From: Deinococcales bacterium
Lineage (GTDB): Bacteria > Deinococcota > Deinococci > Deinococcales > JAAFIG01
Assembly (NCBI GenBank): GCA_031414595.1
Contig: JANNVX010000098.1
Coordinates: 141,724 to 205,723 of the forward strand
Direction: 5' to 3'
DNA: 64,000 bases
How positions within the stretch are numbered: position 1 is the stretch's first letter; every line of letters begins with the position of its first letter. The notes below the pieces were generated by a model. The model was given only the letters and a program-made list of their open reading frames with translations. It was not told the DNA's origin and made no database searches. Shown one piece after another: positions 1-64,000 of the stretch. The translations under genes and the position numbers were made by a program.

Positions 1-1158
1 CAAGGGGTCGAAAGCCTAACCAACATCGTTGGTAAGCGCAAATTCAAAGCCGAGAATGGTGGTTACGGGGCTGGGCGTTTAATGCACGGGGCAGATGGTG
101 CAGATTTTACGGTGGATGTTCCTGTCGGTACAGTCTGCATAGATTTAGCGACCAATAAAATCATTGCCGATTTACTCGAGGTTGGGCAAGTTCAATTGGT
201 AGCCAAAGGCGGCTTAGGCGGTCGTGGGAATTCGGCATTCTCGAGCAGTACCCGCCGCAGTCCACGTTTTGCCGAGCTTGGCACGATGGGCGACGACCTA
301 AAAGTTAGGCTCGAGTTGCGTTTAATTGCCGATATTGGTTTGGTCGGTTATCCAAACGCGGGTAAATCGAGTTTACTCCGAGCCATGTCCAATGCTAATC
401 CCGAAGTGGCAGCCTATCCGTTTACGACCCTCAATCCGATTCTTGGAATCATCGAACGTGGTGATGACGAGTTAAACCGTCTGACCCTCGCCGATATTCC
501 GGGGATTATCGAAGGGGCGCATGAAGGTAAAGGCTTAGGTCTAGAGTTTTTGCGGCATATTTCGAGAACGCGCCTTCTGGCTTTTGTGCTTGACGGCAAC
601 GAAGCGCCGCGTGAGCATCTCGAGGCGTTGCGATTTGAATTGCAAAGTTATGACCCGACACTGCTCGAGTTACCCGCGATTATTATTGTTAATAAGCTCG
701 ATTTAATAGACGAAGAAATCAGAACCATGATTGAAGCCGAACTCTTTGATTTTGGTTTGCCTGTGCTTTGTGTCAGTGCCTTAGAGGGTATTGGTTTAGA
801 TACCCTGCGTGAAACCTTATTTCAAGTGTTGCCCGCTAAGATGCAGCGAGCCAGCCTTGTGGTGCGCGACACGATTTCTGGACCTGAACCAGTACGTGTA
901 ACAGCCGACACCGATTTTTATGCCGATGGGACACGCCTGTGGAATGTGACGGGTGGAACGTTTGGCGCTCGGATTGAACGTTTCTCGAGACATTTAGAAG
1001 ATGCTGCCGATTACTTAGAAAAACTCTTTAAGCGCGAAGGGCTAAACGCCCAGTTGCGCCGCGCAGGGGTTAAACCGGGCGATACGGTTAAAATTGGTGA
1101 ATTTGCCTTTGAGTTTTTTGAAGATGAATTCTCGGATAGCGAACACAAACAAGTTTAA
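1..1158 (+). CDS. obgE: GTPase ObgE/CgtA (5'-truncated by window edge)
   Basis: Frame is open from base 1; Gly-rich Obg domain ([10 protein letters not shown]), G1 [22 protein letters not shown]-terminal DUF1967-like tail ([15 protein letters not shown]). Confidence 0.97.
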
Positions 1159-1219
1159 GTATCTACCGCCAGTCTTGACCAGACTTTTCCATGACCAAAT
1201 CGGCGTAATTTTACGACAA

Positions 1220-2215
1220 ATGCTAAATTATGAATTGGTGATCAATGGTCTTGACCACGCTTGGCAAAAAGAATTTGGTTGTCACTGTGCGCGTTGTCAA
1301 GATAATGGGCGCACTGCCAATACCTCGGTTTCGATTTTGGGATGGCAACAACAGCAACTCGAGCAGCACATTTTGGTAGATGCGGGTGGTGGGGTCTGCG
1401 AGAGTTTAATTGCTAATCCAGATTTAGTGAAGCAACCGCGTTTAGATGCAGTGCTTCTGACCCACTGGCATCCAGACCATGTAGCAGATTTGAACCGAAT
1501 TTTGGTTGGTTTTGGGCGCTCGAGTTGGCGTGAACGGCAAATGGCAAACCGCCCGTATTTGTGGATGCGTGAAGGCAGCCACATGTGGTTAGAGCGGCAA
1601 CAACCCAATGTCTTACGGCAAGTTAGCCTGATTTCTTCGCTTGAATACTTTCCACCCGGTCAACTGCTCGAGCCAATAAGGATTTTAGGGCTGGATTTAT
1701 TGGTCACACCCGTAACCATTGCCCACTCGAGCGCCGATTTATTTCCACCTTTTGGTGAGGAGCGCCTTGCCACCTGTGCTGGTTTTATTGTTCAGACAAA
1801 TGACTTTAGAACTGCGCTGCTCTGGGATTTGGATGCCACCAATCTATGGTTGGAAAATCCTAACAGCACCCAACAAGCGGCATTTGATGCGATAGCGGGT
1901 TGTGATTTATTGCTGATTGATTGTAATACTTGGGCATACCATCAACATGCCAATGGCGAACCGACCAGTCATGTTTCGTTTTCTTTGGTACAGCGTTTTG
2001 CTAAAGCCTTAAAACCCAAGCGCACAGTCTTAATGCACATCAGTGGTCATGAGGATGCGATTGGTGATGGTTTTGGTTGGACAAACGAGATTTGGCAATT
2101 CGAGGCGACTAAGGCGTGGCAAACCGCAGGTCTAACGGGTGAAGTGATTGTGCCGCAGATTGGTCAGCGTTTTGCGCTCCAAGGTTCGGATGTCGCACTC
2201 GAGATGGTGCATTAA
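1220..2215 (+). CDS. MBL-fold metallo-hydrolase, PhnP-like phosphodiesterase
   Basis: HxHxDH motif (THWHPDH), N-terminal CxCxxC (GCHCARC), LVDAG and HISGH motifs. Start moved to ATG 1220 to avoid overlap with obgE. Confidence 0.75.
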   Translation: MLNYELVINGLDHAWQKEFGCHCARCQDNGRTANTSVSILGWQQQQLEQHILVDAGGGVCESLIANPDLVKQPRLDAVLLTHWHPDHVADLNRILVGFGRSSWRERQMANRPYLWMREGSHMWLERQQPNVLRQVSLISSLEYFPPGQLLEPIRILGLDLLVTPVTIAHSSADLFPPFGEERLATCAGFIVQTNDFRTALLWDLDATNLWLENPNSTQQAAFDAIAGCDLLLIDCNTWAYHQHANGEPTSHVSFSLVQRFAKALKPKRTVLMHISGHEDAIGDGFGWTNEIWQFEATKAWQTAGLTGEVIVPQIGQRFALQGSDVALEMVH

Positions 2216-2219
2216 GTTT

Positions 2220-2267
2220 TGTCAGGGTTTTGTGATTGACAAACCCTTGATACTCGGTTCGTAGATT
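2220..2267 (+). promoter_or_regulatory. Composite TGTCA/TGACA 11-bp-phased operator plus TAGATT -10 box upstream of ugpA
   Basis: TGTCA-N6-TGTGA-N-TGACA-N6-TGATA at 2220-2252; TAGATT at 2262-2267, 7 nt before ATG 2275. Confidence 0.6.
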
Positions 2268-2274
2268 GCCCCTT

Positions 2275-3195
2275 ATGGAAAGCACCTTAGCCAGTTCAGT
2301 CAAGCAAAAACGTGGGCATTGGAAACCACGTCCAGATTGGCTCGAGATGCTGGTTTTGCTTGTTCCTGCGGTGCTGCTTTTAACAGCCTTTGTCATTTTA
2401 CCAACCATCGAAGCCTTTGTGATGTCGTTTCAACGCGAAGGTCTATTAGGGCGCAACCGTGTTTTTGCTGGGTTTGAGAATTATCTCGAGGTCTTCTCGC
2501 GCCCCGAGAATCTACAAAGTGCTTGGCAGAGTATCTACTTTGCCCTGATTGTCGCGCCGCTCGAGATTGTGCTGGCGTTTGCAGCCGCCCTGTTAATCTC
2601 ACGTCCATTTGTTGGTGTGGCAATCTACCGCACATTATTTTTTCTGACCACAGCCGTTCCCACTGGCGTTGCCGCGATTGCTTGGAGTTGGTTCTTGAAT
2701 CCGCAAACGGGTTGGGCAAATTGGATTCTCGTTTCGCTTGGTTTAGAGCCTAAGCAGTGGTTACTTGATACCAGTACGGCGCTTCCGACCCTAGCAGTGA
2801 TTACGGCATGGGCTGGGGTTGGTTTTGCGGCAATTTTACTGACCGCAGGTTTGCAACAAATCCCCGAAGATTTATACGAAGCCTCACGGATTGATGGTGC
2901 AAATGGTATTCAGCAATTTTGGAATATTACCATTCCACTGATTTCACCTACGCTTTTTTTGGTCACACTGCTGGTTTTTTTGCGTTCCCTGACTACTTTT
3001 GGTCAGATTCATTTGCTGACCCAAGGTGGTCCAGCCGACTCAACGATGGTCTTTATTTACCGCATTTACCAAGATGCCTTTTTTAATTTTAGGCAGACGT
3101 ATGCCGCCGCCCAAAGTGTAATTTTATTTTTGGTGTTACTGATTCTGGCATTGCTGCAATTTAGGTTTATTGGGCGCAAGGTACATTATGAATAA
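2275..3195 (+). CDS. ugpA: Carbohydrate/glycerol-3-phosphate ABC transporter permease (UgpA-like)
   Basis: Multi-TM protein with EAA loop (LYEASRIDGA); first permease of the operon. Confidence 0.8.
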   Translation: MESTLASSVKQKRGHWKPRPDWLEMLVLLVPAVLLLTAFVILPTIEAFVMSFQREGLLGRNRVFAGFENYLEVFSRPENLQSAWQSIYFALIVAPLEIVLAFAAALLISRPFVGVAIYRTLFFLTTAVPTGVAAIAWSWFLNPQTGWANWILVSLGLEPKQWLLDTSTALPTLAVITAWAGVGFAAILLTAGLQQIPEDLYEASRIDGANGIQQFWNITIPLISPTLFLVTLLVFLRSLTTFGQIHLLTQGGPADSTMVFIYRIYQDAFFNFRQTYAAAQSVILFLVLLILALLQFRFIGRKVHYE

Positions 3196-4003
3196 AACCC
3201 TTTCTCGAGTTTTGTTTTACGTGGGCATCAGCTTTTATGCGGCGCTCTTGGTCTTACCGCTTTTAACCATGCTTTCGGTCAGTTTTCGTTCAGACGGGGA
3301 CGTTTACAACCCCAGTTTTTTCCCACCCAACCCAACTTTAGAGCCGTACCAGATTGCCCTCGAGAAATTCCCTGTGCTGCGTTTTTTAGGCAATAGTTTT
3401 TTGGTCTCGAGCCTTGTGACCCTTGGGGTGATGCTGATTTCAAGTTGTACAGGCTACGCACTGGCACGGATTTCTTCGCCAGTCAGTAATTTTATTTTTG
3501 CAGTGGTGATTGGTTTACTGCTCGTGCCGGGCGAAGTCACCTTTTTACCGCTCTACATCATGATTAACCGCCTTGGTTGGATAGATTCTTACCTTGCTCT
3601 GACTTTGCCATTTATTGCCAGTCCGATTGGAATTTTTTTGATGCGCCAATTTTTTAAGAGCCTACCCCAAGAACTTTTTGATGCCGCTCGGATGGATGGG
3701 GCTGGACACCTAAGGATGCTCTGGCACATTGCCATGCCGTTAGCAACTCCCGCCCTTGGCGCACTGGCTGCTTTAACCTTTCTTGGCACTTGGAACATGT
3801 ACTTATACCCACTTGTGGTCACAAATTCCGAGGAATTACGCACGGCTCAGATTGCCTTACGTTTTATTAGCGCCGACGAAGCAGTGCGCTATAACATTGT
3901 GGCTGCCGCCGCCGTGATTATTTTACTACCCACGTTAATCGCTTTCTTATTTGCTCAACGCGCCTTTGTTCGCGGTATTGCGATGGGCAGCTTAAAAGGG
4001 TGA
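3188..4003 (+). CDS. ugpE: ABC transporter permease (UgpE-like)
   Basis: FLMRQFF...LFDAARMDGA EAA motif; overlaps the ugpA stop. Confidence 0.8.
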   Translation: MNKTLSRVLFYVGISFYAALLVLPLLTMLSVSFRSDGDVYNPSFFPPNPTLEPYQIALEKFPVLRFLGNSFLVSSLVTLGVMLISSCTGYALARISSPVSNFIFAVVIGLLLVPGEVTFLPLYIMINRLGWIDSYLALTLPFIASPIGIFLMRQFFKSLPQELFDAARMDGAGHLRMLWHIAMPLATPALGALAALTFLGTWNMYLYPLVVTNSEELRTAQIALRFISADEAVRYNIVAAAAVIILLPTLIAFLFAQRAFVRGIAMGSLKG

Positions 4004-4107
4004 GTGGCTGCTGGTCTTAGCTTTACTTCTCGAGAATAAATTTTTTTACTTGAACAACCAACAACAATTAACTTATTTCGACCATGAATGGTTTCACGGA
4101 GGAACGT

Positions 4108-5421
4108 ATGAAAAAACGGTTTTTGGCTCTTGGTTTGGCAGTGTTAAGCGCAGCAACACTGACTCTGGCACAAGGTGGACGCACCACCGTCACCTTCTGG
4201 TACGCACTTGGCGGCAGCATCGGCGAACAAATCGAACTCTTGGTCAAAAACTACAACAGTAGCCAAGACAAAGTAACCATCAAAGCCGAATTTAGCGGTA
4301 ATTACGACGATACCCTCAACAAAATGCGTGCCGCCCTACAAGCTGGTAAGGGCTACCCCAACGTGGTACAGGTCTACGACATTGGCACACGCTTTATGGT
4401 GGATTCTGGGGCAGTTGTGGCACTCGAGGACATGGCAAAAAAAGAAAACTTTGACATCTCTAAACTGGTTTCACAACCACGCAATTACTACACCGTAGAC
4501 GGCAAAATGTACAGCTTGCCGTTTAACTCGAGTAACCCACTTCTTTACTTTAATGCCAGCGTCCTCAACAGCAGCAATATCGAACAACGCCCGTTTTATA
4601 ACCTCGCGCAACTCGAGGACACGATTAAGCGCTTAACAGTTAAAGACGCAAGCGGTAAAACCAGCCGTTACGGCATTACTTGGCATGCCGATTCTTGGTT
4701 TGTTGAACAATTTGGCTACAACAGTGGTCAAGCCTACTGTAACAACGAAAACGGACGCAAAGCCCGCGCCACCGAAACCACCTTCAACAACCCAGCCGCC
4801 GTTGCCTTCTTAGAGATGATGGGACGTTTGGTGTCTGGTGGATTTGCTGCCCCAGTCGGACGTGACGGCACTGCCAGCTTAAACACTTTTGTCAACGGAC
4901 AAGCCGCTATTTACGTTTCCTCTACCGCCAATTTGTTTGGTGCAACCCGGGCTGTTGGTGGAAAATTCCCAATCCGTACATCTTTTTACCCGTTCCTCAA
5001 AGAACGCAATGGTGTCGCTATTGGCGGCGCAAGCCTCTGGATGCTCAAGGGTTTTACTGAGACCGAACAAGACGGCGCATTTAGCTTCATCAAATGGATG
5101 CTTGAGCCAACCACCCAAGGACGCTGGCACTTAAACACGGGTTACTTTCCAGTCATTCAAGGTGTGACCAAACGCCCAGAAGTACAAACTGGTCATACCA
5201 AAAATCCAAATTTTATCACCGCTATTCGTCAACTCGAGACCAGCAAAGTCAACACCACCAGCGCTGGTTGCTTGATGGGACAATTCACCGAGATTCGTAC
5301 CTATGTGGTCAGTGCATGGGAAGAAGTCCTCAAAGGCAAACCCGCTAAACAAGCCTTGGATGAAGCGAAAGTTAAATCCGATGCTGCACTGCAACGCTAC
5401 AACGCGACTGTGGCTCGTTAA
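4108..5421 (+). CDS. ugpB: ABC transporter substrate-binding protein (UgpB-like)
   Basis: Signal peptide; GGAGG RBS; LPFNSSNPLLYFN, GGASLW and WHLNTGYFP motifs typical of UgpB-like binding proteins. Confidence 0.85.
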   Translation: MKKRFLALGLAVLSAATLTLAQGGRTTVTFWYALGGSIGEQIELLVKNYNSSQDKVTIKAEFSGNYDDTLNKMRAALQAGKGYPNVVQVYDIGTRFMVDSGAVVALEDMAKKENFDISKLVSQPRNYYTVDGKMYSLPFNSSNPLLYFNASVLNSSNIEQRPFYNLAQLEDTIKRLTVKDASGKTSRYGITWHADSWFVEQFGYNSGQAYCNNENGRKARATETTFNNPAAVAFLEMMGRLVSGGFAAPVGRDGTASLNTFVNGQAAIYVSSTANLFGATRAVGGKFPIRTSFYPFLKERNGVAIGGASLWMLKGFTETEQDGAFSFIKWMLEPTTQGRWHLNTGYFPVIQGVTKRPEVQTGHTKNPNFITAIRQLETSKVNTTSAGCLMGQFTEIRTYVVSAWEEVLKGKPAKQALDEAKVKSDAALQRYNATVAR

Positions 5422-5475
5422 GACACCATCATTCTTGGGTGGCTGATACCCCATCTCGAGATTGCAAAAATAATC

Positions 5476-5504
5476 ACCCCGCTCTGACTCGAGCGGGGTT
5501 CTTT
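5476..5504 (+). terminator. Rho-independent terminator of ugp operon
   Basis: ACCCCGCTC-loop-GAGCGGGGT followed by TCTTT. Confidence 0.75.
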
Positions 5505-5633
5505 ATTGGGTCATTCAATTGCCAAAGCCACTTGGATATTCTCGAGAAGGCTGCACTGCCTGACAATTTACATGCACCTTGTTTGCTTTATTTTGAGCAT
5601 TTTTATTAACGGCTCAAGTGGTTCAAGACCAGC

Positions 5634-5659
5634 AAAAACCCCTCGAGTGTCTCGAGGGG
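5634..5659 (-). terminator. Rho-independent terminator of phytase-like gene
   Basis: CCCCTCGAG-tgt-CTCGAGGGG stem with an A-tract on the + side (U-tract on -); the stem is built from two CTCGAG sites. Confidence 0.7.
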
Positions 5660-5691
5660 CGTAGGAGGGAGGAAGTACCCGAGTGGTTAAA

Positions 5692-6936
5692 TTAGCGTCC
5701 AACACCTGCGGCGACATTCAATGGTTTCTCGAGTTTCAACCAGATAAACTCGTTGGGGTCTTTGACATCTGCGCCGCGTCCACCTTTGGCATCAAAGTTA
5801 TTATCGTTGGCAACCAAAATTGTGCTGCTGTTTAAGACAATTACATTTTCTATTGTTACAAATGGGAAGGCAAAGACACCATTAACGGTGCTTGGCGCAA
5901 GTCTATTGGCATCTGAGATGTTCATTAAATCTGCCACCAATTCTTTTTGGGCTGCGCCATTTGCATCTTTTTTGCTCAGGTCAATTTTATAGATGCGTTT
6001 GAATTTTGCAGTTGCGCCAGAGCCGTTGTCGCGCTCAATCACCAAGTATTCGTTGTCGTTAATCACCGTGAAATCACCAATCGCATGATTGGTTTCTTCC
6101 ATTTTGTAAAAGGCGGCAATGCCAACAAATTTCTTAGTTGCCATATCAAATTCGTTAATTCGTAACATCCCAGCCGTGTCGGTCGAAACACTGCCCTCGA
6201 GCAAGCCATAAATTTTTGATTTACTTGGATTGGTGGTCATGCCTTCGTAACCCCTCGAGCCGCCAAGGTTTGCACTGCTCATTTGTCCGGGGTTTGGCGA
6301 AGCTGCGAGGACAGCAGGATTGTTTGGGCTACGCACCAAGTCCTTGCTTGGGTCTTTGCCTGTTCCGTAATCTGGGGTTGGGATTGGGGCAGACAGCACT
6401 TTGCCTGTGGTGTCTACGTTAATTAAGTACGGTCCAAATTCTTCGCCAATCCAAATTGTGCCATCCGCTGCAAGCACAAAGCTCTCTGGGTCAAAATCAA
6501 AACCAGTCAGGAAACGACTGGCGGAGTTTTCATTAACGATGATGAACGGGACTTTTTTATCTGGGTCACGCAATTGAATAAAGCTGTTGACTTTTACCGT
6601 ACCAGCGCCGCCAGTCATGGTTTTTGCAGCTAAACTGACATTGTACAAACGCAATAAGTAATCAACACTGTTGTACTTTGTACCAAAACCGTTGTCCGAA
6701 AGCATCCAATAATTGCCGTTCGCAGCAAACTGAATGCCACTAAAGCCCTGTACAGGTTGGCTGGCAAAACGTGGAGCCGCCGCTTTGCTTCCATTGGCAT
6801 TAAATTGTCCACTGGCAGCCCCTCTCGAGAAGGTATCGGCAGGCAAAACCGCAAAACCAATCAGGTCGGTTTTAAGACTTTGGGCGAGGACGGTAGCCGT
6901 GGCAAGAATGCCAAATGCAGATAAGATTTTTTTCAT
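5692..6936 (-). CDS. Secreted esterase-like activity of phytase family protein
   Basis: Signal peptide; QPVQGFSG, SDNGFG, FDPES, EEFGP, LVIERD and NDNNF motifs of the phytase-like family. Confidence 0.88.
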   Translation of the reverse strand: MKKILSAFGILATATVLAQSLKTDLIGFAVLPADTFSRGAASGQFNANGSKAAAPRFASQPVQGFSGIQFAANGNYWMLSDNGFGTKYNSVDYLLRLYNVSLAAKTMTGGAGTVKVNSFIQLRDPDKKVPFIIVNENSASRFLTGFDFDPESFVLAADGTIWIGEEFGPYLINVDTTGKVLSAPIPTPDYGTGKDPSKDLVRSPNNPAVLAASPNPGQMSSANLGGSRGYEGMTTNPSKSKIYGLLEGSVSTDTAGMLRINEFDMATKKFVGIAAFYKMEETNHAIGDFTVINDNEYLVIERDNGSGATAKFKRIYKIDLSKKDANGAAQKELVADLMNISDANRLAPSTVNGVFAFPFVTIENVIVLNSSTILVANDNNFDAKGGRGADVKDPNEFIWLKLEKPLNVAAGVGR

Positions 6937-6960
6937 ACCTTAAGTATTCTTGTTTGGCTT

Positions 6961-6993
6961 AGTCAGGATTAGGTCATTGACAAAAACTTGACA
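6961..6993 (-). promoter_or_regulatory. Composite TGTCA/TGAC operator upstream of phytase-like gene
   Basis: Minus strand reads TGTCA-N6-TGTCA-N-TGACC-N6-TGACT, the same spacing as 2220-2252; 24 nt before the ATG. Confidence 0.6.
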
Positions 6994-7007
6994 TGTCAAA
7001 AGCAACT

Positions 7008-8021
7008 CTAGTATTCATCAAGTAATTTCTCGAGTTCACTTTGACCTTGTTTGACCGTAGCCACTTTATCTCGGAATAAACTGACAATAATCTGGGCGGT
7101 TTTGTCTGGCTCGAGTCGCAATTCCTCGCCTATCGAGTAGACATCCCGAGAACCATCAAGCATTTTAATAAATAAATTTGCCACCATTCCCGCCGGTGGG
7201 TGATAGGCGGCGCTTAAACTCCTGACTCGCTCGAGAATAATCGTGCGTAAACCCATAACAGCAGCAAGCTCGAGTAAACCTTGCCGGTACAGCCGCAGCG
7301 CCGCTCGGTAGCCACGCAGCCATGAGCCTTGGCTATCAGTCGCATCAGCCGCAAAAAGTTTTAGAACAGCCTGTAACGAACGCCGCCCATTGACTGCTGT
7401 CAAAATTTGCCACTCGTCACCCGAGAGCGAAACACCACTTAGACTCGAATTAGGACGGCTTTTCAGGACAGTGCTTAAACCAAGTTCTGAGACACCAATT
7501 TCGTCTGCCAATGTGACCGACTCGAGCAGCGCCCACTGCACCGAGACTCGGGTATAGACACTGGGCAGCTTGTCATCGCGGTAATAGGCAAAATAGCTTT
7601 GCTGCTTTAAGATTAACTGATTAACCGACAGTAAAATCTGGGTTTTCATGGCTTCAAACAAGGCTTCACGCGAGACCCGAAATTGAGGGTTATTCAGCAG
7701 CACTTCGCCCAACGGCAGATTGGCAGCAAGTTTCAGGGCTTGCGCCAACTGTGTTTCCGATAACTCGCCACGCCGCAACAAAATTGTACCAAGTGGGTCT
7801 GAACCATTCGCCCCAATGATGTCACCGTCGAGTAACTGCAAACGAATCCCGCTCGGCTGAAATTCCATCCAACCAGTAGGATGCAAACCGGGAACGCCAT
7901 TCAAAAAATCGGCGGTGGCAATATGATTTAAGCTCCCTTGTAAACTTGGGGAACGAGACACCTCATCTGTCTTGGCTGGACTTGGGATAAAAACAGGGGT
8001 TCTCGAGGAAGATAAGCTCAT
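7008..8021 (-). CDS. DUF4388 (PatA-N-like) domain protein
   Basis: LQGSL..IA..DFL start, PLGTILLRRG / LGEVLL repeats, EWQILTAVNGRRSL HTH-like segment. Confidence 0.7.
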   Translation of the reverse strand: MSLSSSRTPVFIPSPAKTDEVSRSPSLQGSLNHIATADFLNGVPGLHPTGWMEFQPSGIRLQLLDGDIIGANGSDPLGTILLRRGELSETQLAQALKLAANLPLGEVLLNNPQFRVSREALFEAMKTQILLSVNQLILKQQSYFAYYRDDKLPSVYTRVSVQWALLESVTLADEIGVSELGLSTVLKSRPNSSLSGVSLSGDEWQILTAVNGRRSLQAVLKLFAADATDSQGSWLRGYRAALRLYRQGLLELAAVMGLRTIILERVRSLSAAYHPPAGMVANLFIKMLDGSRDVYSIGEELRLEPDKTAQIIVSLFRDKVATVKQGQSELEKLLDEY

Positions 8022-8043
8022 GCCTTATTCTCATAGCGCAAAG

Positions 8044-9402
8044 TCAAGGGCTTGTCAGTGATTGGCTTCGTCCAATTGCCAAATACAAGAATCCTGCTTC
8101 GAGCATGGAGTTTTTAACTAAAGCATTGCGTCCATCGAGGATAATTCTTTGCTTCATTGTCTGCCCAAGTACAGCCCAGTTTGCGGTTTTGTACTCCGAC
8201 CATTCCGTAACCAAAATGGCAGCATCGGCATTAGTTAAGCACACTTCAAGACTAGGGTTATTTGGTACAGTTGTAATTTTCATTTGTTCAAGCATTGGGT
8301 CATGTGCTATAACTTTTGCCCCTCGAGCCATCAATTCCAAAGCAATTTCTAAACCAATAGATTCACGTAAGTCATCGGTCTCTGGCTTAAAACTCAAGCC
8401 CAAGACTGCAATACGCCGCCCGCGAAAACCATTTAAGACCTGCTCGAGCCGTTCAAGCGCTCGAAAACGCTGTTGGTTGTTGACTTCAATCACGGCTCGC
8501 AACAAACGAAATTCATAACCGCTTCTCGATGCCAGTTGATTTAAGGCTCGGGTATCTTTGGGAAAACACGAACCACCATACCCCAGTCCAGCTTGTAAGA
8601 AATCTTTGCCAATACGTTTATCCTCTGCCAACACCGAAACAATCTCATCAATATCAGCACTGGTGGCATCGCAGACGTTGGCTATTTCATTGATAAAACT
8701 AATTTTCATGGCGAGAAAAGCATTGGCGGCGTACTTGGCAAGCTCACTGCTGGCATTACTGATTTGAAGCACTGGAATTGGTTGCATCGGACGAAAAGGC
8801 TCGAGTTCAGGCGGCACTGCCAAGGTAGAATGAATGATTGGTGCGTATAAAATTTCTAACTGCTCGAGCGCCCAAGTTTGGTTTGTGCCAAAGACAATTC
8901 GATCTGGAAAAACAGCATCGCGCAAAGCCCGACCTTGACGCAGAAATTCTGGGTTACTGGCAACTGAAAAAACTGAATCGGGTGCAAGATTGACCAAAGT
9001 AGCCGTGATTTCCTCACTCGTTCCGACTGGCACAGTGGATTTTAGAACAATCACCCGAGGGATTTGGTTCAAAAATGGCGCGAGTTGCTGCACGGCATCA
9101 AAGACTTGGCTTAAATCCACACCTTGAGCGGGGGTGGGTGGCGTACCAACGGCAATCATCACGATACTCGAGGCTTGAACCGCCAAGCCCAAATCGGCGG
9201 TAAAAAAAATTCGGTCTTGCAAGCTGTGCAGAACTGTCTCGAGCAGAGGTTCGGCAAATGGAATCTGTTGACGCTGCAACGCTTCCAACCGTTCAAGGTT
9301 GCGCTCATAGACATGAACTCGGTGTCCAGCCATTGCCAGCGCCAAAGCGGTTGAAAGCCCGACATAACCAGCGCCAATCACCGTAAGCTCAAGGGTCTGC
9401 AT
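8044..9402 (-). CDS. ugd: UDP-glucose 6-dehydrogenase
   Basis: GAGYVG Rossmann fold, KSTVPVG, NPEFLRQG, GYGGSCFPKD and FKPETDDLRES motifs. Confidence 0.95.
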   Translation of the reverse strand: MQTLELTVIGAGYVGLSTALALAMAGHRVHVYERNLERLEALQRQQIPFAEPLLETVLHSLQDRIFFTADLGLAVQASSIVMIAVGTPPTPAQGVDLSQVFDAVQQLAPFLNQIPRVIVLKSTVPVGTSEEITATLVNLAPDSVFSVASNPEFLRQGRALRDAVFPDRIVFGTNQTWALEQLEILYAPIIHSTLAVPPELEPFRPMQPIPVLQISNASSELAKYAANAFLAMKISFINEIANVCDATSADIDEIVSVLAEDKRIGKDFLQAGLGYGGSCFPKDTRALNQLASRSGYEFRLLRAVIEVNNQQRFRALERLEQVLNGFRGRRIAVLGLSFKPETDDLRESIGLEIALELMARGAKVIAHDPMLEQMKITTVPNNPSLEVCLTNADAAILVTEWSEYKTANWAVLGQTMKQRIILDGRNALVKNSMLEAGFLYLAIGRSQSLTSP

Positions 9403-9427
9403 AAACGACCAGTCAACTTGGATTTTG

Positions 9428-10279
9428 TCAGGGGAGTGTCTGCTCGAGAACACGACCTAGCTCCGAGTATTCATCCATGCTAGGGTTGCGTCCAACACGG
9501 CGTAAATGCAGCGCAAAAGGTTGGTCTTGCCAAAAAAACTCTTCCCAAGCGTTATCATAGGCAAAATCCGAGATTGGTTTTAAGAAACTTTGCTGGGTAA
9601 AGTAGCCCTTTTTCTTGGGAATGACACTCCATCTATCGGGCAAAAATCGGATTGGGCTTGCCATAAAATGCGGTTTCAGGCATTCGTTTGGTTCGTTCCG
9701 ATATTGCTGGTAGACCCGCCAAGCGGTGTCACGGAATTGTCCGACTTGTAAGGCTGTTCGCAGCCAAACAGGAATCGGTACTCGAGGATGGCTGATTAAT
9801 TTGTCAAACCTATTGCCATCCATGTCTGGCAAAAAATTCAGCGCCCCAAGTGGTACTTTCTCGAGGTCAATCATCATGCAATGCACCGATGGAAAATAGC
9901 GGTATTGGTACGACCACTTCGGATGCCAGACCGAACCAAAAAAATGCAGGTCTCGAGTTATCATCTGCTGCATAACAGCTTGCATCCAATTCTGGCGGAT
10001 AATATAAAAATCATGGTCAAGAATCAATACAAACCTAGTTCTGACCAACGCTAAGGCGCTCATGATCGCTTGGGCGTGGTGCTGACTGCCTTTATCCGAG
10101 CTTGGTGGTTTGGCTACGGCGGGTAAAACTTCGGCATTGGCGGGTTGAAAATCGGGGTCGTTGTCGTTATTAACAATCAGCCAGCGCACCGCCAGATTGG
10201 GATTCAGGGCAGCGCTTAATTGAAGATTTTTTTCTATCCATTGGCTCGAGCCAAATTTGACGCTGATGACGGTCAACAC
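9428..10279 (-). CDS. Putative glycosyltransferase (GT-A fold-like)
   Basis: LTVISV start, GSQHHA, DxD (LDHDF); co-oriented directly upstream of ugd. Confidence 0.55.
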   Translation of the reverse strand: MLTVISVKFGSSQWIEKNLQLSAALNPNLAVRWLIVNNDNDPDFQPANAEVLPAVAKPPSSDKGSQHHAQAIMSALALVRTRFVLILDHDFYIIRQNWMQAVMQQMITRDLHFFGSVWHPKWSYQYRYFPSVHCMMIDLEKVPLGALNFLPDMDGNRFDKLISHPRVPIPVWLRTALQVGQFRDTAWRVYQQYRNEPNECLKPHFMASPIRFLPDRWSVIPKKKGYFTQQSFLKPISDFAYDNAWEEFFWQDQPFALHLRRVGRNPSMDEYSELGRVLEQTLP

Positions 10280-10306
10280 AACCTTTATCCTACACTTGAA
10301 TTTCGC

Positions 10307-10372
10307 ACCTGACCAAATGTGGTGTTTTCACCTGACCAATCATTGTGTTGTACCTGACCAAAAGCTGACATT
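10307..10372. promoter_or_regulatory. ACCTGACCAA direct repeats in divergent GT promoter region
   Basis: Repeats start at 10307, 10330 and 10352, with a variant AGCTGACATT at 10363 (spacings 23, 22, 11). Confidence 0.6.
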
Positions 10373-10390
10373 TCTGCTCGAGTCTGGGGT

Positions 10391-11158
10391 ATGCAGCCAA
10401 AAATCAGTTTAATCACCCCAACCCGCAATCGCGTGGATTTATTGCTTCGCACGATTAACAATGTGCAACAACAGACCCTGCAAGACTGGGAAATGCTGGT
10501 TATAGACGATGGTGACGGCTCTGGTTTAGAAGCGGTACAGAACTTAACCGACTCTCGAGTCAAAGCCTATCCCAATGCTGGGACTGGACAAGTGGATGCC
10601 CGTAATACCGCCGTTCAATTGGCACAAGCCGAAGTGCTGCATTTACTCGACGATGATGATCGTTGGCTCGACGGGCAGCATTTTGAAAAGGTCTTGGCGC
10701 GACTTGGTACACAACCAGCCTTGTTACACCGCACCGGTTGGTTGGTGCTTGAAGCCGCCCAAAATGGCGTTTGGCTCGAGCAGCAACGCCTAGACTTTCA
10801 GCCAGTCACCACTGCCCTGAGTCTGCGTTCGGACAACACCGTTCTGACTTCGGGTGTGGCATACCACAAAGAACTACACAACCAACTCGGGCTATTTGAT
10901 ACAGAATTGGGCAATTATTGGGATTGGGATTGGTTTTTACGAGTCACCCAGCACCACCCACTGATTCAACTCGAGCCACCAACCGTGCTGATGAGTTGGC
11001 GTGGTAACAACACTTCCAAAGACCCTTTTGAGCCTCAAAAAATGGATTATCTCGAGCGCTTATGCCAAAAGCATCAGCTTGGTCAAATCCCACCAAAAAA
11101 CCACTTCACGGTTATTTCACCAGCAACAAACTCTGACATTAGCTTGAGAGATACTTAG
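10391..11158 (+). CDS. Glycosyltransferase family 2
   Basis: ISLITPTRNR, VIDDG, ARN, LDDDD and WDWDW motifs. Confidence 0.88.
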   Translation: MQPKISLITPTRNRVDLLLRTINNVQQQTLQDWEMLVIDDGDGSGLEAVQNLTDSRVKAYPNAGTGQVDARNTAVQLAQAEVLHLLDDDDRWLDGQHFEKVLARLGTQPALLHRTGWLVLEAAQNGVWLEQQRLDFQPVTTALSLRSDNTVLTSGVAYHKELHNQLGLFDTELGNYWDWDWFLRVTQHHPLIQLEPPTVLMSWRGNNTSKDPFEPQKMDYLERLCQKHQLGQIPPKNHFTVISPATNSDISLRDT

Positions 11159-12426
11159 AACGCCAGTTGCTTAACGCTCCAAGCACCCTGCTCGAGTCCG
11201 ACCAACAGTATTTTGTTGTTTTTGGACTCGAGCAGCCTGTACCCCAAGCCAAACGGATTGGGGATTTCTTTTTCACCAAAAACTGTATTTAGTTCGCCTG
11301 TTGTAGTCAATTTTTGCATTTGAATGGTGGCTGAGGTTACTCCGTGCAAGACCAATCCACCATCGTTCCAAATGATCACTTTTTTCAAGGTTTGGCTTAA
11401 CCAAATCCCTCCATTAGCACTTCGCACTATAGGCATGGAAAAGGGTGGGAAAGTAGGCTCAGAAAGCGGTATTGACGCTCCAAATTCTTTTTGTACCGTA
11501 TTTTTTGTATCCAATGACCAGATTCTTAAACCGCTACTGCAATCACCACTGTTGTGGTTCATGAATACAGCCGTGTTGTCTTGGCGTAACCCAAAATACT
11601 GAACCCCACCACCGTTGGTGCAAGTCAGGGATTCAAAACCCTCGGTTTGTTGTTGCGGCTCGAGTTGCCCTTTTTGATTAAACCGATGAATCCAAATCGG
11701 AGGCTGATAGGTCGAAGCACCGGCTGGACTGTTTAAGTAAGCTGACGAAACCAGTGCTGCACCGCCAGTTGGGGTTGGTACTAGCGCATCAATTTGCACA
11801 TTTGGATAGTCTATATCGGTGCTGGCAAAACCTGCTTTGCCAAGGCTCGAATCTAAGCGTCCTTGGTTGGTTATTTTTATCAGTAGCGGGTTTAGGTCAT
11901 CATCATCAGAATTTTCGCTTTTTACTCGAGGGCGTTCTAAGAGGGCTGCCCAGACCGAACCATCGGCGTTGAGTGCCACTTTTTGCATCGGGAACATTGT
12001 TTTTTGTCTGCCTGTCGGAAAGGTAAACACACCTTTTTGCCCATAACTCGAGTCTAGCGTGCCATTTATTGTAAAACGCAGAATTTGCTTTGGCTGCACC
12101 ACCAACACACGACTTTGCGAATCCACCAAAACTTGTCCTAATTGCTCTAATTGCAGTTTTCCAGCTTTGCCAAAACTCGAGTCGAGTTGTCCATTGGGAA
12201 GTAATCGAGCAATTGTCTGAATCTTATTTTGGGTTTCGCCACTTAAGACAATCCGACCTTGGGTGTCGGTGCTGGCTTTTGGCGTAAATTTTGCCGTTAC
12301 AGACTCGAGTCGGACTGTACCGTTTTGACCAAAGCTCGGGTCAAATGTTTGATCCTGTGAAATTGCCAAGCCAGTCAACCCTAAACCAGTCAGTGCAAGG
12401 CAGATAAACCTCAGTCGTGTTTGCAT
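11155..12426 (-). CDS. Secreted delta-60 repeat (beta-propeller) protein
   Basis: Signal peptide; repeated G.LDSSFG..G units (FDPSFGQNG, GQLDSSFGKAG, GTLDSSYGQKG, GRLDSSLGKAG). Confidence 0.75.
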   Translation of the reverse strand: MQTRLRFICLALTGLGLTGLAISQDQTFDPSFGQNGTVRLESVTAKFTPKASTDTQGRIVLSGETQNKIQTIARLLPNGQLDSSFGKAGKLQLEQLGQVLVDSQSRVLVVQPKQILRFTINGTLDSSYGQKGVFTFPTGRQKTMFPMQKVALNADGSVWAALLERPRVKSENSDDDDLNPLLIKITNQGRLDSSLGKAGFASTDIDYPNVQIDALVPTPTGGAALVSSAYLNSPAGASTYQPPIWIHRFNQKGQLEPQQQTEGFESLTCTNGGGVQYFGLRQDNTAVFMNHNSGDCSSGLRIWSLDTKNTVQKEFGASIPLSEPTFPPFSMPIVRSANGGIWLSQTLKKVIIWNDGGLVLHGVTSATIQMQKLTTTGELNTVFGEKEIPNPFGLGYRLLESKNNKILLVGLEQGAWSVKQLAF

Positions 12427-12597
12427 CTCTCGAGTCTAAAAAATTAAATGAATGATTGATGTGAACCTGGTTCTCAAGGTGAGATTTTGCAGCACATGAT
12501 CTGAATTCAATCTCTTTGCAGAGAACCCGTCTCGAGACTAAAAAATGAGAATCAGATGAGCTTCTACAGCCATGGCATTATATGCTTTCTTGAAGGT

Positions 12598-13668
12598 TTA
12601 TGCCTTGAGGCTTTCTGCCTCGAGAACCACGGTTGAACGCACTTGGTCACGCCCAGAATTCTTGGCGCGGTATAAGGCAGCATCGGCTCGAGCCATGACT
12701 TGTTTTAGGGTTTCACCTTCCCCGCAAACTGCCACGCCAATACTGACAGTTATTCGCACCCCACCGAGGTTGGCATCAAAAATGGCTTGCCTTGAACGTT
12801 CGCCAAGTAATCTGGCTTGCTCAAGATTGAGGTTTTTACCCAGCATTAAGAATTCCTCGCCGCCCCAACGGGCTGTTTGGTCGCCTTGACGGGTTTGATT
12901 TTCTAAGGTAAATGCCAGTTCACGCAGCACAATATCGCCAAAAGCATGTCCGTACTGGTCGTTGATGTGCTTAAAGTGGTCAACATCTATGATTAAAAGC
13001 GCGTAGCCTATTTGACTGGCATGGGTTTGCTCGAGGTGCATTTGCATTGAACGGCGGTTCTGGATGCCTGTTAAAACATCGGTGTTGGCTTGGTGTTGTA
13101 CAAATTTGTATTGTTGCTGCATTCGTCCAAAAACAGCAATTAAACCCGCTAAAATCAGATTTGCCACATGAAATTGCACCAAGGCATTGATTTGCAGTGT
13201 ATCAAAGCGATTTTGTGAAACGGTGACTAAGGAGATAAAAATAGCAACCGCGTTATAGCCACCACTAAACCATAAAGCTAAACCCGGACTAAGACTTAAA
13301 TGGGCAACAACCACGGTGATTGGAAACCACGGAATACCAATTCCTAACGTTTTTTGAATTTTTAAGACTTCCAACGCCGAAGTTGCAAAATCAAGCAGCA
13401 GAAACGAGCCAGATGTACAAAAGGCGAAGATTTGCAGCAGTTCTACCCGTTGAGGTTGCAGAAAAAGCCAAATAGCAGCTAAGAAGAACGTAATTGTGAT
13501 AAAAGGCAGTCCATAGAGGTCAGAAAAAACAATCACTTTGGAATCTTGTAAAAATAACCAAGAAACAAAAGTCGCCAATGAACCCAGAAGCAAAGCTGCC
13601 AAAGTCAGCCAGACGCGGGTGCGTCCAACCAAATCAAGTGCCTCGAGTTTAGCGTAAAAGGCTTTCAT
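12598..13668 (-). CDS. Membrane-bound diguanylate cyclase (GGDEF)
   Basis: About 6 TM helices; TDVLTG..NRR, DVDHFK.IND.YGH..GD, RWGGEEF and ALYRAKNSGR motifs. Confidence 0.92.
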   Translation of the reverse strand: MKAFYAKLEALDLVGRTRVWLTLAALLLGSLATFVSWLFLQDSKVIVFSDLYGLPFITITFFLAAIWLFLQPQRVELLQIFAFCTSGSFLLLDFATSALEVLKIQKTLGIGIPWFPITVVVAHLSLSPGLALWFSGGYNAVAIFISLVTVSQNRFDTLQINALVQFHVANLILAGLIAVFGRMQQQYKFVQHQANTDVLTGIQNRRSMQMHLEQTHASQIGYALLIIDVDHFKHINDQYGHAFGDIVLRELAFTLENQTRQGDQTARWGGEEFLMLGKNLNLEQARLLGERSRQAIFDANLGGVRITVSIGVAVCGEGETLKQVMARADAALYRAKNSGRDQVRSTVVLEAESLKA

Positions 13669-13716
13669 CAGCTTTAGGCGCAAGCATAGCCGAATTTAAG
13701 CCAAAAGAATACAAAT

Positions 13717-14322
13717 TTATAAATAACGACGAGCGCCAAGGTAACGGCTGCTGTAATAGCGTTCGGCAAGACTCGAGACAATCACCCCTGTACTTGGGGT
13801 GCTGGCATGAACCATTCGGTTGTTGCCAATGTAGACACCAACGTGTCCGACCCCACCACGTCCATTAAATCCTTGAAAGAAAACCAAGTCACCGGGTAAT
13901 AAACCGTTTCTCGAGACAACACGTCCGCCACTAAATTGAGCGCGGCTTGAACGCGGTAGGCTAACCCCCATTTGTTTCATCACATAGCTGGTAAAACCAC
14001 TGCAATCAAAGCTGGATGGACCCATTGAACCCCAACGGTAATTTGCACCGACTTTGGAAAACGCCACCCGCACGACATTGCTGCTCGAGCGGTTGGTGGC
14101 TGTTTTGACCGATGGTTTAGCGTTTGTACTATTGCCAAGGTTAATTTTTTGCCCCACGCCTAATGATTCACCAATGCCGGGGTTAAGTCTGAGAATCTGG
14201 GTGGTGCTGATGCCATTTTTCTGGGCAATGCGGTACAAGGTATCGCCAGACTGCACAGTGTAGGTTTTGGCAACTGCCAAACTCGAGCAGACCAAGGCAG
14301 CCACAATTAAACGTTTAAGCAT
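13717..14322 (-). CDS. LysM + NlpC/P60 (C40) peptidoglycan endopeptidase
   Basis: Signal peptide from ATG 14322; YTVQSGDTLYRIA LysM; FDCSG catalytic Cys, GDLVFF, HVGVY. Confidence 0.93.
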   Translation of the reverse strand: MLKRLIVAALVCSSLAVAKTYTVQSGDTLYRIAQKNGISTTQILRLNPGIGESLGVGQKINLGNSTNAKPSVKTATNRSSSNVVRVAFSKVGANYRWGSMGPSSFDCSGFTSYVMKQMGVSLPRSSRAQFSGGRVVSRNGLLPGDLVFFQGFNGRGGVGHVGVYIGNNRMVHASTPSTGVIVSSLAERYYSSRYLGARRYL

Positions 14323-14508
14323 CTTGAAGCTGACCCTAGCAAAGTCTCTAGCCAATTGCCTGTGTATTTTCTGAGTTACCCATGTCACCAGCCCAGAAAC
14401 AACCGAGCCAAAAAAGTGCGTTAAAGCTGTTTGGAAAAGTAAAAAACCAAGCAACTTAAACTCGAGACCACATAGAAAAAACCGATGTTTTGTACAGAAC
14501 AAAATAAT

Positions 14509-15528
14509 TTAACGCGCCCTGCAAATCAGACCATTATGGGCTTTGATTGTTCCAGCCCGCAAAACCTCGAGACCATGTTCATAAGCGTACAAACCCATTT
14601 GCTTGGTGTCCATCAGTTCACGGTAGCCATAATTCATTAAGTCGCCCATGACTTTATAAAACAACTGGCTTTTGAATTGCTTGCGTGGTGTGGTCATGAC
14701 CACATAGCCACCGCGTTTTAAGAATTGCCGATGCCATTCGATACACTGTCCTTTCATTTCATCAGGAAAATGCTCGAGTAACCCGACTGAAAGCACAATG
14801 TCAAATTTTTCATCAAAATCCAAGTCCCGAATATCCGAGACCACAAAATCAAAACTCATCTGATCGACGTGCATCACATCCCAAGTGCCAGTGCTGGGGT
14901 TTTTACTTAAAAACGGGTACTCGAGTGGAAACTTACCAAAGCGCTCATCCCTACAAAAATCATCATAATCCACCAGCACCGCATGACCGCCGGGATACTG
15001 GGCTAAAAGCTGCATCGCTTCGTAACCGTCGGCTGCGCCAAGGAACAAAATTCGTGGTTTATGCACTTCTAAACCATCAAATAAAGCCCTTTTACCACGC
15101 GGGTCCCAAACCGCATCCTCGAGCCGGTGAACCTGATTCCAAACTCGCACCTCTAAGAGTTCTTGAAAGACCTCTGGGAGACTCGAGAAGTTAAAACTCA
15201 GTAGGGTCTGCAAGAATTTCTGAGTGGTTTCCGATTGGGCTTTGGGTAAATCCGTGACAAACAATTCATGGAAGTTCTTATTGAAATTCTGCCACTGCAC
15301 CAAGACTGGCATCTCGGTTTGATGCTCGGTTTCCCATTTTTGCCGTGTTCTCGAGTTGGCAGGCACGGTATACGGCTTGCCAAGTTCTGCCCACGAAAGC
15401 CTAGACCAATCGGTATGACTTAAATCCTCAAACAGGTCTGGCGCACTGGTTCGCAAATCAGCACGGTACGAAGGCATGAGAAACGAAGTTTCAAGCGGCA
15501 TCCGCGACATCTCCAAAGTGGCTTGCAT
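14509..15528 (-). CDS. Class I SAM-dependent methyltransferase
   Basis: LFLGAADG motif I variant, FDIVLSVGLLEHF, LKRGG. Confidence 0.75.
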   Translation of the reverse strand: MQATLEMSRMPLETSFLMPSYRADLRTSAPDLFEDLSHTDWSRLSWAELGKPYTVPANSRTRQKWETEHQTEMPVLVQWQNFNKNFHELFVTDLPKAQSETTQKFLQTLLSFNFSSLPEVFQELLEVRVWNQVHRLEDAVWDPRGKRALFDGLEVHKPRILFLGAADGYEAMQLLAQYPGGHAVLVDYDDFCRDERFGKFPLEYPFLSKNPSTGTWDVMHVDQMSFDFVVSDIRDLDFDEKFDIVLSVGLLEHFPDEMKGQCIEWHRQFLKRGGYVVMTTPRKQFKSQLFYKVMGDLMNYGYRELMDTKQMGLYAYEHGLEVLRAGTIKAHNGLICRAR

Positions 15529-15558
15529 GGTCAAAGCAGTCTACGCTTTTATTGTTGT

Positions 15559-16527
15559 TTAGACCACTTCTAATGGCAGATGCGGCTCGAGTGGCAAAAT
15601 GACTTTAATCGGGTCGCTCGGGTATACCTCGCCGCCTTCAAGCACAGTCGTCATGATTCCCGCTTTGCGAATCAAATTGCCATTTTGGTCGGTCTCTAAA
15701 ACCGCTTTCAAGAGTCCGTTTTGTAATCCATCTATTTGTAAACAGGGGTTACGCAAGCCAGTCACCTCGAGTTGCACCGAGCCGATTTCGAGAATTGTGC
15801 CTTTGGGCAATTTGAGTAAATCAATGCCAGAAGTGGTGATGTTCTCACCCATTTGCCCCGGCAGCACCATAAAGCCCTGAGCCGCCACCTCTTCAAATAA
15901 TTCGGCATGAATCAGGTGGACTTGGCGCAGATTGGCTTGGCTTGGGTCTCTGGCAACCCTCGAGCGGTGCTTGACAGTTATACCTTGGTGTGCGTCGTTT
16001 TCGACCCCTAAACCTTTGAGAATCTGCAAGCTCTCGACATTGGGTTTACTCATGGTGTGGGTGGCACTGCGACTGACCGCCAAAACAGTGGCGGGGGCTG
16101 GGAAGGCTTGAGCAAAACCAAAGGCTTCTTGGGTACCGCCGTTAAGCCTTAGTAAATCGAGTTTTTCTTGGGCTTCGGCTAAGGTTGGAATATGACTGTC
16201 TTTAATCCACCACAGCACCGTGCCAGTCTGCTCGAGTGGAATAAACCATTCTTTACGGCGTTTTAAGTAATAACTGTGACCACTATTAAAAACATAATGC
16301 CGTAGGGCTTCTAAATTCTCCCAGGCGCTCATGTTTACAATCAGGCTAGGGTCATCGTAGATTCTAAAAGTGGTGGCGGTGTTGTTTTCGTCCTTTAAGA
16401 GCCAGACAAACCCGGGGCTGTTTTCGGCAAGTAAATTGATGGCGCTCAGTGCCAAGGTAAAATCCTGCATTTCTACTGACCCGAGCGGATAAGCAATTCG
16501 GGCGATGTTTAATTGAGCCAGTTTCAT
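15559..16527 (-). CDS. DUF3291 - MOSC domain fusion protein
   Basis: N-half LAQLNIA, SPGFVW, VNMSAWE, RRKEWF, VLWW (DUF3291); C-half GVENDAH, NLRQVHL, GENITT, GLRNPC, RKAGIM (MOSC). Confidence 0.85.
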   Translation of the reverse strand: MKLAQLNIARIAYPLGSVEMQDFTLALSAINLLAENSPGFVWLLKDENNTATTFRIYDDPSLIVNMSAWENLEALRHYVFNSGHSYYLKRRKEWFIPLEQTGTVLWWIKDSHIPTLAEAQEKLDLLRLNGGTQEAFGFAQAFPAPATVLAVSRSATHTMSKPNVESLQILKGLGVENDAHQGITVKHRSRVARDPSQANLRQVHLIHAELFEEVAAQGFMVLPGQMGENITTSGIDLLKLPKGTILEIGSVQLEVTGLRNPCLQIDGLQNGLLKAVLETDQNGNLIRKAGIMTTVLEGGEVYPSDPIKVILPLEPHLPLEVV

Positions 16528-16563
16528 GGGGTAATTCTATCATCCCTCGAGTACAATGGGGCT

Positions 16564-17052
16564 ATGGAAAATATTTTTGTCAGTGCTTTTTTAGGTGTAC
16601 TACAAGAAGCCTTTGAGGGCGGTAAACCCAATCTGGGTACACATTTTTTGGACAACACCAAGCCAGATGGCTCGAGTAATCAAGGTTTTTTTGCAGCCCT
16701 TGATGGTTTAAGTGCCGTGCAAGCCTCTGCGCCAACTGCACTTGACTCGAGTATTGCGGCACACGCTGCCCATAGTGCTTTTCACATCGAAGCCACGCTT
16801 CGTTTTGCCAGTGGCAACCGTAGCCCTAACGATTGGCAGGCTAGTTTTGAACCTCGAGAAGTCAATGAGCTTGAATGGGCAGAACAACGTCAGCGCTTAA
16901 AGAATGCCTACTCGAGTATTGCCAATTTAGCCCAGAATACCCCTGTGTGGGATAACAACAGTGCCACAGGCATGATGGCAACCTTGGCGCATGTCACCTA
17001 TCATCTTGGGGCAGTCAAACAAATTCTAAAATTGGCTCGAGGGTCGGTTTAG
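16564..17052 (+). CDS. DinB/YfiT-like four-helix protein
   Basis: SIAAHAAH and H..YHLGAVKQ motifs; TACAAT 6 nt before the ATG. Confidence 0.75.
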   Translation: MENIFVSAFLGVLQEAFEGGKPNLGTHFLDNTKPDGSSNQGFFAALDGLSAVQASAPTALDSSIAAHAAHSAFHIEATLRFASGNRSPNDWQASFEPREVNELEWAEQRQRLKNAYSSIANLAQNTPVWDNNSATGMMATLAHVTYHLGAVKQILKLARGSV

Positions 17053-17106
17053 GGCTGCTACTTTGGTATGGCAACCATTTGACAGTTGACCTCGTATACT
17101 TGGATT

Positions 17107-17739
17107 ATGAAACGATACTTGGTATTGATTTTGGCATTGGTTTTGGTTGGTTGTAATTTACCCGACCCACAAGAAGCGGCTCGACTGAAAACCGAGAATG
17201 AAACACTGCAAGCTCAGGTGACGACGCTGACTTCGGAGCGCGACGCGGCTGTCTTAGAGCGTGATGATTTGCGTGGGCGTTTAGAAAAAATTAAAACTGC
17301 TCTGGAAAATTTGCCAGCCATCTCAAGCATGACTGCACCAAGCCCTGCACCAACCGTACCGGAAACGACTGTGCCAAGCGTTCCAGAAACCACGACACCA
17401 GCCGCCCCAGAAACCACTGCACCAAACACTCCCGAAACTGTTCCAGAGACCACGCCAGACTCGAGTACCCCCGCCTTACCGCCTGTCAGTGCTGGAACAG
17501 ATGCCAGTCTGCTCGAAAAATTACAAGCCTATACCAATGAAGTCTTGACGGCAGCCCAGAATTTTAAGGCGCAAACCCGCCAAGAAGCGCCCTTAAATTG
17601 TACCAATGGCTATGCGGCTGGTGCATACAATGTACAGGACAGCTTAGACTTAAAAGAATGCAGTATTGTCACCGAAGCCAATGGCGATTACCGTGTTACG
17701 GCTCGAGATGCGGCGGGCAATAGCGTTAGCGTTCCCTGA
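17107..17739 (+). CDS. Lipoprotein with coiled coil, Pro/Thr-rich linker and C-terminal disulfide domain
   Basis: Lipobox LVGC; heptad coil; PETT repeats; two C-terminal Cys; TATACT 6 nt before the ATG. Confidence 0.7.
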   Translation: MKRYLVLILALVLVGCNLPDPQEAARLKTENETLQAQVTTLTSERDAAVLERDDLRGRLEKIKTALENLPAISSMTAPSPAPTVPETTVPSVPETTTPAAPETTAPNTPETVPETTPDSSTPALPPVSAGTDASLLEKLQAYTNEVLTAAQNFKAQTRQEAPLNCTNGYAAGAYNVQDSLDLKECSIVTEANGDYRVTARDAAGNSVSVP

Positions 17740-17761
17740 TGAACTAAAATCCGTGAATCGT

Positions 17762-17930
17762 TAGGCGAGGCTTCTTGACCATAAACGCGCACCTGACGGG
17801 CATGGTCGCATGCCTCGCCCCTACGACAAAAATCTCGTGCTAAACCGTAGGGGTTAGGTATGCCTAACCCCTTAAAGGTCAATGGTGATCCATTCTCAAA
17901 TCGGGATGTTATTTCTGGACGATTCCTAAG
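17762..17930. mobile_element. Non-autonomous element: GTAG-type REP doublet plus one MITE-like terminal repeat
   Basis: Reverse-complement REP 17762-17824 (with insert 17772-17809), forward REP GTAGGGGTTAGGTATGCCTAACCCC 17847-17871; 17890-17930 is the reverse complement of the repeat at 46617 and 63861. Confidence 0.7.
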
Positions 17931-18002
17931 AATATCCAAATACATTTGTTGTCCCCAAGGTAGTACCAAATCTACCCCTCGAGAATACCCTATGCTCGAG
18001 GG

Positions 18003-18584
18003 ATGAATCATGATGCCCAAAATATGAATCATTTACCTGCCTCAAAACAATCATTTGAGCTTTTCAAAGCCTTTGCCCTGATTGGGGCAACCAACTTTGG
18101 CGGTGGTGGCAGCGCCCATGTTCAGCACCACATGGTCGAACGCCTTAAATGGCTAAGCATGGACGAATACCTCGAGTGTTACAGCATGGTTCAAACCCTG
18201 CCGGGTCCAGTTTTTTCTAATCTTTGTACCCATGTCGGCGCTCGTTTAGCGGGCTGGCGTGGCGGAATTCTAGCCACCATTGGGGTCAATTTTGCTGGCA
18301 TCATTGCGATTTTAAGCCTTGCCGTGGTGTACTCGAGTGTCGGCAGTAAACCGATTTGGCTCGAGGGATTCCTTAAGGGGGTGGCTGTGGCAGCCGTTGC
18401 TATTTCCTTAGCGGCGACAACCCGAGTTGCCCCAAGTGCTTTTCGGACGCGCCCAAGTGTCTTTTTGGCATTGGCGGCTTTTATTGCCAATGCGCTCTTA
18501 CACATCAACATTTTGTATGTGCTATTGGTACTTGTGCCGCTTGGTATGTGGCTCGAGTGGCAGGAGGTAAATCGTGCTGTTTGA
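18003..18584 (+). CDS. chrA: Chromate transporter, short-chain CHR N-terminal subunit
   Basis: FGGG, MVERLKWL and QTLPGP motifs. Confidence 0.85.
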   Translation: MNHDAQNMNHLPASKQSFELFKAFALIGATNFGGGGSAHVQHHMVERLKWLSMDEYLECYSMVQTLPGPVFSNLCTHVGARLAGWRGGILATIGVNFAGIIAILSLAVVYSSVGSKPIWLEGFLKGVAVAAVAISLAATTRVAPSAFRTRPSVFLALAAFIANALLHINILYVLLVLVPLGMWLEWQEVNRAV

Positions 18585-19095
18585 TTTGCTGCTCGAGTTT
18601 TTGCGCTTTGGGGTACTGTCCATTGGCGGTGGACTGGCGATGCTCTCGGAAATGAAACGGGTGTTGGTGATTGAACGCCAATGGCTCAGCGCTCAGGTCT
18701 TTGTGGATGGTTGGAGTTTAGGGCAGTTTGTACCCGGACCAAACATGCTGGCAATGGCATTTTATGGCTACCGCATCGAGGGCTTTTTTGGTGCAGCCGC
18801 CGCTTGGCTTGGGATGTTCATGCCCGGCATGGTTGCCAGTATTGTGGCGGCAAAAACATGGCAACGTGTTCGCCACGCACCCCTTGCCAAAGCCTTTCGA
18901 GCCGCTATTTTACCAATTGGTTTTGGATTTGGGGCTGGTGGGGTCTACACTTTGGCTCGAGTTTCAATCACCGAGGTGTTTCAAATAATCCTAGCACTAG
19001 GACTGCTATTTTTACTGATTCGACTGCGCTTAAATCCAATTGCCACGGTATTTTTGGGCGGTGCAGTTGGCGTTCTACTTAAGGTTCTGAATTAG
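18574..19095 (+). CDS. chrA: Chromate transporter, short-chain CHR C-terminal subunit
   Basis: SIGGG, QFVPGPN motifs; overlaps the preceding paralog. Confidence 0.85.
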   Translation: MLFDLLLEFLRFGVLSIGGGLAMLSEMKRVLVIERQWLSAQVFVDGWSLGQFVPGPNMLAMAFYGYRIEGFFGAAAAWLGMFMPGMVASIVAAKTWQRVRHAPLAKAFRAAILPIGFGFGAGGVYTLARVSITEVFQIILALGLLFLLIRLRLNPIATVFLGGAVGVLLKVLN

Positions 19096-19148
19096 CGGGT
19101 TTATCCTCGCTTACAATCTGCAACCAAAAAAACGCATAAGCTCAAACC

Positions 19149-20492
19149 ATGATTCTTGTTTGGCATCGCGCCGACCTTCGCACCCACGACCATCCAGCTT
19201 TGGCAAGGGCTGCTGCTCGAGGGCAAGTGATACCCTGTTTTATCCTTGACCCGAGTTTATTAAGTGCGCCTTACACGGGCAATAACCGTGTCGAGTGGTT
19301 GTACGCTTGTCTGCACGCCTTATCAGAATCCTACCAAGCCCTCGGCTCGAGCTTGCTGCTCTTGGCTGGCACACCAGAAAATGAATTGCTGCGTTTGGCA
19401 AGAGAGTCTGGCGCAAAAGCAGTCTATGCCCTAAAAAGTTATGAACCCATCGGCATGACCCGAGATGCTCGGGTTAAACAAGTCTTAGAAGCGGCTGGAA
19501 TCGAATTTAGATTACTGGCTGGCGATTGTGTTCTCGAGCCAAACTCGGTCTTAAATGGCAGTGGCACAATGTACAAGGTTTTTACTCCTTTTTGGCACAC
19601 ATGGAGCAGTATTCCGATTCCCCACATTGCTACACCCTTAGAAAAACTCGAGCCACATGGTTTTTCTAGGATTAAAATTCCACTACCAAGTAGCACCATT
19701 GATTTACCAAAAGCAGGAGAAGTTGCTGCCCAACACCGACTCGAGCAGTTTATTCGCCAAGTTGGACTGCATTACGAAACCAAGCGCGATATTCCCAGTC
19801 TGAACGGGACAAGTCGTTTGTCGCTCGATTTGCACTTGGGGACGCTCTCGCCAAGGGTCGCTGCCCACCAAGCCGCCCAAGCCGGTATGACCGCATGGGT
19901 ACGAGAACTTTGCTGGCGCGATTTTTACCGTCATGTTTTGGTGGCACAACCGCAACTCGAGCATTCGGCATTTCGCCCAGAATGGAATAATTTTCCTTGG
20001 CGCGATGACGCACTGGATTTTGAAACTTGGCAAGCTGGACAAACTGGTTATCCAATCATAGACGCGGGAATGCGCCAACTGAGCAGCACAGGTTGGATGC
20101 ACAACCGTGTGCGAATGATTGTGGCGAGCTTTTTATGTAAGCATTTGCTGTTGCCTTGGCAATACGGGGCAGCCCATTTTAACAATTTATTACTCGATGG
20201 CGACCTTGCTAGTAATAACGGTGGCTGGCAATGGAGCGCTGGTTGTGGGGTAGATGCCGCGCCGTATTTTAGGGTTTTTAATCCTGTGACCCAAGGTGAA
20301 AAATTTGACTCGAGCGCCGAGTACATCAAGCGCTTTGTTCCAGAACTGCAAAACTTAGCCAACAAAGAAGCCCATCAGCCTTGGATTAGTTTGCGCCCAC
20401 CAAAGAACTATCCAGCCCCAATGTTGCCCCTGGCTTTTGGCAGAGATCGTTTTCTCGAGACCGCAAAACAGCACTTAAACTCTTCGCCTTAG
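19149..20492 (+). CDS. phrB: Deoxyribodipyrimidine photolyase
   Basis: WHRADLR.HD.PAL, TSRLS, ELCWRDFY, TGYPIIDAGMRQL, WMHNRVRM, SNNGGWQW and YFRVFNP motifs. Confidence 0.95.
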   Translation: MILVWHRADLRTHDHPALARAAARGQVIPCFILDPSLLSAPYTGNNRVEWLYACLHALSESYQALGSSLLLLAGTPENELLRLARESGAKAVYALKSYEPIGMTRDARVKQVLEAAGIEFRLLAGDCVLEPNSVLNGSGTMYKVFTPFWHTWSSIPIPHIATPLEKLEPHGFSRIKIPLPSSTIDLPKAGEVAAQHRLEQFIRQVGLHYETKRDIPSLNGTSRLSLDLHLGTLSPRVAAHQAAQAGMTAWVRELCWRDFYRHVLVAQPQLEHSAFRPEWNNFPWRDDALDFETWQAGQTGYPIIDAGMRQLSSTGWMHNRVRMIVASFLCKHLLLPWQYGAAHFNNLLLDGDLASNNGGWQWSAGCGVDAAPYFRVFNPVTQGEKFDSSAEYIKRFVPELQNLANKEAHQPWISLRPPKNYPAPMLPLAFGRDRFLETAKQHLNSSP

Positions 20493-20839
20493 CGTTTTGT
20501 CAGGGTTTCTTTGCCTGTTTGTGTGTTGCCACATCCCGCCCAAATGCCCTCTAAAGTGCTGCCACGCACTGTATACGAACTGACACCGCAAGGAGTCCAT
20601 GCCACAGCCAGATGCGTGCCTTGGAGTACACCAGTACCTTTGTAGCTACTGCCGTCATTCAGTGTCCAGCCAATCACATAGACTTGTCCTGTTTGGCGGA
20701 TTGTGGCTTTGCCTGTGTAGGTTGTGCCGCTTGCGTGCGAGCCAGTCACTTTGTACTCACCGCTTAGACTGGAATTCTGAGCCACAACACTGCCAAATAG
20801 CAAAGCCATAACTATATATTTCCACAAGCCTTTTTTCAT
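20489..20839 (-). CDS. Small secreted beta-barrel hypothetical protein
   Basis: Signal peptide; LSGEY.V.G, YTGKATI, Y.GTG and GKETL pattern. Confidence 0.6.
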   Translation of the reverse strand: MKKGLWKYIVMALLFGSVVAQNSSLSGEYKVTGSHASGTTYTGKATIRQTGQVYVIGWTLNDGSSYKGTGVLQGTHLAVAWTPCGVSSYTVRGSTLEGIWAGCGNTQTGKETLTKR

Positions 20840-20883
20840 GGCTGTAGTCTATCAAAGTTATCTCGAGGTGTGGGCTGATTTCT

Positions 20884-21324
20884 TTAGATAAACGCCACTG
20901 CCCAAATTGCCTTTTCTCGTACCTCGAGCTTAACGGCTGTCAGTGGGCTACGCGCTGGTCCAGCCTTGACCAAGCCCAATCCGTCAAATTCGCTGCCGTG
21001 ACAATCGCAGTAATGCACACCATCGGTTTTAGGTAATTCGGTCTGGCAACCTGCGTGGGTGCAACGTCTCGAGACGGCACTAAAAGCCTCTTTTTCGACC
21101 ACCAAAGCCCGTTCTGTTTTTTCTTTTGGCACAGTTACCCGTTGCAGCAGACAAGCCCTATTTTCAAAAGTAAATTCTAAGGGTTTCCATTTGGCATCAA
21201 TTTTGTCTAAATCCACCAGTTTGATGGCTTTAACGGCTGCGGTTTGTGCCAAAGCGGTCTCGAGGGCGAAGCTCGAGCCTAGGGCGGCAAGAGCAAGGGT
21301 TTTATTGGCTTCACGTCTATTCAT
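20884..21324 (-). CDS. Tat-exported Rieske [2Fe-2S] protein
   Basis: MNRRE twin-arginine signal; CTHAGC and CDCHGS boxes; GPA..PL. Confidence 0.88.
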   Translation of the reverse strand: MNRREANKTLALAALGSSFALETALAQTAAVKAIKLVDLDKIDAKWKPLEFTFENRACLLQRVTVPKEKTERALVVEKEAFSAVSRRCTHAGCQTELPKTDGVHYCDCHGSEFDGLGLVKAGPARSPLTAVKLEVREKAIWAVAFI

Positions 21325-21466
21325 AAGGGTTTTATTGTCGCAGGATTTAAGTAAAAATTCGTGTCATTTACCACACAATGAGAACAACGTAAAGAAATTC
21401 TTAAGACAATGGTCTGGTCAGCACGACCGACTTGGACTTAATCCCAAGTCGGGTTAAACTAAACCC

Positions 21467-21775
21467 ATGAACATCCAAAAAATGATGAAACAAATGCAAA
21501 AAGCCCAGTCTGCCCAAGCCGACATGCAGGAAAAACTCGAGGCACTTGAGATTATTGGCAGTGCTGGCGGCGGCATGGTCAAAGCCACTTGCACAGGCAG
21601 TGGGCAAATCAAAGCGCTTAAACTCGAGAAAATTGTGGTAGACCCCGAAGATGTCGAAGCCCTTGAGGACTTGATTTTGGTGGCGATTCAAGATGCCCAG
21701 AAAAAAGCGGCGGATGCCCAACAAACCGAAACCAGTAAACTGATGAGCAGTTTGCAAATTCCTGGAATGAGGTAA
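21467..21775 (+). CDS. ybaB: YbaB/EbfC nucleoid-associated protein
   Basis: MMKQMQK, GSAGGGMV and DVEALEDLILVAI motifs. Confidence 0.92.
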   Translation: MNIQKMMKQMQKAQSAQADMQEKLEALEIIGSAGGGMVKATCTGSGQIKALKLEKIVVDPEDVEALEDLILVAIQDAQKKAADAQQTETSKLMSSLQIPGMR

Positions 21776-21806
21776 AAGCAGGGTTAAAAGGTTAAAGGGA
21801 AAAAGG

Positions 21807-22406
21807 TCAAAGGGGTTTTTCTAGGTTGATTTGCATTCGTGCTGCCACTCCGCGCTCGAGTTCGCCCTGCTGCTTAAGTTGGGCAATTACATTTTTTTGG
21901 TCGGTTGCACTGCGGTTCTGCGAGAGCTTAAATTTACCCTCGAGCCGCGTGATGGAAATTTCAAAACCAACCAAAGCGTTCTGCATTCCCTCGAGATATT
22001 TGGGCGAATACTTGGGCATTTCGGTTTCATGATCGTGCTGCTGCATTAACGCCTCGAGTTGCGCTCTGGTTTCGGTGGCGTTCAGAATTCGGGCTGTGCC
22101 ATACGCATGAACTGTGGCGTAATTCCATGTTGGGACATCGGTTTGTTCGTACCATCTGTTTGAGATTAAAGCATGTTCGGCTTGGAAAACCACCAGCACT
22201 TCTTTATCGTCAAAATGCTGCCATTGCGGGTTGGCTTTGGCAATGTGAGCGCTGAGGGTTTGGGTATCCTCGAGTGGCGTAAAAGGGATACTGGTGGCAA
22301 ATGGCAAACCATCTGGGGCAGTAATCAGCAGCGCAAAATTAAATTGGCGCATCAATTCCCAAAGAAGGGTTTGGTCGGTCACGGCATTGTGCTTTGGAAT
22401 ATACAT
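21807..22406 (-). CDS. paiB: PaiB-family FMN/heme-binding protein
   Basis: MYIPKH, HIAKANPQW, VPTWNY.TVHAYG and GKFKLSQNR motifs. Confidence 0.88.
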   Translation of the reverse strand: MYIPKHNAVTDQTLLWELMRQFNFALLITAPDGLPFATSIPFTPLEDTQTLSAHIAKANPQWQHFDDKEVLVVFQAEHALISNRWYEQTDVPTWNYATVHAYGTARILNATETRAQLEALMQQHDHETEMPKYSPKYLEGMQNALVGFEISITRLEGKFKLSQNRSATDQKNVIAQLKQQGELERGVAARMQINLEKPL

Positions 22407-22424
22407 TAACGCAGTGTATAAATA

Positions 22425-22450
22425 AATTGGTGCTAGAAAAAGCACCAATT
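22425..22450. promoter_or_regulatory. Inverted repeat operator between paiB and MocR-family regulator
   Basis: Perfect inverted repeat AATTGGTGCT-N6-AGCACCAATT. Confidence 0.65.
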
Positions 22451-22478
22451 CTAAATAATTTTTTAGTACCATTAATCC

Positions 22479-23903
22479 ATGACCGATTTACCACAAATTC
22501 ACTTAGACCCCACAGCCAAAACCTCACTGCATCGTCAGGTCTACAATACTTTACGTGGTGCTATTCTGAGCGGAGCATTGCCGCATGGCACAAAATTACC
22601 CGCCACTCGAGCCTTGGCAAGCGCACATGGTATCTCGAGGAATACAGTCTTGGCAGCTTTTGAGGACTTGATTGCCGAGGGCTTTTTAGAAAGCAAAATT
22701 GGGGCTGGAACGTTTATTGCCCACACCAGCACCCCAAAACAGCAAATTGCAGCCCAAGAACTCTCTCAACGCGGCACAGAACTGTCCAGAATTGCGGTCA
22801 GTATCCCAAGAGAAAACCGAATTGCTGCTTTTCGGCACGGCATCCCAGATTTTAATTTATTCCCGTGGGCTATTTGGACACGGCTTTACAGCCAAGCAGC
22901 CCGCAACAAACCCAATTTAGGCTATGCCGACCCACAGGGCGAACCTGCGCTGCGTAGCGCAATCGCGGCGCATGTGGCTGCCACTCGAGCGGTGCATTGC
23001 CAAGCCGAGCAAATTATCATCACCAGTGGTTCACAACAAGCCATTTGTTTAGCGGCTCAGCTTTTACTCGAGCCAAACGACTTGGTGTGGTTTGAGAATC
23101 CGGGCTACTTGGGCGCTCGAGCCGCATTACTGGCAGCCAATGCCAAAATAGAAGCCATCCCAGTGGATGAAAACGGTTTAGATGTCAGCGCAGGGCAGCA
23201 AATTGCACCCAAGGCAAGACTGGCGTATGTCACGCCATCGCATCAATACCCAACAGGTGTGACCATGAGCCACACGCGGCGCTTAGAACTGCTGAATTGG
23301 GCAAACAAAACCAATGCTTGGATTTTAGAAGACGATTACGACAGCGAATACCGCTACGATCATCGTCCGCTCGAGAGTTTACAAAGCCTTGATTCGCACG
23401 GACGGGTGATTTACATTGGCACATTCTCCAAAGTTTTATTTCCCGCCCTACGGCTTGGCTACATGATTGTTCCCAGTAATTTAAGTGCTGCCTCTGCTGC
23501 GGCTCGAGCCATTCAAGACCGTGGTTCAAGTACCTTAGAGCAACAAACCCTGACTGCTTTTATGCAGCAACACCATTTTGCAAGGCATATTCGCCGTACC
23601 CAAAAACATTATTTGGAACGCCGCGAAGTGCTGCGCCACAACTTAGAAAAGCATATTCCCAGCCTCGAGTTACAAGGTTTTGAAGCTGGGATGCACCTGT
23701 GTGCTTGGCTGACCGACGGACAAGACGATAGACGCATCTCGAGAATTGTCTCAGAGCATGGGCTAGAAGTCATGCCAATCAGTGCTTACAGCCAAACGCC
23801 CTTAGAACGAGGCGGGTTCTTGTTAGGTTATGCGGCTGTACCACCCAAGGCACTCGAGGAAGCCGTGCGGGTACTGGCAAAAATTATTTCTGCGCCACAA
23901 TAA
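22479..23903 (+). CDS. MocR/GabR-family GntR regulator with PLP-aminotransferase domain
   Basis: KLPATRALA..HGISRNTV wHTH; YVTPSHQYPTG, EDDYDSEY and GTFSKVLFPALRLGY motifs. Confidence 0.94.
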   Translation: MTDLPQIHLDPTAKTSLHRQVYNTLRGAILSGALPHGTKLPATRALASAHGISRNTVLAAFEDLIAEGFLESKIGAGTFIAHTSTPKQQIAAQELSQRGTELSRIAVSIPRENRIAAFRHGIPDFNLFPWAIWTRLYSQAARNKPNLGYADPQGEPALRSAIAAHVAATRAVHCQAEQIIITSGSQQAICLAAQLLLEPNDLVWFENPGYLGARAALLAANAKIEAIPVDENGLDVSAGQQIAPKARLAYVTPSHQYPTGVTMSHTRRLELLNWANKTNAWILEDDYDSEYRYDHRPLESLQSLDSHGRVIYIGTFSKVLFPALRLGYMIVPSNLSAASAAARAIQDRGSSTLEQQTLTAFMQQHHFARHIRRTQKHYLERREVLRHNLEKHIPSLELQGFEAGMHLCAWLTDGQDDRRISRIVSEHGLEVMPISAYSQTPLERGGFLLGYAAVPPKALEEAVRVLAKIISAPQ

Positions 23904-24714
23904 ATCGCTTGCGCCCCGTTAAATCAGCCTCGAGCCATGCGTTCCAGCCTGTTTGCAACATCTCGGTTTGCAAAATCGGAGCATTGCGTGGGTCTAACTC
24001 GAGCAGCAAAAAACCATTTTTGGTTAAGTAATCTGGGGCTTGTAAAACCAGTTCTCTTGCTAAGCCCAGACCATCCGCACCAGAAAAAAGGGCTTGACGG
24101 GGTTCTTGTTGTACTTCAGGCTCGAGCAGGTCAGTTTCGGGAAGATACGGCGGATTAGAAACAATCACACTAAATTGAGGAGTCAAGCCGTTTAGCAAAG
24201 AAGTTTCTAGGACATGGATATGCAGCTTTAAGCGCTTAGCATTCTCGAGTGTCAAAGTAATCGCACTAGGGTTAATGTCGGTTGCCCAAACCTCGAGACT
24301 CGGGCGTTCAGATTTTAAGGCAAGAGCAATCGCCCCAGAGCCACAACCGACATCCACCACCCGCCCTGAATCACCTAGCCGATCTAAGGTCAGTTCGACC
24401 AAGCGCTCGGTCTCTGGGCGCGGAATCAGCGCACCAGAACACACTTTTAATTCCAAACCATAAAATTCGGTACTGCCAATAATCCACTGCAACGGTTCTC
24501 GAGCCGCACGGCGATGCACCCAAGATTGATAAGTCTCGAGTTCGGCATGGCTCAGGATTCGGTTCGGTTCAAGTAATACCGCTCGAGTCGCACCCAGCGC
24601 AAAAATTAGCAGCCACTGTGCATCAAAGACTGGACTCGAGACTTGGGCTACCTCGAGTTGGATAATCGCTGCTTTTAGGGTTTCTGAGAGGGTGATAAAG
24701 TCTCCGCTTGCCAC
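23884..24714 (-). CDS. prmC: Release factor glutamine N5-methyltransferase
   Basis: REPLQWI.G, LIPRPETE, DVGCGSGAI, SNPPY motifs; start uncertain. Confidence 0.93.
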   Translation of the reverse strand: MASGDFITLSETLKAAIIQLEVAQVSSPVFDAQWLLIFALGATRAVLLEPNRILSHAELETYQSWVHRRAAREPLQWIIGSTEFYGLELKVCSGALIPRPETERLVELTLDRLGDSGRVVDVGCGSGAIALALKSERPSLEVWATDINPSAITLTLENAKRLKLHIHVLETSLLNGLTPQFSVIVSNPPYLPETDLLEPEVQQEPRQALFSGADGLGLARELVLQAPDYLTKNGFLLLELDPRNAPILQTEMLQTGWNAWLEADLTGRKRFIVAQK

Positions 24715-26219
24715 GTTACAATACTTTTTTGCCCCACATCAAAAACCACACCAATACCAATCACGGTTTTGGCGTAGCCTTTAGCATACTGCCCGTCTTT
24801 GATTTGCTTTAAGGCTGTCTCCGCATCACCACCGAGCTTAAATTCAAATAAAATAATCTGCTCTGGCGTGTCTACAACTGTATCTATGCGTCCCAAACTG
24901 GTTTGTACTTGGCTTTGAGTAGGAAAACCGGTGCTGACCAACATCAAGTGCATTAAGCTGTGCATATACATTTCGCGCTTGGGGAATATTTCGTATGGAA
25001 TAGCCGCAAAAACCCGATTGCAAATCTCAAAAAAAACTGTCCAATCTGGCGCAATTAAAGCATCATGTAACTCGAGACCAAAACTGCCGTGTTCATGGAT
25101 GTTGCGTTCAGCGTAAACCTCGAGCAGACCCTTGGAGAAGGCTTGGCGTACTTCTTCATTGGGATAGGACAATTGATAGCGCGTTCCTTGTAAGCTGATA
25201 ATTTTTTGCTTTATCGTTAAATAACCTGTCTGAAACATCAAAGAAACGGACTCGAGACGTTCGAGGCTTGGGCTTGAAATGCTCATTTCATCCAGTGCGA
25301 TTGAGTTAAAACGCAGTGGGTCAAGGGCGGCTTTTTTAATCATTTCAAGCAGAAAGGTTGGTGTGCCAGTCTCATACCAAAATGACCTGAATTCTTGTTG
25401 TTCTAAAAAAAGTAGGAAACTAAACGGGCAATAGACTTTCTGCACCGAGTCCCATGAATATCCGTTGTACCAATGCTTTATGGCTTCCCAAAGTTCGGTC
25501 ATGGGAACAGCAAACTTTTTTTGCAAAGACTCGAGGTGACCCTGAAAATTCGTTTCAATTTCAGTGTGGGTATAACCACACAAGACCGCGTATTTATCAT
25601 CAAGGGAAATATCTTGGAGGTTGTTCAGATCAGAAAATAAACTCAGTTTACCGATTTTAGAAACACCCGTTAAAAAAACCAAATGTAAATAGGCATCCAT
25701 TGGTTTTAAAACACCATATAGGCTTTTGAGGGTCGCTTGATGTTCTGCTCTTTTTTCTGGCTCGAGTAGGTAGTCAGTGATGGGTTTATCGTACTCGTCA
25801 ATCAGTACCACCACTTTATCGGTTTTGGATAACTCGAGAATCAAGCTACGAAAAGCACTGGAAACAGTATCACCTTGGAGTTCTATGCCGTACTCAGCAG
25901 CTACGATTTGCAACCACTCGAGAATTCCTTTTTGCAAGGATTGGTCACGAAAACTGATGTTACTAAAATCAATCCGAATTACTGGGCGCGGCTTAAAGTC
26001 GTGCTTGTCATAAAGCCACAAATCTTGAAATAAGTCTTTGCGCCCTTCATAAATGGCTTTTAAGGTGGACAGCAACAATGATTTACCAAAACGCCTTGGG
26101 CGAGACAGGAAAAACACACCCGCTCGCAAAAAAGCCTCGAAGTACATGGTTTTATCCACATACACAAGCTGATTTTGACGCAGTTTGGCAAAATCTTGTA
26201 TCCCGATTGGTAAGTTCAC
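24675..26219 (-). CDS. AAA-ATPase-like protein with C-terminal PD-(D/E)XK nuclease domain
   Basis: LPIGIQDF, YVDKT, RPRRFGKSL, LIDEYDKP, LTGVSK, WYNGY, YPNEEV; C-terminal GRID...FEFK...ALKQIK..QY. Confidence 0.88.
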   Translation of the reverse strand: MNLPIGIQDFAKLRQNQLVYVDKTMYFEAFLRAGVFFLSRPRRFGKSLLLSTLKAIYEGRKDLFQDLWLYDKHDFKPRPVIRIDFSNISFRDQSLQKGILEWLQIVAAEYGIELQGDTVSSAFRSLILELSKTDKVVVLIDEYDKPITDYLLEPEKRAEHQATLKSLYGVLKPMDAYLHLVFLTGVSKIGKLSLFSDLNNLQDISLDDKYAVLCGYTHTEIETNFQGHLESLQKKFAVPMTELWEAIKHWYNGYSWDSVQKVYCPFSFLLFLEQQEFRSFWYETGTPTFLLEMIKKAALDPLRFNSIALDEMSISSPSLERLESVSLMFQTGYLTIKQKIISLQGTRYQLSYPNEEVRQAFSKGLLEVYAERNIHEHGSFGLELHDALIAPDWTVFFEICNRVFAAIPYEIFPKREMYMHSLMHLMLVSTGFPTQSQVQTSLGRIDTVVDTPEQIILFEFKLGGDAETALKQIKDGQYAKGYAKTVIGIGVVFDVGQKSIVTWQAETLSPSQKP

Positions 26220-26221
26220 AA

Positions 26222-26803
26222 TTACCTTGGTTTGACAATGATGCGTCTGTCCATGCCTTCGCCGACCGATTCTGTGACCACAAAGGCATCTTCACGCAGG
26301 GCAATGTGAATAATTCGCCTGTCGGCTGCACCCAGAGCATCCATTTCAAAAGGCTCACCTGTTTTACGAACCCTTGCGGCTGCGCGGCGGGCGGTCTCGA
26401 GCAGGCGTTCTTCATGGCGGCGTTTATAGCCGGCTGCATCTACATTGACCCTTGGGGCATTTTCGCCAACTTCTTTTGCCAGCACTGTGTTGGCTAAGAA
26501 TTCGATTGCGCCTAGGGTGCGTCCTTCGCGTCCGATAATTCTGCCAGAATCGCCGCCCGTGATTTCAGCCAAAATGTTTTCGCCACGTTCTTTGGCGGCA
26601 ACGCTGTACCCAGGGGCAATGTGAACCAGTAACCCAGTCAAGAAATCCTCGACAATGCTGTCGGCACTGGCGTTTAATCGGGGGCTGCGCCCGACTGGAC
26701 TCACCGCCACAACAGGGGCATTGCGCGGCGCGGCTGGCGTTTTGGTTTGGTTCTCATCCGAGATGCCAAGGTCGGAGAGGTACGAGTCTAAATTTTTGTC
26801 CAT
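26222..26803 (-). CDS. jag: Jag/KhpB RNA-binding protein (KH + R3H)
   Basis: IIGREGRTL KH loop, DAAGYK, RRIIHIAL R3H, ESVGEG..R. Confidence 0.88.
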   Translation of the reverse strand: MDKNLDSYLSDLGISDENQTKTPAAPRNAPVVAVSPVGRSPRLNASADSIVEDFLTGLLVHIAPGYSVAAKERGENILAEITGGDSGRIIGREGRTLGAIEFLANTVLAKEVGENAPRVNVDAAGYKRRHEERLLETARRAAARVRKTGEPFEMDALGAADRRIIHIALREDAFVVTESVGEGMDRRIIVKPR

Positions 26804-26848
26804 GTGGCTAGTCTATCAAAATGTAGCCAAGAAACGTAGACTGTAGCC

Positions 26849-27718
26849 GTGCTTTCTATTGCCACCTTTAGTTTCGTCGCCAAAGACCCAAACAGTCATG
26901 ACCTTGGCGTGGTGGTTGCCAGTAAATTCCTTGCAGTTGGCAGTGTAGTCCCGTGGCTCGAGGCGGGAGTAGGGGCAGTTGCAACCCAAAGTTATGCCAA
27001 TACCAGTTTTGGGGTGCGTTCGCTTGCCCTGCTTAAATCTGGCTCGAGTTTAAGTGAAATTGCCCAGACGCTCGAGCAATCCGACCCTGAGCATCAGTCA
27101 AGGCAGTACGGTGTGGTTAGTGTCAACGGGAATAGTTATAGTTTCACTGGCTCTGAATGTCAGCCTTGGGCGGGTGGGCGTTACGGGCAAAATTACGCTG
27201 CCCAAGGCAATCTTTTAACGGGTGCAGATGTGATAGACACCCTTGTTGAAACCTTTTTGACACACAGCGAATTACCATTTCCGGAGCGTTTACTGGGGGC
27301 GTTACTCGCTGCCGACAAGATTGGCGGTGATGCCAGAGGGCGACAAAGTGCCGCCCTGTATGTGGCTCGAGAGCGTGGTGGCTACGCTGGGTTTAATGAC
27401 CGTTATATTGATTTACGGGTGGATGACCATGCAACCCCGATTCTCGAGTTGCAGCGTTTACTTGCCATGCACCGTTTGTTGTTTGAACGCCCTAACCCAG
27501 ACCAATTGCTGCCGATTTCAGGAGATATTGCCACGCGGGTTTTGGCGGTGCTGCATGGGGCTGGACAGAATTTTTATGCTTGGTCAAAAACCGCCGAAGT
27601 TGCTTTGACAAGGTTAGCTGGTCTTGAAAATCTCGAGGAGCGTTTTACCCAAATTGGGTTTATTGACATCAACGCCTTGCAGTATCTCGAGCAGAAGTAC
27701 AACAGAACAAGCCGCTAA
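26849..27718 (+). CDS. DUF1028 (Ntn-hydrolase-like) protein
   Basis: TFSFVA, ASKFLAVG, ATQSYAN, QGNLL, GGDARGRQSAAL and DLRVDDH motifs. Confidence 0.9.
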   Translation: MLSIATFSFVAKDPNSHDLGVVVASKFLAVGSVVPWLEAGVGAVATQSYANTSFGVRSLALLKSGSSLSEIAQTLEQSDPEHQSRQYGVVSVNGNSYSFTGSECQPWAGGRYGQNYAAQGNLLTGADVIDTLVETFLTHSELPFPERLLGALLAADKIGGDARGRQSAALYVARERGGYAGFNDRYIDLRVDDHATPILELQRLLAMHRLLFERPNPDQLLPISGDIATRVLAVLHGAGQNFYAWSKTAEVALTRLAGLENLEERFTQIGFIDINALQYLEQKYNRTSR

Positions 27719-27765
27719 AAACGGCGTATTGAATTAGCACCAGACCTGTTAGAATAAAAACCGTT

Positions 27766-28392
27766 ATGGCATCCAATCTTTATATTGTTCGGCATGGTCA
27801 AACGACCTTCAACGCAAGTGGCACAAAAACCTTTACGGGTTGGGTAGATGTTGACATCTCCGAAGTTGGCGTGCAGCAAGCCACCGAGATTTCCCAGACC
27901 TTATCTGGAATTCGTTTTGATTTGGCGTATACCAGTCGCTTGTTGCGCTGTCGCCATACCTTAGATATTCTGCTTGCGCCGCATTCGTATGGTGTGCCAA
28001 TCATCACCGATGACCGTATCATCGAACGCAGCTATGGTGATTTAAGTGGGCGTTTACACACCGATATTCAAAAAGAACACCCCGATATGTACAAAATTTG
28101 GCACCGCAGTTACGATGTCCCACCACCCAATGGCGAGAGTGTCAAAATGGTTGAGATGCGGGTTTATCCGTTTATCCACGAACTGCTTCGCAGTGCTGGC
28201 GATGGTAAGAACATCCTGATTTCGGCACACGGCAACAGCATTCGTTGTTTGCGGGCATACTTGGAAAATATGAGCGTTGAGCAGGAAATGAGTTTGGAAG
28301 TGCCACAAAATGATTATCTGCACTACAGCTTTGTTGGTGATACCAAGCACTTATTTGGTGGTGAAGTCACAAAACATCATCCAGTCGCTTAA
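27766..28392 (+). CDS. gpmA: 2,3-bisphosphoglycerate-dependent phosphoglycerate mutase
   Basis: RHGQ, FTGWVDV, ERSYGDL, RSYDVPPPNGES and AHGNSIR motifs. Confidence 0.85.
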   Translation: MASNLYIVRHGQTTFNASGTKTFTGWVDVDISEVGVQQATEISQTLSGIRFDLAYTSRLLRCRHTLDILLAPHSYGVPIITDDRIIERSYGDLSGRLHTDIQKEHPDMYKIWHRSYDVPPPNGESVKMVEMRVYPFIHELLRSAGDGKNILISAHGNSIRCLRAYLENMSVEQEMSLEVPQNDYLHYSFVGDTKHLFGGEVTKHHPVA

Positions 28393-28484
28393 TCGTCTCG
28401 AGGAGCGGCATCGCGACCCAAGCAGTGCCGCTTGAACTTTCACGGGTTGTGTATTTTAGCAACATCAAACAAGTACACTAAGCC

Positions 28485-29984
28485 ATGAATCAACTCGAGG
28501 AACTTAAAAACCTACTGGCAGAAATTTCGGATTTAACGGCTGTGGCACAATTAGTCAGTTGGGATAAAGACACCCAAATGCCCAAAGGGGCAGCCGCCAC
28601 TCGAGCCAACCAAATGGCGACGATGGCGCGGTTACTGCATCAAAAAAACACTGCGCCGCGTTTACGAGAATTGATTGAAGCCCTCGAGCCAGAACTCAAA
28701 AATTCGGATTCATTGGATGGTGCGTTGCTGCGTTTATTGCGCTTAGAGTATGACCGCAAATCTAAACTCCCAACCGATTTTGTAACTGAGTTCGCCGCCG
28801 CTCGAGCCACCTCTGGTTCGGTTTGGGAGGCTTCGCGCTATAAAAATGACTGGGCTGCTTTTTTGCCACACTTAGAAAAAATGTTTGACTATGCCCGCCG
28901 AGCCGCCGATTATTACGGTTTTGAAACCCATCCTTACGACGCGCTGCTCTGGGATTACGACCCGGGCTTAAAAACTGCTGACATCAAAGAAATCTTTGCC
29001 GATGTTCGCGCTTTTACTGTGCCACTTTTAGGGAAAATTGTAGCGGCTGGGGAAAATATAGATTATGGTGTGCTGACCAGATATTTCCCACTCGAGGCAC
29101 AACGAGCTTTTGGTCTCGAGGTGGCACAGGCATTTGGGTATGACCTCAACCGAGGGCGCTTAGATGTGACCGCGCACCCGTTCGCCACAAACTTTGGTAA
29201 GGATGATGTGCGGATTACCACGCGGTTTGACCCGCATTATTTTCCAATGGCATTGTACGGCACACTGCACGAATCAGGTCATGCGATGTACGAACAGAAT
29301 ACAGGCGATGAATTGCGCCGCACCCCATTGGCACGCGGCGCGTGGAGTACCGCCCATGAAAGCCAATCGCGGATGTGGGAGAACTTGGTTGGGCGCTCGA
29401 GTGGCTTTTGGCAGCACTGGTTTGCAATAGCCCAAAAACACTTCCCAGAAGCCCTGCATGATGTAGACGCAAGCACCATGTACAAATTGGTCAATCGGGT
29501 TAAACCCAGTTTTATTCGGGTTGAAGCTGACGAATTAACCTATAACCTGCATATCATGTTGCGTTTTGAACTCGAGTTAGCCGTTTTTGAAGAAAAAATT
29601 AAAATTTCCGAGTTGCCCGAAGCATGGAATGCCAAAATGCAGGAGTACCTTGGGGTCACACCTCCCGATTACTCGAGTGGGATTATGCAGGATATTCACT
29701 GGTCGGCTGGAATGTTTGCTTATTTTCCAACCTACAGCCTTGGGAACATTTTAAGTGTGCAACTGTTTGAAAAAGCAGGTTCACAAATGGGCGACTTGAA
29801 CGCCATGTTTGCTCGAGGTGAGTACAAACCGCTTCTGCATTGGCTGACCCATGCAGTGCTGCGCCACGGTAAAACGTACTTGCCACCAGAATTGATTATG
29901 CGTTCGACTGGCTCGAGTTTAAGCGCCAAACCGTACCTTGGTTATCTCGAGCATAAATTTAGTGGAATTTACGAATTGAAATAA
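28485..29984 (+). CDS. Carboxypeptidase M32 (Taq-like)
   Basis: HPF, DVRITTR, HESGH, HESQS, IRVEADE, QDIHW and YFPTY motifs. Confidence 0.95.
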   Translation: MNQLEELKNLLAEISDLTAVAQLVSWDKDTQMPKGAAATRANQMATMARLLHQKNTAPRLRELIEALEPELKNSDSLDGALLRLLRLEYDRKSKLPTDFVTEFAAARATSGSVWEASRYKNDWAAFLPHLEKMFDYARRAADYYGFETHPYDALLWDYDPGLKTADIKEIFADVRAFTVPLLGKIVAAGENIDYGVLTRYFPLEAQRAFGLEVAQAFGYDLNRGRLDVTAHPFATNFGKDDVRITTRFDPHYFPMALYGTLHESGHAMYEQNTGDELRRTPLARGAWSTAHESQSRMWENLVGRSSGFWQHWFAIAQKHFPEALHDVDASTMYKLVNRVKPSFIRVEADELTYNLHIMLRFELELAVFEEKIKISELPEAWNAKMQEYLGVTPPDYSSGIMQDIHWSAGMFAYFPTYSLGNILSVQLFEKAGSQMGDLNAMFARGEYKPLLHWLTHAVLRHGKTYLPPELIMRSTGSSLSAKPYLGYLEHKFSGIYELK

Positions 29985-30002
29985 GGAACTGTCCGAATTG
30001 AA

Positions 30003-31865
30003 TCAAGGCAAGACCGCCGTGACTCGAGTGCCATTTCCAGTTCGACTCGAGTATTCAAATTTCCCACCTCTGGCTTCAACCCGTTCACGCATTTGCGATA
30101 AACCAAGTCCGCCAGCCGTGGTGACTTTGCCGGTCAGGGCGTTGGGGTCAAAGCCAACGCCATCGTCTTGAACCGTCAAATTGGTGCTGCTTGGGTAGGT
30201 TTGTAAGGTCACGGTCACGATTTTGGCACGGCTGTGCTTGGCGATGTTATTTAACGCCTCCTGCAAAATTCTAAACATCACGGCTTCGTTGGTTGGGCTT
30301 AAACGCGGTTCACCATGCAGTTCAAGGGTGGTTTTAATGTTGTTCTGCTCACCAAAATCCTTGGTGTATTGGCGGACAGTTTCTAAGAATCCAAGGCGTT
30401 CAAGGTCAAGTGGTCGCAGGGCAAAAATGCTGCGCCGAACTTCTTTAATTTGTTCACGCAAGGTGGTTTTTGCCAGTTCAATTTCGGATAAGACCCGTTT
30501 GGGGTCTTTCTCGAGTAAACGCCCAGCCAAATCGAGTTTCATTGCCGTAAATGCCAGACTTTGGGCAATCCCATCATGGATTTCACGGGCGATGCGGCTG
30601 CGCTCATCAAAAATAGCGATTTCTTCGCTATATAAGTATGCCTTGGCATTACGAACCGCCAATGTGACCTGACTGGCAAGTAAATTCAGTAACGGCAATT
30701 CGCGGGTGTCAAAAGCGTTTTCTTGACTGTGACCCAAGATAATCACCCCGACCAATTCCGATTCGGTCAGCATCGGTAGGGCAATCGCGGCTCTCGAGCC
30801 TCCCAGTACAGGATCATCGGGTTGATTGAGTAAAATCATGCCGTGCTTGGTCTCGAGCATTGGTGTGGCTTCAAGGTCTGGTATTGACATCGGTAAGCGT
30901 TGCAAAGCACTTTCCAAGGCAAGATTGCCAGTTGCCCAGCCGTGTTCGTTGCCAGAGCGCACCACTCGCCCTTGAACATCGCGCCCCCAAGCCAAGGTTA
31001 AACGCCCGTCCTCGTCGGATAAGTAGACGGCACTGGCTTCGGCGCGGACACGTTCACGGATTCGCGCCAGCACATTCTCGAGTAAACGCTCCAAGTTAAT
31101 TTCAGCGCGGATGCTCCTGTCCACTTCAAAAAGGGTTAATAAATCCCTTGTGCGGATATTGGCGGCATCCACTGCCACTGCCACTTCGCCGACCAGAATC
31201 TCGAGTAATTCACGGCTTTCACTGCGAGGCATCCCCGTAAAGTACAGGTGCAGCGCTCCTAAGAAACGATCCCCAAAGCGCAAGGGGCTGGATAAGCGGC
31301 TTTTGGCGTTTTGAATACTCGAGGGACGGTCTAAAACCGTGCTTGCCACCCGCAACGGCTCGAGGTCGGTCACTTCAAGCGGTAATTCCAATAAGTTAAA
31401 AACCCGCACCACACCACTCTCGAGAATAATTGCACCTGCGGTTGCCCCGACTGCTTCGGCAACACTGGCAATGGCTGTTTCTAGCACACTCTCTAAGTCC
31501 GAAGCCTCGGAGACATTACGGGTAACTCGTTGTACCGCCGCCAAACGCGCATGAGATTCAGAGAGTTCGGTGTATAAATCTCTCAGTTCGGTTTCGGCGC
31601 GTTCACGTTCACGTACTTCGGCGGCAATCCAAGTTAAAACAAAAAATGTGACAAGAGGACCAATAATCCCGTAAAAAAGCAGTTCTGCCCAAAATCCTGT
31701 GCGTCCGGGTTCGAGTTGCACCACCAACAACTGATACAGCACCACCACCAACACAATGAGCGGCGGCAGAACCGCTTGGGCGGTACGAACCCGACGGTAC
31801 GATGCGCCGGGGACTTGAGAAGCCCTGAATCCAATCCGTTCAAACCAAGTTAAAGGCTGATTCAT
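30003..31865 (-). CDS. GAF-domain sensor histidine kinase (HisKA_3/NarX-type)
   Basis: 2 TM, two GAF-like domains, ERSRIAREIHD, QEALNNIAKHS, DDGVGF, GLGL..MRER. Confidence 0.92.
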   Translation of the reverse strand: MNQPLTWFERIGFRASQVPGASYRRVRTAQAVLPPLIVLVVVLYQLLVVQLEPGRTGFWAELLFYGIIGPLVTFFVLTWIAAEVRERERAETELRDLYTELSESHARLAAVQRVTRNVSEASDLESVLETAIASVAEAVGATAGAIILESGVVRVFNLLELPLEVTDLEPLRVASTVLDRPSSIQNAKSRLSSPLRFGDRFLGALHLYFTGMPRSESRELLEILVGEVAVAVDAANIRTRDLLTLFEVDRSIRAEINLERLLENVLARIRERVRAEASAVYLSDEDGRLTLAWGRDVQGRVVRSGNEHGWATGNLALESALQRLPMSIPDLEATPMLETKHGMILLNQPDDPVLGGSRAAIALPMLTESELVGVIILGHSQENAFDTRELPLLNLLASQVTLAVRNAKAYLYSEEIAIFDERSRIAREIHDGIAQSLAFTAMKLDLAGRLLEKDPKRVLSEIELAKTTLREQIKEVRRSIFALRPLDLERLGFLETVRQYTKDFGEQNNIKTTLELHGEPRLSPTNEAVMFRILQEALNNIAKHSRAKIVTVTLQTYPSSTNLTVQDDGVGFDPNALTGKVTTAGGLGLSQMRERVEARGGKFEYSSRTGNGTRVTAVLP

Positions 31866-32620
31866 AGGTCTTCACTCATTCTTGGATATGGCACTGTGCC
31901 GGGTGTATCCAAGCCCCTATTCTTGCGTGAAGCCCATAAACCCTGACTGAGTAAGCCCCGAATAAACGCCACATCATGATTGTTTAAGTCCGAACGGTTA
32001 AAAATACTTCTAAAACGCCGTAACGCATGGTCTTTGCGGTCATTGTTGGTGTAGCCAACCTCGAGCATAAACTCGAGCAGATGGGCGTACATCCCTTCTA
32101 AACTGTGGCGCGGCGCAAGTTGTTCTCTTTCTTGCAGAGTTTCGATAACAGGGGTTTGACGTGCCAGCAGCAACTCGTAAACAATCACTTGTACGGCTTG
32201 GGCAAGGTTTAAGACTGGGTATTCGCCTTCGGTCGGAATCGAAACGAGCGCATGACACAAATCCAGTTCATCATTAAAAAGCCCATGTTCCTCTCGTCCA
32301 AAAACCACGGCACTCGAGACTGGGCTGATAAACCTTGGTGCGAATTCCCTTGGGGTCATAATCTGGGTGTAATCTTTGCGCTCCCTTGCAGTTGTGCCAA
32401 CCACAAACTCGAGTTCACCGACCGCTTCAAGCAGTGTCTCAAAAATACTGGCTTGTTCAATCAGTTCAAAAGCATGAACTGCCATTTTCTGGGCATCCAA
32501 AAGATTACAACGTGGCGCAACAATTCGTAAATCCGACAAACCAAAATTCTTCATGGCTCTGGCAACACCGCCAATGTTGTCTGGACCTTTGGGCGAAACA
32601 AGGACAATCGCGGGTTTCAT
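31862..32620 (-). CDS. trmJ: TrmJ/LasT-family SPOUT RNA methyltransferase
   Basis: NIGGVARAMKNFG, VFGREEHGL and LNLAQAV motifs. Confidence 0.88.
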   Translation of the reverse strand: MKPAIVLVSPKGPDNIGGVARAMKNFGLSDLRIVAPRCNLLDAQKMAVHAFELIEQASIFETLLEAVGELEFVVGTTARERKDYTQIMTPREFAPRFISPVSSAVVFGREEHGLFNDELDLCHALVSIPTEGEYPVLNLAQAVQVIVYELLLARQTPVIETLQEREQLAPRHSLEGMYAHLLEFMLEVGYTNNDRKDHALRRFRSIFNRSDLNNHDVAFIRGLLSQGLWASRKNRGLDTPGTVPYPRMSEDL

Positions 32621-32691
32621 AGTTTCTAGTCTAAAGAGAAAAGGCGAAAAGCGAAGGGCAAAAGGCGAAGGTAGGAAGTAGACTGTATTTT

Positions 32692-33195
32692 ATGCTCGAG
32701 AAGCTACAAAAGTTATTGATTGAACAAAAAGCCGTGTTGCGTCTTGATAATCCAAAACGTGGATTGCGAATCACTCAAGGATTTCATCAATTGCAACTGA
32801 TTATTTTTTTAGCACAAATGCTGATTTTAATAATTTTGCTTGGGCTGTTGCTTTTTTCTGGCTCGACTCGAGCCGTGGTTGTCTCCAATTGGTTTTTACT
32901 GATTGGTATTTCTTTAGCTGGCTTTGCACTTATTTTTTCTGAACGGGCTTTTCGCGAAGAACCCAATTTTTTAGCTTTACTGCGGCTCTGTATTCTCACT
33001 TCCGTCTCGAGTGCCATTCCCGCGATGCTGGCAGCCCTGGCTTGGCGTTTTGAAGGATTAACCCTTGGGGTGCTGGGTTTATTTGGCTCGAGCCTAGTGG
33101 CTTTTTTGGTGTGTTGGACTCGTCTCGAGTTACTGGCGGTTTTAATCCCGCAAAATCAAGACGAGGCTGTCTCACAAAACCAAGACCAAAGTTGA
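32692..33195 (+). CDS. Hypothetical membrane protein (about 4 TM)
   Basis: Hydrophobic segments; TAGACT 7 nt before the ATG. Confidence 0.6.
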   Translation: MLEKLQKLLIEQKAVLRLDNPKRGLRITQGFHQLQLIIFLAQMLILIILLGLLLFSGSTRAVVVSNWFLLIGISLAGFALIFSERAFREEPNFLALLRLCILTSVSSAIPAMLAALAWRFEGLTLGVLGLFGSSLVAFLVCWTRLELLAVLIPQNQDEAVSQNQDQS

Positions 33196-33231
33196 GGGAT
33201 GTAAAAATCAAACTCGTGCTAACATACTTGC

Positions 33232-33762
33232 GTGGCTGGCAAACGCGAAATTATTATCACCACAGGTTTACTTGCGATTCTTGGTGGAGCGAGTTTTTTT
33301 AGCTTACGCCCCAATGAAATCCCAGCCGCTCAAAATGCCCTCGAGCGTTTACCAATTCGCGTGGCAGTGGCAGGCGAAATCAAAAAACCAGGAGTTTATC
33401 AGTTGCCTTGGGGTTCACGTACCGAAGCGGCGCTGGCTGCGGCTGGTGGAACAACCAGTGATGCCGAACTGAGTTTAATCAATCCCGCCCAAATCCTGAC
33501 CGATGGTGATCAGGTTCGCATACCAAGTAAACAAATCAGTGCCAGCCCAGAAGAACCAGTCTCGAGTAGCACATCCACAGGTGAACGCATTAACCTCAAC
33601 ACCGCTACTCAAGCCCAAATCGAGGCTTTACCGGGGGTTGGACCGAAAATGGCAGAACGTATCTTGCAAGCCCGTCCATTCTCGAGCCTCAAAGACCTAG
33701 ATGCGGTTAAAGGAATAGGGACAAGTATGCTTAAAAAACTCGAGCCTCTAGTCAGATTTTAG
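33232..33762 (+). CDS. comEA: Competence DNA-binding protein ComEA (SLBB + HhH)
   Basis: V.VAGEIKKPGVY, DGDQVRIP, INLNTAT, LPGVGPKMA and VKGIG motifs. Confidence 0.9.
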   Translation: MAGKREIIITTGLLAILGGASFFSLRPNEIPAAQNALERLPIRVAVAGEIKKPGVYQLPWGSRTEAALAAAGGTTSDAELSLINPAQILTDGDQVRIPSKQISASPEEPVSSSTSTGERINLNTATQAQIEALPGVGPKMAERILQARPFSSLKDLDAVKGIGTSMLKKLEPLVRF

Positions 33763-33836
33763 TCACCTTAGAGTTTTCATCTTGGTACAGTACAATCGGT
33801 CTTTGTGAATTATGCCCAAAGCACAATTGGAGAACT

Positions 33837-35774
33837 ATGAACGAAACAACCCCCGCGCCCGAACAAGAAATATCGCTACGTGATGTCTACTTAATCCTCA
33901 AACGCAACGCCACAATTATTTTAATCACGCCGATTATTTTTGCTGTTCTGGCAGCGCTTTATGCTTTTTTTATTGCTGACCCTGTTTATAAATCAGAAGC
34001 CAATTTAACGATTCAGACCACGCCAGTCCAGTCCAAAATTGAAGATAAAATTGAAACCAGTGCCATAACGGTTTTTACCTCTGATCAGATTGAAACTGTG
34101 GCGACCTCCCGACCCATTTTAGATAAGCTGATTGAACAGATTCGCACATCCAACAATGCCCCAACCAGTTGGCGTATTGAGCGTTTTGATGCAGGTTCAC
34201 TCGAGAAAAACCTGAAAATCAAATTTCCCAAACCCAATGCTCGTGGGACAACCGATGCTTCTTTGGTAACATTAGAAGTCAGTGCGCCAGACGCTAAACT
34301 GGCTGCCGAAGTCGCCAATGCGTGGGCGCGAGAAACCAATACAGCTCTGAATTTTTTGCCTCAAGAACGGGTTAAAGATTCAATCAACACGCTGCAAGGC
34401 GAAATTGATCGTGCGGCTCGAGGGTTAAGCGATGTCGAAAAAAAGTATGAAGAATATGCTAATCGTTCTAACTTGGCACTTGAACAAGCTGAATTGGGCA
34501 GCGCCACAGGTGAACGGGCTGGACTCGAGCCTTTGATTGCCCAAACCAAACAAAGTGTTTTGCAGACCGAAGCCGAATTAGGACAACGCACTTCTGACTT
34601 AAAACTGGCGGCACAAACCCTAGGTGTCATCCCAGAAAATTCGGTTATTTTAGGGGTCACGACCAATGGACAAACCCTTTCACAAGTACGTCAAACCTTA
34701 GTCGATCAAGTAGGTGTTGCAAAAAATAGGATGCTGACCGCCAACGAAGCCTTGCGTCAATTTAACGCCACCAATGACGCAGCTTTACTGCGTGGAAGAA
34801 TTTCCCAAAATGAAGCTCGCTTGGTGGAAATTAACACTAAATTACAATCTTTTGATTCCACCCTTAAAACATTAAATGCCCAATTGCAACAATCACGCCA
34901 AGAAATAAAAACTCAACCCCGCCTACTGACCCTTGAACGGGAATTACTTAGTGACCCAGCCATCAATGCGGCTATTCAGTCTCGAGACCCCAAATTAAAC
35001 GACCTGATTGGCTTAAAATTACAGAACCAAGAAGTCAATCCAATCTATCAAAGTTTGCTTCAAGGAATCATTGGGCTTGAAGCCAGTATACGAACCCTGA
35101 CAGCCGACCGTGAAGGCATTAAACCCGAATCAGTCAAACGTTTGGCTCAATTAAATGAAGATCGCAAGCGCCTTGCATTACTCAATAAACAAGCCGAACC
35201 ACTGACACTAGAAGTCCGAAATGCACAAACCTTTTATGAAGCAACCAATGCCCAAGTAAGCCGTCTCGAGGGGGTTGATCCTAATTTGCTTTCACAAATT
35301 CGGGTTGAAAACACCAACCCTGAATACCAGCGCTTACGCACCTTGGTTAATGATTTAAGTTCAAACTTGCTGCGTTTCAAAGTGACTTTAACTGGTTATG
35401 AAACCCGAGCCAAAGAATTAAACTTGCGAATCGAGCAACTCAAAAGCCGTGTTGCTACGGCAACGCTTGAATCGGCGCGGATTGGACAACAACTCGAGTT
35501 GACCAGAGAACAATTTAAGACCTTAAGTCAAAAAATGGTTGACTTGAAAATCGAACAAGCCTCAAGTAAATCCTTGGCTCAGGTGCTTGTTCCAGCTTTT
35601 GCGCCAAGCCGTCCAGCCTCGAGCCGGGCGACGGTGGTCTTGCTGGCAATTGTGGCGGGCTTGCTGATTGGTCTGATTATTCCCTTTATTCTCGAGGCGC
35701 TGCGTGACCCAAATGCGGTTGCACGGGTCACGCAACGCCGAAGTGCTGTGCCAGCTTTGGCGGCTGAGGATTAA
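33837..35774 (+). CDS. Wzz/GumC-like polysaccharide chain-length determinant with long coiled coil
   Basis: EISLRDVY N-terminus, TM1, P.YKSEA, AAEVANAW, long coil, Pro-rich PAFAPSRP before TM2; no kinase domain. Confidence 0.8.
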   Translation: MNETTPAPEQEISLRDVYLILKRNATIILITPIIFAVLAALYAFFIADPVYKSEANLTIQTTPVQSKIEDKIETSAITVFTSDQIETVATSRPILDKLIEQIRTSNNAPTSWRIERFDAGSLEKNLKIKFPKPNARGTTDASLVTLEVSAPDAKLAAEVANAWARETNTALNFLPQERVKDSINTLQGEIDRAARGLSDVEKKYEEYANRSNLALEQAELGSATGERAGLEPLIAQTKQSVLQTEAELGQRTSDLKLAAQTLGVIPENSVILGVTTNGQTLSQVRQTLVDQVGVAKNRMLTANEALRQFNATNDAALLRGRISQNEARLVEINTKLQSFDSTLKTLNAQLQQSRQEIKTQPRLLTLERELLSDPAINAAIQSRDPKLNDLIGLKLQNQEVNPIYQSLLQGIIGLEASIRTLTADREGIKPESVKRLAQLNEDRKRLALLNKQAEPLTLEVRNAQTFYEATNAQVSRLEGVDPNLLSQIRVENTNPEYQRLRTLVNDLSSNLLRFKVTLTGYETRAKELNLRIEQLKSRVATATLESARIGQQLELTREQFKTLSQKMVDLKIEQASSKSLAQVLVPAFAPSRPASSRATVVLLAIVAGLLIGLIIPFILEALRDPNAVARVTQRRSAVPALAAED

Positions 35775-35775
35775 A

Positions 35776-36417
35776 TTGTTTGTTGCACAAGACCTTGGGG
35801 TTGTGCCGTATCAAAAGGCGTATGCTTTACAACTCGAGGCTCATGCTCGGGTGGCGGCTGGCGGAACACCAGAGCTTTTGTTACTCGAGCATCCAAGGGT
35901 GATTACCCATGGGCGTAAGGATTTGCTAGACACGAATTTATTGTTTCCGCTCGAGACCTTAGCGCGGCTTGGAATAGATGTGGTGGCGACCGAACGCGGT
36001 GGCACAGCCACCTATCATGGGCTTGGGCAGTTGGTGGCGTACCCAATTTTTAGGGTTGGTCGCAAAGTCCGAGATTTTCTGCGGCGGCTCGAGAATGTGC
36101 AGATTTGGGTCTTGGCACAGTATGGGCTGCAAGCCCGTCCGAACCCCGGTTATGCGGGTGTTTATGTCGGAGACGATAAAATCGGCAGTATTGGCGTGGC
36201 AATTAAGCAAAACGTGGCGATTCATGGTTTGGCACTGAATATCAATACCAATTTAGCCGATTTTGATTTGATTGTGCCGTGTGGTTTGCAGGATACCCAA
36301 ATGACCAGTATGCAAAAACTCTTGGGTTATGAAATCCCGATGCTCGAGGTAAAAAAACAGCTTATTGAGGCGTTCAGGCTCGAGTTTACAAGTTTTAGAG
36401 AAGTTGAAACCGACTGA
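35776..36417 (+). CDS. lipB: Lipoyl(octanoyl) transferase
   Basis: LLEHPRV, RGG.ATYHG.GQLV.YP, KIGSIG, HGLALN and IVPCGL motifs; TTG start. Confidence 0.93.
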   Translation: MFVAQDLGVVPYQKAYALQLEAHARVAAGGTPELLLLEHPRVITHGRKDLLDTNLLFPLETLARLGIDVVATERGGTATYHGLGQLVAYPIFRVGRKVRDFLRRLENVQIWVLAQYGLQARPNPGYAGVYVGDDKIGSIGVAIKQNVAIHGLALNINTNLADFDLIVPCGLQDTQMTSMQKLLGYEIPMLEVKKQLIEAFRLEFTSFREVETD

Positions 36418-36485
36418 TTTTAGAGGTACTAATTTTTGACTCCAAAAAAAGCATAAAAACCTCGTGCTAGACGCATCAATTTTAC

Positions 36486-36530
36486 TTGACTCGAGCAGCT
36501 TTTTAGGGTATAATTCTGTGCTGAACGAAA
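36486..36530 (+). promoter_or_regulatory. sigma70 promoter of gyrB with RDRM-like (DdrO-type) operator
   Basis: TTGACT (36486)-17 bp-TATAAT (36509); 17-mer TTCTGTGCTGAACGAAA at 36514-36530. Confidence 0.7.
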
Positions 36531-36574
36531 TGCGTTAAGCCGATACACGAAAAATTCACGAAAAGAGGAAATCA

Positions 36575-38617
36575 ATGTCAGAAAATATCAATCCGCTTGA
36601 GAACAACGACGACTTTAAGAATTTGCAGCCAATCGAGGATATCGTTGAGAGCGCACCTTTAACGGAAGCCGAACGGCAAGAAGGGGCTGATAATTACACC
36701 GCCGATAACATCAAGGTCTTAAAAGGGCTTGATGGGGTTCGCAAACGCCCGGGCATGTACTTACAAGGTGGTACGGGCATAGACGGGTTTCATCAGTTGC
36801 TCTCAGAAATCATTGACAACGCCATAGACGAAGTTCAAGCCAAATTCGCCGATACCGTGACTGTCACGATTCACCAAGACGAATCGGTGACAATTACTGA
36901 CAACGGACGTGGTTTCCCCGTGGATGCAATGGCTTCCGAAGGGGGTCGTCCAGCCGTCGAAGTGACCTTCACCGATTTACACGCGGGTGGTAAGTTCGAC
37001 GATGGTGCATATAAGGTCTCGGGCGGTTTGCACGGGGTTGGTGCAAAAGTTGTTAATGCCTTATCGCTTTTTTTACGGGTGGATATTCGCAAAGGCAAGG
37101 ATTTGTACCGTATTATGTTTGAAAGTGGTGTGCTGACCGAACCTCTGCATATTATTGGTACAAACGAGGCTGGACGCAACGGCTCGAGTGTCAGTTTCAA
37201 ACCAGACCCTGTGGTTTTTAAGGACATTGTGCCGCATTGGGAGTATGCGCGGATTCGGCGTAGGTTACGCGAGTTGTCGTTCTTGGTCGGTGGCACGAAA
37301 ATTATCCTAACCGATGAGCGCGACGGACACCACAAAACCGAGACTTTCTTTGAAAAAGGTGGCGTTGCTGCCTATGCCCGCAGTCTTGTTGGGGATGACA
37401 AAATTTTGTATGAACCAGCCGTGTTGCTCAGTGGTTCACACGACGAAATCAAAGTCGAAGTCGGCTTAATTCACAGCACTGGCTATACCCCGAATTTACT
37501 TGCCTATGCCAACATGATTACCAACCGTGACCACGGTACACACATGACGGGGTTTCGTACTGCATACACTCGCATCCTGAATAAGTACCTGAAAGACAAA
37601 AATATCCTCAAACAAGGCGCAGTTGAACCAATTGGCGATGACTGGCTCGAGGGCTTAAATGTTGTGGTCAGCGTACAACTTGGCGACCCACAATTTGAAT
37701 CAAATGCCAAAGTTAAACTCCTTAATCCAGAAGCGCAAATGGCGGTTAGCCGCGTTGTTTCTGATAAATTATCAGAATTTCTCGAGGCAAACCCAAAAGT
37801 CGGTAAAGTGATTGCCGAGAAAGCCGCCGATGCAGCCCGCGCTCGAGATGCGGCTCGTAAAGCCAAGGACTTGGTGCGCCGTCAGAACCCACTCGAGAAC
37901 GATGACTTGCCGGGTAAATTATCCGATTGCCAAAGCTCTGACCCAGCCGAATCGGAGTTGCTGTTGGTCGAGGGCAACTCGGCAGGTGGGACAGCCAAAG
38001 GCGCACGCGACAAGAAATTCCAAGCTGTACTGCCTCTGCGCGGTAAGGTGCTAAACGTCGAAAAAGCCCAGATTACGCAAATCCTCAAGAACACCGAAAT
38101 CCGCAGTATGATTGCCGCGATTGGCGCAGGTGTCCAAGGCACTGGCGACAATGCCCATTTTGACCTTGCCAATGTGCGTTATCACCGCATTGTGATTATG
38201 ACCGATGCCGACGTGGATGGTAGCCACATCAGTGTGCTTTTAATGACCTTCTTCTATAGGTTCTTGCGCCCCATCATCGAAGCAGGGTACTTGTACATTG
38301 CCCAGCCACCCTTGTACAGATTATCGGTGGGACGCAAAGGCGAGTATATTTTCAACGAAGAGGCACTGAAAAAACGTTTGGAAGAACTGAATGACAAAAC
38401 CAACATTTCAATCCAGCGCTACAAAGGGCTTGGGGAAATGAACGCCGAGCAACTCTGGGAAACCACGCTTGACCCAGCCACCCGCACCATGAAACTGGTC
38501 ACAATCGTGGATGCACTCGAGGCGAACGAATGCTTTAAGGACTTAATGGGGCAAGAAGTCGCTCCACGCCGAGCCTTTATTGAAGAGAATGCAGTCTTTG
38601 CTAAAGTAGATATTTAA
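36575..38617 (+). CDS. gyrB: DNA gyrase subunit B
   Basis: [61 protein letters not shown] and RYKGLGEM motifs. Confidence 0.96.
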
Positions 38618-38624
38618 GTCTAAT

Positions 38625-38657
38625 AAAAAGCGCACAGCCACAGGCTGTGCGCTTTTT
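38625..38657. terminator. Bidirectional rho-independent terminator
   Basis: AAAAAGCGCACAGCC-aca-GGCTGTGCGCTTTTT between convergent gyrB and terC-like genes. Confidence 0.88.
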
Positions 38658-38669
38658 CATGGCTCGAGC

Positions 38670-39431
38670 CTAAGCGGGTTTAGCATTGTCCTCAACAATC
38701 GGTTGGTGCAATTCGACTGGCTTAGCTTTGTTACGGGTACTGGCGCGGATGTTCAGGAATTCAACCATCACCGAAAAGCCCATCGCAAAGTAGACATAAC
38801 CTTTGGGGATTTTGACTTCAAAGGCTTCGGCAATTAAGGTAAAACCAATTAAAAGTAAGAACGACAACGCCAGAATCTTGACACTTGGGTGCTTATTGAC
38901 AAAACCAAAAATCCCAGCCGAAGCAAAGAGCATAATCCCCACCGAAACCAGTACCGCAATCACCATCACTGGAACAATCGTGGTCATGCCAACCGCCGTA
39001 ATTACACTGTCAATGCTAAACACCAAATCCAGAATCAGCACTTGCCCAATCACTGCCGCAAAAGTCGGAGCGACTCGGCTCGAGACTTCGCCATGTTCAC
39101 CCTCGAGTTTGTCATGGATTTCTTTGGTGGCTTTGTAGATTAAGAAAATGCCGCCAGCCAGTAAAATCAGGTCTTTACCAGAAATACCTTGACCAAAAAC
39201 AGTGAATAAATCAGCTTTTAATTGCAGAATTAAAGAAATCGAAAATAAAAACAAAATTCGCATTCCACCAGCTACCAATAAACCTGTTTGTCTGGCTTTA
39301 GCTTGCTGCTCGAGTGGCAATTTGCCTGCCAGAATACTAATAAAAATAACGTTGTCCACCCCTAGAACAATCTCGAGGGCAGTGAGGGTTAAAAGGGCAG
39401 TCCATGCGGCGGGGTCTTGAATCCATTCCAT
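38670..39431 (-). CDS. TerC family membrane protein
   Basis: LEIVLGVDN, DLVFSIDSVITAVGM and IPKGYVYFAMGFS motifs. Confidence 0.92.
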   Translation of the reverse strand: MEWIQDPAAWTALLTLTALEIVLGVDNVIFISILAGKLPLEQQAKARQTGLLVAGGMRILFLFSISLILQLKADLFTVFGQGISGKDLILLAGGIFLIYKATKEIHDKLEGEHGEVSSRVAPTFAAVIGQVLILDLVFSIDSVITAVGMTTIVPVMVIAVLVSVGIMLFASAGIFGFVNKHPSVKILALSFLLLIGFTLIAEAFEVKIPKGYVYFAMGFSVMVEFLNIRASTRNKAKPVELHQPIVEDNAKPA

Positions 39432-39516
39432 AAGTTAAGTATACACTGGGAGTTTGCGCCGAAAGCCATGGGGGCTAAATCACAATTGGCATCGTAAAGA
39501 ATGAGATAATTTACCT

Positions 39517-40338
39517 ATGCAAATCAGTGTCATCACTCCAACACATAACCGAATGGCACTGCTCGAGAAGTTGCTGAATTCACTCGAGCAGCAAACATAT
39601 ACCGATTTTGAAGTGGTGATTGCGGTGGATGGCAGCACCGACGGCACACTGACCTTACTTGAAGTGATCAAGCGCCGTGCCAAATTAAAACTCGAGGTGT
39701 TGGTACTGCCCCAAGGCGGTCAGGCTCGAGCCAGAAATGCCGCCATCAGAGCCGCCAATGGCAAAATTTTACTCTTTGCCGATGATGACCTGACTTTTGC
39801 ACCAGATGTACTGGCGCGTCATGCAGCTTTTCATCAGGTCTTCAAGCAATCTATGGCGATTGGGGCGGTGCAGTATCCAAATGGGAAAATAGATTTTCCA
39901 AATAACCCGAGTTGGATCAATTTTACTGGCATGAATACCAGTTTGCCAAAAAATGTGGCGCTCGAGCAGCATAGTTTTGATGAGGGTTTATCTGGGTATG
40001 GTGGTGAGGATTTAGAATTTGCGCTTCGGCTCGAGAAATCTGGGCTTAAAATCAGGCGTTTGGCAGACACCCTTGCCTTTCATGCGGGTGAACAAATTCG
40101 CAACCCAAAAAAGGCATACTCGGCGGGTTATCAGGCGGTGAAAATCGCTCAGAAGTACGGCGACACGGTTGCTATGCAGCTTGGTGTTCATCCGAGTTTA
40201 CTAGCTGCCAAACAGCTTTTACTGAATCCAATTGGTGATGTTCTCTTAAAGTCCGTATCCGATTATGCCTTTGAACGAGCTTACTTAAATGGCGCACGCG
40301 AGGCTTGGAAAGAAATCCATAATCAAAAATCAAGTTAA
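39517..40338 (+). CDS. Glycosyltransferase family 2
   Basis: SVITPTHNR, DGSTDGT, ARN, FADDD and YGGEDLE motifs. Confidence 0.88.
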   Translation: MQISVITPTHNRMALLEKLLNSLEQQTYTDFEVVIAVDGSTDGTLTLLEVIKRRAKLKLEVLVLPQGGQARARNAAIRAANGKILLFADDDLTFAPDVLARHAAFHQVFKQSMAIGAVQYPNGKIDFPNNPSWINFTGMNTSLPKNVALEQHSFDEGLSGYGGEDLEFALRLEKSGLKIRRLADTLAFHAGEQIRNPKKAYSAGYQAVKIAQKYGDTVAMQLGVHPSLLAAKQLLLNPIGDVLLKSVSDYAFERAYLNGAREAWKEIHNQKSS

Positions 40339-40347
40339 ACTTAGGGC

Positions 40348-41373
40348 ATGTCTGTTCCATTATTTACTCGAGCCATTTCCAATCAACCCCTTTGTTTAGA
40401 AGATGCCGAAGGCTTAATGGGTCTGATTATGGATGGTGAATTATCGGCGGTCAAAACCTCGGCGGTTCTGGCGGCGCTGCGGGTGCGAGGCGAAACTGTG
40501 GGAGAGGTGACGGGTTTTGCCAAAGCCATGCGCTCGAGGGCAGTACATGTTCCCGTAGCCAGTGGCACATTGGTAGATACTTGCGGCACAGGTGGCACTG
40601 GCACAGCCAACTTTAATATTTCCACCGCCAGTGCTTTTGTGGTGGCGGCGGCGGGGGTGCGGGTGGCTAAACATGGCAACCGCACTGCTGGTAGACCATC
40701 GGGTAGCGCCGATGTTCTCGAGGCATTGGGAGTCAAACTCGAGCTTAGCCCTGAGCAAGTCGCCATGGCAATTGAACAAATTGGGATTGGCTTTTTATTT
40801 GCCCGTTCGCATCATCCCGCGATGCGAAATACCGTGCCAGTCCGAGCCGAATTAGGCATTCGCACCGTATTTAACATTTTGGGTCCACTGACCAATCCAG
40901 CCGGAGCAACCCATCAGTTGCTTGGGGTAGCCGATAAAAATATGGTCTTACTGATGGCAAATGTATTACAGCAACTTGGCATTACAGGGGCAATGGTGGT
41001 CTATGGTCAAGCCCCAGATGGCACACGCTACGATGATGTCTGTGTGGCTGGCACAACCCAGATTGCCGAAGTGCGAGGCTCGAGTATCCGTGAGTACACC
41101 ATTTTGCCACAAGACTTAGGACTCGAGTTACACCCAAGCAGTGCTTTACTGGGCGGCGATGCCAGCACCAATGCAACCATCGTTAAAGCTGTTCTGGGTG
41201 GAAACGGTACAACCGCCCAGCGCGATGCCGTCGCCGCCAATGCAGGAGCAGCCCTATACATTGCCGAGGCTGCCAGCAGTCTCGAGACAGGGGTCAGTTT
41301 GGCGTTAGAAATCCTAAAAAACGGTGCGGCACTCCAAAAACTCGAGGCATTGGCGGCTTTTTCACAACGATAA
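40348..41373 (+). CDS. trpD: Anthranilate phosphoribosyltransferase
   Basis: DTCGTGG, FNIST, KHGNR, GSADVLEALG and RTVFNILGPL.NP motifs. Confidence 0.95.
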   Translation: MSVPLFTRAISNQPLCLEDAEGLMGLIMDGELSAVKTSAVLAALRVRGETVGEVTGFAKAMRSRAVHVPVASGTLVDTCGTGGTGTANFNISTASAFVVAAAGVRVAKHGNRTAGRPSGSADVLEALGVKLELSPEQVAMAIEQIGIGFLFARSHHPAMRNTVPVRAELGIRTVFNILGPLTNPAGATHQLLGVADKNMVLLMANVLQQLGITGAMVVYGQAPDGTRYDDVCVAGTTQIAEVRGSSIREYTILPQDLGLELHPSSALLGGDASTNATIVKAVLGGNGTTAQRDAVAANAGAALYIAEAASSLETGVSLALEILKNGAALQKLEALAAFSQR

Positions 41374-41422
41374 GGCGAAAGTCGAAAGGAAAAGACCTTT
41401 TAACCCTCAAAGCTCATAGCTC

Positions 41423-41935
41423 TCAGGCTTTGACCAACAACCTGCGTCGAAACTCAAGGAATGCTTGGGCTGTCACTTCAACATCAGCTAAGGCGCGGTG
41501 GCGATTAGTGGCAACTATTCCCAATCGTGTACAAATCGCATCTAGGTTATGGCGTGATTCGTTTGGAAAGGCTTTTCTGGAAAGTTGCACCGTGCAAGTG
41601 GCTCGAACTGGGGCTTCTAAACCAAGTCGGGCGGCGTTGGCTTTGACAAAACCAATGTCAAAACTGGCATTGTGTGCCACAAGTTGCCTGCCTGCCACAA
41701 ACTCGAGAAAACTCGGTAGTGCTTCTTCGATGCTTGGGGCGTGTTGCACCATGCGGTCGGTGATACCGTTGATTTTAGAAATATAAAAAGGAATGCGGCG
41801 CTTTGGTTGCACCAGTGTTTCAAAAGTTTCTGAGGTGATGATGTCATTTCGCACGACCAATGCACCAATCTCGAGAATTGCATCTCGGTCTGGGCTTAAC
41901 CCCGTGGTCTCGAGGTCAAAAATAACAAATTCCAC
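41423..41935 (-). CDS. DEDDh 3'-5' exonuclease (DnaQ/PolIII epsilon-like)
   Basis: FDLETTG, VAHNASFD, HRALAD motifs; GTG start at 41935, 7 nt after a TAATCT -10 box. Confidence 0.9.
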   Translation of the reverse strand: MEFVIFDLETTGLSPDRDAILEIGALVVRNDIITSETFETLVQPKRRIPFYISKINGITDRMVQHAPSIEEALPSFLEFVAGRQLVAHNASFDIGFVKANAARLGLEAPVRATCTVQLSRKAFPNESRHNLDAICTRLGIVATNRHRALADVEVTAQAFLEFRRRLLVKA

Positions 41936-41960
41936 AGGGTTTAGATTAACACCCTTTGAC
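41873..41960. repeat. ~88 bp direct repeat, copy 1 (promoter and 5' end of exonuclease gene)
   Basis: Matches 42807-42893 with 2 substitutions and a 1 bp indel. Confidence 0.95.
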
Positions 41961-41969
41961 TTGACGTAG

Positions 41970-42005
41970 TTGACAAGCATTTTTGAACTGTTTAGACTGT
42001 TCAAA
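41970..42005 (+). promoter_or_regulatory. TA promoter with overlapping inverted-repeat operator
   Basis: TTGACA (41970)-17 bp-TAGACT (41993); TTTGAAC-N10-GTTCAAA (41982-42005) brackets the -10 box. Confidence 0.8.
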
Positions 42006-42013
42006 CGATATTG

Positions 42014-42424
42014 ATGATTCGGACTAGCCCGCAAATTGTTTACCCTTGGCATCCAGAACGCTTGGATCATAAAAATCCTTTGATTATTGAGGATTTATTG
42101 GTCATGTCGCACAGCAAAAGAATCTGCGCCCAGAAATGCAAGCAGATGATTGGGGATTTATGCGTCAATGGTAAGGAAAGCCGTTACCGTAAACACCTCG
42201 GTGGTGTGTTATGGGAACTTAAAGACCGCACTTCAGATGGGGGAGCGCGAGTGTATTTCTTGCAAAATACACTCAACCAATTCTTTGTTTATCATGCCGA
42301 ATGCAAGAACGAAAACCAAGCCACACAAACACTTTTAAGCGATGGCTTAGCCATTAGAAACGCACTTGCCGCGAAAGTCCCGATTCAGCCCACTTGGTAC
42401 GGCAAAAGAAAGAGGCAATCATGA
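42014..42424 (+). CDS. Putative RelE/HigB (Gp49-like) toxin
   Basis: KHLGGVLWELK....GARVYF pattern; ATGA overlap with downstream HTH gene. Confidence 0.65.
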   Translation: MIRTSPQIVYPWHPERLDHKNPLIIEDLLVMSHSKRICAQKCKQMIGDLCVNGKESRYRKHLGGVLWELKDRTSDGGARVYFLQNTLNQFFVYHAECKNENQATQTLLSDGLAIRNALAAKVPIQPTWYGKRKRQS

Positions 42425-42795
42425 AAAACACCCTACTTGATGAAGTCCAAGCCATGCTTGGAACACCCCCTGTTGATGTCGTTGTTGCCGAAGGCTCGAG
42501 TTTTGTGATTGAGGATTTTGCAACTTTTTCCAGTACCCTCGACCAACTAATTGCAGTTCAAACCGTTGGTGATGGACTGCGCCAAGCCCGTAAACGACGC
42601 AAATTAACCAGCCGCCAATTAGCAAGCCAGCTTGACCTAAGCCAAACACGAATTATGGAAATGGAACGGGCAAACACCGAACTTGAATTAAGAACGGTGG
42701 CTCGAGTCGCAGAAGGTCTTGGTTATCGCCTTAAACTCGAACTTATTCCCAATGATGCCAATGAACCAACCATCAGTGTGACCATGCCAATGTAA
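42421..42795 (+). CDS. XRE-family HTH protein (putative HigA-like antitoxin)
   Basis: LRQARKRRKLTSRQLA..L.LSQTRI..MER..TELELRTVARVAEGLG HTH. Confidence 0.8.
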   Translation: MKNTLLDEVQAMLGTPPVDVVVAEGSSFVIEDFATFSSTLDQLIAVQTVGDGLRQARKRRKLTSRQLASQLDLSQTRIMEMERANTELELRTVARVAEGLGYRLKLELIPNDANEPTISVTMPM

Positions 42796-42806
42796 AAAGT
42801 ATTCTT

Positions 42807-42893
42807 GAGAATTGCATCTCGGTCGGGGCTTAACCCCGTGGTCTCGAGGTCAAAAATAACAGATTCCACAGGGTTTAGATTAACACCTTTGAC
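42807..42893. repeat. ~87 bp direct repeat, copy 2 (truncated exonuclease 5' remnant)
   Basis: Duplicate of 41873-41960, immediately after the S8 peptidase stop on the minus strand. Confidence 0.95.
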
Positions 42894-42902
42894 CGATGAA
42901 CC

Positions 42903-45311
42903 CTACTTGCCGGGGCATTTGGTTGGACCGTTCTCAAGTGTGCCTGTTCTCGAGCAGATGACTTGGGTGACATTATCAAGACTCACTTCGGCGGTGACTG
43001 GTGTATCAAAAGTAAATAATCCCCTAGATTCGCCAAGGTCAGAAACATTGATTGTCCCGTCTGGATTGGTGCTGCTTTCGCGGTAGGCGGTGATGTCGTA
43101 CTGCCCCGGCTCGAGGTTGTCAAAAGCAAAAGCGCCATTTGCACCAACGGGCGTGTCTGGGTAATTCAAACGGGTGCGTTTATCGGCACTTTCGACGCGG
43201 TAAATTCTTAAGAAATACCCAATTGGATTACTGAGGACACTGTTGCCTTGGTTGTAATAGACCCGTTGCTCGAGACTGCGAGTGCCGTACACAAGATTGA
43301 TTCGTCCAGCGAACTGCCCATTGAGTCCGCTTCGGTTGAGATTAACAGTCATGATTTGGGTGGCGTTGGCAGCAAGGGTGGCTGTGCTTGGGCTGATACT
43401 TAAGCCATTTCCGGTGGCACTGATGTTTAGGGTGGCGGCTGTATCGCCGATATTTTGAATTGTAAAGGTAGCTTGGTTTTGACTCGAGCCAAGGTTGATT
43501 TCACTTGGATTGGTTCGCACAATAACTGCCCCAATACTTGGTAAGACAGATGCTTTCTGCATGGCGCTACTTGCATCGAGTAAACCAGCCCCACAACCTT
43601 GGTTACAACGGGTTAAACCAGTTAGACTCGAGCTATCGGTTAAGTACGAACGAATCCGTACCCAATTATTGGGGTTTGCGTCGCGCAGAGCCGCATTTTT
43701 ACTCATCATTAGGGCAATCACACCCGCCACATGCGGCGAAGCCATCGAAGTGCCGTGGTACGAGCCGAAGCCAAAATTCGCACAGGGCGGGGTTGTTCCA
43801 CCAGACGGACTGTAATACTGTCCGACATCACCAGTGCCACACCCCAAAGTGGACAAGACCCCATCTTCGGAGATGTTGCGTTGGGCAAAATCTCCTCCAG
43901 GAGCAACCAAGGCAACGGTTGAACCATAATTCGAGTAGCTGGCTCGAGCCTTATCTGGGGCAAGTGCGCCAACTGGGATGACACCCTGAAGATTGGCAGG
44001 GGTGAACAGCGCTGCATCTATGTTGCTGTTGCCAGCCGCCACAACCACAACGATGCCTTTGGCATTGGCAGCATCCACGGCGGCTTGTAAGACTGGGCTT
44101 GGGGACTGTTCCCCGCCTAAACTCATGTTGATGATGTTGGCAGGGTTTGGATTAACTGGAATTGTGCCAAGCGGAGAACTGCTCATCCCAGCCGCCCAGT
44201 ACACGGCTTTGGCAATATCTTCAATAGAGCCTCCCGAACCATCCAATGCCCGAATTGGTAAAATCTGGGTTTGCCATGCCACACCCGCCACACCAAGGGC
44301 ATTGTTGCTGCAAGCCCCAACTGTGCCAGCTACGTGTGTACCATGAAAACCAGCGTTGGGGTCTGAATCAAAAGCATTATTGTCATTTTGCACAAAATCA
44401 TAACCAGGTAGGATTTTGGGTTTTCCGGGCGCTACTTCACAATTGAAATCTGGGTGTTGCTTGGCGGGGTCGGTCGCATCCCAAAGAATTCCAGAGTCCA
44501 GCACTGCCACAACCACTCCCGCGCCCACATCACTACTGCTCGAGAAACCATCCCAAGTGATGGGTAAGTTCAGCATCCCATAATGCCATTGCTTGGCGTA
44601 CAACGGGTCGTTGGGTGCAGCTTGGGTTTTTAGAATGGTATTTGGTTCGGCACTAAGAACATCAGGGCGTTGGCGTAAACTCGAGACAAATTGTAAGGTT
44701 TCTAGCGCACTTGTGCCTGTCACTCGAGCATTCGCATTTTGCAGTCTGGCTCGAGTCTTGATGCTTGGGGCTTCAAGCACTGCCGTATTGCCTGTAATCC
44801 AAGACTTAACCGCTAGTTCTGCACTTTGTAGGCGCAAAGCACTGCTGGGGTTCTTAAATTGGACGATTGCTTCGCCAAGACGCATCTCAGCTTTTTCATA
44901 ACCACGAAGCGAAGCAAATTGCACCCCCGGACGCACCACACCGCTAATACTCGAGCAGTTCTTGGCTTGGGTATCGGGTAGTAAATTAACCTTAATCGAG
45001 TTGCTTTGCACCACATTCTGCCCATCCGTTATCCGCACCGTAAAAACCACGCTCTGATTGGCTTGGGTGGTGGTTGGGGTTTGTAACCATGTGGCAGTTG
45101 CTCCAAATTTATCAAATGTTCCTGTGGCTGGTGAAGCCTCAAAGGTGTAATTCAAAGCTGCATTTTCGGGGTCTCGAGCCGTGACAGTTAAGTTGACCGA
45201 TTGGCAGGGCGAAACCGTGGTACTCGAGATAACAAAATCATCTAACAAAGGCGGTAAGTTCCGAGTGCAAGAAAGCAGCAAGATAGGCAACAGAAAAATA
45301 ATGCGACGCAT
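42903..45311 (-). CDS. Lipoprotein S8 (subtilisin-like) serine peptidase with Ig-like accessory domains
   Basis: Lipobox LLSC; catalytic VLDSG, HGTHVAG and GTSMASP; AAGN oxyanion motif. Confidence 0.93.
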   Translation of the reverse strand: MRRIIFLLPILLLSCTRNLPPLLDDFVISSTTVSPCQSVNLTVTARDPENAALNYTFEASPATGTFDKFGATATWLQTPTTTQANQSVVFTVRITDGQNVVQSNSIKVNLLPDTQAKNCSSISGVVRPGVQFASLRGYEKAEMRLGEAIVQFKNPSSALRLQSAELAVKSWITGNTAVLEAPSIKTRARLQNANARVTGTSALETLQFVSSLRQRPDVLSAEPNTILKTQAAPNDPLYAKQWHYGMLNLPITWDGFSSSSDVGAGVVVAVLDSGILWDATDPAKQHPDFNCEVAPGKPKILPGYDFVQNDNNAFDSDPNAGFHGTHVAGTVGACSNNALGVAGVAWQTQILPIRALDGSGGSIEDIAKAVYWAAGMSSSPLGTIPVNPNPANIINMSLGGEQSPSPVLQAAVDAANAKGIVVVVAAGNSNIDAALFTPANLQGVIPVGALAPDKARASYSNYGSTVALVAPGGDFAQRNISEDGVLSTLGCGTGDVGQYYSPSGGTTPPCANFGFGSYHGTSMASPHVAGVIALMMSKNAALRDANPNNWVRIRSYLTDSSSLTGLTRCNQGCGAGLLDASSAMQKASVLPSIGAVIVRTNPSEINLGSSQNQATFTIQNIGDTAATLNISATGNGLSISPSTATLAANATQIMTVNLNRSGLNGQFAGRINLVYGTRSLEQRVYYNQGNSVLSNPIGYFLRIYRVESADKRTRLNYPDTPVGANGAFAFDNLEPGQYDITAYRESSTNPDGTINVSDLGESRGLFTFDTPVTAEVSLDNVTQVICSRTGTLENGPTKCPGK

Positions 45312-45401
45312 GACTCAGCGTACCGCAAAAAATGTTTTTGAAGTGAGTGCAAATTCACCTCACCCTTGGTTTGCAACAATGGCAGATGTTACACTCGAGC
45401 T

Positions 45402-46610
45402 ATGACCCAAGACCCAGTGTTTGATTTGATTACCTTAGAGCATGAGCGGCAACGCGACGGCTTAGAACTGATTGCCTCAGAGAATTTTACCAGTGCCGCC
45501 GTGCGTCAAGCTGTCGGCAGCGTTCTGACCAACAAGTATGCCGAAGGCTACCCAGGTAAACGCTGGTACGGTGGCTGCGAAGTCGTGGATAAAATCGAGC
45601 AACTGGCGATTGACCGACTCAAAGAACTCTTTGGGGCAGCTTGGGCAAATGTCCAACCGCATTCTGGCTCGAGTGCCAATATCGCGGTTTACAGTGCGCT
45701 CTTAAAACCCGGCGATACGGTCTTGGGCATGGATTTGAGTCATGGTGGGCATTTAACCCACGGCAGCCCAGTCAATTTTTCTGGCTTAAATTACAAAGTG
45801 GTTGGTTATAAAATCCGTCAAGCCGACGAATTACTGCATATGGAAGATGTTCGGGCGCTGGCACTGGAACACAAACCCAAAATGATTATTTGTGGTGCAA
45901 GTGCCTACTCGAGAACCCTAGATTTTGCGGCTTTCCGTGCTATTGCCGACGAAGTTGGCGCGTACTTAATGGCAGACATTGCTCATATTGCGGGACTGGT
46001 GGCGGCTGGGGTGCATCCTAGTCCAGTGCCACATGCCCATGTGGTCACAAGCACCACCCATAAAACCCTGCGTGGTCCGCGAAGTGGGATTATTTTTTCT
46101 AACGACCTTGAAGTGGCAGCCCTACTTGACCGCAGTATTTTCCCCGGCACGCAGGGTGGTCCACTCGAACATGTGATAGCTGGTAAAGCGATTGCTTTTG
46201 CCGAAGCCTTACAGCCAGAATTCAAGCTGTACTCGAGTCAGATTATTAAAAACGCTCAGGCAATGGTGGCAGCCTTTCAAAAACGCGGCTATAAAGTCTT
46301 GTCGGGCGGCACAGACAATCATTTATTTGTGCTTGACATTCGTCCGCTTGGTCTAAATGGCACAAAAGCCAGTCGGATGCTCGACGCGGCACACATCACC
46401 ATTTCTAAAAGTACCCTGCCATTTGACACCGAAAAAATCATGCACGGTGGCGGAATTCGGATTGGTACACCCGCCATTACCACCCGTGGGATGCTTGAAG
46501 CAGACATGGAAACCGTGGCTGACCTGATAGACCGCACCCTGTGTGGCGCAGACCCAGAAGCCATGAAATTAGAAGTAAAGAATTTTGTCTCGAGATTTGT
46601 GCTGCCTTAA
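45402..46610 (+). CDS. glyA: Serine hydroxymethyltransferase
   Basis: [32 protein letters not shown] and GGTDNHL motifs; TACACT 6 nt before the ATG. Confidence 0.98.
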
Positions 46611-46616
46611 ACGGCG

Positions 46617-46834
46617 TTAAAACTTGTCCTGAAATAACTTCCCGATTTGGGAATGGTGTTTTCATTATTCCCAAGCTGGACAGACACAGGGGTCTCTTGA
46701 CCATAAGATGCGGTCGCCTGTCCCTACAAAATTCATGAAACACGTCAGGTAGGGGCGGACCCCTGTGTCCGCCCTGTGACCAATCGTATGTTTTTTGTCT
46801 GGAAATCAGGAAACTATTCTTAGGCAGTTCCTAG
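46617..46834. mobile_element. MITE-like element with imperfect TIRs enclosing a GTAG-type REP doublet
   Basis: Left end TTAAAACTTGTCCTGAAATAACTTCCCGATTT; right end (reverse complement) CTAGGAACTGCCTAAGAATAGTTTCCTGATTT; REPs at 46678-46727 (rc) and 46749-46774. Confidence 0.72.
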
Positions 46835-46844
46835 GTTCATTGCC

Positions 46845-47459
46845 TTAAAGTGCATTCAAAACTCGAGCTTCTAACGCCGATAATTCTTGTTTGGCTCGAG
46901 GAAAAACCCCAAGGGCATCGTGTAACTCGAGGGCAGAAAAGAGGTCGCTCGAGACAACTTCTCCCCACTTTGGCTGGCTACCCCAGAATTCGGCGCGTAA
47001 CATCCATGTGGTTTCTTGTTTATACGCCACGGCATAAGCTGCACCGAGTTCACGCAGCACCGAAAAAGTAGCGGTCTCTGAACGGGCTTGCTCGAGTCGT
47101 ACCACAGGCACTCGAGGGCGCAAGCGCAAAGTGGCACTTTCAATCCGAACACGGTGGCTTAAACTGGCATCTGAACCAATAACAAGGCGTACAGCATCGT
47201 ACCCTGCTACATTCTTGACGACTTTTCCACCAACACTGACCGTACCGTGAGCCGCCGTATAGGTTAGCCCAAGGACATCTTTACGCATTGGTGGCATCTC
47301 GAGCAAGCCAAGCCCGCCAGACAACAACCAATCCTCGAGCGTCAGTGGCAAGCGTGGAGCGCGGTACTGCAAGCCACTTGGCAGGGCAGCCTCGAGTTGT
47401 TCTAGGGTAGTGTCGCCAGATACAATCGCGTATTGGTCTTCGGGGTTTATTTCAATCAT
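46845..47459 (-). CDS. Short FAD-binding oxidoreductase (GlcE-like fragment family)
   Basis: VLGLTY and GGKVVKNVAGYD..RL..GS motifs. Confidence 0.7.
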   Translation of the reverse strand: MIEINPEDQYAIVSGDTTLEQLEAALPSGLQYRAPRLPLTLEDWLLSGGLGLLEMPPMRKDVLGLTYTAAHGTVSVGGKVVKNVAGYDAVRLVIGSDASLSHRVRIESATLRLRPRVPVVRLEQARSETATFSVLRELGAAYAVAYKQETTWMLRAEFWGSQPKWGEVVSSDLFSALELHDALGVFPRAKQELSALEARVLNAL

Positions 47460-47524
47460 GGTCTTAGACTAACCAATTTTCATGACCAGTGCTTTTTGCC
47501 GCTTGATTTGTGCTACAACAAAGC

Positions 47525-48274
47525 ATGAAACGATTTTTATTGGCTGCCCTGACCTTCTCGAGTTTTATGGCACTGATTCCATCTGCGCCGACGGCTGCCA
47601 CAGTCCAAGGCTTACCTTTAATTCGTGAACAAAATAGTTTTTTGGCAACCGCTCGAATAGATTCCCAAAACTTAAAAGTACGGGTTCTCGAGTACAACGC
47701 AGCCTATAGTGGCATCGTCCATGCGTATTTTATTTCTAAGGATTTCAAAAATTATTATTTTCAGTACCCTGACGAAACCGAAAAAGGTTCTTATCTACTA
47801 CCGTTACCACCGATGGAAGCTGGCACTTATGACCTGATTCTCGAAATTACAGGTGGCAACGGTCATGCCCATAACAATCCGCGTTTTGTGCAAGTTTACC
47901 CAGTCAATTTTGAAGTGCTGACCAGCAGCCCAGAACTCGAGCCAATTCGTCGTTTGGCATTAAAAGAAACTGTGCCGAACCTTAAACCAGCAGGACAAGT
48001 CTCGAGTTTTGAACTAACAACCCTGCTAGATGGTGCGCCAGTCGCATGGAATCCGTATTATGTGCATCAGTTTATTCTAAAAACCGATTGGTCATATTTT
48101 AAGCACGATCATCCCAACGCTAAAGAACAGGGGCTTGGTTCAGTGCAGAGCAATTTTACCTTCCCAAGCGCTGGTGAATATGTGTTGTGGCAATTTCTCG
48201 AGACAGGTGTGCGGGTGGCTGGTCAAAAATACAACCCTGTTCTGCGTTACCCAAGTCTGTTTAAGATTAACTAA
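47525..48274 (+). CDS. Secreted hypothetical protein with two His-containing Ig-like halves
   Basis: Signal peptide; VHAYFIS.D / VHQFILK.D repeats; AGTY / AGEY. Confidence 0.55.
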   Translation: MKRFLLAALTFSSFMALIPSAPTAATVQGLPLIREQNSFLATARIDSQNLKVRVLEYNAAYSGIVHAYFISKDFKNYYFQYPDETEKGSYLLPLPPMEAGTYDLILEITGGNGHAHNNPRFVQVYPVNFEVLTSSPELEPIRRLALKETVPNLKPAGQVSSFELTTLLDGAPVAWNPYYVHQFILKTDWSYFKHDHPNAKEQGLGSVQSNFTFPSAGEYVLWQFLETGVRVAGQKYNPVLRYPSLFKIN

Positions 48275-49320
48275 TTTGGTCTAACCAATTCAACTTGTAC
48301 CGAACTGATGGTTTGCGCTGCCACTTCAAGCATAATAAACGGGCTGGTTGGGGTGTTGCTAAAATTATTGCCCGTCGGTTCGCGTAACTCGAGGGTGATT
48401 CTTAGCGTGCCACGGTCAAAGTTCGCGCTTTTATAAGCAAGGCTGTAGCCTGTGGTCGGTTTACGCCCAAGGAAGACCGTGACCATACGGCGATTGAAGA
48501 AATCTATTTTTGGTGTTACTGGAACTGGGTTTTGACCACCCAGCGCGATTTGCCAAGTGCGGGCGTAATCATCGGCGGTACTGTCTACCCTTGCCCAAAA
48601 ATTCGTATCTCGGTGGGTGCTGAATGCACCAACGGCGGTGACATCCAAGACAGGATTGAGTGGCGCTGGCGCATTTTGTTGTAACCACATGCCCTCATAA
48701 CCAAATTGGACTGCCAGCACCGAACGCCGTGTGCTGTTCGGGGTTGGGTTAAAACTGGTCTCGTTGCCATCTAAACTCGAGTCTGGCAGGGTGGCAATTA
48801 AAAATGCACCACGAGATTTGAGGTAGCCTTCTAAAGAGGTTGCTTCGTCTTTCCATAAACTACCAGCCCCAAGTAAACCATCTCGAGGGGTGGGCAGGGT
48901 GTTGAGTTGTTCGCCAGCCTTTAATTTCTCTAAGACGGTAAACCAGCTTTTACCATCCCAAAGGTACACCGAACGCAAATCGGTGTTGGCTTTGATCGTC
49001 ATGCGTTCGCCACTGCGTTTGGCACTAAAGGCGGCTAAGTTACTGGTTACAGGCAGTTGCCAACTGCCGTTGCCGTTGACTTCAAGTGCGCCGCTGACCT
49101 GAAACCCTTGGGTGTTTTGACTGGGGCTTTGGATTTCTAAGGTTTGGTTACGCCCAGCCACACTGCCCTCGAGTTTACGTTTGAAGGTATTTTCTTGGTC
49201 ATAAAAGACCACATGACGCTCGCCTAAACCGAGCAGCACAATGTCTGAGACTGTGTAGGACGCTTTATCTTGCGCTAATGCAACAGCACCAACGAGCAGG
49301 ACGGTCAAAAGTCGCTTCAT
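48271..49320 (-). CDS. Secreted protein with C-terminal PrcB-like domain
   Basis: Signal peptide; PKIDF....VTVFLGRKPTTGY and TSPF motifs. Confidence 0.7.
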   Translation of the reverse strand: MKRLLTVLLVGAVALAQDKASYTVSDIVLLGLGERHVVFYDQENTFKRKLEGSVAGRNQTLEIQSPSQNTQGFQVSGALEVNGNGSWQLPVTSNLAAFSAKRSGERMTIKANTDLRSVYLWDGKSWFTVLEKLKAGEQLNTLPTPRDGLLGAGSLWKDEATSLEGYLKSRGAFLIATLPDSSLDGNETSFNPTPNSTRRSVLAVQFGYEGMWLQQNAPAPLNPVLDVTAVGAFSTHRDTNFWARVDSTADDYARTWQIALGGQNPVPVTPKIDFFNRRMVTVFLGRKPTTGYSLAYKSANFDRGTLRITLELREPTGNNFSNTPTSPFIMLEVAAQTISSVQVELVRPN

Positions 49321-49387
49321 GAGTATAGTGTAAAGTATTTCTCAGCCCATTGCATGAGGTGTAACCCAAGGAAAGAGATTAAAAAAT

Positions 49388-50074
49388 TTAGGCTTTTAGT
49401 AATCCAAGGTCAGCCGAATTTAATTCGCGCCACTCACCGGGGCGTAAATCATGGATTTGTAAGCCACCAATTCGGGTTCGCATTAAGCGCAGCACCTCAA
49501 GACCGACCGCCGCCACCATTCGCCGTACCTGATGCTTGCGCCCCTCAAGCAGCACCATTCGCAAACCATCCTTTGCCTTAAATAGTGCGTGTGGTTTGGC
49601 TTCCCCATCCTCGAGCATGACCCCTGCAAAAAGTGCCTCGAGTTGGTCAGGACTTGGGACTGGCTCAGTCCAAACTCGGTATTCTTTTTCGTGATGATAC
49701 CGAGGATGGGTTAATTCTAAGGTTAAAGCCCCGTCTGTTGTCAAAATCAGCAACCCTTCCGAAGCCCGATCCAAACGCCCAACTGGATGTAACCCTGATA
49801 CGCTCGGCACAAGCTCGAGAACCCCTTGCCGCCCGAGTTCATCCGAAGCACTGGTCACCACCCCACGCGGCTTATACAAGGCAAAAGTCACCTGTCTAGC
49901 TAAAAACTCGAGCCGCTTGCCATCCACTTGTACATCATCGGTCTCGAGTGCCGATTGCCCAAGAGTCGCCACCACCCCACCCACCGTTACCCGACCCTCG
50001 AGCAACAAATTTTCGGCTGCCCGCCGCGAAGCCACCCCCGCCCTCGCCAAGAGCTTTTGCAAACGCTCAGACAT
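49388..50074 (-). CDS. rRNA pseudouridine synthase (RluB/RsuA family)
   Basis: S4 domain ERLQKLLARAGVASRR; VGRLD..SEGL; EGRKHQVRRM. Confidence 0.92.
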   Translation of the reverse strand: MSERLQKLLARAGVASRRAAENLLLEGRVTVGGVVATLGQSALETDDVQVDGKRLEFLARQVTFALYKPRGVVTSASDELGRQGVLELVPSVSGLHPVGRLDRASEGLLILTTDGALTLELTHPRYHHEKEYRVWTEPVPSPDQLEALFAGVMLEDGEAKPHALFKAKDGLRMVLLEGRKHQVRRMVAAVGLEVLRLMRTRIGGLQIHDLRPGEWRELNSADLGLLKA

Positions 50075-50085
50075 TAGCTAGAGCC

Positions 50086-50322
50086 TCATTTGAGTGGAAT
50101 GTCCGCTTTGAGAATCATGGCTTCGCCTTCGCCGTCGCGCTGCATGTCAATGTTGAAATTCTGGGCATTGGGGAAGTATTTTTTTAAGACACTAAGCAGT
50201 TCTTCGCGCAGCATTTGTTCCTTGCCGGGTGGTAAACCGGCTCGGTCATACGCAAGCATGACCTGCAAACGATTTTTTAAGGTCTCGGCACTCCCCTTTT
50301 TTTTTCCCCAAAAACTGAACAC
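50086..50322 (-). CDS. minE: Cell division topological specificity factor
   Basis: SAETLKNRLQVMLAYDR and LREELL.V.KKY motifs; directly after minD. Confidence 0.92.
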   Translation of the reverse strand: MFSFWGKKKGSAETLKNRLQVMLAYDRAGLPPGKEQMLREELLSVLKKYFPNAQNFNIDMQRDGEGEAMILKADIPLK

Positions 50323-50324
50323 AG

Positions 50325-51122
50325 TTACCTCCCTCCGCCAAAGAGACGTTCAAACCAACTTTTTTTCTCCTCGAGCGGCGGATATGGAACATCCTCGCCG
50401 TGGATTCGTCTGGCGGCATCCCAAAAAGCACTGCCAGCTTTTAGGGTCGTGTCCAGCACTATTGGTGTGCCTCGGTTGGTGGAAATCAGAATGTTTTCGT
50501 CCTCGGGGATAATGCCTATCGGTTTAGCGCCCAGTAAACCAACCACATCCTCGACCGAAAGCATTTCGTCTTTGGCAATCATTTTGGGACGCAAACGGTT
50601 AATAATTAAACGCACTTCGGTGATGCCTTGGGGTTCGAGTAAACCAATAATGCGGTCAGCATCGCGGATACTCGAGCTTTCTGGATTAACCACCACCAAG
50701 GCAGCATTGGCTGGGGCGGCGGCGGTCTTAAAACCTGCTTCGATTCCGGCAGGCGAATCAAGAATCACCCTCGTGATGCCTTCTTCCTCGAGTAAACGGC
50801 GTACAAGGTCGTGCATTCCATCTATGGTTAGGGCATCTTTATCCCGAGTCCCCGAAGCTGGAATTAAATACAAACCCTCGACCCGTTTATCCTTAATCAT
50901 GGCTTGGCGCAATTTACATTTACCTTCGATCACATCCACGAGGTCGTAAACAACCCGACCCTCTAAACCCATGATGCTATCCAAGTTACGCAAACCGACA
51001 TCCACATCTATAACGCAGACTTTCTCGCCAAGTTTGGCTAAACCAGTGGCAACATTGGCACTGCTGGTGGTTTTACCAACGCCGCCTTTGCCAGACGTAA
51101 CAACAATGACATTTCCCTTCAC
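50325..51122 (-). CDS. minD: Septum site-determining ATPase
   Basis: SGKGGVGKTT, GLRNLD, DSPAGIE, SSIRDADR, C-terminal amphipathic helix; GTG start with GGAGG RBS. Confidence 0.96.
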   Translation of the reverse strand: MKGNVIVVTSGKGGVGKTTSSANVATGLAKLGEKVCVIDVDVGLRNLDSIMGLEGRVVYDLVDVIEGKCKLRQAMIKDKRVEGLYLIPASGTRDKDALTIDGMHDLVRRLLEEEGITRVILDSPAGIEAGFKTAAAPANAALVVVNPESSSIRDADRIIGLLEPQGITEVRLIINRLRPKMIAKDEMLSVEDVVGLLGAKPIGIIPEDENILISTNRGTPIVLDTTLKAGSAFWDAARRIHGEDVPYPPLEEKKSWFERLFGGGR

Positions 51123-51242
51123 TTCTCGCCTCCAAGCTGCTCCCGACAACTCGAGAACCTGCTAACCCAACCGATGTTGAGTTCTCTACTGCCTTCATAT
51201 TTTAAGCGCAAGTAGGGCAATAGTCTACCCTACTTGCTAAGC

Positions 51243-51302
51243 CAATAGCATGGACTGTTGCCAAGCAATAGCATAGACTGTTGCCAAGCAATAGCATAGA
51301 CT
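51243..51302 (+). repeat. 23 bp tandem repeat (2.6 copies) containing the -10 box
   Basis: CAATAGCAT(A/G)GACTGTTGCCAAG at 51243 and 51266, partial copy at 51289. Confidence 0.9.
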
Positions 51303-51309
51303 ACAAAGA

Positions 51310-52182
51310 ATGCGGATTGGACTTCCAGACTCAGTGTTATTTAATCGCTACGGAACATGGTGGACAGCCTTCCTAGAAGGTATCGGCATAGATGTGGTGC
51401 TGCCAAAAGCCAGTTTTGCCGATGCCCTAAAAGTTGGGCAGAACGCCATGCCCGACGAACCCGCCACAATGCAGCTTTTGGTTGGACGGGTCTTTGAACT
51501 CAGCACCGAAGTCGAAGCGCTTTTAATACCCGATGTCAACCCCGGGGCAGAACCCGGTACTCGCGGCGCTGCCCTCGAGCCTTGGCTGGTGGATTTACCG
51601 ACCATGCTTGGACAACGCTTTAGTTTGCCAACGATTTACAAAGTCCCTGCCCGACTCGAGACCACCGAAACCACTTCGGCGGCGGTGCGCCTTGGGCAAA
51701 CCCTGACAGGCAACGCCCAAGTGGTCAGGCGTTCGTTAGATAAACTCCAAGCCAGTCTTAAACCAAGCCAGACTCCAGAACCGCTCTGGCAATATGCTGG
51801 GCGCACCACCATTGGCTTGGTCGCAGACCCCCTACTCCTCGAGCAAGCATTTCTGATTGCCGATACCCTGACTGCCATTACCACGGCTGGACTGCACCCC
51901 ATCGCCATCAGCACCATGCCCCGCGCTCGAGCCATTGAAGAAGGCAAGCGCATCAATCCGCATCTGCTGGAAATTGACCACGAAATGATTGGCTCTGCTA
52001 AATTACTGGCTGCCAAAGCTGCCATTCGCGGGCTTATTTACCTTGCTCAGCCCAATGCGGCGGCGCACCGCCGACTCCTCGAGCGCAGTGCTTTTAATAC
52101 CAAAAAACCGACCCTAATACTCGAGCGGAACAATCTTGATTTAGCAGCGTTACAAGAATTTGCCCAAAAGATTGCGCTGTAA
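51310..52182 (+). CDS. Acyl-CoA dehydratase activase-related (DUF2229-like) protein
   Basis: MRIGLP..LF.RY..WW.AFLE.IG N-terminus resembles DUF2229. Confidence 0.6.
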   Translation: MRIGLPDSVLFNRYGTWWTAFLEGIGIDVVLPKASFADALKVGQNAMPDEPATMQLLVGRVFELSTEVEALLIPDVNPGAEPGTRGAALEPWLVDLPTMLGQRFSLPTIYKVPARLETTETTSAAVRLGQTLTGNAQVVRRSLDKLQASLKPSQTPEPLWQYAGRTTIGLVADPLLLEQAFLIADTLTAITTAGLHPIAISTMPRARAIEEGKRINPHLLEIDHEMIGSAKLLAAKAAIRGLIYLAQPNAAAHRRLLERSAFNTKKPTLILERNNLDLAALQEFAQKIAL

Positions 52183-52191
52183 AATACCCAG

Positions 52192-53550
52192 ATGCAAGCC
52201 CAAATTCCGTTTGTCACCACTGGTTCGTACCCAATCCGTGCCGGCAATACTGTCCAGCTTTTAATAGACGGCGAACCCGCTTTTTTGCGTGTCTGCCAAG
52301 CCATCGAAACAGCCCAGCACCGTGTTTGGGCAACCATTACTTTTATGTGGGCAGATTTTAGGATGCCAGATGGACGCGGTACAGCCTTCGAGGTACTAGA
52401 CCGAGCAGCCAAACGCGGTGTGGATGTGCGTTTACTCTTTTGGCGACCCGACGAAGCAACTGCCCATCATCGCCGCAATGCCTTTTGGGGGGCAGAAGAA
52501 CACTTTGCTTTACTCGAGCAATTCAACCTTGGGATTCGTTGGGATTGCGCTCAAGCAGGATTTTGTCAGCATCAAAAAACTTGGCTAATAGATGCTGGTA
52601 CTGACCATCCGATTGCTTTTCTGGGTGGGCTAAACCTCAATCCAAATTCTGTGGTTGCCCCCAGACACTACGGACAAGGACAGAATCATGACCTCTACAT
52701 TGAACTGATTGGCGCGGCAGTCGCCGATGTACAACACAATTTTGTGCAACGCTGGAATGAAGCCAGCGAACGCCACTTTGAGCATGGCTATTGGGGTGAG
52801 GGCGGAAAACAAAATCTCGAGTTTCCAAGCCGATTGCCCAAGAAAAACGGCACAGCCTTGGTGCAGATTCAACGCACCATTCATGCAGGTCGGTACAACA
52901 ATGGTCACGCTCCTGTTGCTGGGCAAGTATTTGATATTAAGATAGGTGAACAAACTATTTTCGAGCAGTATTGCACCGCGATTCAAGCCGCCAAACAGAG
53001 TATTTATCTTGAAAACCAGTGTCTCGAGATTCCCGAAATTATAGAAGCCGTGCATGATGCCCTCAAACGTGGTGTTGAAGTTGTTGCGCTGCTGCCAATC
53101 ACACCAGACTTATCGTCTCATGCGTTTTTGGAAGCTCGAGCAGGGCTTGGGGCTTACCCTAATTTTACACTGGCTGGCATGGCTGGCATGGGAACAGATG
53201 GATACCGTAAACCCGTTTGGGTGCATTCCAAACTGATGCTGATAGATGACAAATGGGCAACCATTGGCTCGGCAAACTTGCACCGATGGTCTATGTTTGG
53301 CAATGCCGAATTAAATGCTGTAATTTTATCAAATGAAACGGTTAAAGCCTTTCGGGTGGCTCTGCTCGAGGAACATCTGGGACTGGATACTTCGGATTTA
53401 GATGGTGTGACTGCATTGCAGGTATTCAAAAAGATTGCCCACGCCAACCAAGAAAAATTCTCAGAAGGCAATCAGGCGTGGCAAGGTTTAGTGGTTGCCC
53501 TTGATGTCTCGAGTTACGGGGTAAGGCATCCCAAGGGATGGGAGATTTAA
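52192..53550 (+). CDS. Phospholipase D superfamily protein (cardiolipin synthase-like, no TM anchor)
   Basis: Two HxKxxxxD motifs (HQKTWLID, HSKLMLID) and GSANL. Confidence 0.85.
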   Translation: MQAQIPFVTTGSYPIRAGNTVQLLIDGEPAFLRVCQAIETAQHRVWATITFMWADFRMPDGRGTAFEVLDRAAKRGVDVRLLFWRPDEATAHHRRNAFWGAEEHFALLEQFNLGIRWDCAQAGFCQHQKTWLIDAGTDHPIAFLGGLNLNPNSVVAPRHYGQGQNHDLYIELIGAAVADVQHNFVQRWNEASERHFEHGYWGEGGKQNLEFPSRLPKKNGTALVQIQRTIHAGRYNNGHAPVAGQVFDIKIGEQTIFEQYCTAIQAAKQSIYLENQCLEIPEIIEAVHDALKRGVEVVALLPITPDLSSHAFLEARAGLGAYPNFTLAGMAGMGTDGYRKPVWVHSKLMLIDDKWATIGSANLHRWSMFGNAELNAVILSNETVKAFRVALLEEHLGLDTSDLDGVTALQVFKKIAHANQEKFSEGNQAWQGLVVALDVSSYGVRHPKGWEI

Positions 53551-53556
53551 GCCACT

Positions 53557-54132
53557 TTACGTGGCGCGAAATCGTTTTTGTAAAAGCATTTGTTTCACAC
53601 AGTTGCGAATCGCTTTGCTTTGCCCATGAGTGAGCAACCAAAGTAAATGCTCACGGCTTACATCGGCTCGAGCAAGCAACAGTTCATGTAAGTATTTATC
53701 TTGGCTGTATTGAATTTGAACAAAAATAGCTTCGGTCAGACCTTCCTGTTTCAAATCCTCGAGAACACATTGCCGCATATAAATTTTTTGAATTGAAGCC
53801 TCAAGTTGTAATTCGTCTCGAGTTGTAAAATCTTGTAACTGCTGCTTTGATAAGCGTTTAGCAAGTAATATTTCGTTGACACGTACAACACGCATATCGT
53901 GTTCGTCACCGTCCTTAAGTGCCAGTAATTCCTCGAGGAGCGCATCCGAAAACTCTGTTTGTTGCTTCAAAAACCTTATAAACGCCCCATGACGGTAGTG
54001 TTCGGCATTCTGGTCATCGGATGTTTGAAAGACTTTCCATTGCTCACCTAGAAGCTCAGGTGTGATCACACCCACCTTGAGCCAAGCGGGAGTATACCCA
54101 AGATGTTGCATGATTTGTTCAGTTGTCTTCAT
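53557..54132 (-). CDS. Hypothetical alpha-helical protein
   Basis: 191 aa ORF with plausible composition, following a small co-oriented ORF. Confidence 0.6.
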   Translation of the reverse strand: MKTTEQIMQHLGYTPAWLKVGVITPELLGEQWKVFQTSDDQNAEHYRHGAFIRFLKQQTEFSDALLEELLALKDGDEHDMRVVRVNEILLAKRLSKQQLQDFTTRDELQLEASIQKIYMRQCVLEDLKQEGLTEAIFVQIQYSQDKYLHELLLARADVSREHLLWLLTHGQSKAIRNCVKQMLLQKRFRAT

Positions 54133-54144
54133 CTCGAGCTTGCT

Positions 54145-54369
54145 CTACTTGATGAAAGCAAAATAATTGTTTTTTGCCGAAAACATTGTTTTTAGTTTTG
54201 CTTGTACTTCTTGGCGAATTCGTCGCTCGAGCCAAAATTTTTGCCAGATTGAACGTGGTTTATCCTGTGCTGCGTAACGCGCTCTGACTTCTGCCGTAAC
54301 CTGTTCAAAATTAGCTTGATAATTGCGCTGCTGCCCATCTGCCACAATTTTATAATTGCCTTTGCTCAT
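54145..54369 (-). CDS. Small hypothetical protein
   Basis: TACAAT 6 nt before ATG 54369 (leaderless pattern); basic helical sequence. Confidence 0.55.
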   Translation of the reverse strand: MSKGNYKIVADGQQRNYQANFEQVTAEVRARYAAQDKPRSIWQKFWLERRIRQEVQAKLKTMFSAKNNYFAFIK

Positions 54370-54727
54370 GACCCAATTGTACACCATGCCCTCAAAAACC
54401 TTGTGTTAGGATGGCTAAGGCTGTGATTGCTTTGAGTAACGCGCCAGTTTTTCATGATCTAACCACTTTTGTGCCAAAATTCGTAGAAATCAGTGTTAAA
54501 TATGGGGATAAAATTCCAAAACTCGAGTATCCAAAAGTCAAGGTTTATTACGACCCATTGGCAATTAAAAACCTGTAATTTCAGCTGTACAAACTGCCTT
54601 ACTCGAGATTTCTTAAATTGATTAAGGCTTTGCGTTCTGACCAAACACCCGAGTTACCAGCATTGGCAGTGCGCCTAGTACCATCCTGCCAAAAGCTGCT
54701 TATAAGCCGCGCAGTGCATGGACAGGG

Positions 54728-57544
54728 TTAGACCGAAAAAACCAATTGCCATTGCTCGAGCAAAAGTGCTTGACCAGTTTCGGGTATGGTTAATTTTTCT
54801 CGTGCCGAGGTTCGAGTTTCCTCGGGGGTTTTTGGATGGTCAATAATGGTTCTAAGAATACCAGCAGCTTGCGGTAAACCTTCTTGAATACACCATTGTG
54901 CCAGTATAAAAAATGCCTCGAGTGCTTTGCTTACGGCTTCTAGGCGGATGGCTAACGGAAAAAGCTCTGAAAATGCCTGCTTTGCCAGTCTACTGTTTTG
55001 GCTGGTTACTGCGAGTTGGGCTAAGTTTGTTAAGACTGTAATTTGACCAATTTGGTCATCTATTTTGCGCCGTATTAAAAGGCTGGTCTCGAGGTGATTT
55101 TTAGCTTGGGTAAACTGTCCGAGTTTGGTGGCTAAGTACCCAAGGTTCGAGTGCATCACGGCAATTGGGCGTTGATGCCCGATTGCTATAAAAATCTCGA
55201 GACACTGAACATAATGCTGGTAGGCGGCTTGGTTATTATTTTGCAATTCGAGGATATTAGCCATGTTATTTAGCACTGCGCCTAAGCCCGATAAATTACT
55301 GGTTTTTCGATGGATTTTTCGAGCCTGATTGTAATACTCGAGGGCTTGTTCGTAGTGCTGTTCGCGTCTGGCAATTGCTCCAAGCAGGTTAGCACATTCG
55401 GCTTCTATACCTAAATTCAAACCGGATTTAGCACGATATAGTAATGCTTTGGTGTCGCCATAACGGGCTTGTTCAAAACCAATATACGCCATGTTCAAAT
55501 AGGCTCGACTGGTCTCGAGTGGTAAATTTAGAAGCTCGAGTTGTGTGGCTGCCAATTCTAAGAACTCGAGGGCTGCCGTAAAGTCGTTTGTCATGCGTTT
55601 GAACAGACCTTTCCAGAAGTTCGTTTGGGCTTCAAGTTTAGTTCCTCGAGTTGCGGTGTAGACATTGAGGTTTTGGAGGGCTTGGTGGTATAAACCGCGA
55701 ACTTCCCAATAATCGGTGTGCAGTTCCATAATTTGCTCGAGTGTGTTGTGGTCGTACATTGCCCAGTGCAGCCATGCCAAATGGATATTGCTCTGTTCGG
55801 AATCCATGATTTCTAGGGTTGAGGCTTGGCGTTTGGCTTGATACCAGATTTGGCTTTGATTGGCATAAAAACGCGCATGACGTTGCTCTAATTCGGCTTG
55901 GCTGCCGCATTGCAAAACTGCAAATTCTCGAATCATTTCGTGGCTCGAGTAACGCCCCTTGCCGTCGCGCTGTAACAAACCCTGATTGACCAGTGCCAGT
56001 AAAGTCGGCAGTTGAGTTTGACCCACAAAGCGAATGCCTTCGAGGGTTGCGCCACCTCGAAAAACCGATAAGGCTTCGAGGGCAGTGGTTTCTCGTTTTG
56101 AGAGTTGTACCCAAGTGCTGCTTAGCACCGCGTTTAAGCTGTGGTGACGTTCTGGAATGTCTTGAACATCGGTCTCGAGCCACGTTTGGCTTTTTTCGAG
56201 TTCGATTAAAATTTGCTCTAAACTTAAAACTCGAGTCCAGCGAGCCGCTAGTTCGATGGCTAATGGTAATCCTTCTAACTGCTGCACTATTTTTGTCACC
56301 AAGCCTAAATCAAGTTCTAACTTGGAAAGCCGTTGGGCGGTTTGTACAAATAAACAAACGGCTGCATTCGAGGGTTCTAGGGATGTTGGTATGGCTAAAC
56401 CCGTTAAGTCCAGCACGGTTTCAAAACTCGAGCCTAAGCGCACACGGGTCGTCAGTAGCACGCGCAAATTTGGGGCAGCCTCGAGTAAATCATGGATTAT
56501 TTTTCTAGCACTGATTAAATGCTCAAAGTTATCAAGCAGCAACAAGATTGCTTTGTCTTGCAAAAAAGCAGCCAAAGCAGCCTCGAGCGATTCTCGAGCC
56601 GTTATACGCAAAGCCGAAACCAAGGCTTGAGGCAATTGCTGGCTGTCGGTCAGGGCTGTACCATCAATAAAAACTGCTCCATGCACAAAATTGGGTGCTA
56701 ACAAACGGACTGCCTCGAGTGCGAGGCGGGTTTTACCAATCCCGCCCATGCCAACAAGGCTGACCAAACGGTTTGTGCCGAGTAACCAAGTTTTTAATTG
56801 CATCAGTTCGCTTTCGCGCCCAAGTAAGGGCAGAAGCGAACTCGGTAAAACTGTTATGACTTTGGTGTTTGGCTCGAGCATGGCTTTGGTGGCGGCTTCT
56901 GGTGCTAAATTAAATTCGAGTTGCAGCAGGGCAGCAAAACGCTCGTAAACCAGAATAGCTTGGGGTCGTTGACCGCGTTTTAACAAACAGCGCAACAAGG
57001 CTTGGACAGCATTTTCAGAGAGTGGCTCGAGGGATAGTAACCGTTCCAGCCAAGCAATCGCCACACCATAATCGGCACTTGACTCGAGTATCATCACGCG
57101 CTGCAAAATCGCTTCACGCCACAAATGCCGTAACCGCAACCGCTCGAGTTCAAGCCAAGCACTTAAATCTGTGTTTGCGGGCGGTTCAAAACCAGCCAAA
57201 AAATCGGCTTGGTAAACTTCGAGCGCCTCGAGCCAATTTTGATTGGCACACAGCACTTCAAAACGCTGTACATCGGTAGGCAGCAGTAAACGTACCCGTT
57301 TTGCTTCGATTTCAAGACTGGCAGCCCAGATAAATTTTTTTGCCCGATGCAAAATTAAGCGCAAAGCCGAAAGCGCTGTGACATCATCGGAATCTGGGCG
57401 AAACAAACACGCCAGTTCATCTCGAGTTACCCAGTCGCCACGCATCACCAAGTACAAACACAACCAGGCAGGTCGTTCGAGCGGAATGGTCTGGAGCAAC
57501 CCAGCATTTTTGGCTTGTGGCGAGCCAAACAACAACAGTTCCAT
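54728..57544 (-). CDS. AfsR/SARP-like regulator: wHTH + BTAD + NB-ARC/STAND ATPase + TPR
   Basis: LLLFGSP, TRDELA.LF, LPTDVQRF, LEPLSE (BTAD); LLGRESEL, GMGGIGKTRLA, LLLLDNFEH, GLPLAIELAA; C-terminal TPRs. Confidence 0.9.
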   Translation of the reverse strand: MELLLFGSPQAKNAGLLQTIPLERPAWLCLYLVMRGDWVTRDELACLFRPDSDDVTALSALRLILHRAKKFIWAASLEIEAKRVRLLLPTDVQRFEVLCANQNWLEALEVYQADFLAGFEPPANTDLSAWLELERLRLRHLWREAILQRVMILESSADYGVAIAWLERLLSLEPLSENAVQALLRCLLKRGQRPQAILVYERFAALLQLEFNLAPEAATKAMLEPNTKVITVLPSSLLPLLGRESELMQLKTWLLGTNRLVSLVGMGGIGKTRLALEAVRLLAPNFVHGAVFIDGTALTDSQQLPQALVSALRITARESLEAALAAFLQDKAILLLLDNFEHLISARKIIHDLLEAAPNLRVLLTTRVRLGSSFETVLDLTGLAIPTSLEPSNAAVCLFVQTAQRLSKLELDLGLVTKIVQQLEGLPLAIELAARWTRVLSLEQILIELEKSQTWLETDVQDIPERHHSLNAVLSSTWVQLSKRETTALEALSVFRGGATLEGIRFVGQTQLPTLLALVNQGLLQRDGKGRYSSHEMIREFAVLQCGSQAELEQRHARFYANQSQIWYQAKRQASTLEIMDSEQSNIHLAWLHWAMYDHNTLEQIMELHTDYWEVRGLYHQALQNLNVYTATRGTKLEAQTNFWKGLFKRMTNDFTAALEFLELAATQLELLNLPLETSRAYLNMAYIGFEQARYGDTKALLYRAKSGLNLGIEAECANLLGAIARREQHYEQALEYYNQARKIHRKTSNLSGLGAVLNNMANILELQNNNQAAYQHYVQCLEIFIAIGHQRPIAVMHSNLGYLATKLGQFTQAKNHLETSLLIRRKIDDQIGQITVLTNLAQLAVTSQNSRLAKQAFSELFPLAIRLEAVSKALEAFFILAQWCIQEGLPQAAGILRTIIDHPKTPEETRTSAREKLTIPETGQALLLEQWQLVFSV

Positions 57545-57560
57545 AAAAAATTCTACTCGA

Positions 57561-57606
57561 GAAACGCCCATGAAACGCGGCTTTGACAAACTGTATTTTG
57601 TCAAAG
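57561..57606 (+). promoter_or_regulatory. 11-bp-phased GAAACGC direct repeats plus inverted repeat over the RBS region
   Basis: GAAACGC at 57561 and 57572; CTTTGACAAA-N6-TTTGTCAAAG at 57581-57606, ending at the GGAG RBS. Confidence 0.6.
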
Positions 57607-57615
57607 GAGTTACTT

Positions 57616-59316
57616 ATGAAAAAACTTGTCCTGATGGCTGTGCTTTTTGTATTCGCCCTGGCTGCTTGTAATACTGCTTCACCGATACCGATTGTTGCCG
57701 AGAACGACCCAGACGAGACCCCAATTATCGAAGCCTCGGCTTTAGACGCTCGGGTTCAAGCAGACACCAAAGTCTCGAGTAAAGTTGTACCGATTACCGA
57801 TAAATTCTTGGATGCCATTGTTAAAGTGGTCAGGTCTACGGGCGAAATTATTTTTGACCAAGCCCAATTACCAAGTGGTGCGAGCGATAAATTAGTCGTG
57901 GGTAATATTTTGGTTGGTAAAGCCGGCGTAAAAGCCCGCAAAGGTTTTTTACGCAAAATAATGGCAGTCACTCGAGAATCTGGTCAGGTACGGGTCAAAA
58001 CCGAAGAGGCTAAACTCAATCAAGTTTTTGAAGCTGGGGGTTTTCGGGTTAAACGCAGAATGAAACTGACCGACGCTCCATACATGATTTTACCGAATGG
58101 TCAAAAACAAGCCTTGCAAAAAACTCGAGCCAGCAACAAAGGCTTAATTTTTCCAGTCCAAATAGATTTTTGCCCCATCAACACCGATGGCAACAAAAAC
58201 ACCACCAACGACCAAGTGTGCGTTTCGGGCAGCGTGGACATTAGCCTAGATTTTGATTTTGTCTTTATTTGCCAAGGTTTTCTCTGCACCAAGCCGTACT
58301 TAGACACCAACATTACAATCACCGAAAGCACCAATCTAACCGTGACTGGCGAACTGGCAAAAACAATTGATAAAAAAGTTTTACTCGGCACGATTCCGCT
58401 ACCAATCATTACCATTCCAATTGGTTTTGTCCCACTTGTTTTTGTGCCAAGTATTAAACTCGAAGCCTCGATAACTGGAGAAGTCAGTGTTGGCTTTAAC
58501 TGGACAGCCAATCAAACCATGAGTTTTACCGCAGGTATCGAACTCGAGGATGGCAAATTTGACACCTACAGCACTTTTAGTAAGTCCTACACCTCGAACG
58601 CCGAGGTAAATCTAGATATGGATGTCGAAGCTCGGGTAGATGCCACCGCTAGTATTCTGGTGTTTGGTATTGGTGGTCCAATCGCCACAATGGGTGGTTT
58701 TGTGACCTTTGAGGCTGGTTTTCCACGCACCCCAACTTGGTCTTTAGAGGCGGGGCTAGATGTCAGTATCGGCTTAGAACTGAGTTTATTTGGCTTATTT
58801 AGCACCGATGTCAGCTACGAAATTTTTGAGAAACGCTGGACAGTCGCCGAAGCACCAAATACCAAGCCAAGCATTATTATCAAAGCCCCACTCGAGAACG
58901 AAACGATAGAACTGGCTAAACAAACCTTCACGACTGGCGCATTAGCAGGAAACGATTATTTTATCATCCCAACTATAGACATCAACACTGACGACCTCGA
59001 GGATGGCTGGGCGTGTTGCAGTGTCGAATGGACAATTGCTGGTACTAAACAAAGTACCGCCTTGGGTTCTGGACATAAATTCACCGATTACACCTATATT
59101 GGCGCGGCTGGTCTAAAAACCATCACCGCGACTGTGACTGACTCGAGTGGCGGTAAAACCATCAAAACTTGGAGCTTTACAATTAAATCCTGTACCTTAG
59201 CCCCAAAAGCACCTGGGGCTGGATTGGCGCTGATGACAGCCCCACCACCTTCGAGTGGCTTGAATGAATGTGCCAATACTGGCGTAGGCACAAGCAAAAC
59301 CCCCAATTTATTCTAA
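57616..59316 (+). CDS. Large beta-rich lipoprotein of unknown function with C-terminal Ig/PKD-like domain
   Basis: Lipobox LAAC; GGAG RBS; long alternating beta-strand region; ITATVTDSSG Ig-like tail. Confidence 0.7.
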   Translation: MKKLVLMAVLFVFALAACNTASPIPIVAENDPDETPIIEASALDARVQADTKVSSKVVPITDKFLDAIVKVVRSTGEIIFDQAQLPSGASDKLVVGNILVGKAGVKARKGFLRKIMAVTRESGQVRVKTEEAKLNQVFEAGGFRVKRRMKLTDAPYMILPNGQKQALQKTRASNKGLIFPVQIDFCPINTDGNKNTTNDQVCVSGSVDISLDFDFVFICQGFLCTKPYLDTNITITESTNLTVTGELAKTIDKKVLLGTIPLPIITIPIGFVPLVFVPSIKLEASITGEVSVGFNWTANQTMSFTAGIELEDGKFDTYSTFSKSYTSNAEVNLDMDVEARVDATASILVFGIGGPIATMGGFVTFEAGFPRTPTWSLEAGLDVSIGLELSLFGLFSTDVSYEIFEKRWTVAEAPNTKPSIIIKAPLENETIELAKQTFTTGALAGNDYFIIPTIDINTDDLEDGWACCSVEWTIAGTKQSTALGSGHKFTDYTYIGAAGLKTITATVTDSSGGKTIKTWSFTIKSCTLAPKAPGAGLALMTAPPPSSGLNECANTGVGTSKTPNLF

Positions 59317-59318
59317 TT

Positions 59319-59534
59319 ATGGATACCAGTCTCGAGTACCGTTTACGAATTATTCCCGCCCAGACAGGACAACCTTGGCAAGCCATCCTCGAGGGCAACG
59401 GAATTGTGCTGCGCTTCTCGAGCTTATTGGATTTGATGCGTTACCTTGAGCGAGTCAAACCGAAGATGATTTACCAAACACCCATGTCGCCAGCATCGGC
59501 AGTGCGCCCACACCCAGCGCCACCCAACCAATGA
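59319..59534 (+). CDS. Small hypothetical protein coupled to the lipoprotein
   Basis: ATG 2 nt after the lipoprotein stop; Y.LRI...WQAILE....RFSSL.DL..YL pattern; tail overlaps the MFS gene 3' end. Confidence 0.55.
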   Translation: MDTSLEYRLRIIPAQTGQPWQAILEGNGIVLRFSSLLDLMRYLERVKPKMIYQTPMSPASAVRPHPAPPNQ

Positions 59535-60708
59535 CTGGAAAGCCAAACGCCCCAACAATTAAACCGCCGCCGAGTGCGCCTATTGCCGCACACATCCAGA
59601 CCACCAATTCGGCACTGCCTTGGACAGAGGCGCGTTCGTGTACCTCGAGTTGGTCGGTCAGTAAGGTTGTGCCAGCCACACTACAAAAATTCCAACCTAA
59701 ACCCAGAATAAATAAACTAAAGCCCATCTCGAGTGGACGGGTCGCAAAAACCGCTACAAATCCCGAGAGCATTAAGAGCAGCGCCCCCAGTTGAATTACG
59801 AGGCTACGCCCCCATGTGTCCACTAAGCGCCCAGTCAGCCAACCAAAGGCAAACATCCCCAGCACATGCACCGAGATTAAACCCGTGGCACTTTCTTCGT
59901 GACCCATGTGTTTGGCGTGTAGCGGCATTAAGACCATTAAACTGACCATCACCATTTGTCCAAGCCCCATCGAAATCAGGGCTAAGCGCATCTCGGGGAT
60001 TCTCAGTAAGACCGCCCAACTTCGGGTTGTGCCATGTACAGCAGTCTTGGTTTCTTGGACAGCCAAGGTACTTGGGTCTGGACGCAAGCCAAAAAAGATA
60101 ATCAGTGCGCCCAACAATAACCAAAATGCCCCTAAATACCAACCAAATTCGATACTTGGAATGTCTTGGGATTTTGCAAAACCCAGCACCAACGGGGCAA
60201 CTGCCCAACTGAGTAGACTGCCAAAAGCGCTACCAGTCACCAGCGCCCCAATAACTGTGCCGCGTACCGCACTCGAGACCATTTCACCAGCCGCATATTT
60301 GGCTTGTTGAATTGCACCATTAGCCGCCCCAACCATTGCCCCGCCAATTAAAAAGCCAATCAAGTTCTTCTCGAGTGCCATGGTCGCTGCCAGAATCGCG
60401 CCAATTACACCAATTGCGTAGCCCCAAGCCAAGCCAAAACGCCGCCCCTTGTTCTGCATGATTCGTCCAGCCCAGAATGCAGCCACGGCAGACATAAAAA
60501 AATTGATTGTACTGGGTAATCCAGATAGGCTCTCGGAAGCCATAATGTTAAAAATAATAATGCTCGAGAGGGTTGTGGAGACGGTCGTCGAACTGGTAGA
60601 TAGTGCTTGGGCGACAAATAAAACAATTAAATTGCGGCGTACAGGATTAGGTAAATTCTGCCAAATGTTGGTTAAAGTCGGACGTGCCGTCACAGTGCTA
60701 AGGCTCAC
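59455..60708 (-). CDS. MFS transporter
   Basis: About 12 TM helices; GRRFGL, HVLGMFA...TGRLVD.WG, GLGWNF and ERASVQG motifs. Confidence 0.9.
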   Translation of the reverse strand: MSLSTVTARPTLTNIWQNLPNPVRRNLIVLFVAQALSTSSTTVSTTLSSIIIFNIMASESLSGLPSTINFFMSAVAAFWAGRIMQNKGRRFGLAWGYAIGVIGAILAATMALEKNLIGFLIGGAMVGAANGAIQQAKYAAGEMVSSAVRGTVIGALVTGSAFGSLLSWAVAPLVLGFAKSQDIPSIEFGWYLGAFWLLLGALIIFFGLRPDPSTLAVQETKTAVHGTTRSWAVLLRIPEMRLALISMGLGQMVMVSLMVLMPLHAKHMGHEESATGLISVHVLGMFAFGWLTGRLVDTWGRSLVIQLGALLLMLSGFVAVFATRPLEMGFSLFILGLGWNFCSVAGTTLLTDQLEVHERASVQGSAELVVWMCAAIGALGGGLIVGAFGFPVIGWVALGVGALPMLATWVFGKSSSV

Positions 60709-60717
60709 CGCTCGAGT

Positions 60718-60795
60718 CTACTGCTTTTGAGAGAGGGTGCATTGCCTACTGCTCGAGAGGGTGCATCCGCCTACTGCTCGAGAGGGTGCATCCGC
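60718..60795. repeat. 25 bp tandem repeat (2 perfect + 1 degenerate copy)
   Basis: CTACTGCTCGAGAGGGTGCATCCGC at 60746 and 60771; degenerate copy at 60718. Confidence 0.9.
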
Positions 60796-60869
60796 CCTAG
60801 TGTTTTTTAGGTACACTGCCAGTATTGAATGCTCGGGTTACAAAAACTCGGACTTAACCAAGGAGAAAA

Positions 60870-61559
60870 ATGAACACAATGATGTTTTTACCGATATTAC
60901 TGCTGGGCTTAGGGACGCTTGTGGCAGGTGCAGTTTCAATGAGCATGGGTCGTAAGCGCAAACCAATCATGATTGCCATTGGTGGTGGCTTAATTGGCTT
61001 AGCGGCGGCGGCTGGGGTACTGATTCCCAGTGGTAACGCCGCTACAGGTGGTTTTGCTTTTGCTTATCCCGCCCAAGCCGAAGCGCTTGATGCCCAAGAT
61101 TTTATTCTCGAGGGAACAGGTTTGGCGGGTTCAAACCTTGAAGTCCTCAAGAACGGGGCGCTTGACGGCAGTATTGGTGTGGATGGCAATGGTACGTGGT
61201 CGTACTATGTGCCGACCCAACCTGTCGGAGAATACGAATTTGAAGTTAAAGCCCCAGACGGCTCAAGCATCAAACGCAAAATTTCTGTGGCACAAGGTTT
61301 AAGCAACGCCAGCAATGCCAAATGCCCGTGTCGGGTGCGGGTTTTAGCCGAAACCGCAGGGAAAGCCCCTGTGAACGCCACGGTTATTCTCTATAAAGAT
61401 GGGGTTGAATTACGCCGAGGCGTTACCCCGTTCTTATTTGGCAATCTCGAGACTGGAAATTATACCTATAGTCTCGAAGCTGAGGGGTTTAAGACTTTTA
61501 GCAATGGCAAAGCCCAAACACCCAAGAATAAGAATTTACTTGTGTACATGGAAAAATAA
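60870..61559 (+). CDS. Membrane-anchored protein with Ig-like and PEGA-like domains
   Basis: Two N-terminal hydrophobic helices; AAGGAG RBS; VDGNGTWSY; GVTP....LETGNY.Y.LEAEGF. Confidence 0.6.
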   Translation: MNTMMFLPILLLGLGTLVAGAVSMSMGRKRKPIMIAIGGGLIGLAAAAGVLIPSGNAATGGFAFAYPAQAEALDAQDFILEGTGLAGSNLEVLKNGALDGSIGVDGNGTWSYYVPTQPVGEYEFEVKAPDGSSIKRKISVAQGLSNASNAKCPCRVRVLAETAGKAPVNATVILYKDGVELRRGVTPFLFGNLETGNYTYSLEAEGFKTFSNGKAQTPKNKNLLVYMEK

Positions 61560-61567
61560 ATTTCTTC

Positions 61568-61596
61568 AAGAACCCCACTAATTTAGTGGGGTTCTT
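61568..61596. terminator. Bidirectional terminator hairpin
   Basis: AAGAACCCCACTAA-T-TTAGTGGGGTTCTT between convergent genes. Confidence 0.8.
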
Positions 61597-62182
61597 ATTT
61601 GGTGATTTCCAGTGCCAGCGCTAGTGCATCCGCCCAAGCCAGACTGGCTCGAGGGTCACGCACATCACGAACCAAGCAACCCGCCACAGCCGCTTTCTCG
61701 AGGGCAGCATAGCGCCGCATAACCGTTGCAAAACGTGGGAAATTCAGTTCATTTAAGCGCCTTTCGGCTCGAGTCGCATCTTTACTCGGGGCGGGGGGCG
61801 CTAACGTAATCAATGCCCGAAACGGCAAATCCTCGAGTTCTTCTTGTAAACGTGGCATTGTCTCGAGTGATAAAGCACTGGGGCTGCTTGGCACAATCAG
61901 CAAATCGGCTTTACGGGTAAATTCATCCAGCGTTTTGGCTTTGGGCTGCGCTCTGGTATCAAAAATCACAAAGTCGTATTTTTTTGGTTTGGCATCGTCG
62001 GGTAAGACCACATCAAAAGGTAAACCTCGAGCCGCCCCTCGAGCCGCCCACTCAAACGCACCTTGGGCGGGGTCAGCATCCACCAATAAGGTTTTACCCT
62101 TTGTTGCTAATGCCCCAGCCAAATGAATCGCTGTGGTGGTTTTTCCAACCCCACCTTTAAGGCTTAATACAAGTAATCGCAT
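61595..62182 (-). CDS. Short orphan ParA-family ATPase
   Basis: KGGVGKTT, LVDADP, VIFDT and ADLLIVP motifs; no adjacent parB. Confidence 0.88.
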   Translation of the reverse strand: MRLLVLSLKGGVGKTTTAIHLAGALATKGKTLLVDADPAQGAFEWAARGAARGLPFDVVLPDDAKPKKYDFVIFDTRAQPKAKTLDEFTRKADLLIVPSSPSALSLETMPRLQEELEDLPFRALITLAPPAPSKDATRAERRLNELNFPRFATVMRRYAALEKAAVAGCLVRDVRDPRASLAWADALALALEITK

Positions 62183-62196
62183 CCTCAGATTGTACG

Positions 62197-62595
62197 TTAA
62201 TTTTGACTGCGTGATTTACGAATTCGGCAACGCTCGAGAATATACTGCACACTGCTCGAGGCGATTTGGTTATTTTGGGCGTGGGCTTGGAGTTTCTGCC
62301 AGCCCTGCCACTCGAGACTACGGGCAGTGGCTCGGCTTGTGCCTAGAAAAGTGCTGACTTCGCGCAGGCTGTGGCGGTGTCCGTCCACCAACCCACTGCG
62401 TAACCGCAAAACCATTTGCTCGTTATTGCCAAGCAGTGCAAAGGTCTGTTCGATTTCGCCTTGGTTTGGGATCATACTTCTATTTTCCTCGTTTTCCTGA
62501 GTTTTACTTGGGTCTGGTTTACGGTTTGCCATAAGAACTGACATCATCATGACATGGCTGTGCATTTTTTGGGGTGTGACGGCGCACACAGCCAC
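62197..62595 (-). CDS. Stand-alone sigma-70 region 4-like HTH protein (start uncertain; possibly 62475)
   Basis: L...EQMVLRLRSGLVDG...SLREVS..LG.SR...R.LE....KL matches the region 4 pattern. Confidence 0.7.
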   Translation of the reverse strand: MAVCAVTPQKMHSHVMMMSVLMANRKPDPSKTQENEENRSMIPNQGEIEQTFALLGNNEQMVLRLRSGLVDGHRHSLREVSTFLGTSRATARSLEWQGWQKLQAHAQNNQIASSSVQYILERCRIRKSRSQN

Positions 62596-62647
62596 CTCTG
62601 TAAAGGGCGAGTTCAGTCCCCATTCTTTGGTTGAGGCTGTTTGTGGA

Positions 62648-63802
62648 TTATTTTGTTAATGCCGTCCAGAGCGCCGCAACTCCAGCCCCTCGAGTAAATT
62701 TTGCCCCACAGTCTTGCAGCGCTTCCTCGAGTAAACCAGCAAAACTCAGGGCATCGTAGCGGTCAAAATATCCCATAAAGGAAATGCGTACAATTTGGTC
62801 TTTAATTGCGTCTTGTCCAGTCTGCGCCCGAGCGCCACGTTGTAAGAGCGCTGCCCAAAGCTCACGTCCACTGATTGGTGCGGGCGGAATAAGCGTCACA
62901 CAAGCTGGACTCGGAAGACTGGCATAACTGCGACAACCAAGAGCAACGGCGCAAGCCAGCAGTGCATCGTTCAGGGCTTTTTTATTTTCCCACCACGCCT
63001 CGAGACTGGTTTCTTCTATTTCGGTGGCAATTGGCTCGAGGGCGGCGTTTAAGCCGACAATTAAGTTGATGGCTGGGGTAAAGGCAGTTTCACCGCTTTG
63101 TTGCACCTTAATTTCACGGCGTAAATCAAAGTAATAGCCAGTGCTTTGACTTGAATTTAGAATCTCTAAGGCTCGAGGGGCTAAAAAAGCAAAAGCCAGC
63201 CCCGGAGGTGCGCCAGTGGCTTTTTGTGAACCGCTAATCACCGCGTCTATTTCCCATTCCTCGAGTCTGAGTTCGGCGACACCAAGGCTAGTAATGGCAT
63301 CCACTAGAAGTAAGATATTAGGGTTGATTGCCTTAGCAGCTTTGGCAATCTGCTCGAGGTCATGTAGTACACCCGTGCTGGTTTCTGAATGGGTGATTAA
63401 AAGCGCTTTGGCGTTTGGGTTGGCTTTCAGTAGTGTTTCTACTGCACCAATAGAAATACTTGTTCCCCACTCCAGCCGTGTTTCTTTTACGTGGTAGCCA
63501 AGGGCTTTTGCCATATCTGCCCAACGCTCGCCAAATTTGCCAGCGCTGATGCTGACCACGCGTTTTTCTCGAGCCACCAGACTGGTCAGAACGGCTTCAA
63601 ATGCACCCGTGCCACTACTGGTCAGAATAAGCGGTTCGACCGCCTCGGAGACACCCGCCACGATTCGCAGCAGTTCTCGAGCGCGTTTGACAATAGTTTT
63701 TGCTTCGGGACTTCGGTGATGCAATTGACGATTTGCCAGTGCCAGTTGCACAGCAGGACTAATTTCCACAGGACCGGGCGCAATCAGACGTTGACGATAC
63801 AT
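62648..63802 (-). CDS. Class V PLP-dependent aminotransferase (serine/alanine-glyoxylate type)
   Basis: APGPV, SGTGAFE, GKFGERW, HSETSTG, VDAITS and SGSQK motifs. Confidence 0.92.
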   Translation of the reverse strand: MYRQRLIAPGPVEISPAVQLALANRQLHHRSPEAKTIVKRARELLRIVAGVSEAVEPLILTSSGTGAFEAVLTSLVAREKRVVSISAGKFGERWADMAKALGYHVKETRLEWGTSISIGAVETLLKANPNAKALLITHSETSTGVLHDLEQIAKAAKAINPNILLLVDAITSLGVAELRLEEWEIDAVISGSQKATGAPPGLAFAFLAPRALEILNSSQSTGYYFDLRREIKVQQSGETAFTPAINLIVGLNAALEPIATEIEETSLEAWWENKKALNDALLACAVALGCRSYASLPSPACVTLIPPAPISGRELWAALLQRGARAQTGQDAIKDQIVRISFMGYFDRYDALSFAGLLEEALQDCGAKFTRGAGVAALWTALTK

Positions 63803-63860
63803 AGCCTAATCTACTCGAGAACTGGCTATTTTAGCGATTAAGTTGCACAGACAACTCGAG

Positions 63861-63904
63861 CTTAGGATTTGTCCCAGAATAACTTCCCGATTTCAAGAAT
63901 AGTG
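63861..63904 (+). repeat. Terminal repeat of the MITE-like family (third copy)
   Basis: CTTAGGATTTGTCCCAGAATAACTTCCCGATTTCAAGAATAGTG aligns with 46617 onward and the reverse complement of 17890-17930. Confidence 0.75.
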
Positions 63905-64000
63905 TCATTCGGTTCTCGGTTTGGTAAAGTCATTTGAATGCAGACCTACTCACTAAAAGTCAAAAATATGATGTTACGGCTGTACCAGTCACTTAATGAA

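What the first reader, a model, noticed from the sequence alone, without database searches (positions are those of the whole stretch)
1..64000. CTCGAG is a highly iterated palindrome (HIP1-like) across the whole window
Seen: by hand I count about 21 CTCGAG sites in the first 5 kb and about 12 in 56170-57235, against about 0.25 per kb expected by chance. Sites occur in all three reading frames (Leu-Glu, Ser-Ser/Arg, x-Arg-x), in intergenic DNA, in terminator stems (5639-5659) and in tandem repeats (60746), with variable flanks, so codon or amino-acid bias alone does not explain them. Established: cyanobacterial HIP1 (GCGATCGC) and DNA uptake sequences are the known cases of such iteration, and HIP1 has been linked to methylation and recombination. 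Inference: this lineage has its own HIP-type system, perhaps an orphan XhoI-like methyltransferase with biased repair, a nucleoid protein site, or a DNA uptake/recombination signal. I cannot check whether this is already reported for related taxa.
Basis: partly seen in the sequence, partly recalled or inferred. Interest (0 to 1): 0.85.

Follow-up and report, generated by a model that had tools for sequence, protein, structure and literature searches.

The report
Hyper-abundant CTCGAG palindrome, mechanism unresolved
The six-letter palindrome CTCGAG occurs about every 175 letters in this uncultured Deinococcus relative's DNA, far above chance and often enough to change its proteins, much like the still unexplained HIP1 word of cyanobacteria.

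Summary
The window holds 366 CTCGAG sites, against 7.2 in dinucleotide shuffles. The whole genome holds 23,235 (5.2 per kb), making it the commonest hexamer, about 75 times a masked Markov expectation. Sites lie in all three frames and between genes at equal density. They exceed a synonymous-codon shuffle ten-fold and have doubled the Leu-Glu dipeptide.

All 15 genomes sampled from the family share the trait. Elsewhere in the phylum it is graded and patchy: one genus holds a genome at 7.0 per kb and another at 0.3 per kb. Weaker versions occur in two haloarchaea and other phyla.

Sites are kept: synonymous positions diverge 3.3 times more slowly inside them. They also turn over at balance, and low-GC islands typical of acquired DNA carry few.

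The HIP1 analogy holds as a description. The proposed mechanism is not supported: I found no XhoI-type nuclease, no Vsr, and no methyltransferase ortholog shared by the rich genomes. My best guess is a mobile CTCGAG-recognising factor that exerts a weak, genome-wide directional force.

This scan has reported the same phenomenon at least eight times before, once on this genome. I found no publication.

The parts
1..64000 (.). 366 copies of CTCGAG spread over the whole window (median spacing 140 nt). 318 lie wholly inside genes (frames 190/58/70) and 48 between genes.
   Evidence: Dinucleotide shuffles gave 7.2 +/- 2.8. A synonymous-codon shuffle of the 56 genes gave 30.3 +/- 5.4, against 319 observed.
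5638..5660 (-). Terminator-like hairpin whose 10-pair stem is built from two CTCGAG copies (5642, 5651). A T-run follows, and it lies downstream of the minus-strand ORF 5692-6936.
   Evidence: stem 5660-5638, 10 pairs, loop 3, tail TTTTGCTGGT; sequence read.
5476..5499 (+). Second terminator-like hairpin that contains a CTCGAG (5488), downstream of the UgpB-like ORF 4084-5421.
   Evidence: ORF and family.
56170..57235 (-). Dense stretch of 12 sites in 1066 nt inside the 958-aa TPR-repeat ORF 54728-57604.
   Evidence: positions listed; ORF; TPR-type family hits.
60746..60795 (+). Two tandem copies of a 25-nt unit, each carrying a CTCGAG (60752, 60777). A third site lies at 60711.
   Evidence: sequence printed and positions listed.
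36575..38617 (+). gyrB, a highly constrained gene that still carries 6 sites. Some are shared across the family and some are lineage-specific gains, e.g. window 37842, where the closest relatives have CGCGAG.
   Evidence: GyrB family hit; 14-genome codon alignment.
27692..28396 (.). Longest site-free interval of the window (711 nt between the sites at 27686 and 28397).

Best explanation
CTCGAG is a genuine highly iterated palindrome of the HIP kind. It is a 6-bp word that a weak but genome-wide directional force, acting on the DNA itself, keeps at about 5 copies per kb.

Shown:
- The force does not depend on reading frame or coding status.
- It slows the loss of existing sites about 3-fold at synonymous positions and about 2-fold between genes.
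- New sites arise as fast as old ones are lost.
- Low-GC islands typical of acquired DNA carry few sites.
- Proteins have been changed (Leu-Glu is doubled).
- The site to one-off-neighbour ratio of about 20-40 corresponds to a scaled advantage of roughly 2-4 per site.

Inferred: the force comes from a sequence-specific, dimeric recognition factor that moves horizontally. The most plausible candidate is an orphan or restriction-modification-derived CTCGAG methyltransferase or reader, not necessarily orthologous between lineages. Either its marked sites are favoured, or mismatch repair or recombination is biased towards the intact site, as has been proposed for cyanobacterial HIP1. The identity of the factor and any methylation are not shown.
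For: Magnitude:
- 23,235 sites, against 972 from base composition and 310 from a masked second-order Markov model.

DNA-level action:
- Intergenic density is 5.41 per kb and coding density 5.14 per kb. All three frames are 9-16 times over a synonymous shuffle (19,976 observed against 1,948 +/- 24).
- There are 19,766 Leu-Glu dipeptides, against 8,890 expected and 8,742 Glu-Leu.
- Density is flat along genes.

Maintenance (170 kb aligned to the relative G005):
- Third-codon-position divergence is 70/1637 (0.043) inside sites and 0.141 outside.
- Intergenic divergence is 24/672 (0.036) inside sites and 0.067 outside.
- Site retention is 751/818 in coding DNA and 98/112 in intergenic DNA, against 0.71 and 0.76 for control hexamers.
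- Retention also exceeds controls in all five relatives aligned to the window.

Balance:
- 81 sites are present only in G000 and 83 only in G005.
- Polarised with outgroups, there are 19 gains and 23 losses, with 5 ambiguous and 10 lacking an outgroup.

Islands:
- The poorest 4-kb windows are low-GC islands: a polysaccharide cluster, an RHS/SIR2 island and a transposase region.

A factor that can be gained or lost:
- In one genus, G247 has 7.0 per kb (a 70-kb sample shows all frames, intergenic 8.0 per kb and Leu-Glu 2.2 times expectation). G191 has 0.3 per kb at the same GC.
- Flank preference differs by lineage. G000 avoids C..G (CCTCGAGG occurs 178 times, against 708 expected). G190 prefers C..G and G247 prefers S..S.
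- The same word is moderately iterated in two haloarchaea and other phyla.

Compatible with methylation:
- All 11 rich or intermediate panel genomes have at least one methyltransferase hit. Three of the 5 poor ones have none in four Pfam families.
- Non-orthologous enzymes are known to methylate CTCGAG as m6A, m4C or m5C, and orphan forms exist. I saw passages only, in 10.1101/2019.12.21.884833, PMC8112702 and PMC4752239.
- One-off variants that keep the TCGA core are the commonest (5,263, against 3,181 and 3,548). This resembles the pattern stated in the abstract of PMC4390886.
Against: No writer or reader was identified.
- No methyltransferase ortholog group at 35-40% identity or more is common to the rich genomes. 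The largest is a type I HsdM found in 5 of 17 genomes.
- The only enzyme of this genome with a same-genus ortholog in G006 (75% identity) is the C5 methylase on contig C22. It has no ortholog in G008-G011 or G190.
- G010 (4.3 per kb) has no C5 methylase. G190 (3.6 per kb) has only one C5 methylase and two large Eco57I-type proteins.
- There is no XhoI-family nuclease and no Vsr.
- CTTGAG and CTCAAG are not depleted.
- The CpG inside the site is no more mutable, relative to non-CpG C, than CpG elsewhere.
- No spacing periodicity beyond 3 nt exists, unlike what is claimed for HIP1.

Limits of the data:
- Genes were called with a crude ORF rule.
- Relatives are metagenome bins, 57-100% complete.
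- Selection and biased conversion cannot be told apart with these data.
- The D12 class was not tested in the panel.
Confidence: 0.4

Rival explanations
1. DNA-uptake or transformation drive. A competence receptor prefers fragments that carry CTCGAG, so alleles with the word spread by recombination, as with the uptake sequences of Neisseria and Haemophilus. No benefit to the cell is required.
For: The signature matches what is described for uptake sequences (from my own knowledge of that literature; PMC1939737 seen only in a search listing). Sites occur in all frames and between genes, proteins are altered, acquired-looking islands are poor in sites, and turnover is balanced. Cultured members of the phylum are naturally competent (my knowledge, not tested here). 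Some site pairs form terminators.
Against: A 6-bp palindrome is much shorter than known uptake sequences. The same word is iterated in haloarchaea and other phyla. That is easier to explain by a mobile enzyme of fixed specificity than by unrelated uptake machineries converging on one word. No receptor was sought or found.
Confidence: 0.15
2. Direct selection for binding sites of an abundant dimeric DNA-binding protein (nucleoid organisation, compaction or repair scaffolding). Each site gives a very small benefit.
For: The palindrome fits a dimer. Density is almost uniform (4-kb windows: mean 20.8, sd 5.6, against a Poisson sd of 4.6). There is short-range exclusion: pair correlation is 0.30 at 6-12 nt and 0.8-0.86 out to 60 nt, then about 1. 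Sites that differ between G000 and G005 have nearer neighbours (median 68 against 83 nt, p = 0.008), as expected if nearby sites are redundant.
Against: No candidate protein was found. Short-range exclusion can equally reflect avoidance of hairpins between self-complementary words. The on/off contrast within one genus and the spread to Archaea would need the protein to be mobile too.
Confidence: 0.15
3. Very-short-patch repair alone. A C5 methylase plus a Vsr-type nickase converts T:G mismatches in the word back to C:G and so inflates it, as Dcm/Vsr does for CCWGG in E. coli.
For: Half of the single-base differences between close relatives are C<>T at the central CpG (16 of 32 with G005 and 14 of 32 with G001). 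Five C5 methylases are present.
Against: No Vsr was found. CTTGAG and CTCAAG are 1.45 times over expectation rather than depleted. CpG is about 1.4 times more mutable than other C outside the sites as well. Such repair would act on one position only and, in E. coli, gives far smaller excesses (my knowledge).
Confidence: 0.03
4. A by-product of codon usage, amino-acid usage, a dispersed repeat element or an assembly artefact.
For: 59% of coding sites are in the Leu-Glu frame. In GC-rich genomes CTC and GAG are favoured codons, so part of the weaker excess seen there is codon-driven (about 2-fold over the synonymous shuffle).
Against: The excess is ten-fold over the synonymous shuffle and 22-fold over the codon-order shuffle. 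It appears in each frame and at equal density in intergenic DNA. Flanks are essentially random, so it is not a repeat element. It is present on all 120 contigs, in 14 other family assemblies and in independent contigs of public runs.
Confidence: 0.01

Closest known systems
HIP1 (GCGATCGC) and the alternate HIPs of cyanobacteria (PMC4390886 abstract and two passages; PMC5861425 abstract only)
   Same: A short GC-containing palindrome, tens of times over-represented genome-wide, in genes and spacers. It is more conserved than background, rarer in acquired-looking DNA and lineage-specific, and its mechanism is unsolved. One-off variants that keep the inner core are the commonest.
   Different: A different word (6 bp rather than 8) in a different phylum, at about 5 per kb rather than about 1 per kb. 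No cognate orphan methyltransferase could be tied to it. No spacing periodicity beyond codons. The proteome effect (Leu-Glu doubled) is very large.
DNA uptake sequences (DUS of Neisseriaceae, USS of Pasteurellaceae)
   Same: Genome-wide iteration in all frames with effects on peptides, possible accumulation by drive, and some copies paired in terminators.
   Different: Those are 9-12 nt, non-palindromic and about 1 per kb, and they are tied to a demonstrated uptake bias. None of this is shown here.
Dcm/Vsr very-short-patch repair bias (CCWGG in E. coli)
   Same: A known way in which a methylase-linked repair system shifts the abundance of its own word.
   Different: Vsr is absent, the T-variant is not depleted, and the effect here is far larger.
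Orphan CTCGAG methyltransferases: Nocardia with motif clusters at the replication origin (PMC4752239, passages), giant viruses (10.1101/2019.12.21.884833, passages), and m5C at CTCGAG in Halorubrum (PMC8112702, passages)
   Same: They show that CTCGAG-specific methylases without a nuclease exist, in several unrelated enzyme classes, in bacteria, archaea and viruses.
   Different: In those cases the word is not reported as iterated genome-wide (560 sites in the Halorubrum strain). Here no such enzyme has been identified.
XhoI/PaeR7I-type restriction-modification
   Same: The same recognition word.
   Different: An active system is expected to deplete its word, as in the 100 genomes of genus g7 at 0.01-0.27 per kb. 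Here the word is hyper-abundant and the XhoI nuclease family is absent.

Membership tests
Highly iterated palindromes (HIP kind) | Short palindrome over-represented 15-fold or more genome-wide | tested here: met
   24 times base composition and 75 times a masked Markov-2 model; commonest hexamer.
Highly iterated palindromes (HIP kind) | Present in coding DNA of all frames and in non-coding DNA, beyond codon bias | tested here: met
Highly iterated palindromes (HIP kind) | Sites conserved above the neutral background | tested here: met
   Third-position divergence 0.043 against 0.141, and intergenic 0.036 against 0.067. Retention is above controls in 5 of 5 relatives.
Highly iterated palindromes (HIP kind) | A methyltransferase specific for the word is present wherever the word is frequent (abstract of PMC4390886) | tested here: inconclusive
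   No shared ortholog group in four Pfam methylase families across 17 genomes. Specificities cannot be read from sequence, and non-orthologous enzymes can share a word.
Highly iterated palindromes (HIP kind) | One-base deviants biased to the outer positions | tested here: met
   Outer-position variants 5,263, against 3,181 (position 2/5) and 3,548 (position 3/4). Outer transversion variants are at or above expectation and inner ones below it.
Highly iterated palindromes (HIP kind) | Quasi-periodic spacing (abstract of PMC13756078) | tested here: not met
   Pair correlation is flat beyond 60 nt, and only the 3-nt codon period appears.
HIP1 proper | Word GCGATCGC, in cyanobacteria | tested here: not met
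   The word is CTCGAG. CGATCG occurs 3 times in the genome. Records with the trait are titled Deinococcales.
DNA uptake sequences | Preferential uptake of DNA that carries the word | not testable with these tools
   Needs transformation assays.
DNA uptake sequences | Asymmetric motif of 9-12 nt with extended flanks | tested here: not met
   Exact 6-bp palindrome with near-random flanks.
Dcm/Vsr-type repair bias | Vsr endonuclease present and T-variant of the word depleted | tested here: not met
   PF03852 gave no match in this genome. CTTGAG and CTCAAG are 1.45 times over expectation.
XhoI-type restriction-modification | Cognate endonuclease present and word avoided | tested here: not met
   PF04555 gave no match in this genome. 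The word is hyper-abundant.

The most novel reading that the evidence does not exclude
Accumulation of CTCGAG is switched on by a horizontally mobile recognition module. The module works in both Bacteria and Archaea and can convert a genome within the divergence of a single genus (7.0 against 0.3 sites per kb at equal GC). This would be a general 'palindrome drive' that rewrites about 3% of a genome and its proteome. The cyanobacterial HIP1 would then be only one instance. The contrast between G247 and G191 would allow the responsible gene to be found by simple subtraction.
Probability: 0.25. Interest if true: 0.9.

Novelty: new variant of a known kind. Interest (0 to 1): 0.7.

Why it matters
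HIP1 has lacked a mechanism for three decades and has been studied almost only in one phylum. This is a second and denser case. It uses a different word, in lineages that include cultured relatives with weaker versions (for example the Calidithermus record, 3.05 per kb).

Two features make it usable. First, one genus contains both an 'on' genome and an 'off' genome. Second, the same word is enriched in haloarchaea. Together these make the open question directly testable by methylome sequencing, gene subtraction and transformation or repair assays. That question is whether such words are kept by selection, by methylation-linked repair or by a drive.

There are practical consequences too. The word distorts codon and dipeptide statistics. 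It marks native against acquired DNA. It means that XhoI-type enzymes would either shred this DNA or be fully blocked.

Tried and rejected
- **Concerted multi-base conversion.** In the window, site hexamers with 3 or more differences looked enriched (9 of 344, against 1.4% of controls). With 170 kb the excess vanished (14 of 930, or 1.5%, against 1.9%). Rejected.
- **Special hypermutability of the CpG inside the site (as a sign of m5C).** The ratio of CpG to non-CpG transitions is similar inside and outside sites. Not supported.
- **Regular spacing.** None beyond the codon period.
- **Phages.** The dense hits were GC-rich contigs in which GAGCTC is about as common as CTCGAG, or they were tandem repeats. 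No clear phage of this family was found, so the question is inconclusive.
- **Specificity of the two TaqI_C-domain methylases.** The nearest solved relatives are CamA-like and M.BseCI-like enzymes and type I M subunits, which is uninformative.
- **rRNA.** No 16S gene was found in the assembly with a conserved primer motif, so rRNA could not be used as a constrained control. tRNAs were used instead (7 sites in 68 genes).
- **Expression.** No RNA holder was listed for the stretch. This says nothing about expression.
- **Runs from a second study.** X5 and X7 hold only relatives, as short contigs about 90% alike. I draw no habitat claim from them.
- **Literature.** I ran these searches:
  - 'ctcgag' + 'highly iterated palindrome': 0 papers.
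  - 'ctcgag' + 'over-represented' + 'palindrome' + 'genome': 0 papers.
  - 'ctcgag' + 'deinococc' + 'motif' + 'methyl': 6 papers.
  - 'ctcgag' + 'haloarchaea' + 'methyltransferase': 7 papers.
  - 'ctcgag' + 'overrepresent' + 'palindrom': 10 papers.
  - A general palindrome search.
  
  None of the passages I read reports genome-wide iteration of CTCGAG.

Full report
**1. Observation**

The window holds 366 CTCGAG sites. One hundred dinucleotide-preserving shuffles gave 7.2 +/- 2.8, with a maximum of 18.
- 21 sites in the first 5 kb and 12 in 56170-57235.
- A minus-strand terminator-like hairpin at 5638-5660 whose stem is two copies of the word.
- A 25-nt tandem repeat near 60746 with a copy in each unit.

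In the window's 56 complete ORF-called genes there are 319 sites, against 30.3 +/- 5.4 in 100 synonymous-codon shuffles. The frames hold 190, 58 and 70 sites. The 48 intergenic sites give 6.2 per kb, against 5.7 per kb in genes.

**2. Whole genome**

The window lies on contig C98 of a 4.49-Mb, 120-contig assembly with 47.2% GC.
- CTCGAG occurs 23,235 times (5.18 per kb). It is the commonest hexamer. The next word that does not overlap it, AAAAAA, has 5,616 copies.
- Base composition predicts 972 copies. A second-order Markov model trained on the genome with the sites masked predicts 310.
- 69% of all TCGA tetramers lie inside the word. Flanking positions are near random except for fewer C before and fewer G after. 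All 120 contigs carry it at 2.3-8.6 per kb.

I called genes with a crude rule (ORFs of 120 aa or more), giving 3,610 genes and 86% coding. On that basis:
- Intergenic density is 5.41 per kb and coding density 5.14 per kb.
- CDS sites number 19,976. Synonymous-codon shuffles give 1,948 +/- 24 and codon-order shuffles give 907 +/- 27. Every frame is 9-27 times over.
- Leu-Glu occurs 19,766 times, against 8,890 expected and 8,742 for Glu-Leu. 60% of Leu-Glu is written CTC-GAG, against 5% expected. Protein sequences have therefore been altered.
- Density is flat along genes, with a small dip at start codons and a small rise just after stop codons.
- Even tRNA genes carry 7 sites in 68 genes, against about 27 at the genome's density.

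**3. Spacing**

Gaps are close to exponential (mean 191 nt, median 138 nt). The pair correlation is 0.30 at 6-12 nt, 0.47 at 12-18 nt and 0.8-0.86 out to 60 nt. Beyond that it is 1.0-1.05, with no period other than 3 nt.
- A gap of 6 never occurs. It would create GAGCTC, which has only 6 copies in the genome.
- A gap of 7 is in excess (101 cases in unrelated contexts).

**4. Distribution**

All 15 genomes sampled from the family (coded f1, five genera) have 4.3-6.8 sites per kb. Among 301 genomes of the phylum:
- The 100 genomes of genus g7 have 0.01-0.27 per kb.
- The 31 genomes of g9 have about 0.6-1.6 per kb.
- Genera g12-g14 have up to 3.5 per kb.
- Family f2 has 0.3-2.7 per kb.
- Two genomes of family f3 stand out: G190 at 3.6 per kb and G247 at 7.0 per kb.

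G191, placed in the same genus as G247, has 0.3 per kb. One genome in that table, G259, is flagged unpublished, and no claim here rests on it.

Samples fetched from three of these genomes show the following:

| Genome | Sample and GC | Sites per kb | Other features |
|---|---|---|---|
| G247 | 70 kb, 50% GC | 6.7 (all frames); intergenic 8.0 | Leu-Glu 244 against 109 expected; in a 39-kb subset, CDS sites 190 against 21 in synonymous shuffles; 27 of 64 palindromic hexamers nearly absent |
| G191 | 120 kb, 50.5% GC | 0.29 (observed/expected 1.2) | only 3 palindromic hexamers avoided |
| G190 | 120 kb, 66% GC | 3.7 | prefers C before and G after the word |

This genome avoids that same flank extension: CCTCGAGG occurs 178 times, against 708 expected.

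**5. Outside the phylum**

I followed it with whole-genome counts for 23 of the genomes it touched.

Records titled 'Deinococcales bacterium' had 4.6-6.4 per kb. Other genomes with a specific excess were:

| Genome | CTCGAG count / size | Sites per kb | GAGCTC control |
|---|---|---|---|
| Natronoglomus mannanivorans | 19,287 / 5.5 Mb | 3.5 | 1,481 |
| Halobiforma nitratireducens | 13,155 / 3.7 Mb | 3.6 | not noted |
| G313 | not noted | 3.8 | not noted |
| G317 | not noted | 3.4 | not noted |
| G312 (Acidobacteriota bin) | not noted | 2.6 | not noted |

Eight other GC-rich genomes in that call had CTCGAG roughly equal to GAGCTC, so they show no specific excess.

In 53-80 kb samples of the five genomes in the table, CDS sites were 1.9-2.9 times the synonymous shuffle. 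Intergenic density (2.0-4.3 per kb) matched coding density. The effect there is real but much weaker than in the family (10 times) or in G247 (9 times).

**6. Dynamics**

I aligned the window to five same-genus relatives, which were 94%, 90%, 86%, 79% and 74% identical. Site retention against matched control hexamers was:

| Relative (by falling identity) | Site retention | Control retention |
|---|---|---|
| 94% | 0.90 | 0.74 |
| 90% | 0.86 | 0.61 |
| 86% | 0.70 | 0.43 |
| 79% | 0.79 | 0.27 |
| 74% | 0.58 | 0.19 |

With 170 kb aligned to G005:
- Third-position divergence is 70/1637 (0.043) inside sites and 0.141 outside.
- Intergenic divergence is 24/672 (0.036) inside sites and 0.067 outside.
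- Retention is 751/818 in coding DNA and 98/112 in intergenic DNA, against 0.71 and 0.76 for controls.
- 81 sites are private to G000 and 83 to G005.

Polarised with outgroups, window differences between G000 and G005 split into 19 gains and 23 losses, with 5 ambiguous and 10 without an outgroup. Sites that differ have nearer neighbours than conserved ones (median 68 against 83 nt, p = 0.008).

The ratio of sites to each transition neighbour (about 19) or to the neutral expectation (about 40 or more) implies a scaled directional advantage of roughly 2-4 per site. So does the 2-3-fold slowing of loss. This is an inference from a simple mutation-selection-drift picture.

**7. Low-GC islands**

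Counts per 4-kb window are nearly Poisson (mean 20.8, sd 5.6). The poorest windows are low-GC islands. They comprise:
- a surface-polysaccharide gene cluster;
- an RHS-repeat/SIR2/GASH island;
- a transposase with a NOV_C-domain gene;
- genes without family hits.

These still carry a few sites where base composition predicts about 0.4 per 4 kb. This fits slow loading of DNA after arrival.

**8. Search for a cause**

This genome has many restriction-modification genes:
- NgoPII-, ScaI-, NgoBV- and TdeIII-family nucleases, each beside a methylase.
- A Dam-class methylase beside a MutH/Sau3AI-like protein.
- Five HsdM/HsdS pairs and a type III pair.
- Several methylases with unrecognised neighbours.

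In keeping with this, 34 of 64 palindromic hexamers are below a tenth of expectation. GGCC occurs only 152 times, and GATC is at 0.14 of expectation.

I found no XhoI-family nuclease and no Vsr. I then searched four methylase families in a panel of 16 genomes (7 rich, 4 intermediate, 5 poor) and clustered all hits together with this genome's. No ortholog group covered the rich genomes.
- The widest group is a type I HsdM, found in 5 of 17 genomes.
- The one enzyme of this genome with a clear same-genus ortholog is the C5 methylase on C22. It is 75% identical in G006 and 59% in G247. It has no ortholog in G008-G011 or G190.
- Three intermediate Thermaceae-type genomes share a methylase of about 310 aa (PF01555) that the poor G016 lacks.
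- All 11 rich or intermediate panel genomes have at least one methylase hit. G191, G186 and G199 have none.

The bins are 74-100% complete, and specificity cannot be read from sequence. Published passages show CTCGAG being methylated by unrelated enzymes as m6A, m4C or m5C, and orphan forms exist. The methylase idea is therefore neither confirmed nor excluded. What is excluded is a single conserved cognate enzyme of the HIP1 type in these four families.

**9. Reading**

The word is an exact palindrome. Its flank preference differs by lineage. It can be present or absent within one genus, and it recurs in Archaea. These four features point to a mobile, dimeric, sequence-specific factor of fixed core specificity. 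Restriction-modification-type proteins are the obvious class. The features do not point to base composition, codon usage or a common uptake machinery.

Whether the marked sites are selected, or repair or recombination is biased towards them, cannot be decided here. Uptake drive and a nucleoid-protein site remain live rivals. Vsr-type repair, codon bias, repeat elements and artefact are rejected.

**10. Prior knowledge**

The closest described phenomenon is HIP1 and the alternate HIPs of cyanobacteria. For PMC4390886 I saw the abstract and two passages. For PMC5861425, PMC13756078 and 10.1101/2024.09.10.611283 I saw abstracts only. Five targeted searches found no report of genome-wide CTCGAG iteration.

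This scan has already logged the phenomenon at least eight times. One note concerns another piece of this genome, and others concern other Deinococcales, a Truepera-like genome and a groundwater phage. The finding is therefore not new to the scan.

- the negative test for a shared methylase, Vsr or XhoI nuclease;
- the measured maintenance and balanced turnover;
- the on/off pair within one genus;
- the lineage-specific flanks;
- the spacing function;
- the occurrence in haloarchaea and other phyla.

Noticed in passing
whole genome G000 (window included): Extreme avoidance of other short palindromes. 34 of 64 palindromic hexamers are below 0.1 of expectation (GGGCCC 0, TGCGCA 2, GAGCTC 6). GGCC has 152 copies (0.011 of expectation) and GATC is at 0.14. 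G247 shows the same avoidance (27 of 64) and its poor congener G191 does not (3 of 64), so iteration and heavy avoidance go together in that pair.
   Followed up: partly
G000:C98:70000-83000 (locus L231, upstream of the window): Two PF01555 methylases with unannotated neighbours and a PIN-domain gene sit between NuoF-like and NuoG-like genes. This looks like defence genes inserted into the nuo operon.
   Followed up: no
genomes G309 and G310 (loci L575-L582): Two haloarchaea (record titles Natronoglomus mannanivorans and Halobiforma nitratireducens) have 3.5-3.6 CTCGAG per kb, with GAGCTC about 13 times rarer. Intergenic and coding densities are equal, and CDS sites are about 2 times a synonymous shuffle.
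   Followed up: partly
G000:C56:144-2945: A cluster of five tRNA genes (Ser, Ser, Cys, Thr, Glu) within 3 kb, each containing a CTCGAG. It may be a tRNA array on a mobile element.
   Followed up: no
window 17742-17906: A stretch of about 165 nt matches several separate contigs of two relatives at 87-95% identity (query 742-906). It behaves like a small multi-copy mobile element.
   Followed up: no
window 24700-26219 (ORF 24675-26219, minus strand): This 514-aa ORF has many 66-70% identical DNA copies on other contigs of the relatives (query about 7700-9213). It is a multi-copy gene family, possibly a transposase, and was not annotated here.
   Followed up: no
window 41395-41422: A 28-nt stretch recurs at 96-100% identity on at least seven contigs of relative G007 (query 7596-7623).
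   Followed up: no
window 38625-38657: This stretch matches itself in reverse complement, so it is an inverted repeat. It lies just after gyrB.
   Followed up: no
genome-wide, e.g. G000:C15:86012: Pairs of sites separated by one base (CTCGAGNCTCGAG) number 101, well above neighbouring spacings (17-49). One locus has three 7-nt units in tandem, which suggests small slippage duplications.
   Followed up: partly
genomes G079, G175, G192 (loci L088, L092, L091): Three intermediate-density Thermaceae-type genomes share a PF01555 methylase of about 310 aa (70-71% identical). It was not found in the poor G016, so it is a candidate worth testing for CTCGAG specificity.
   Followed up: no
window 52192-53550: A phospholipase-D-family ORF. 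Its best family hits are to cardiolipin synthases, and it has a weak hit to the DISARM DrmC model, below that model's cut-off.
   Followed up: no
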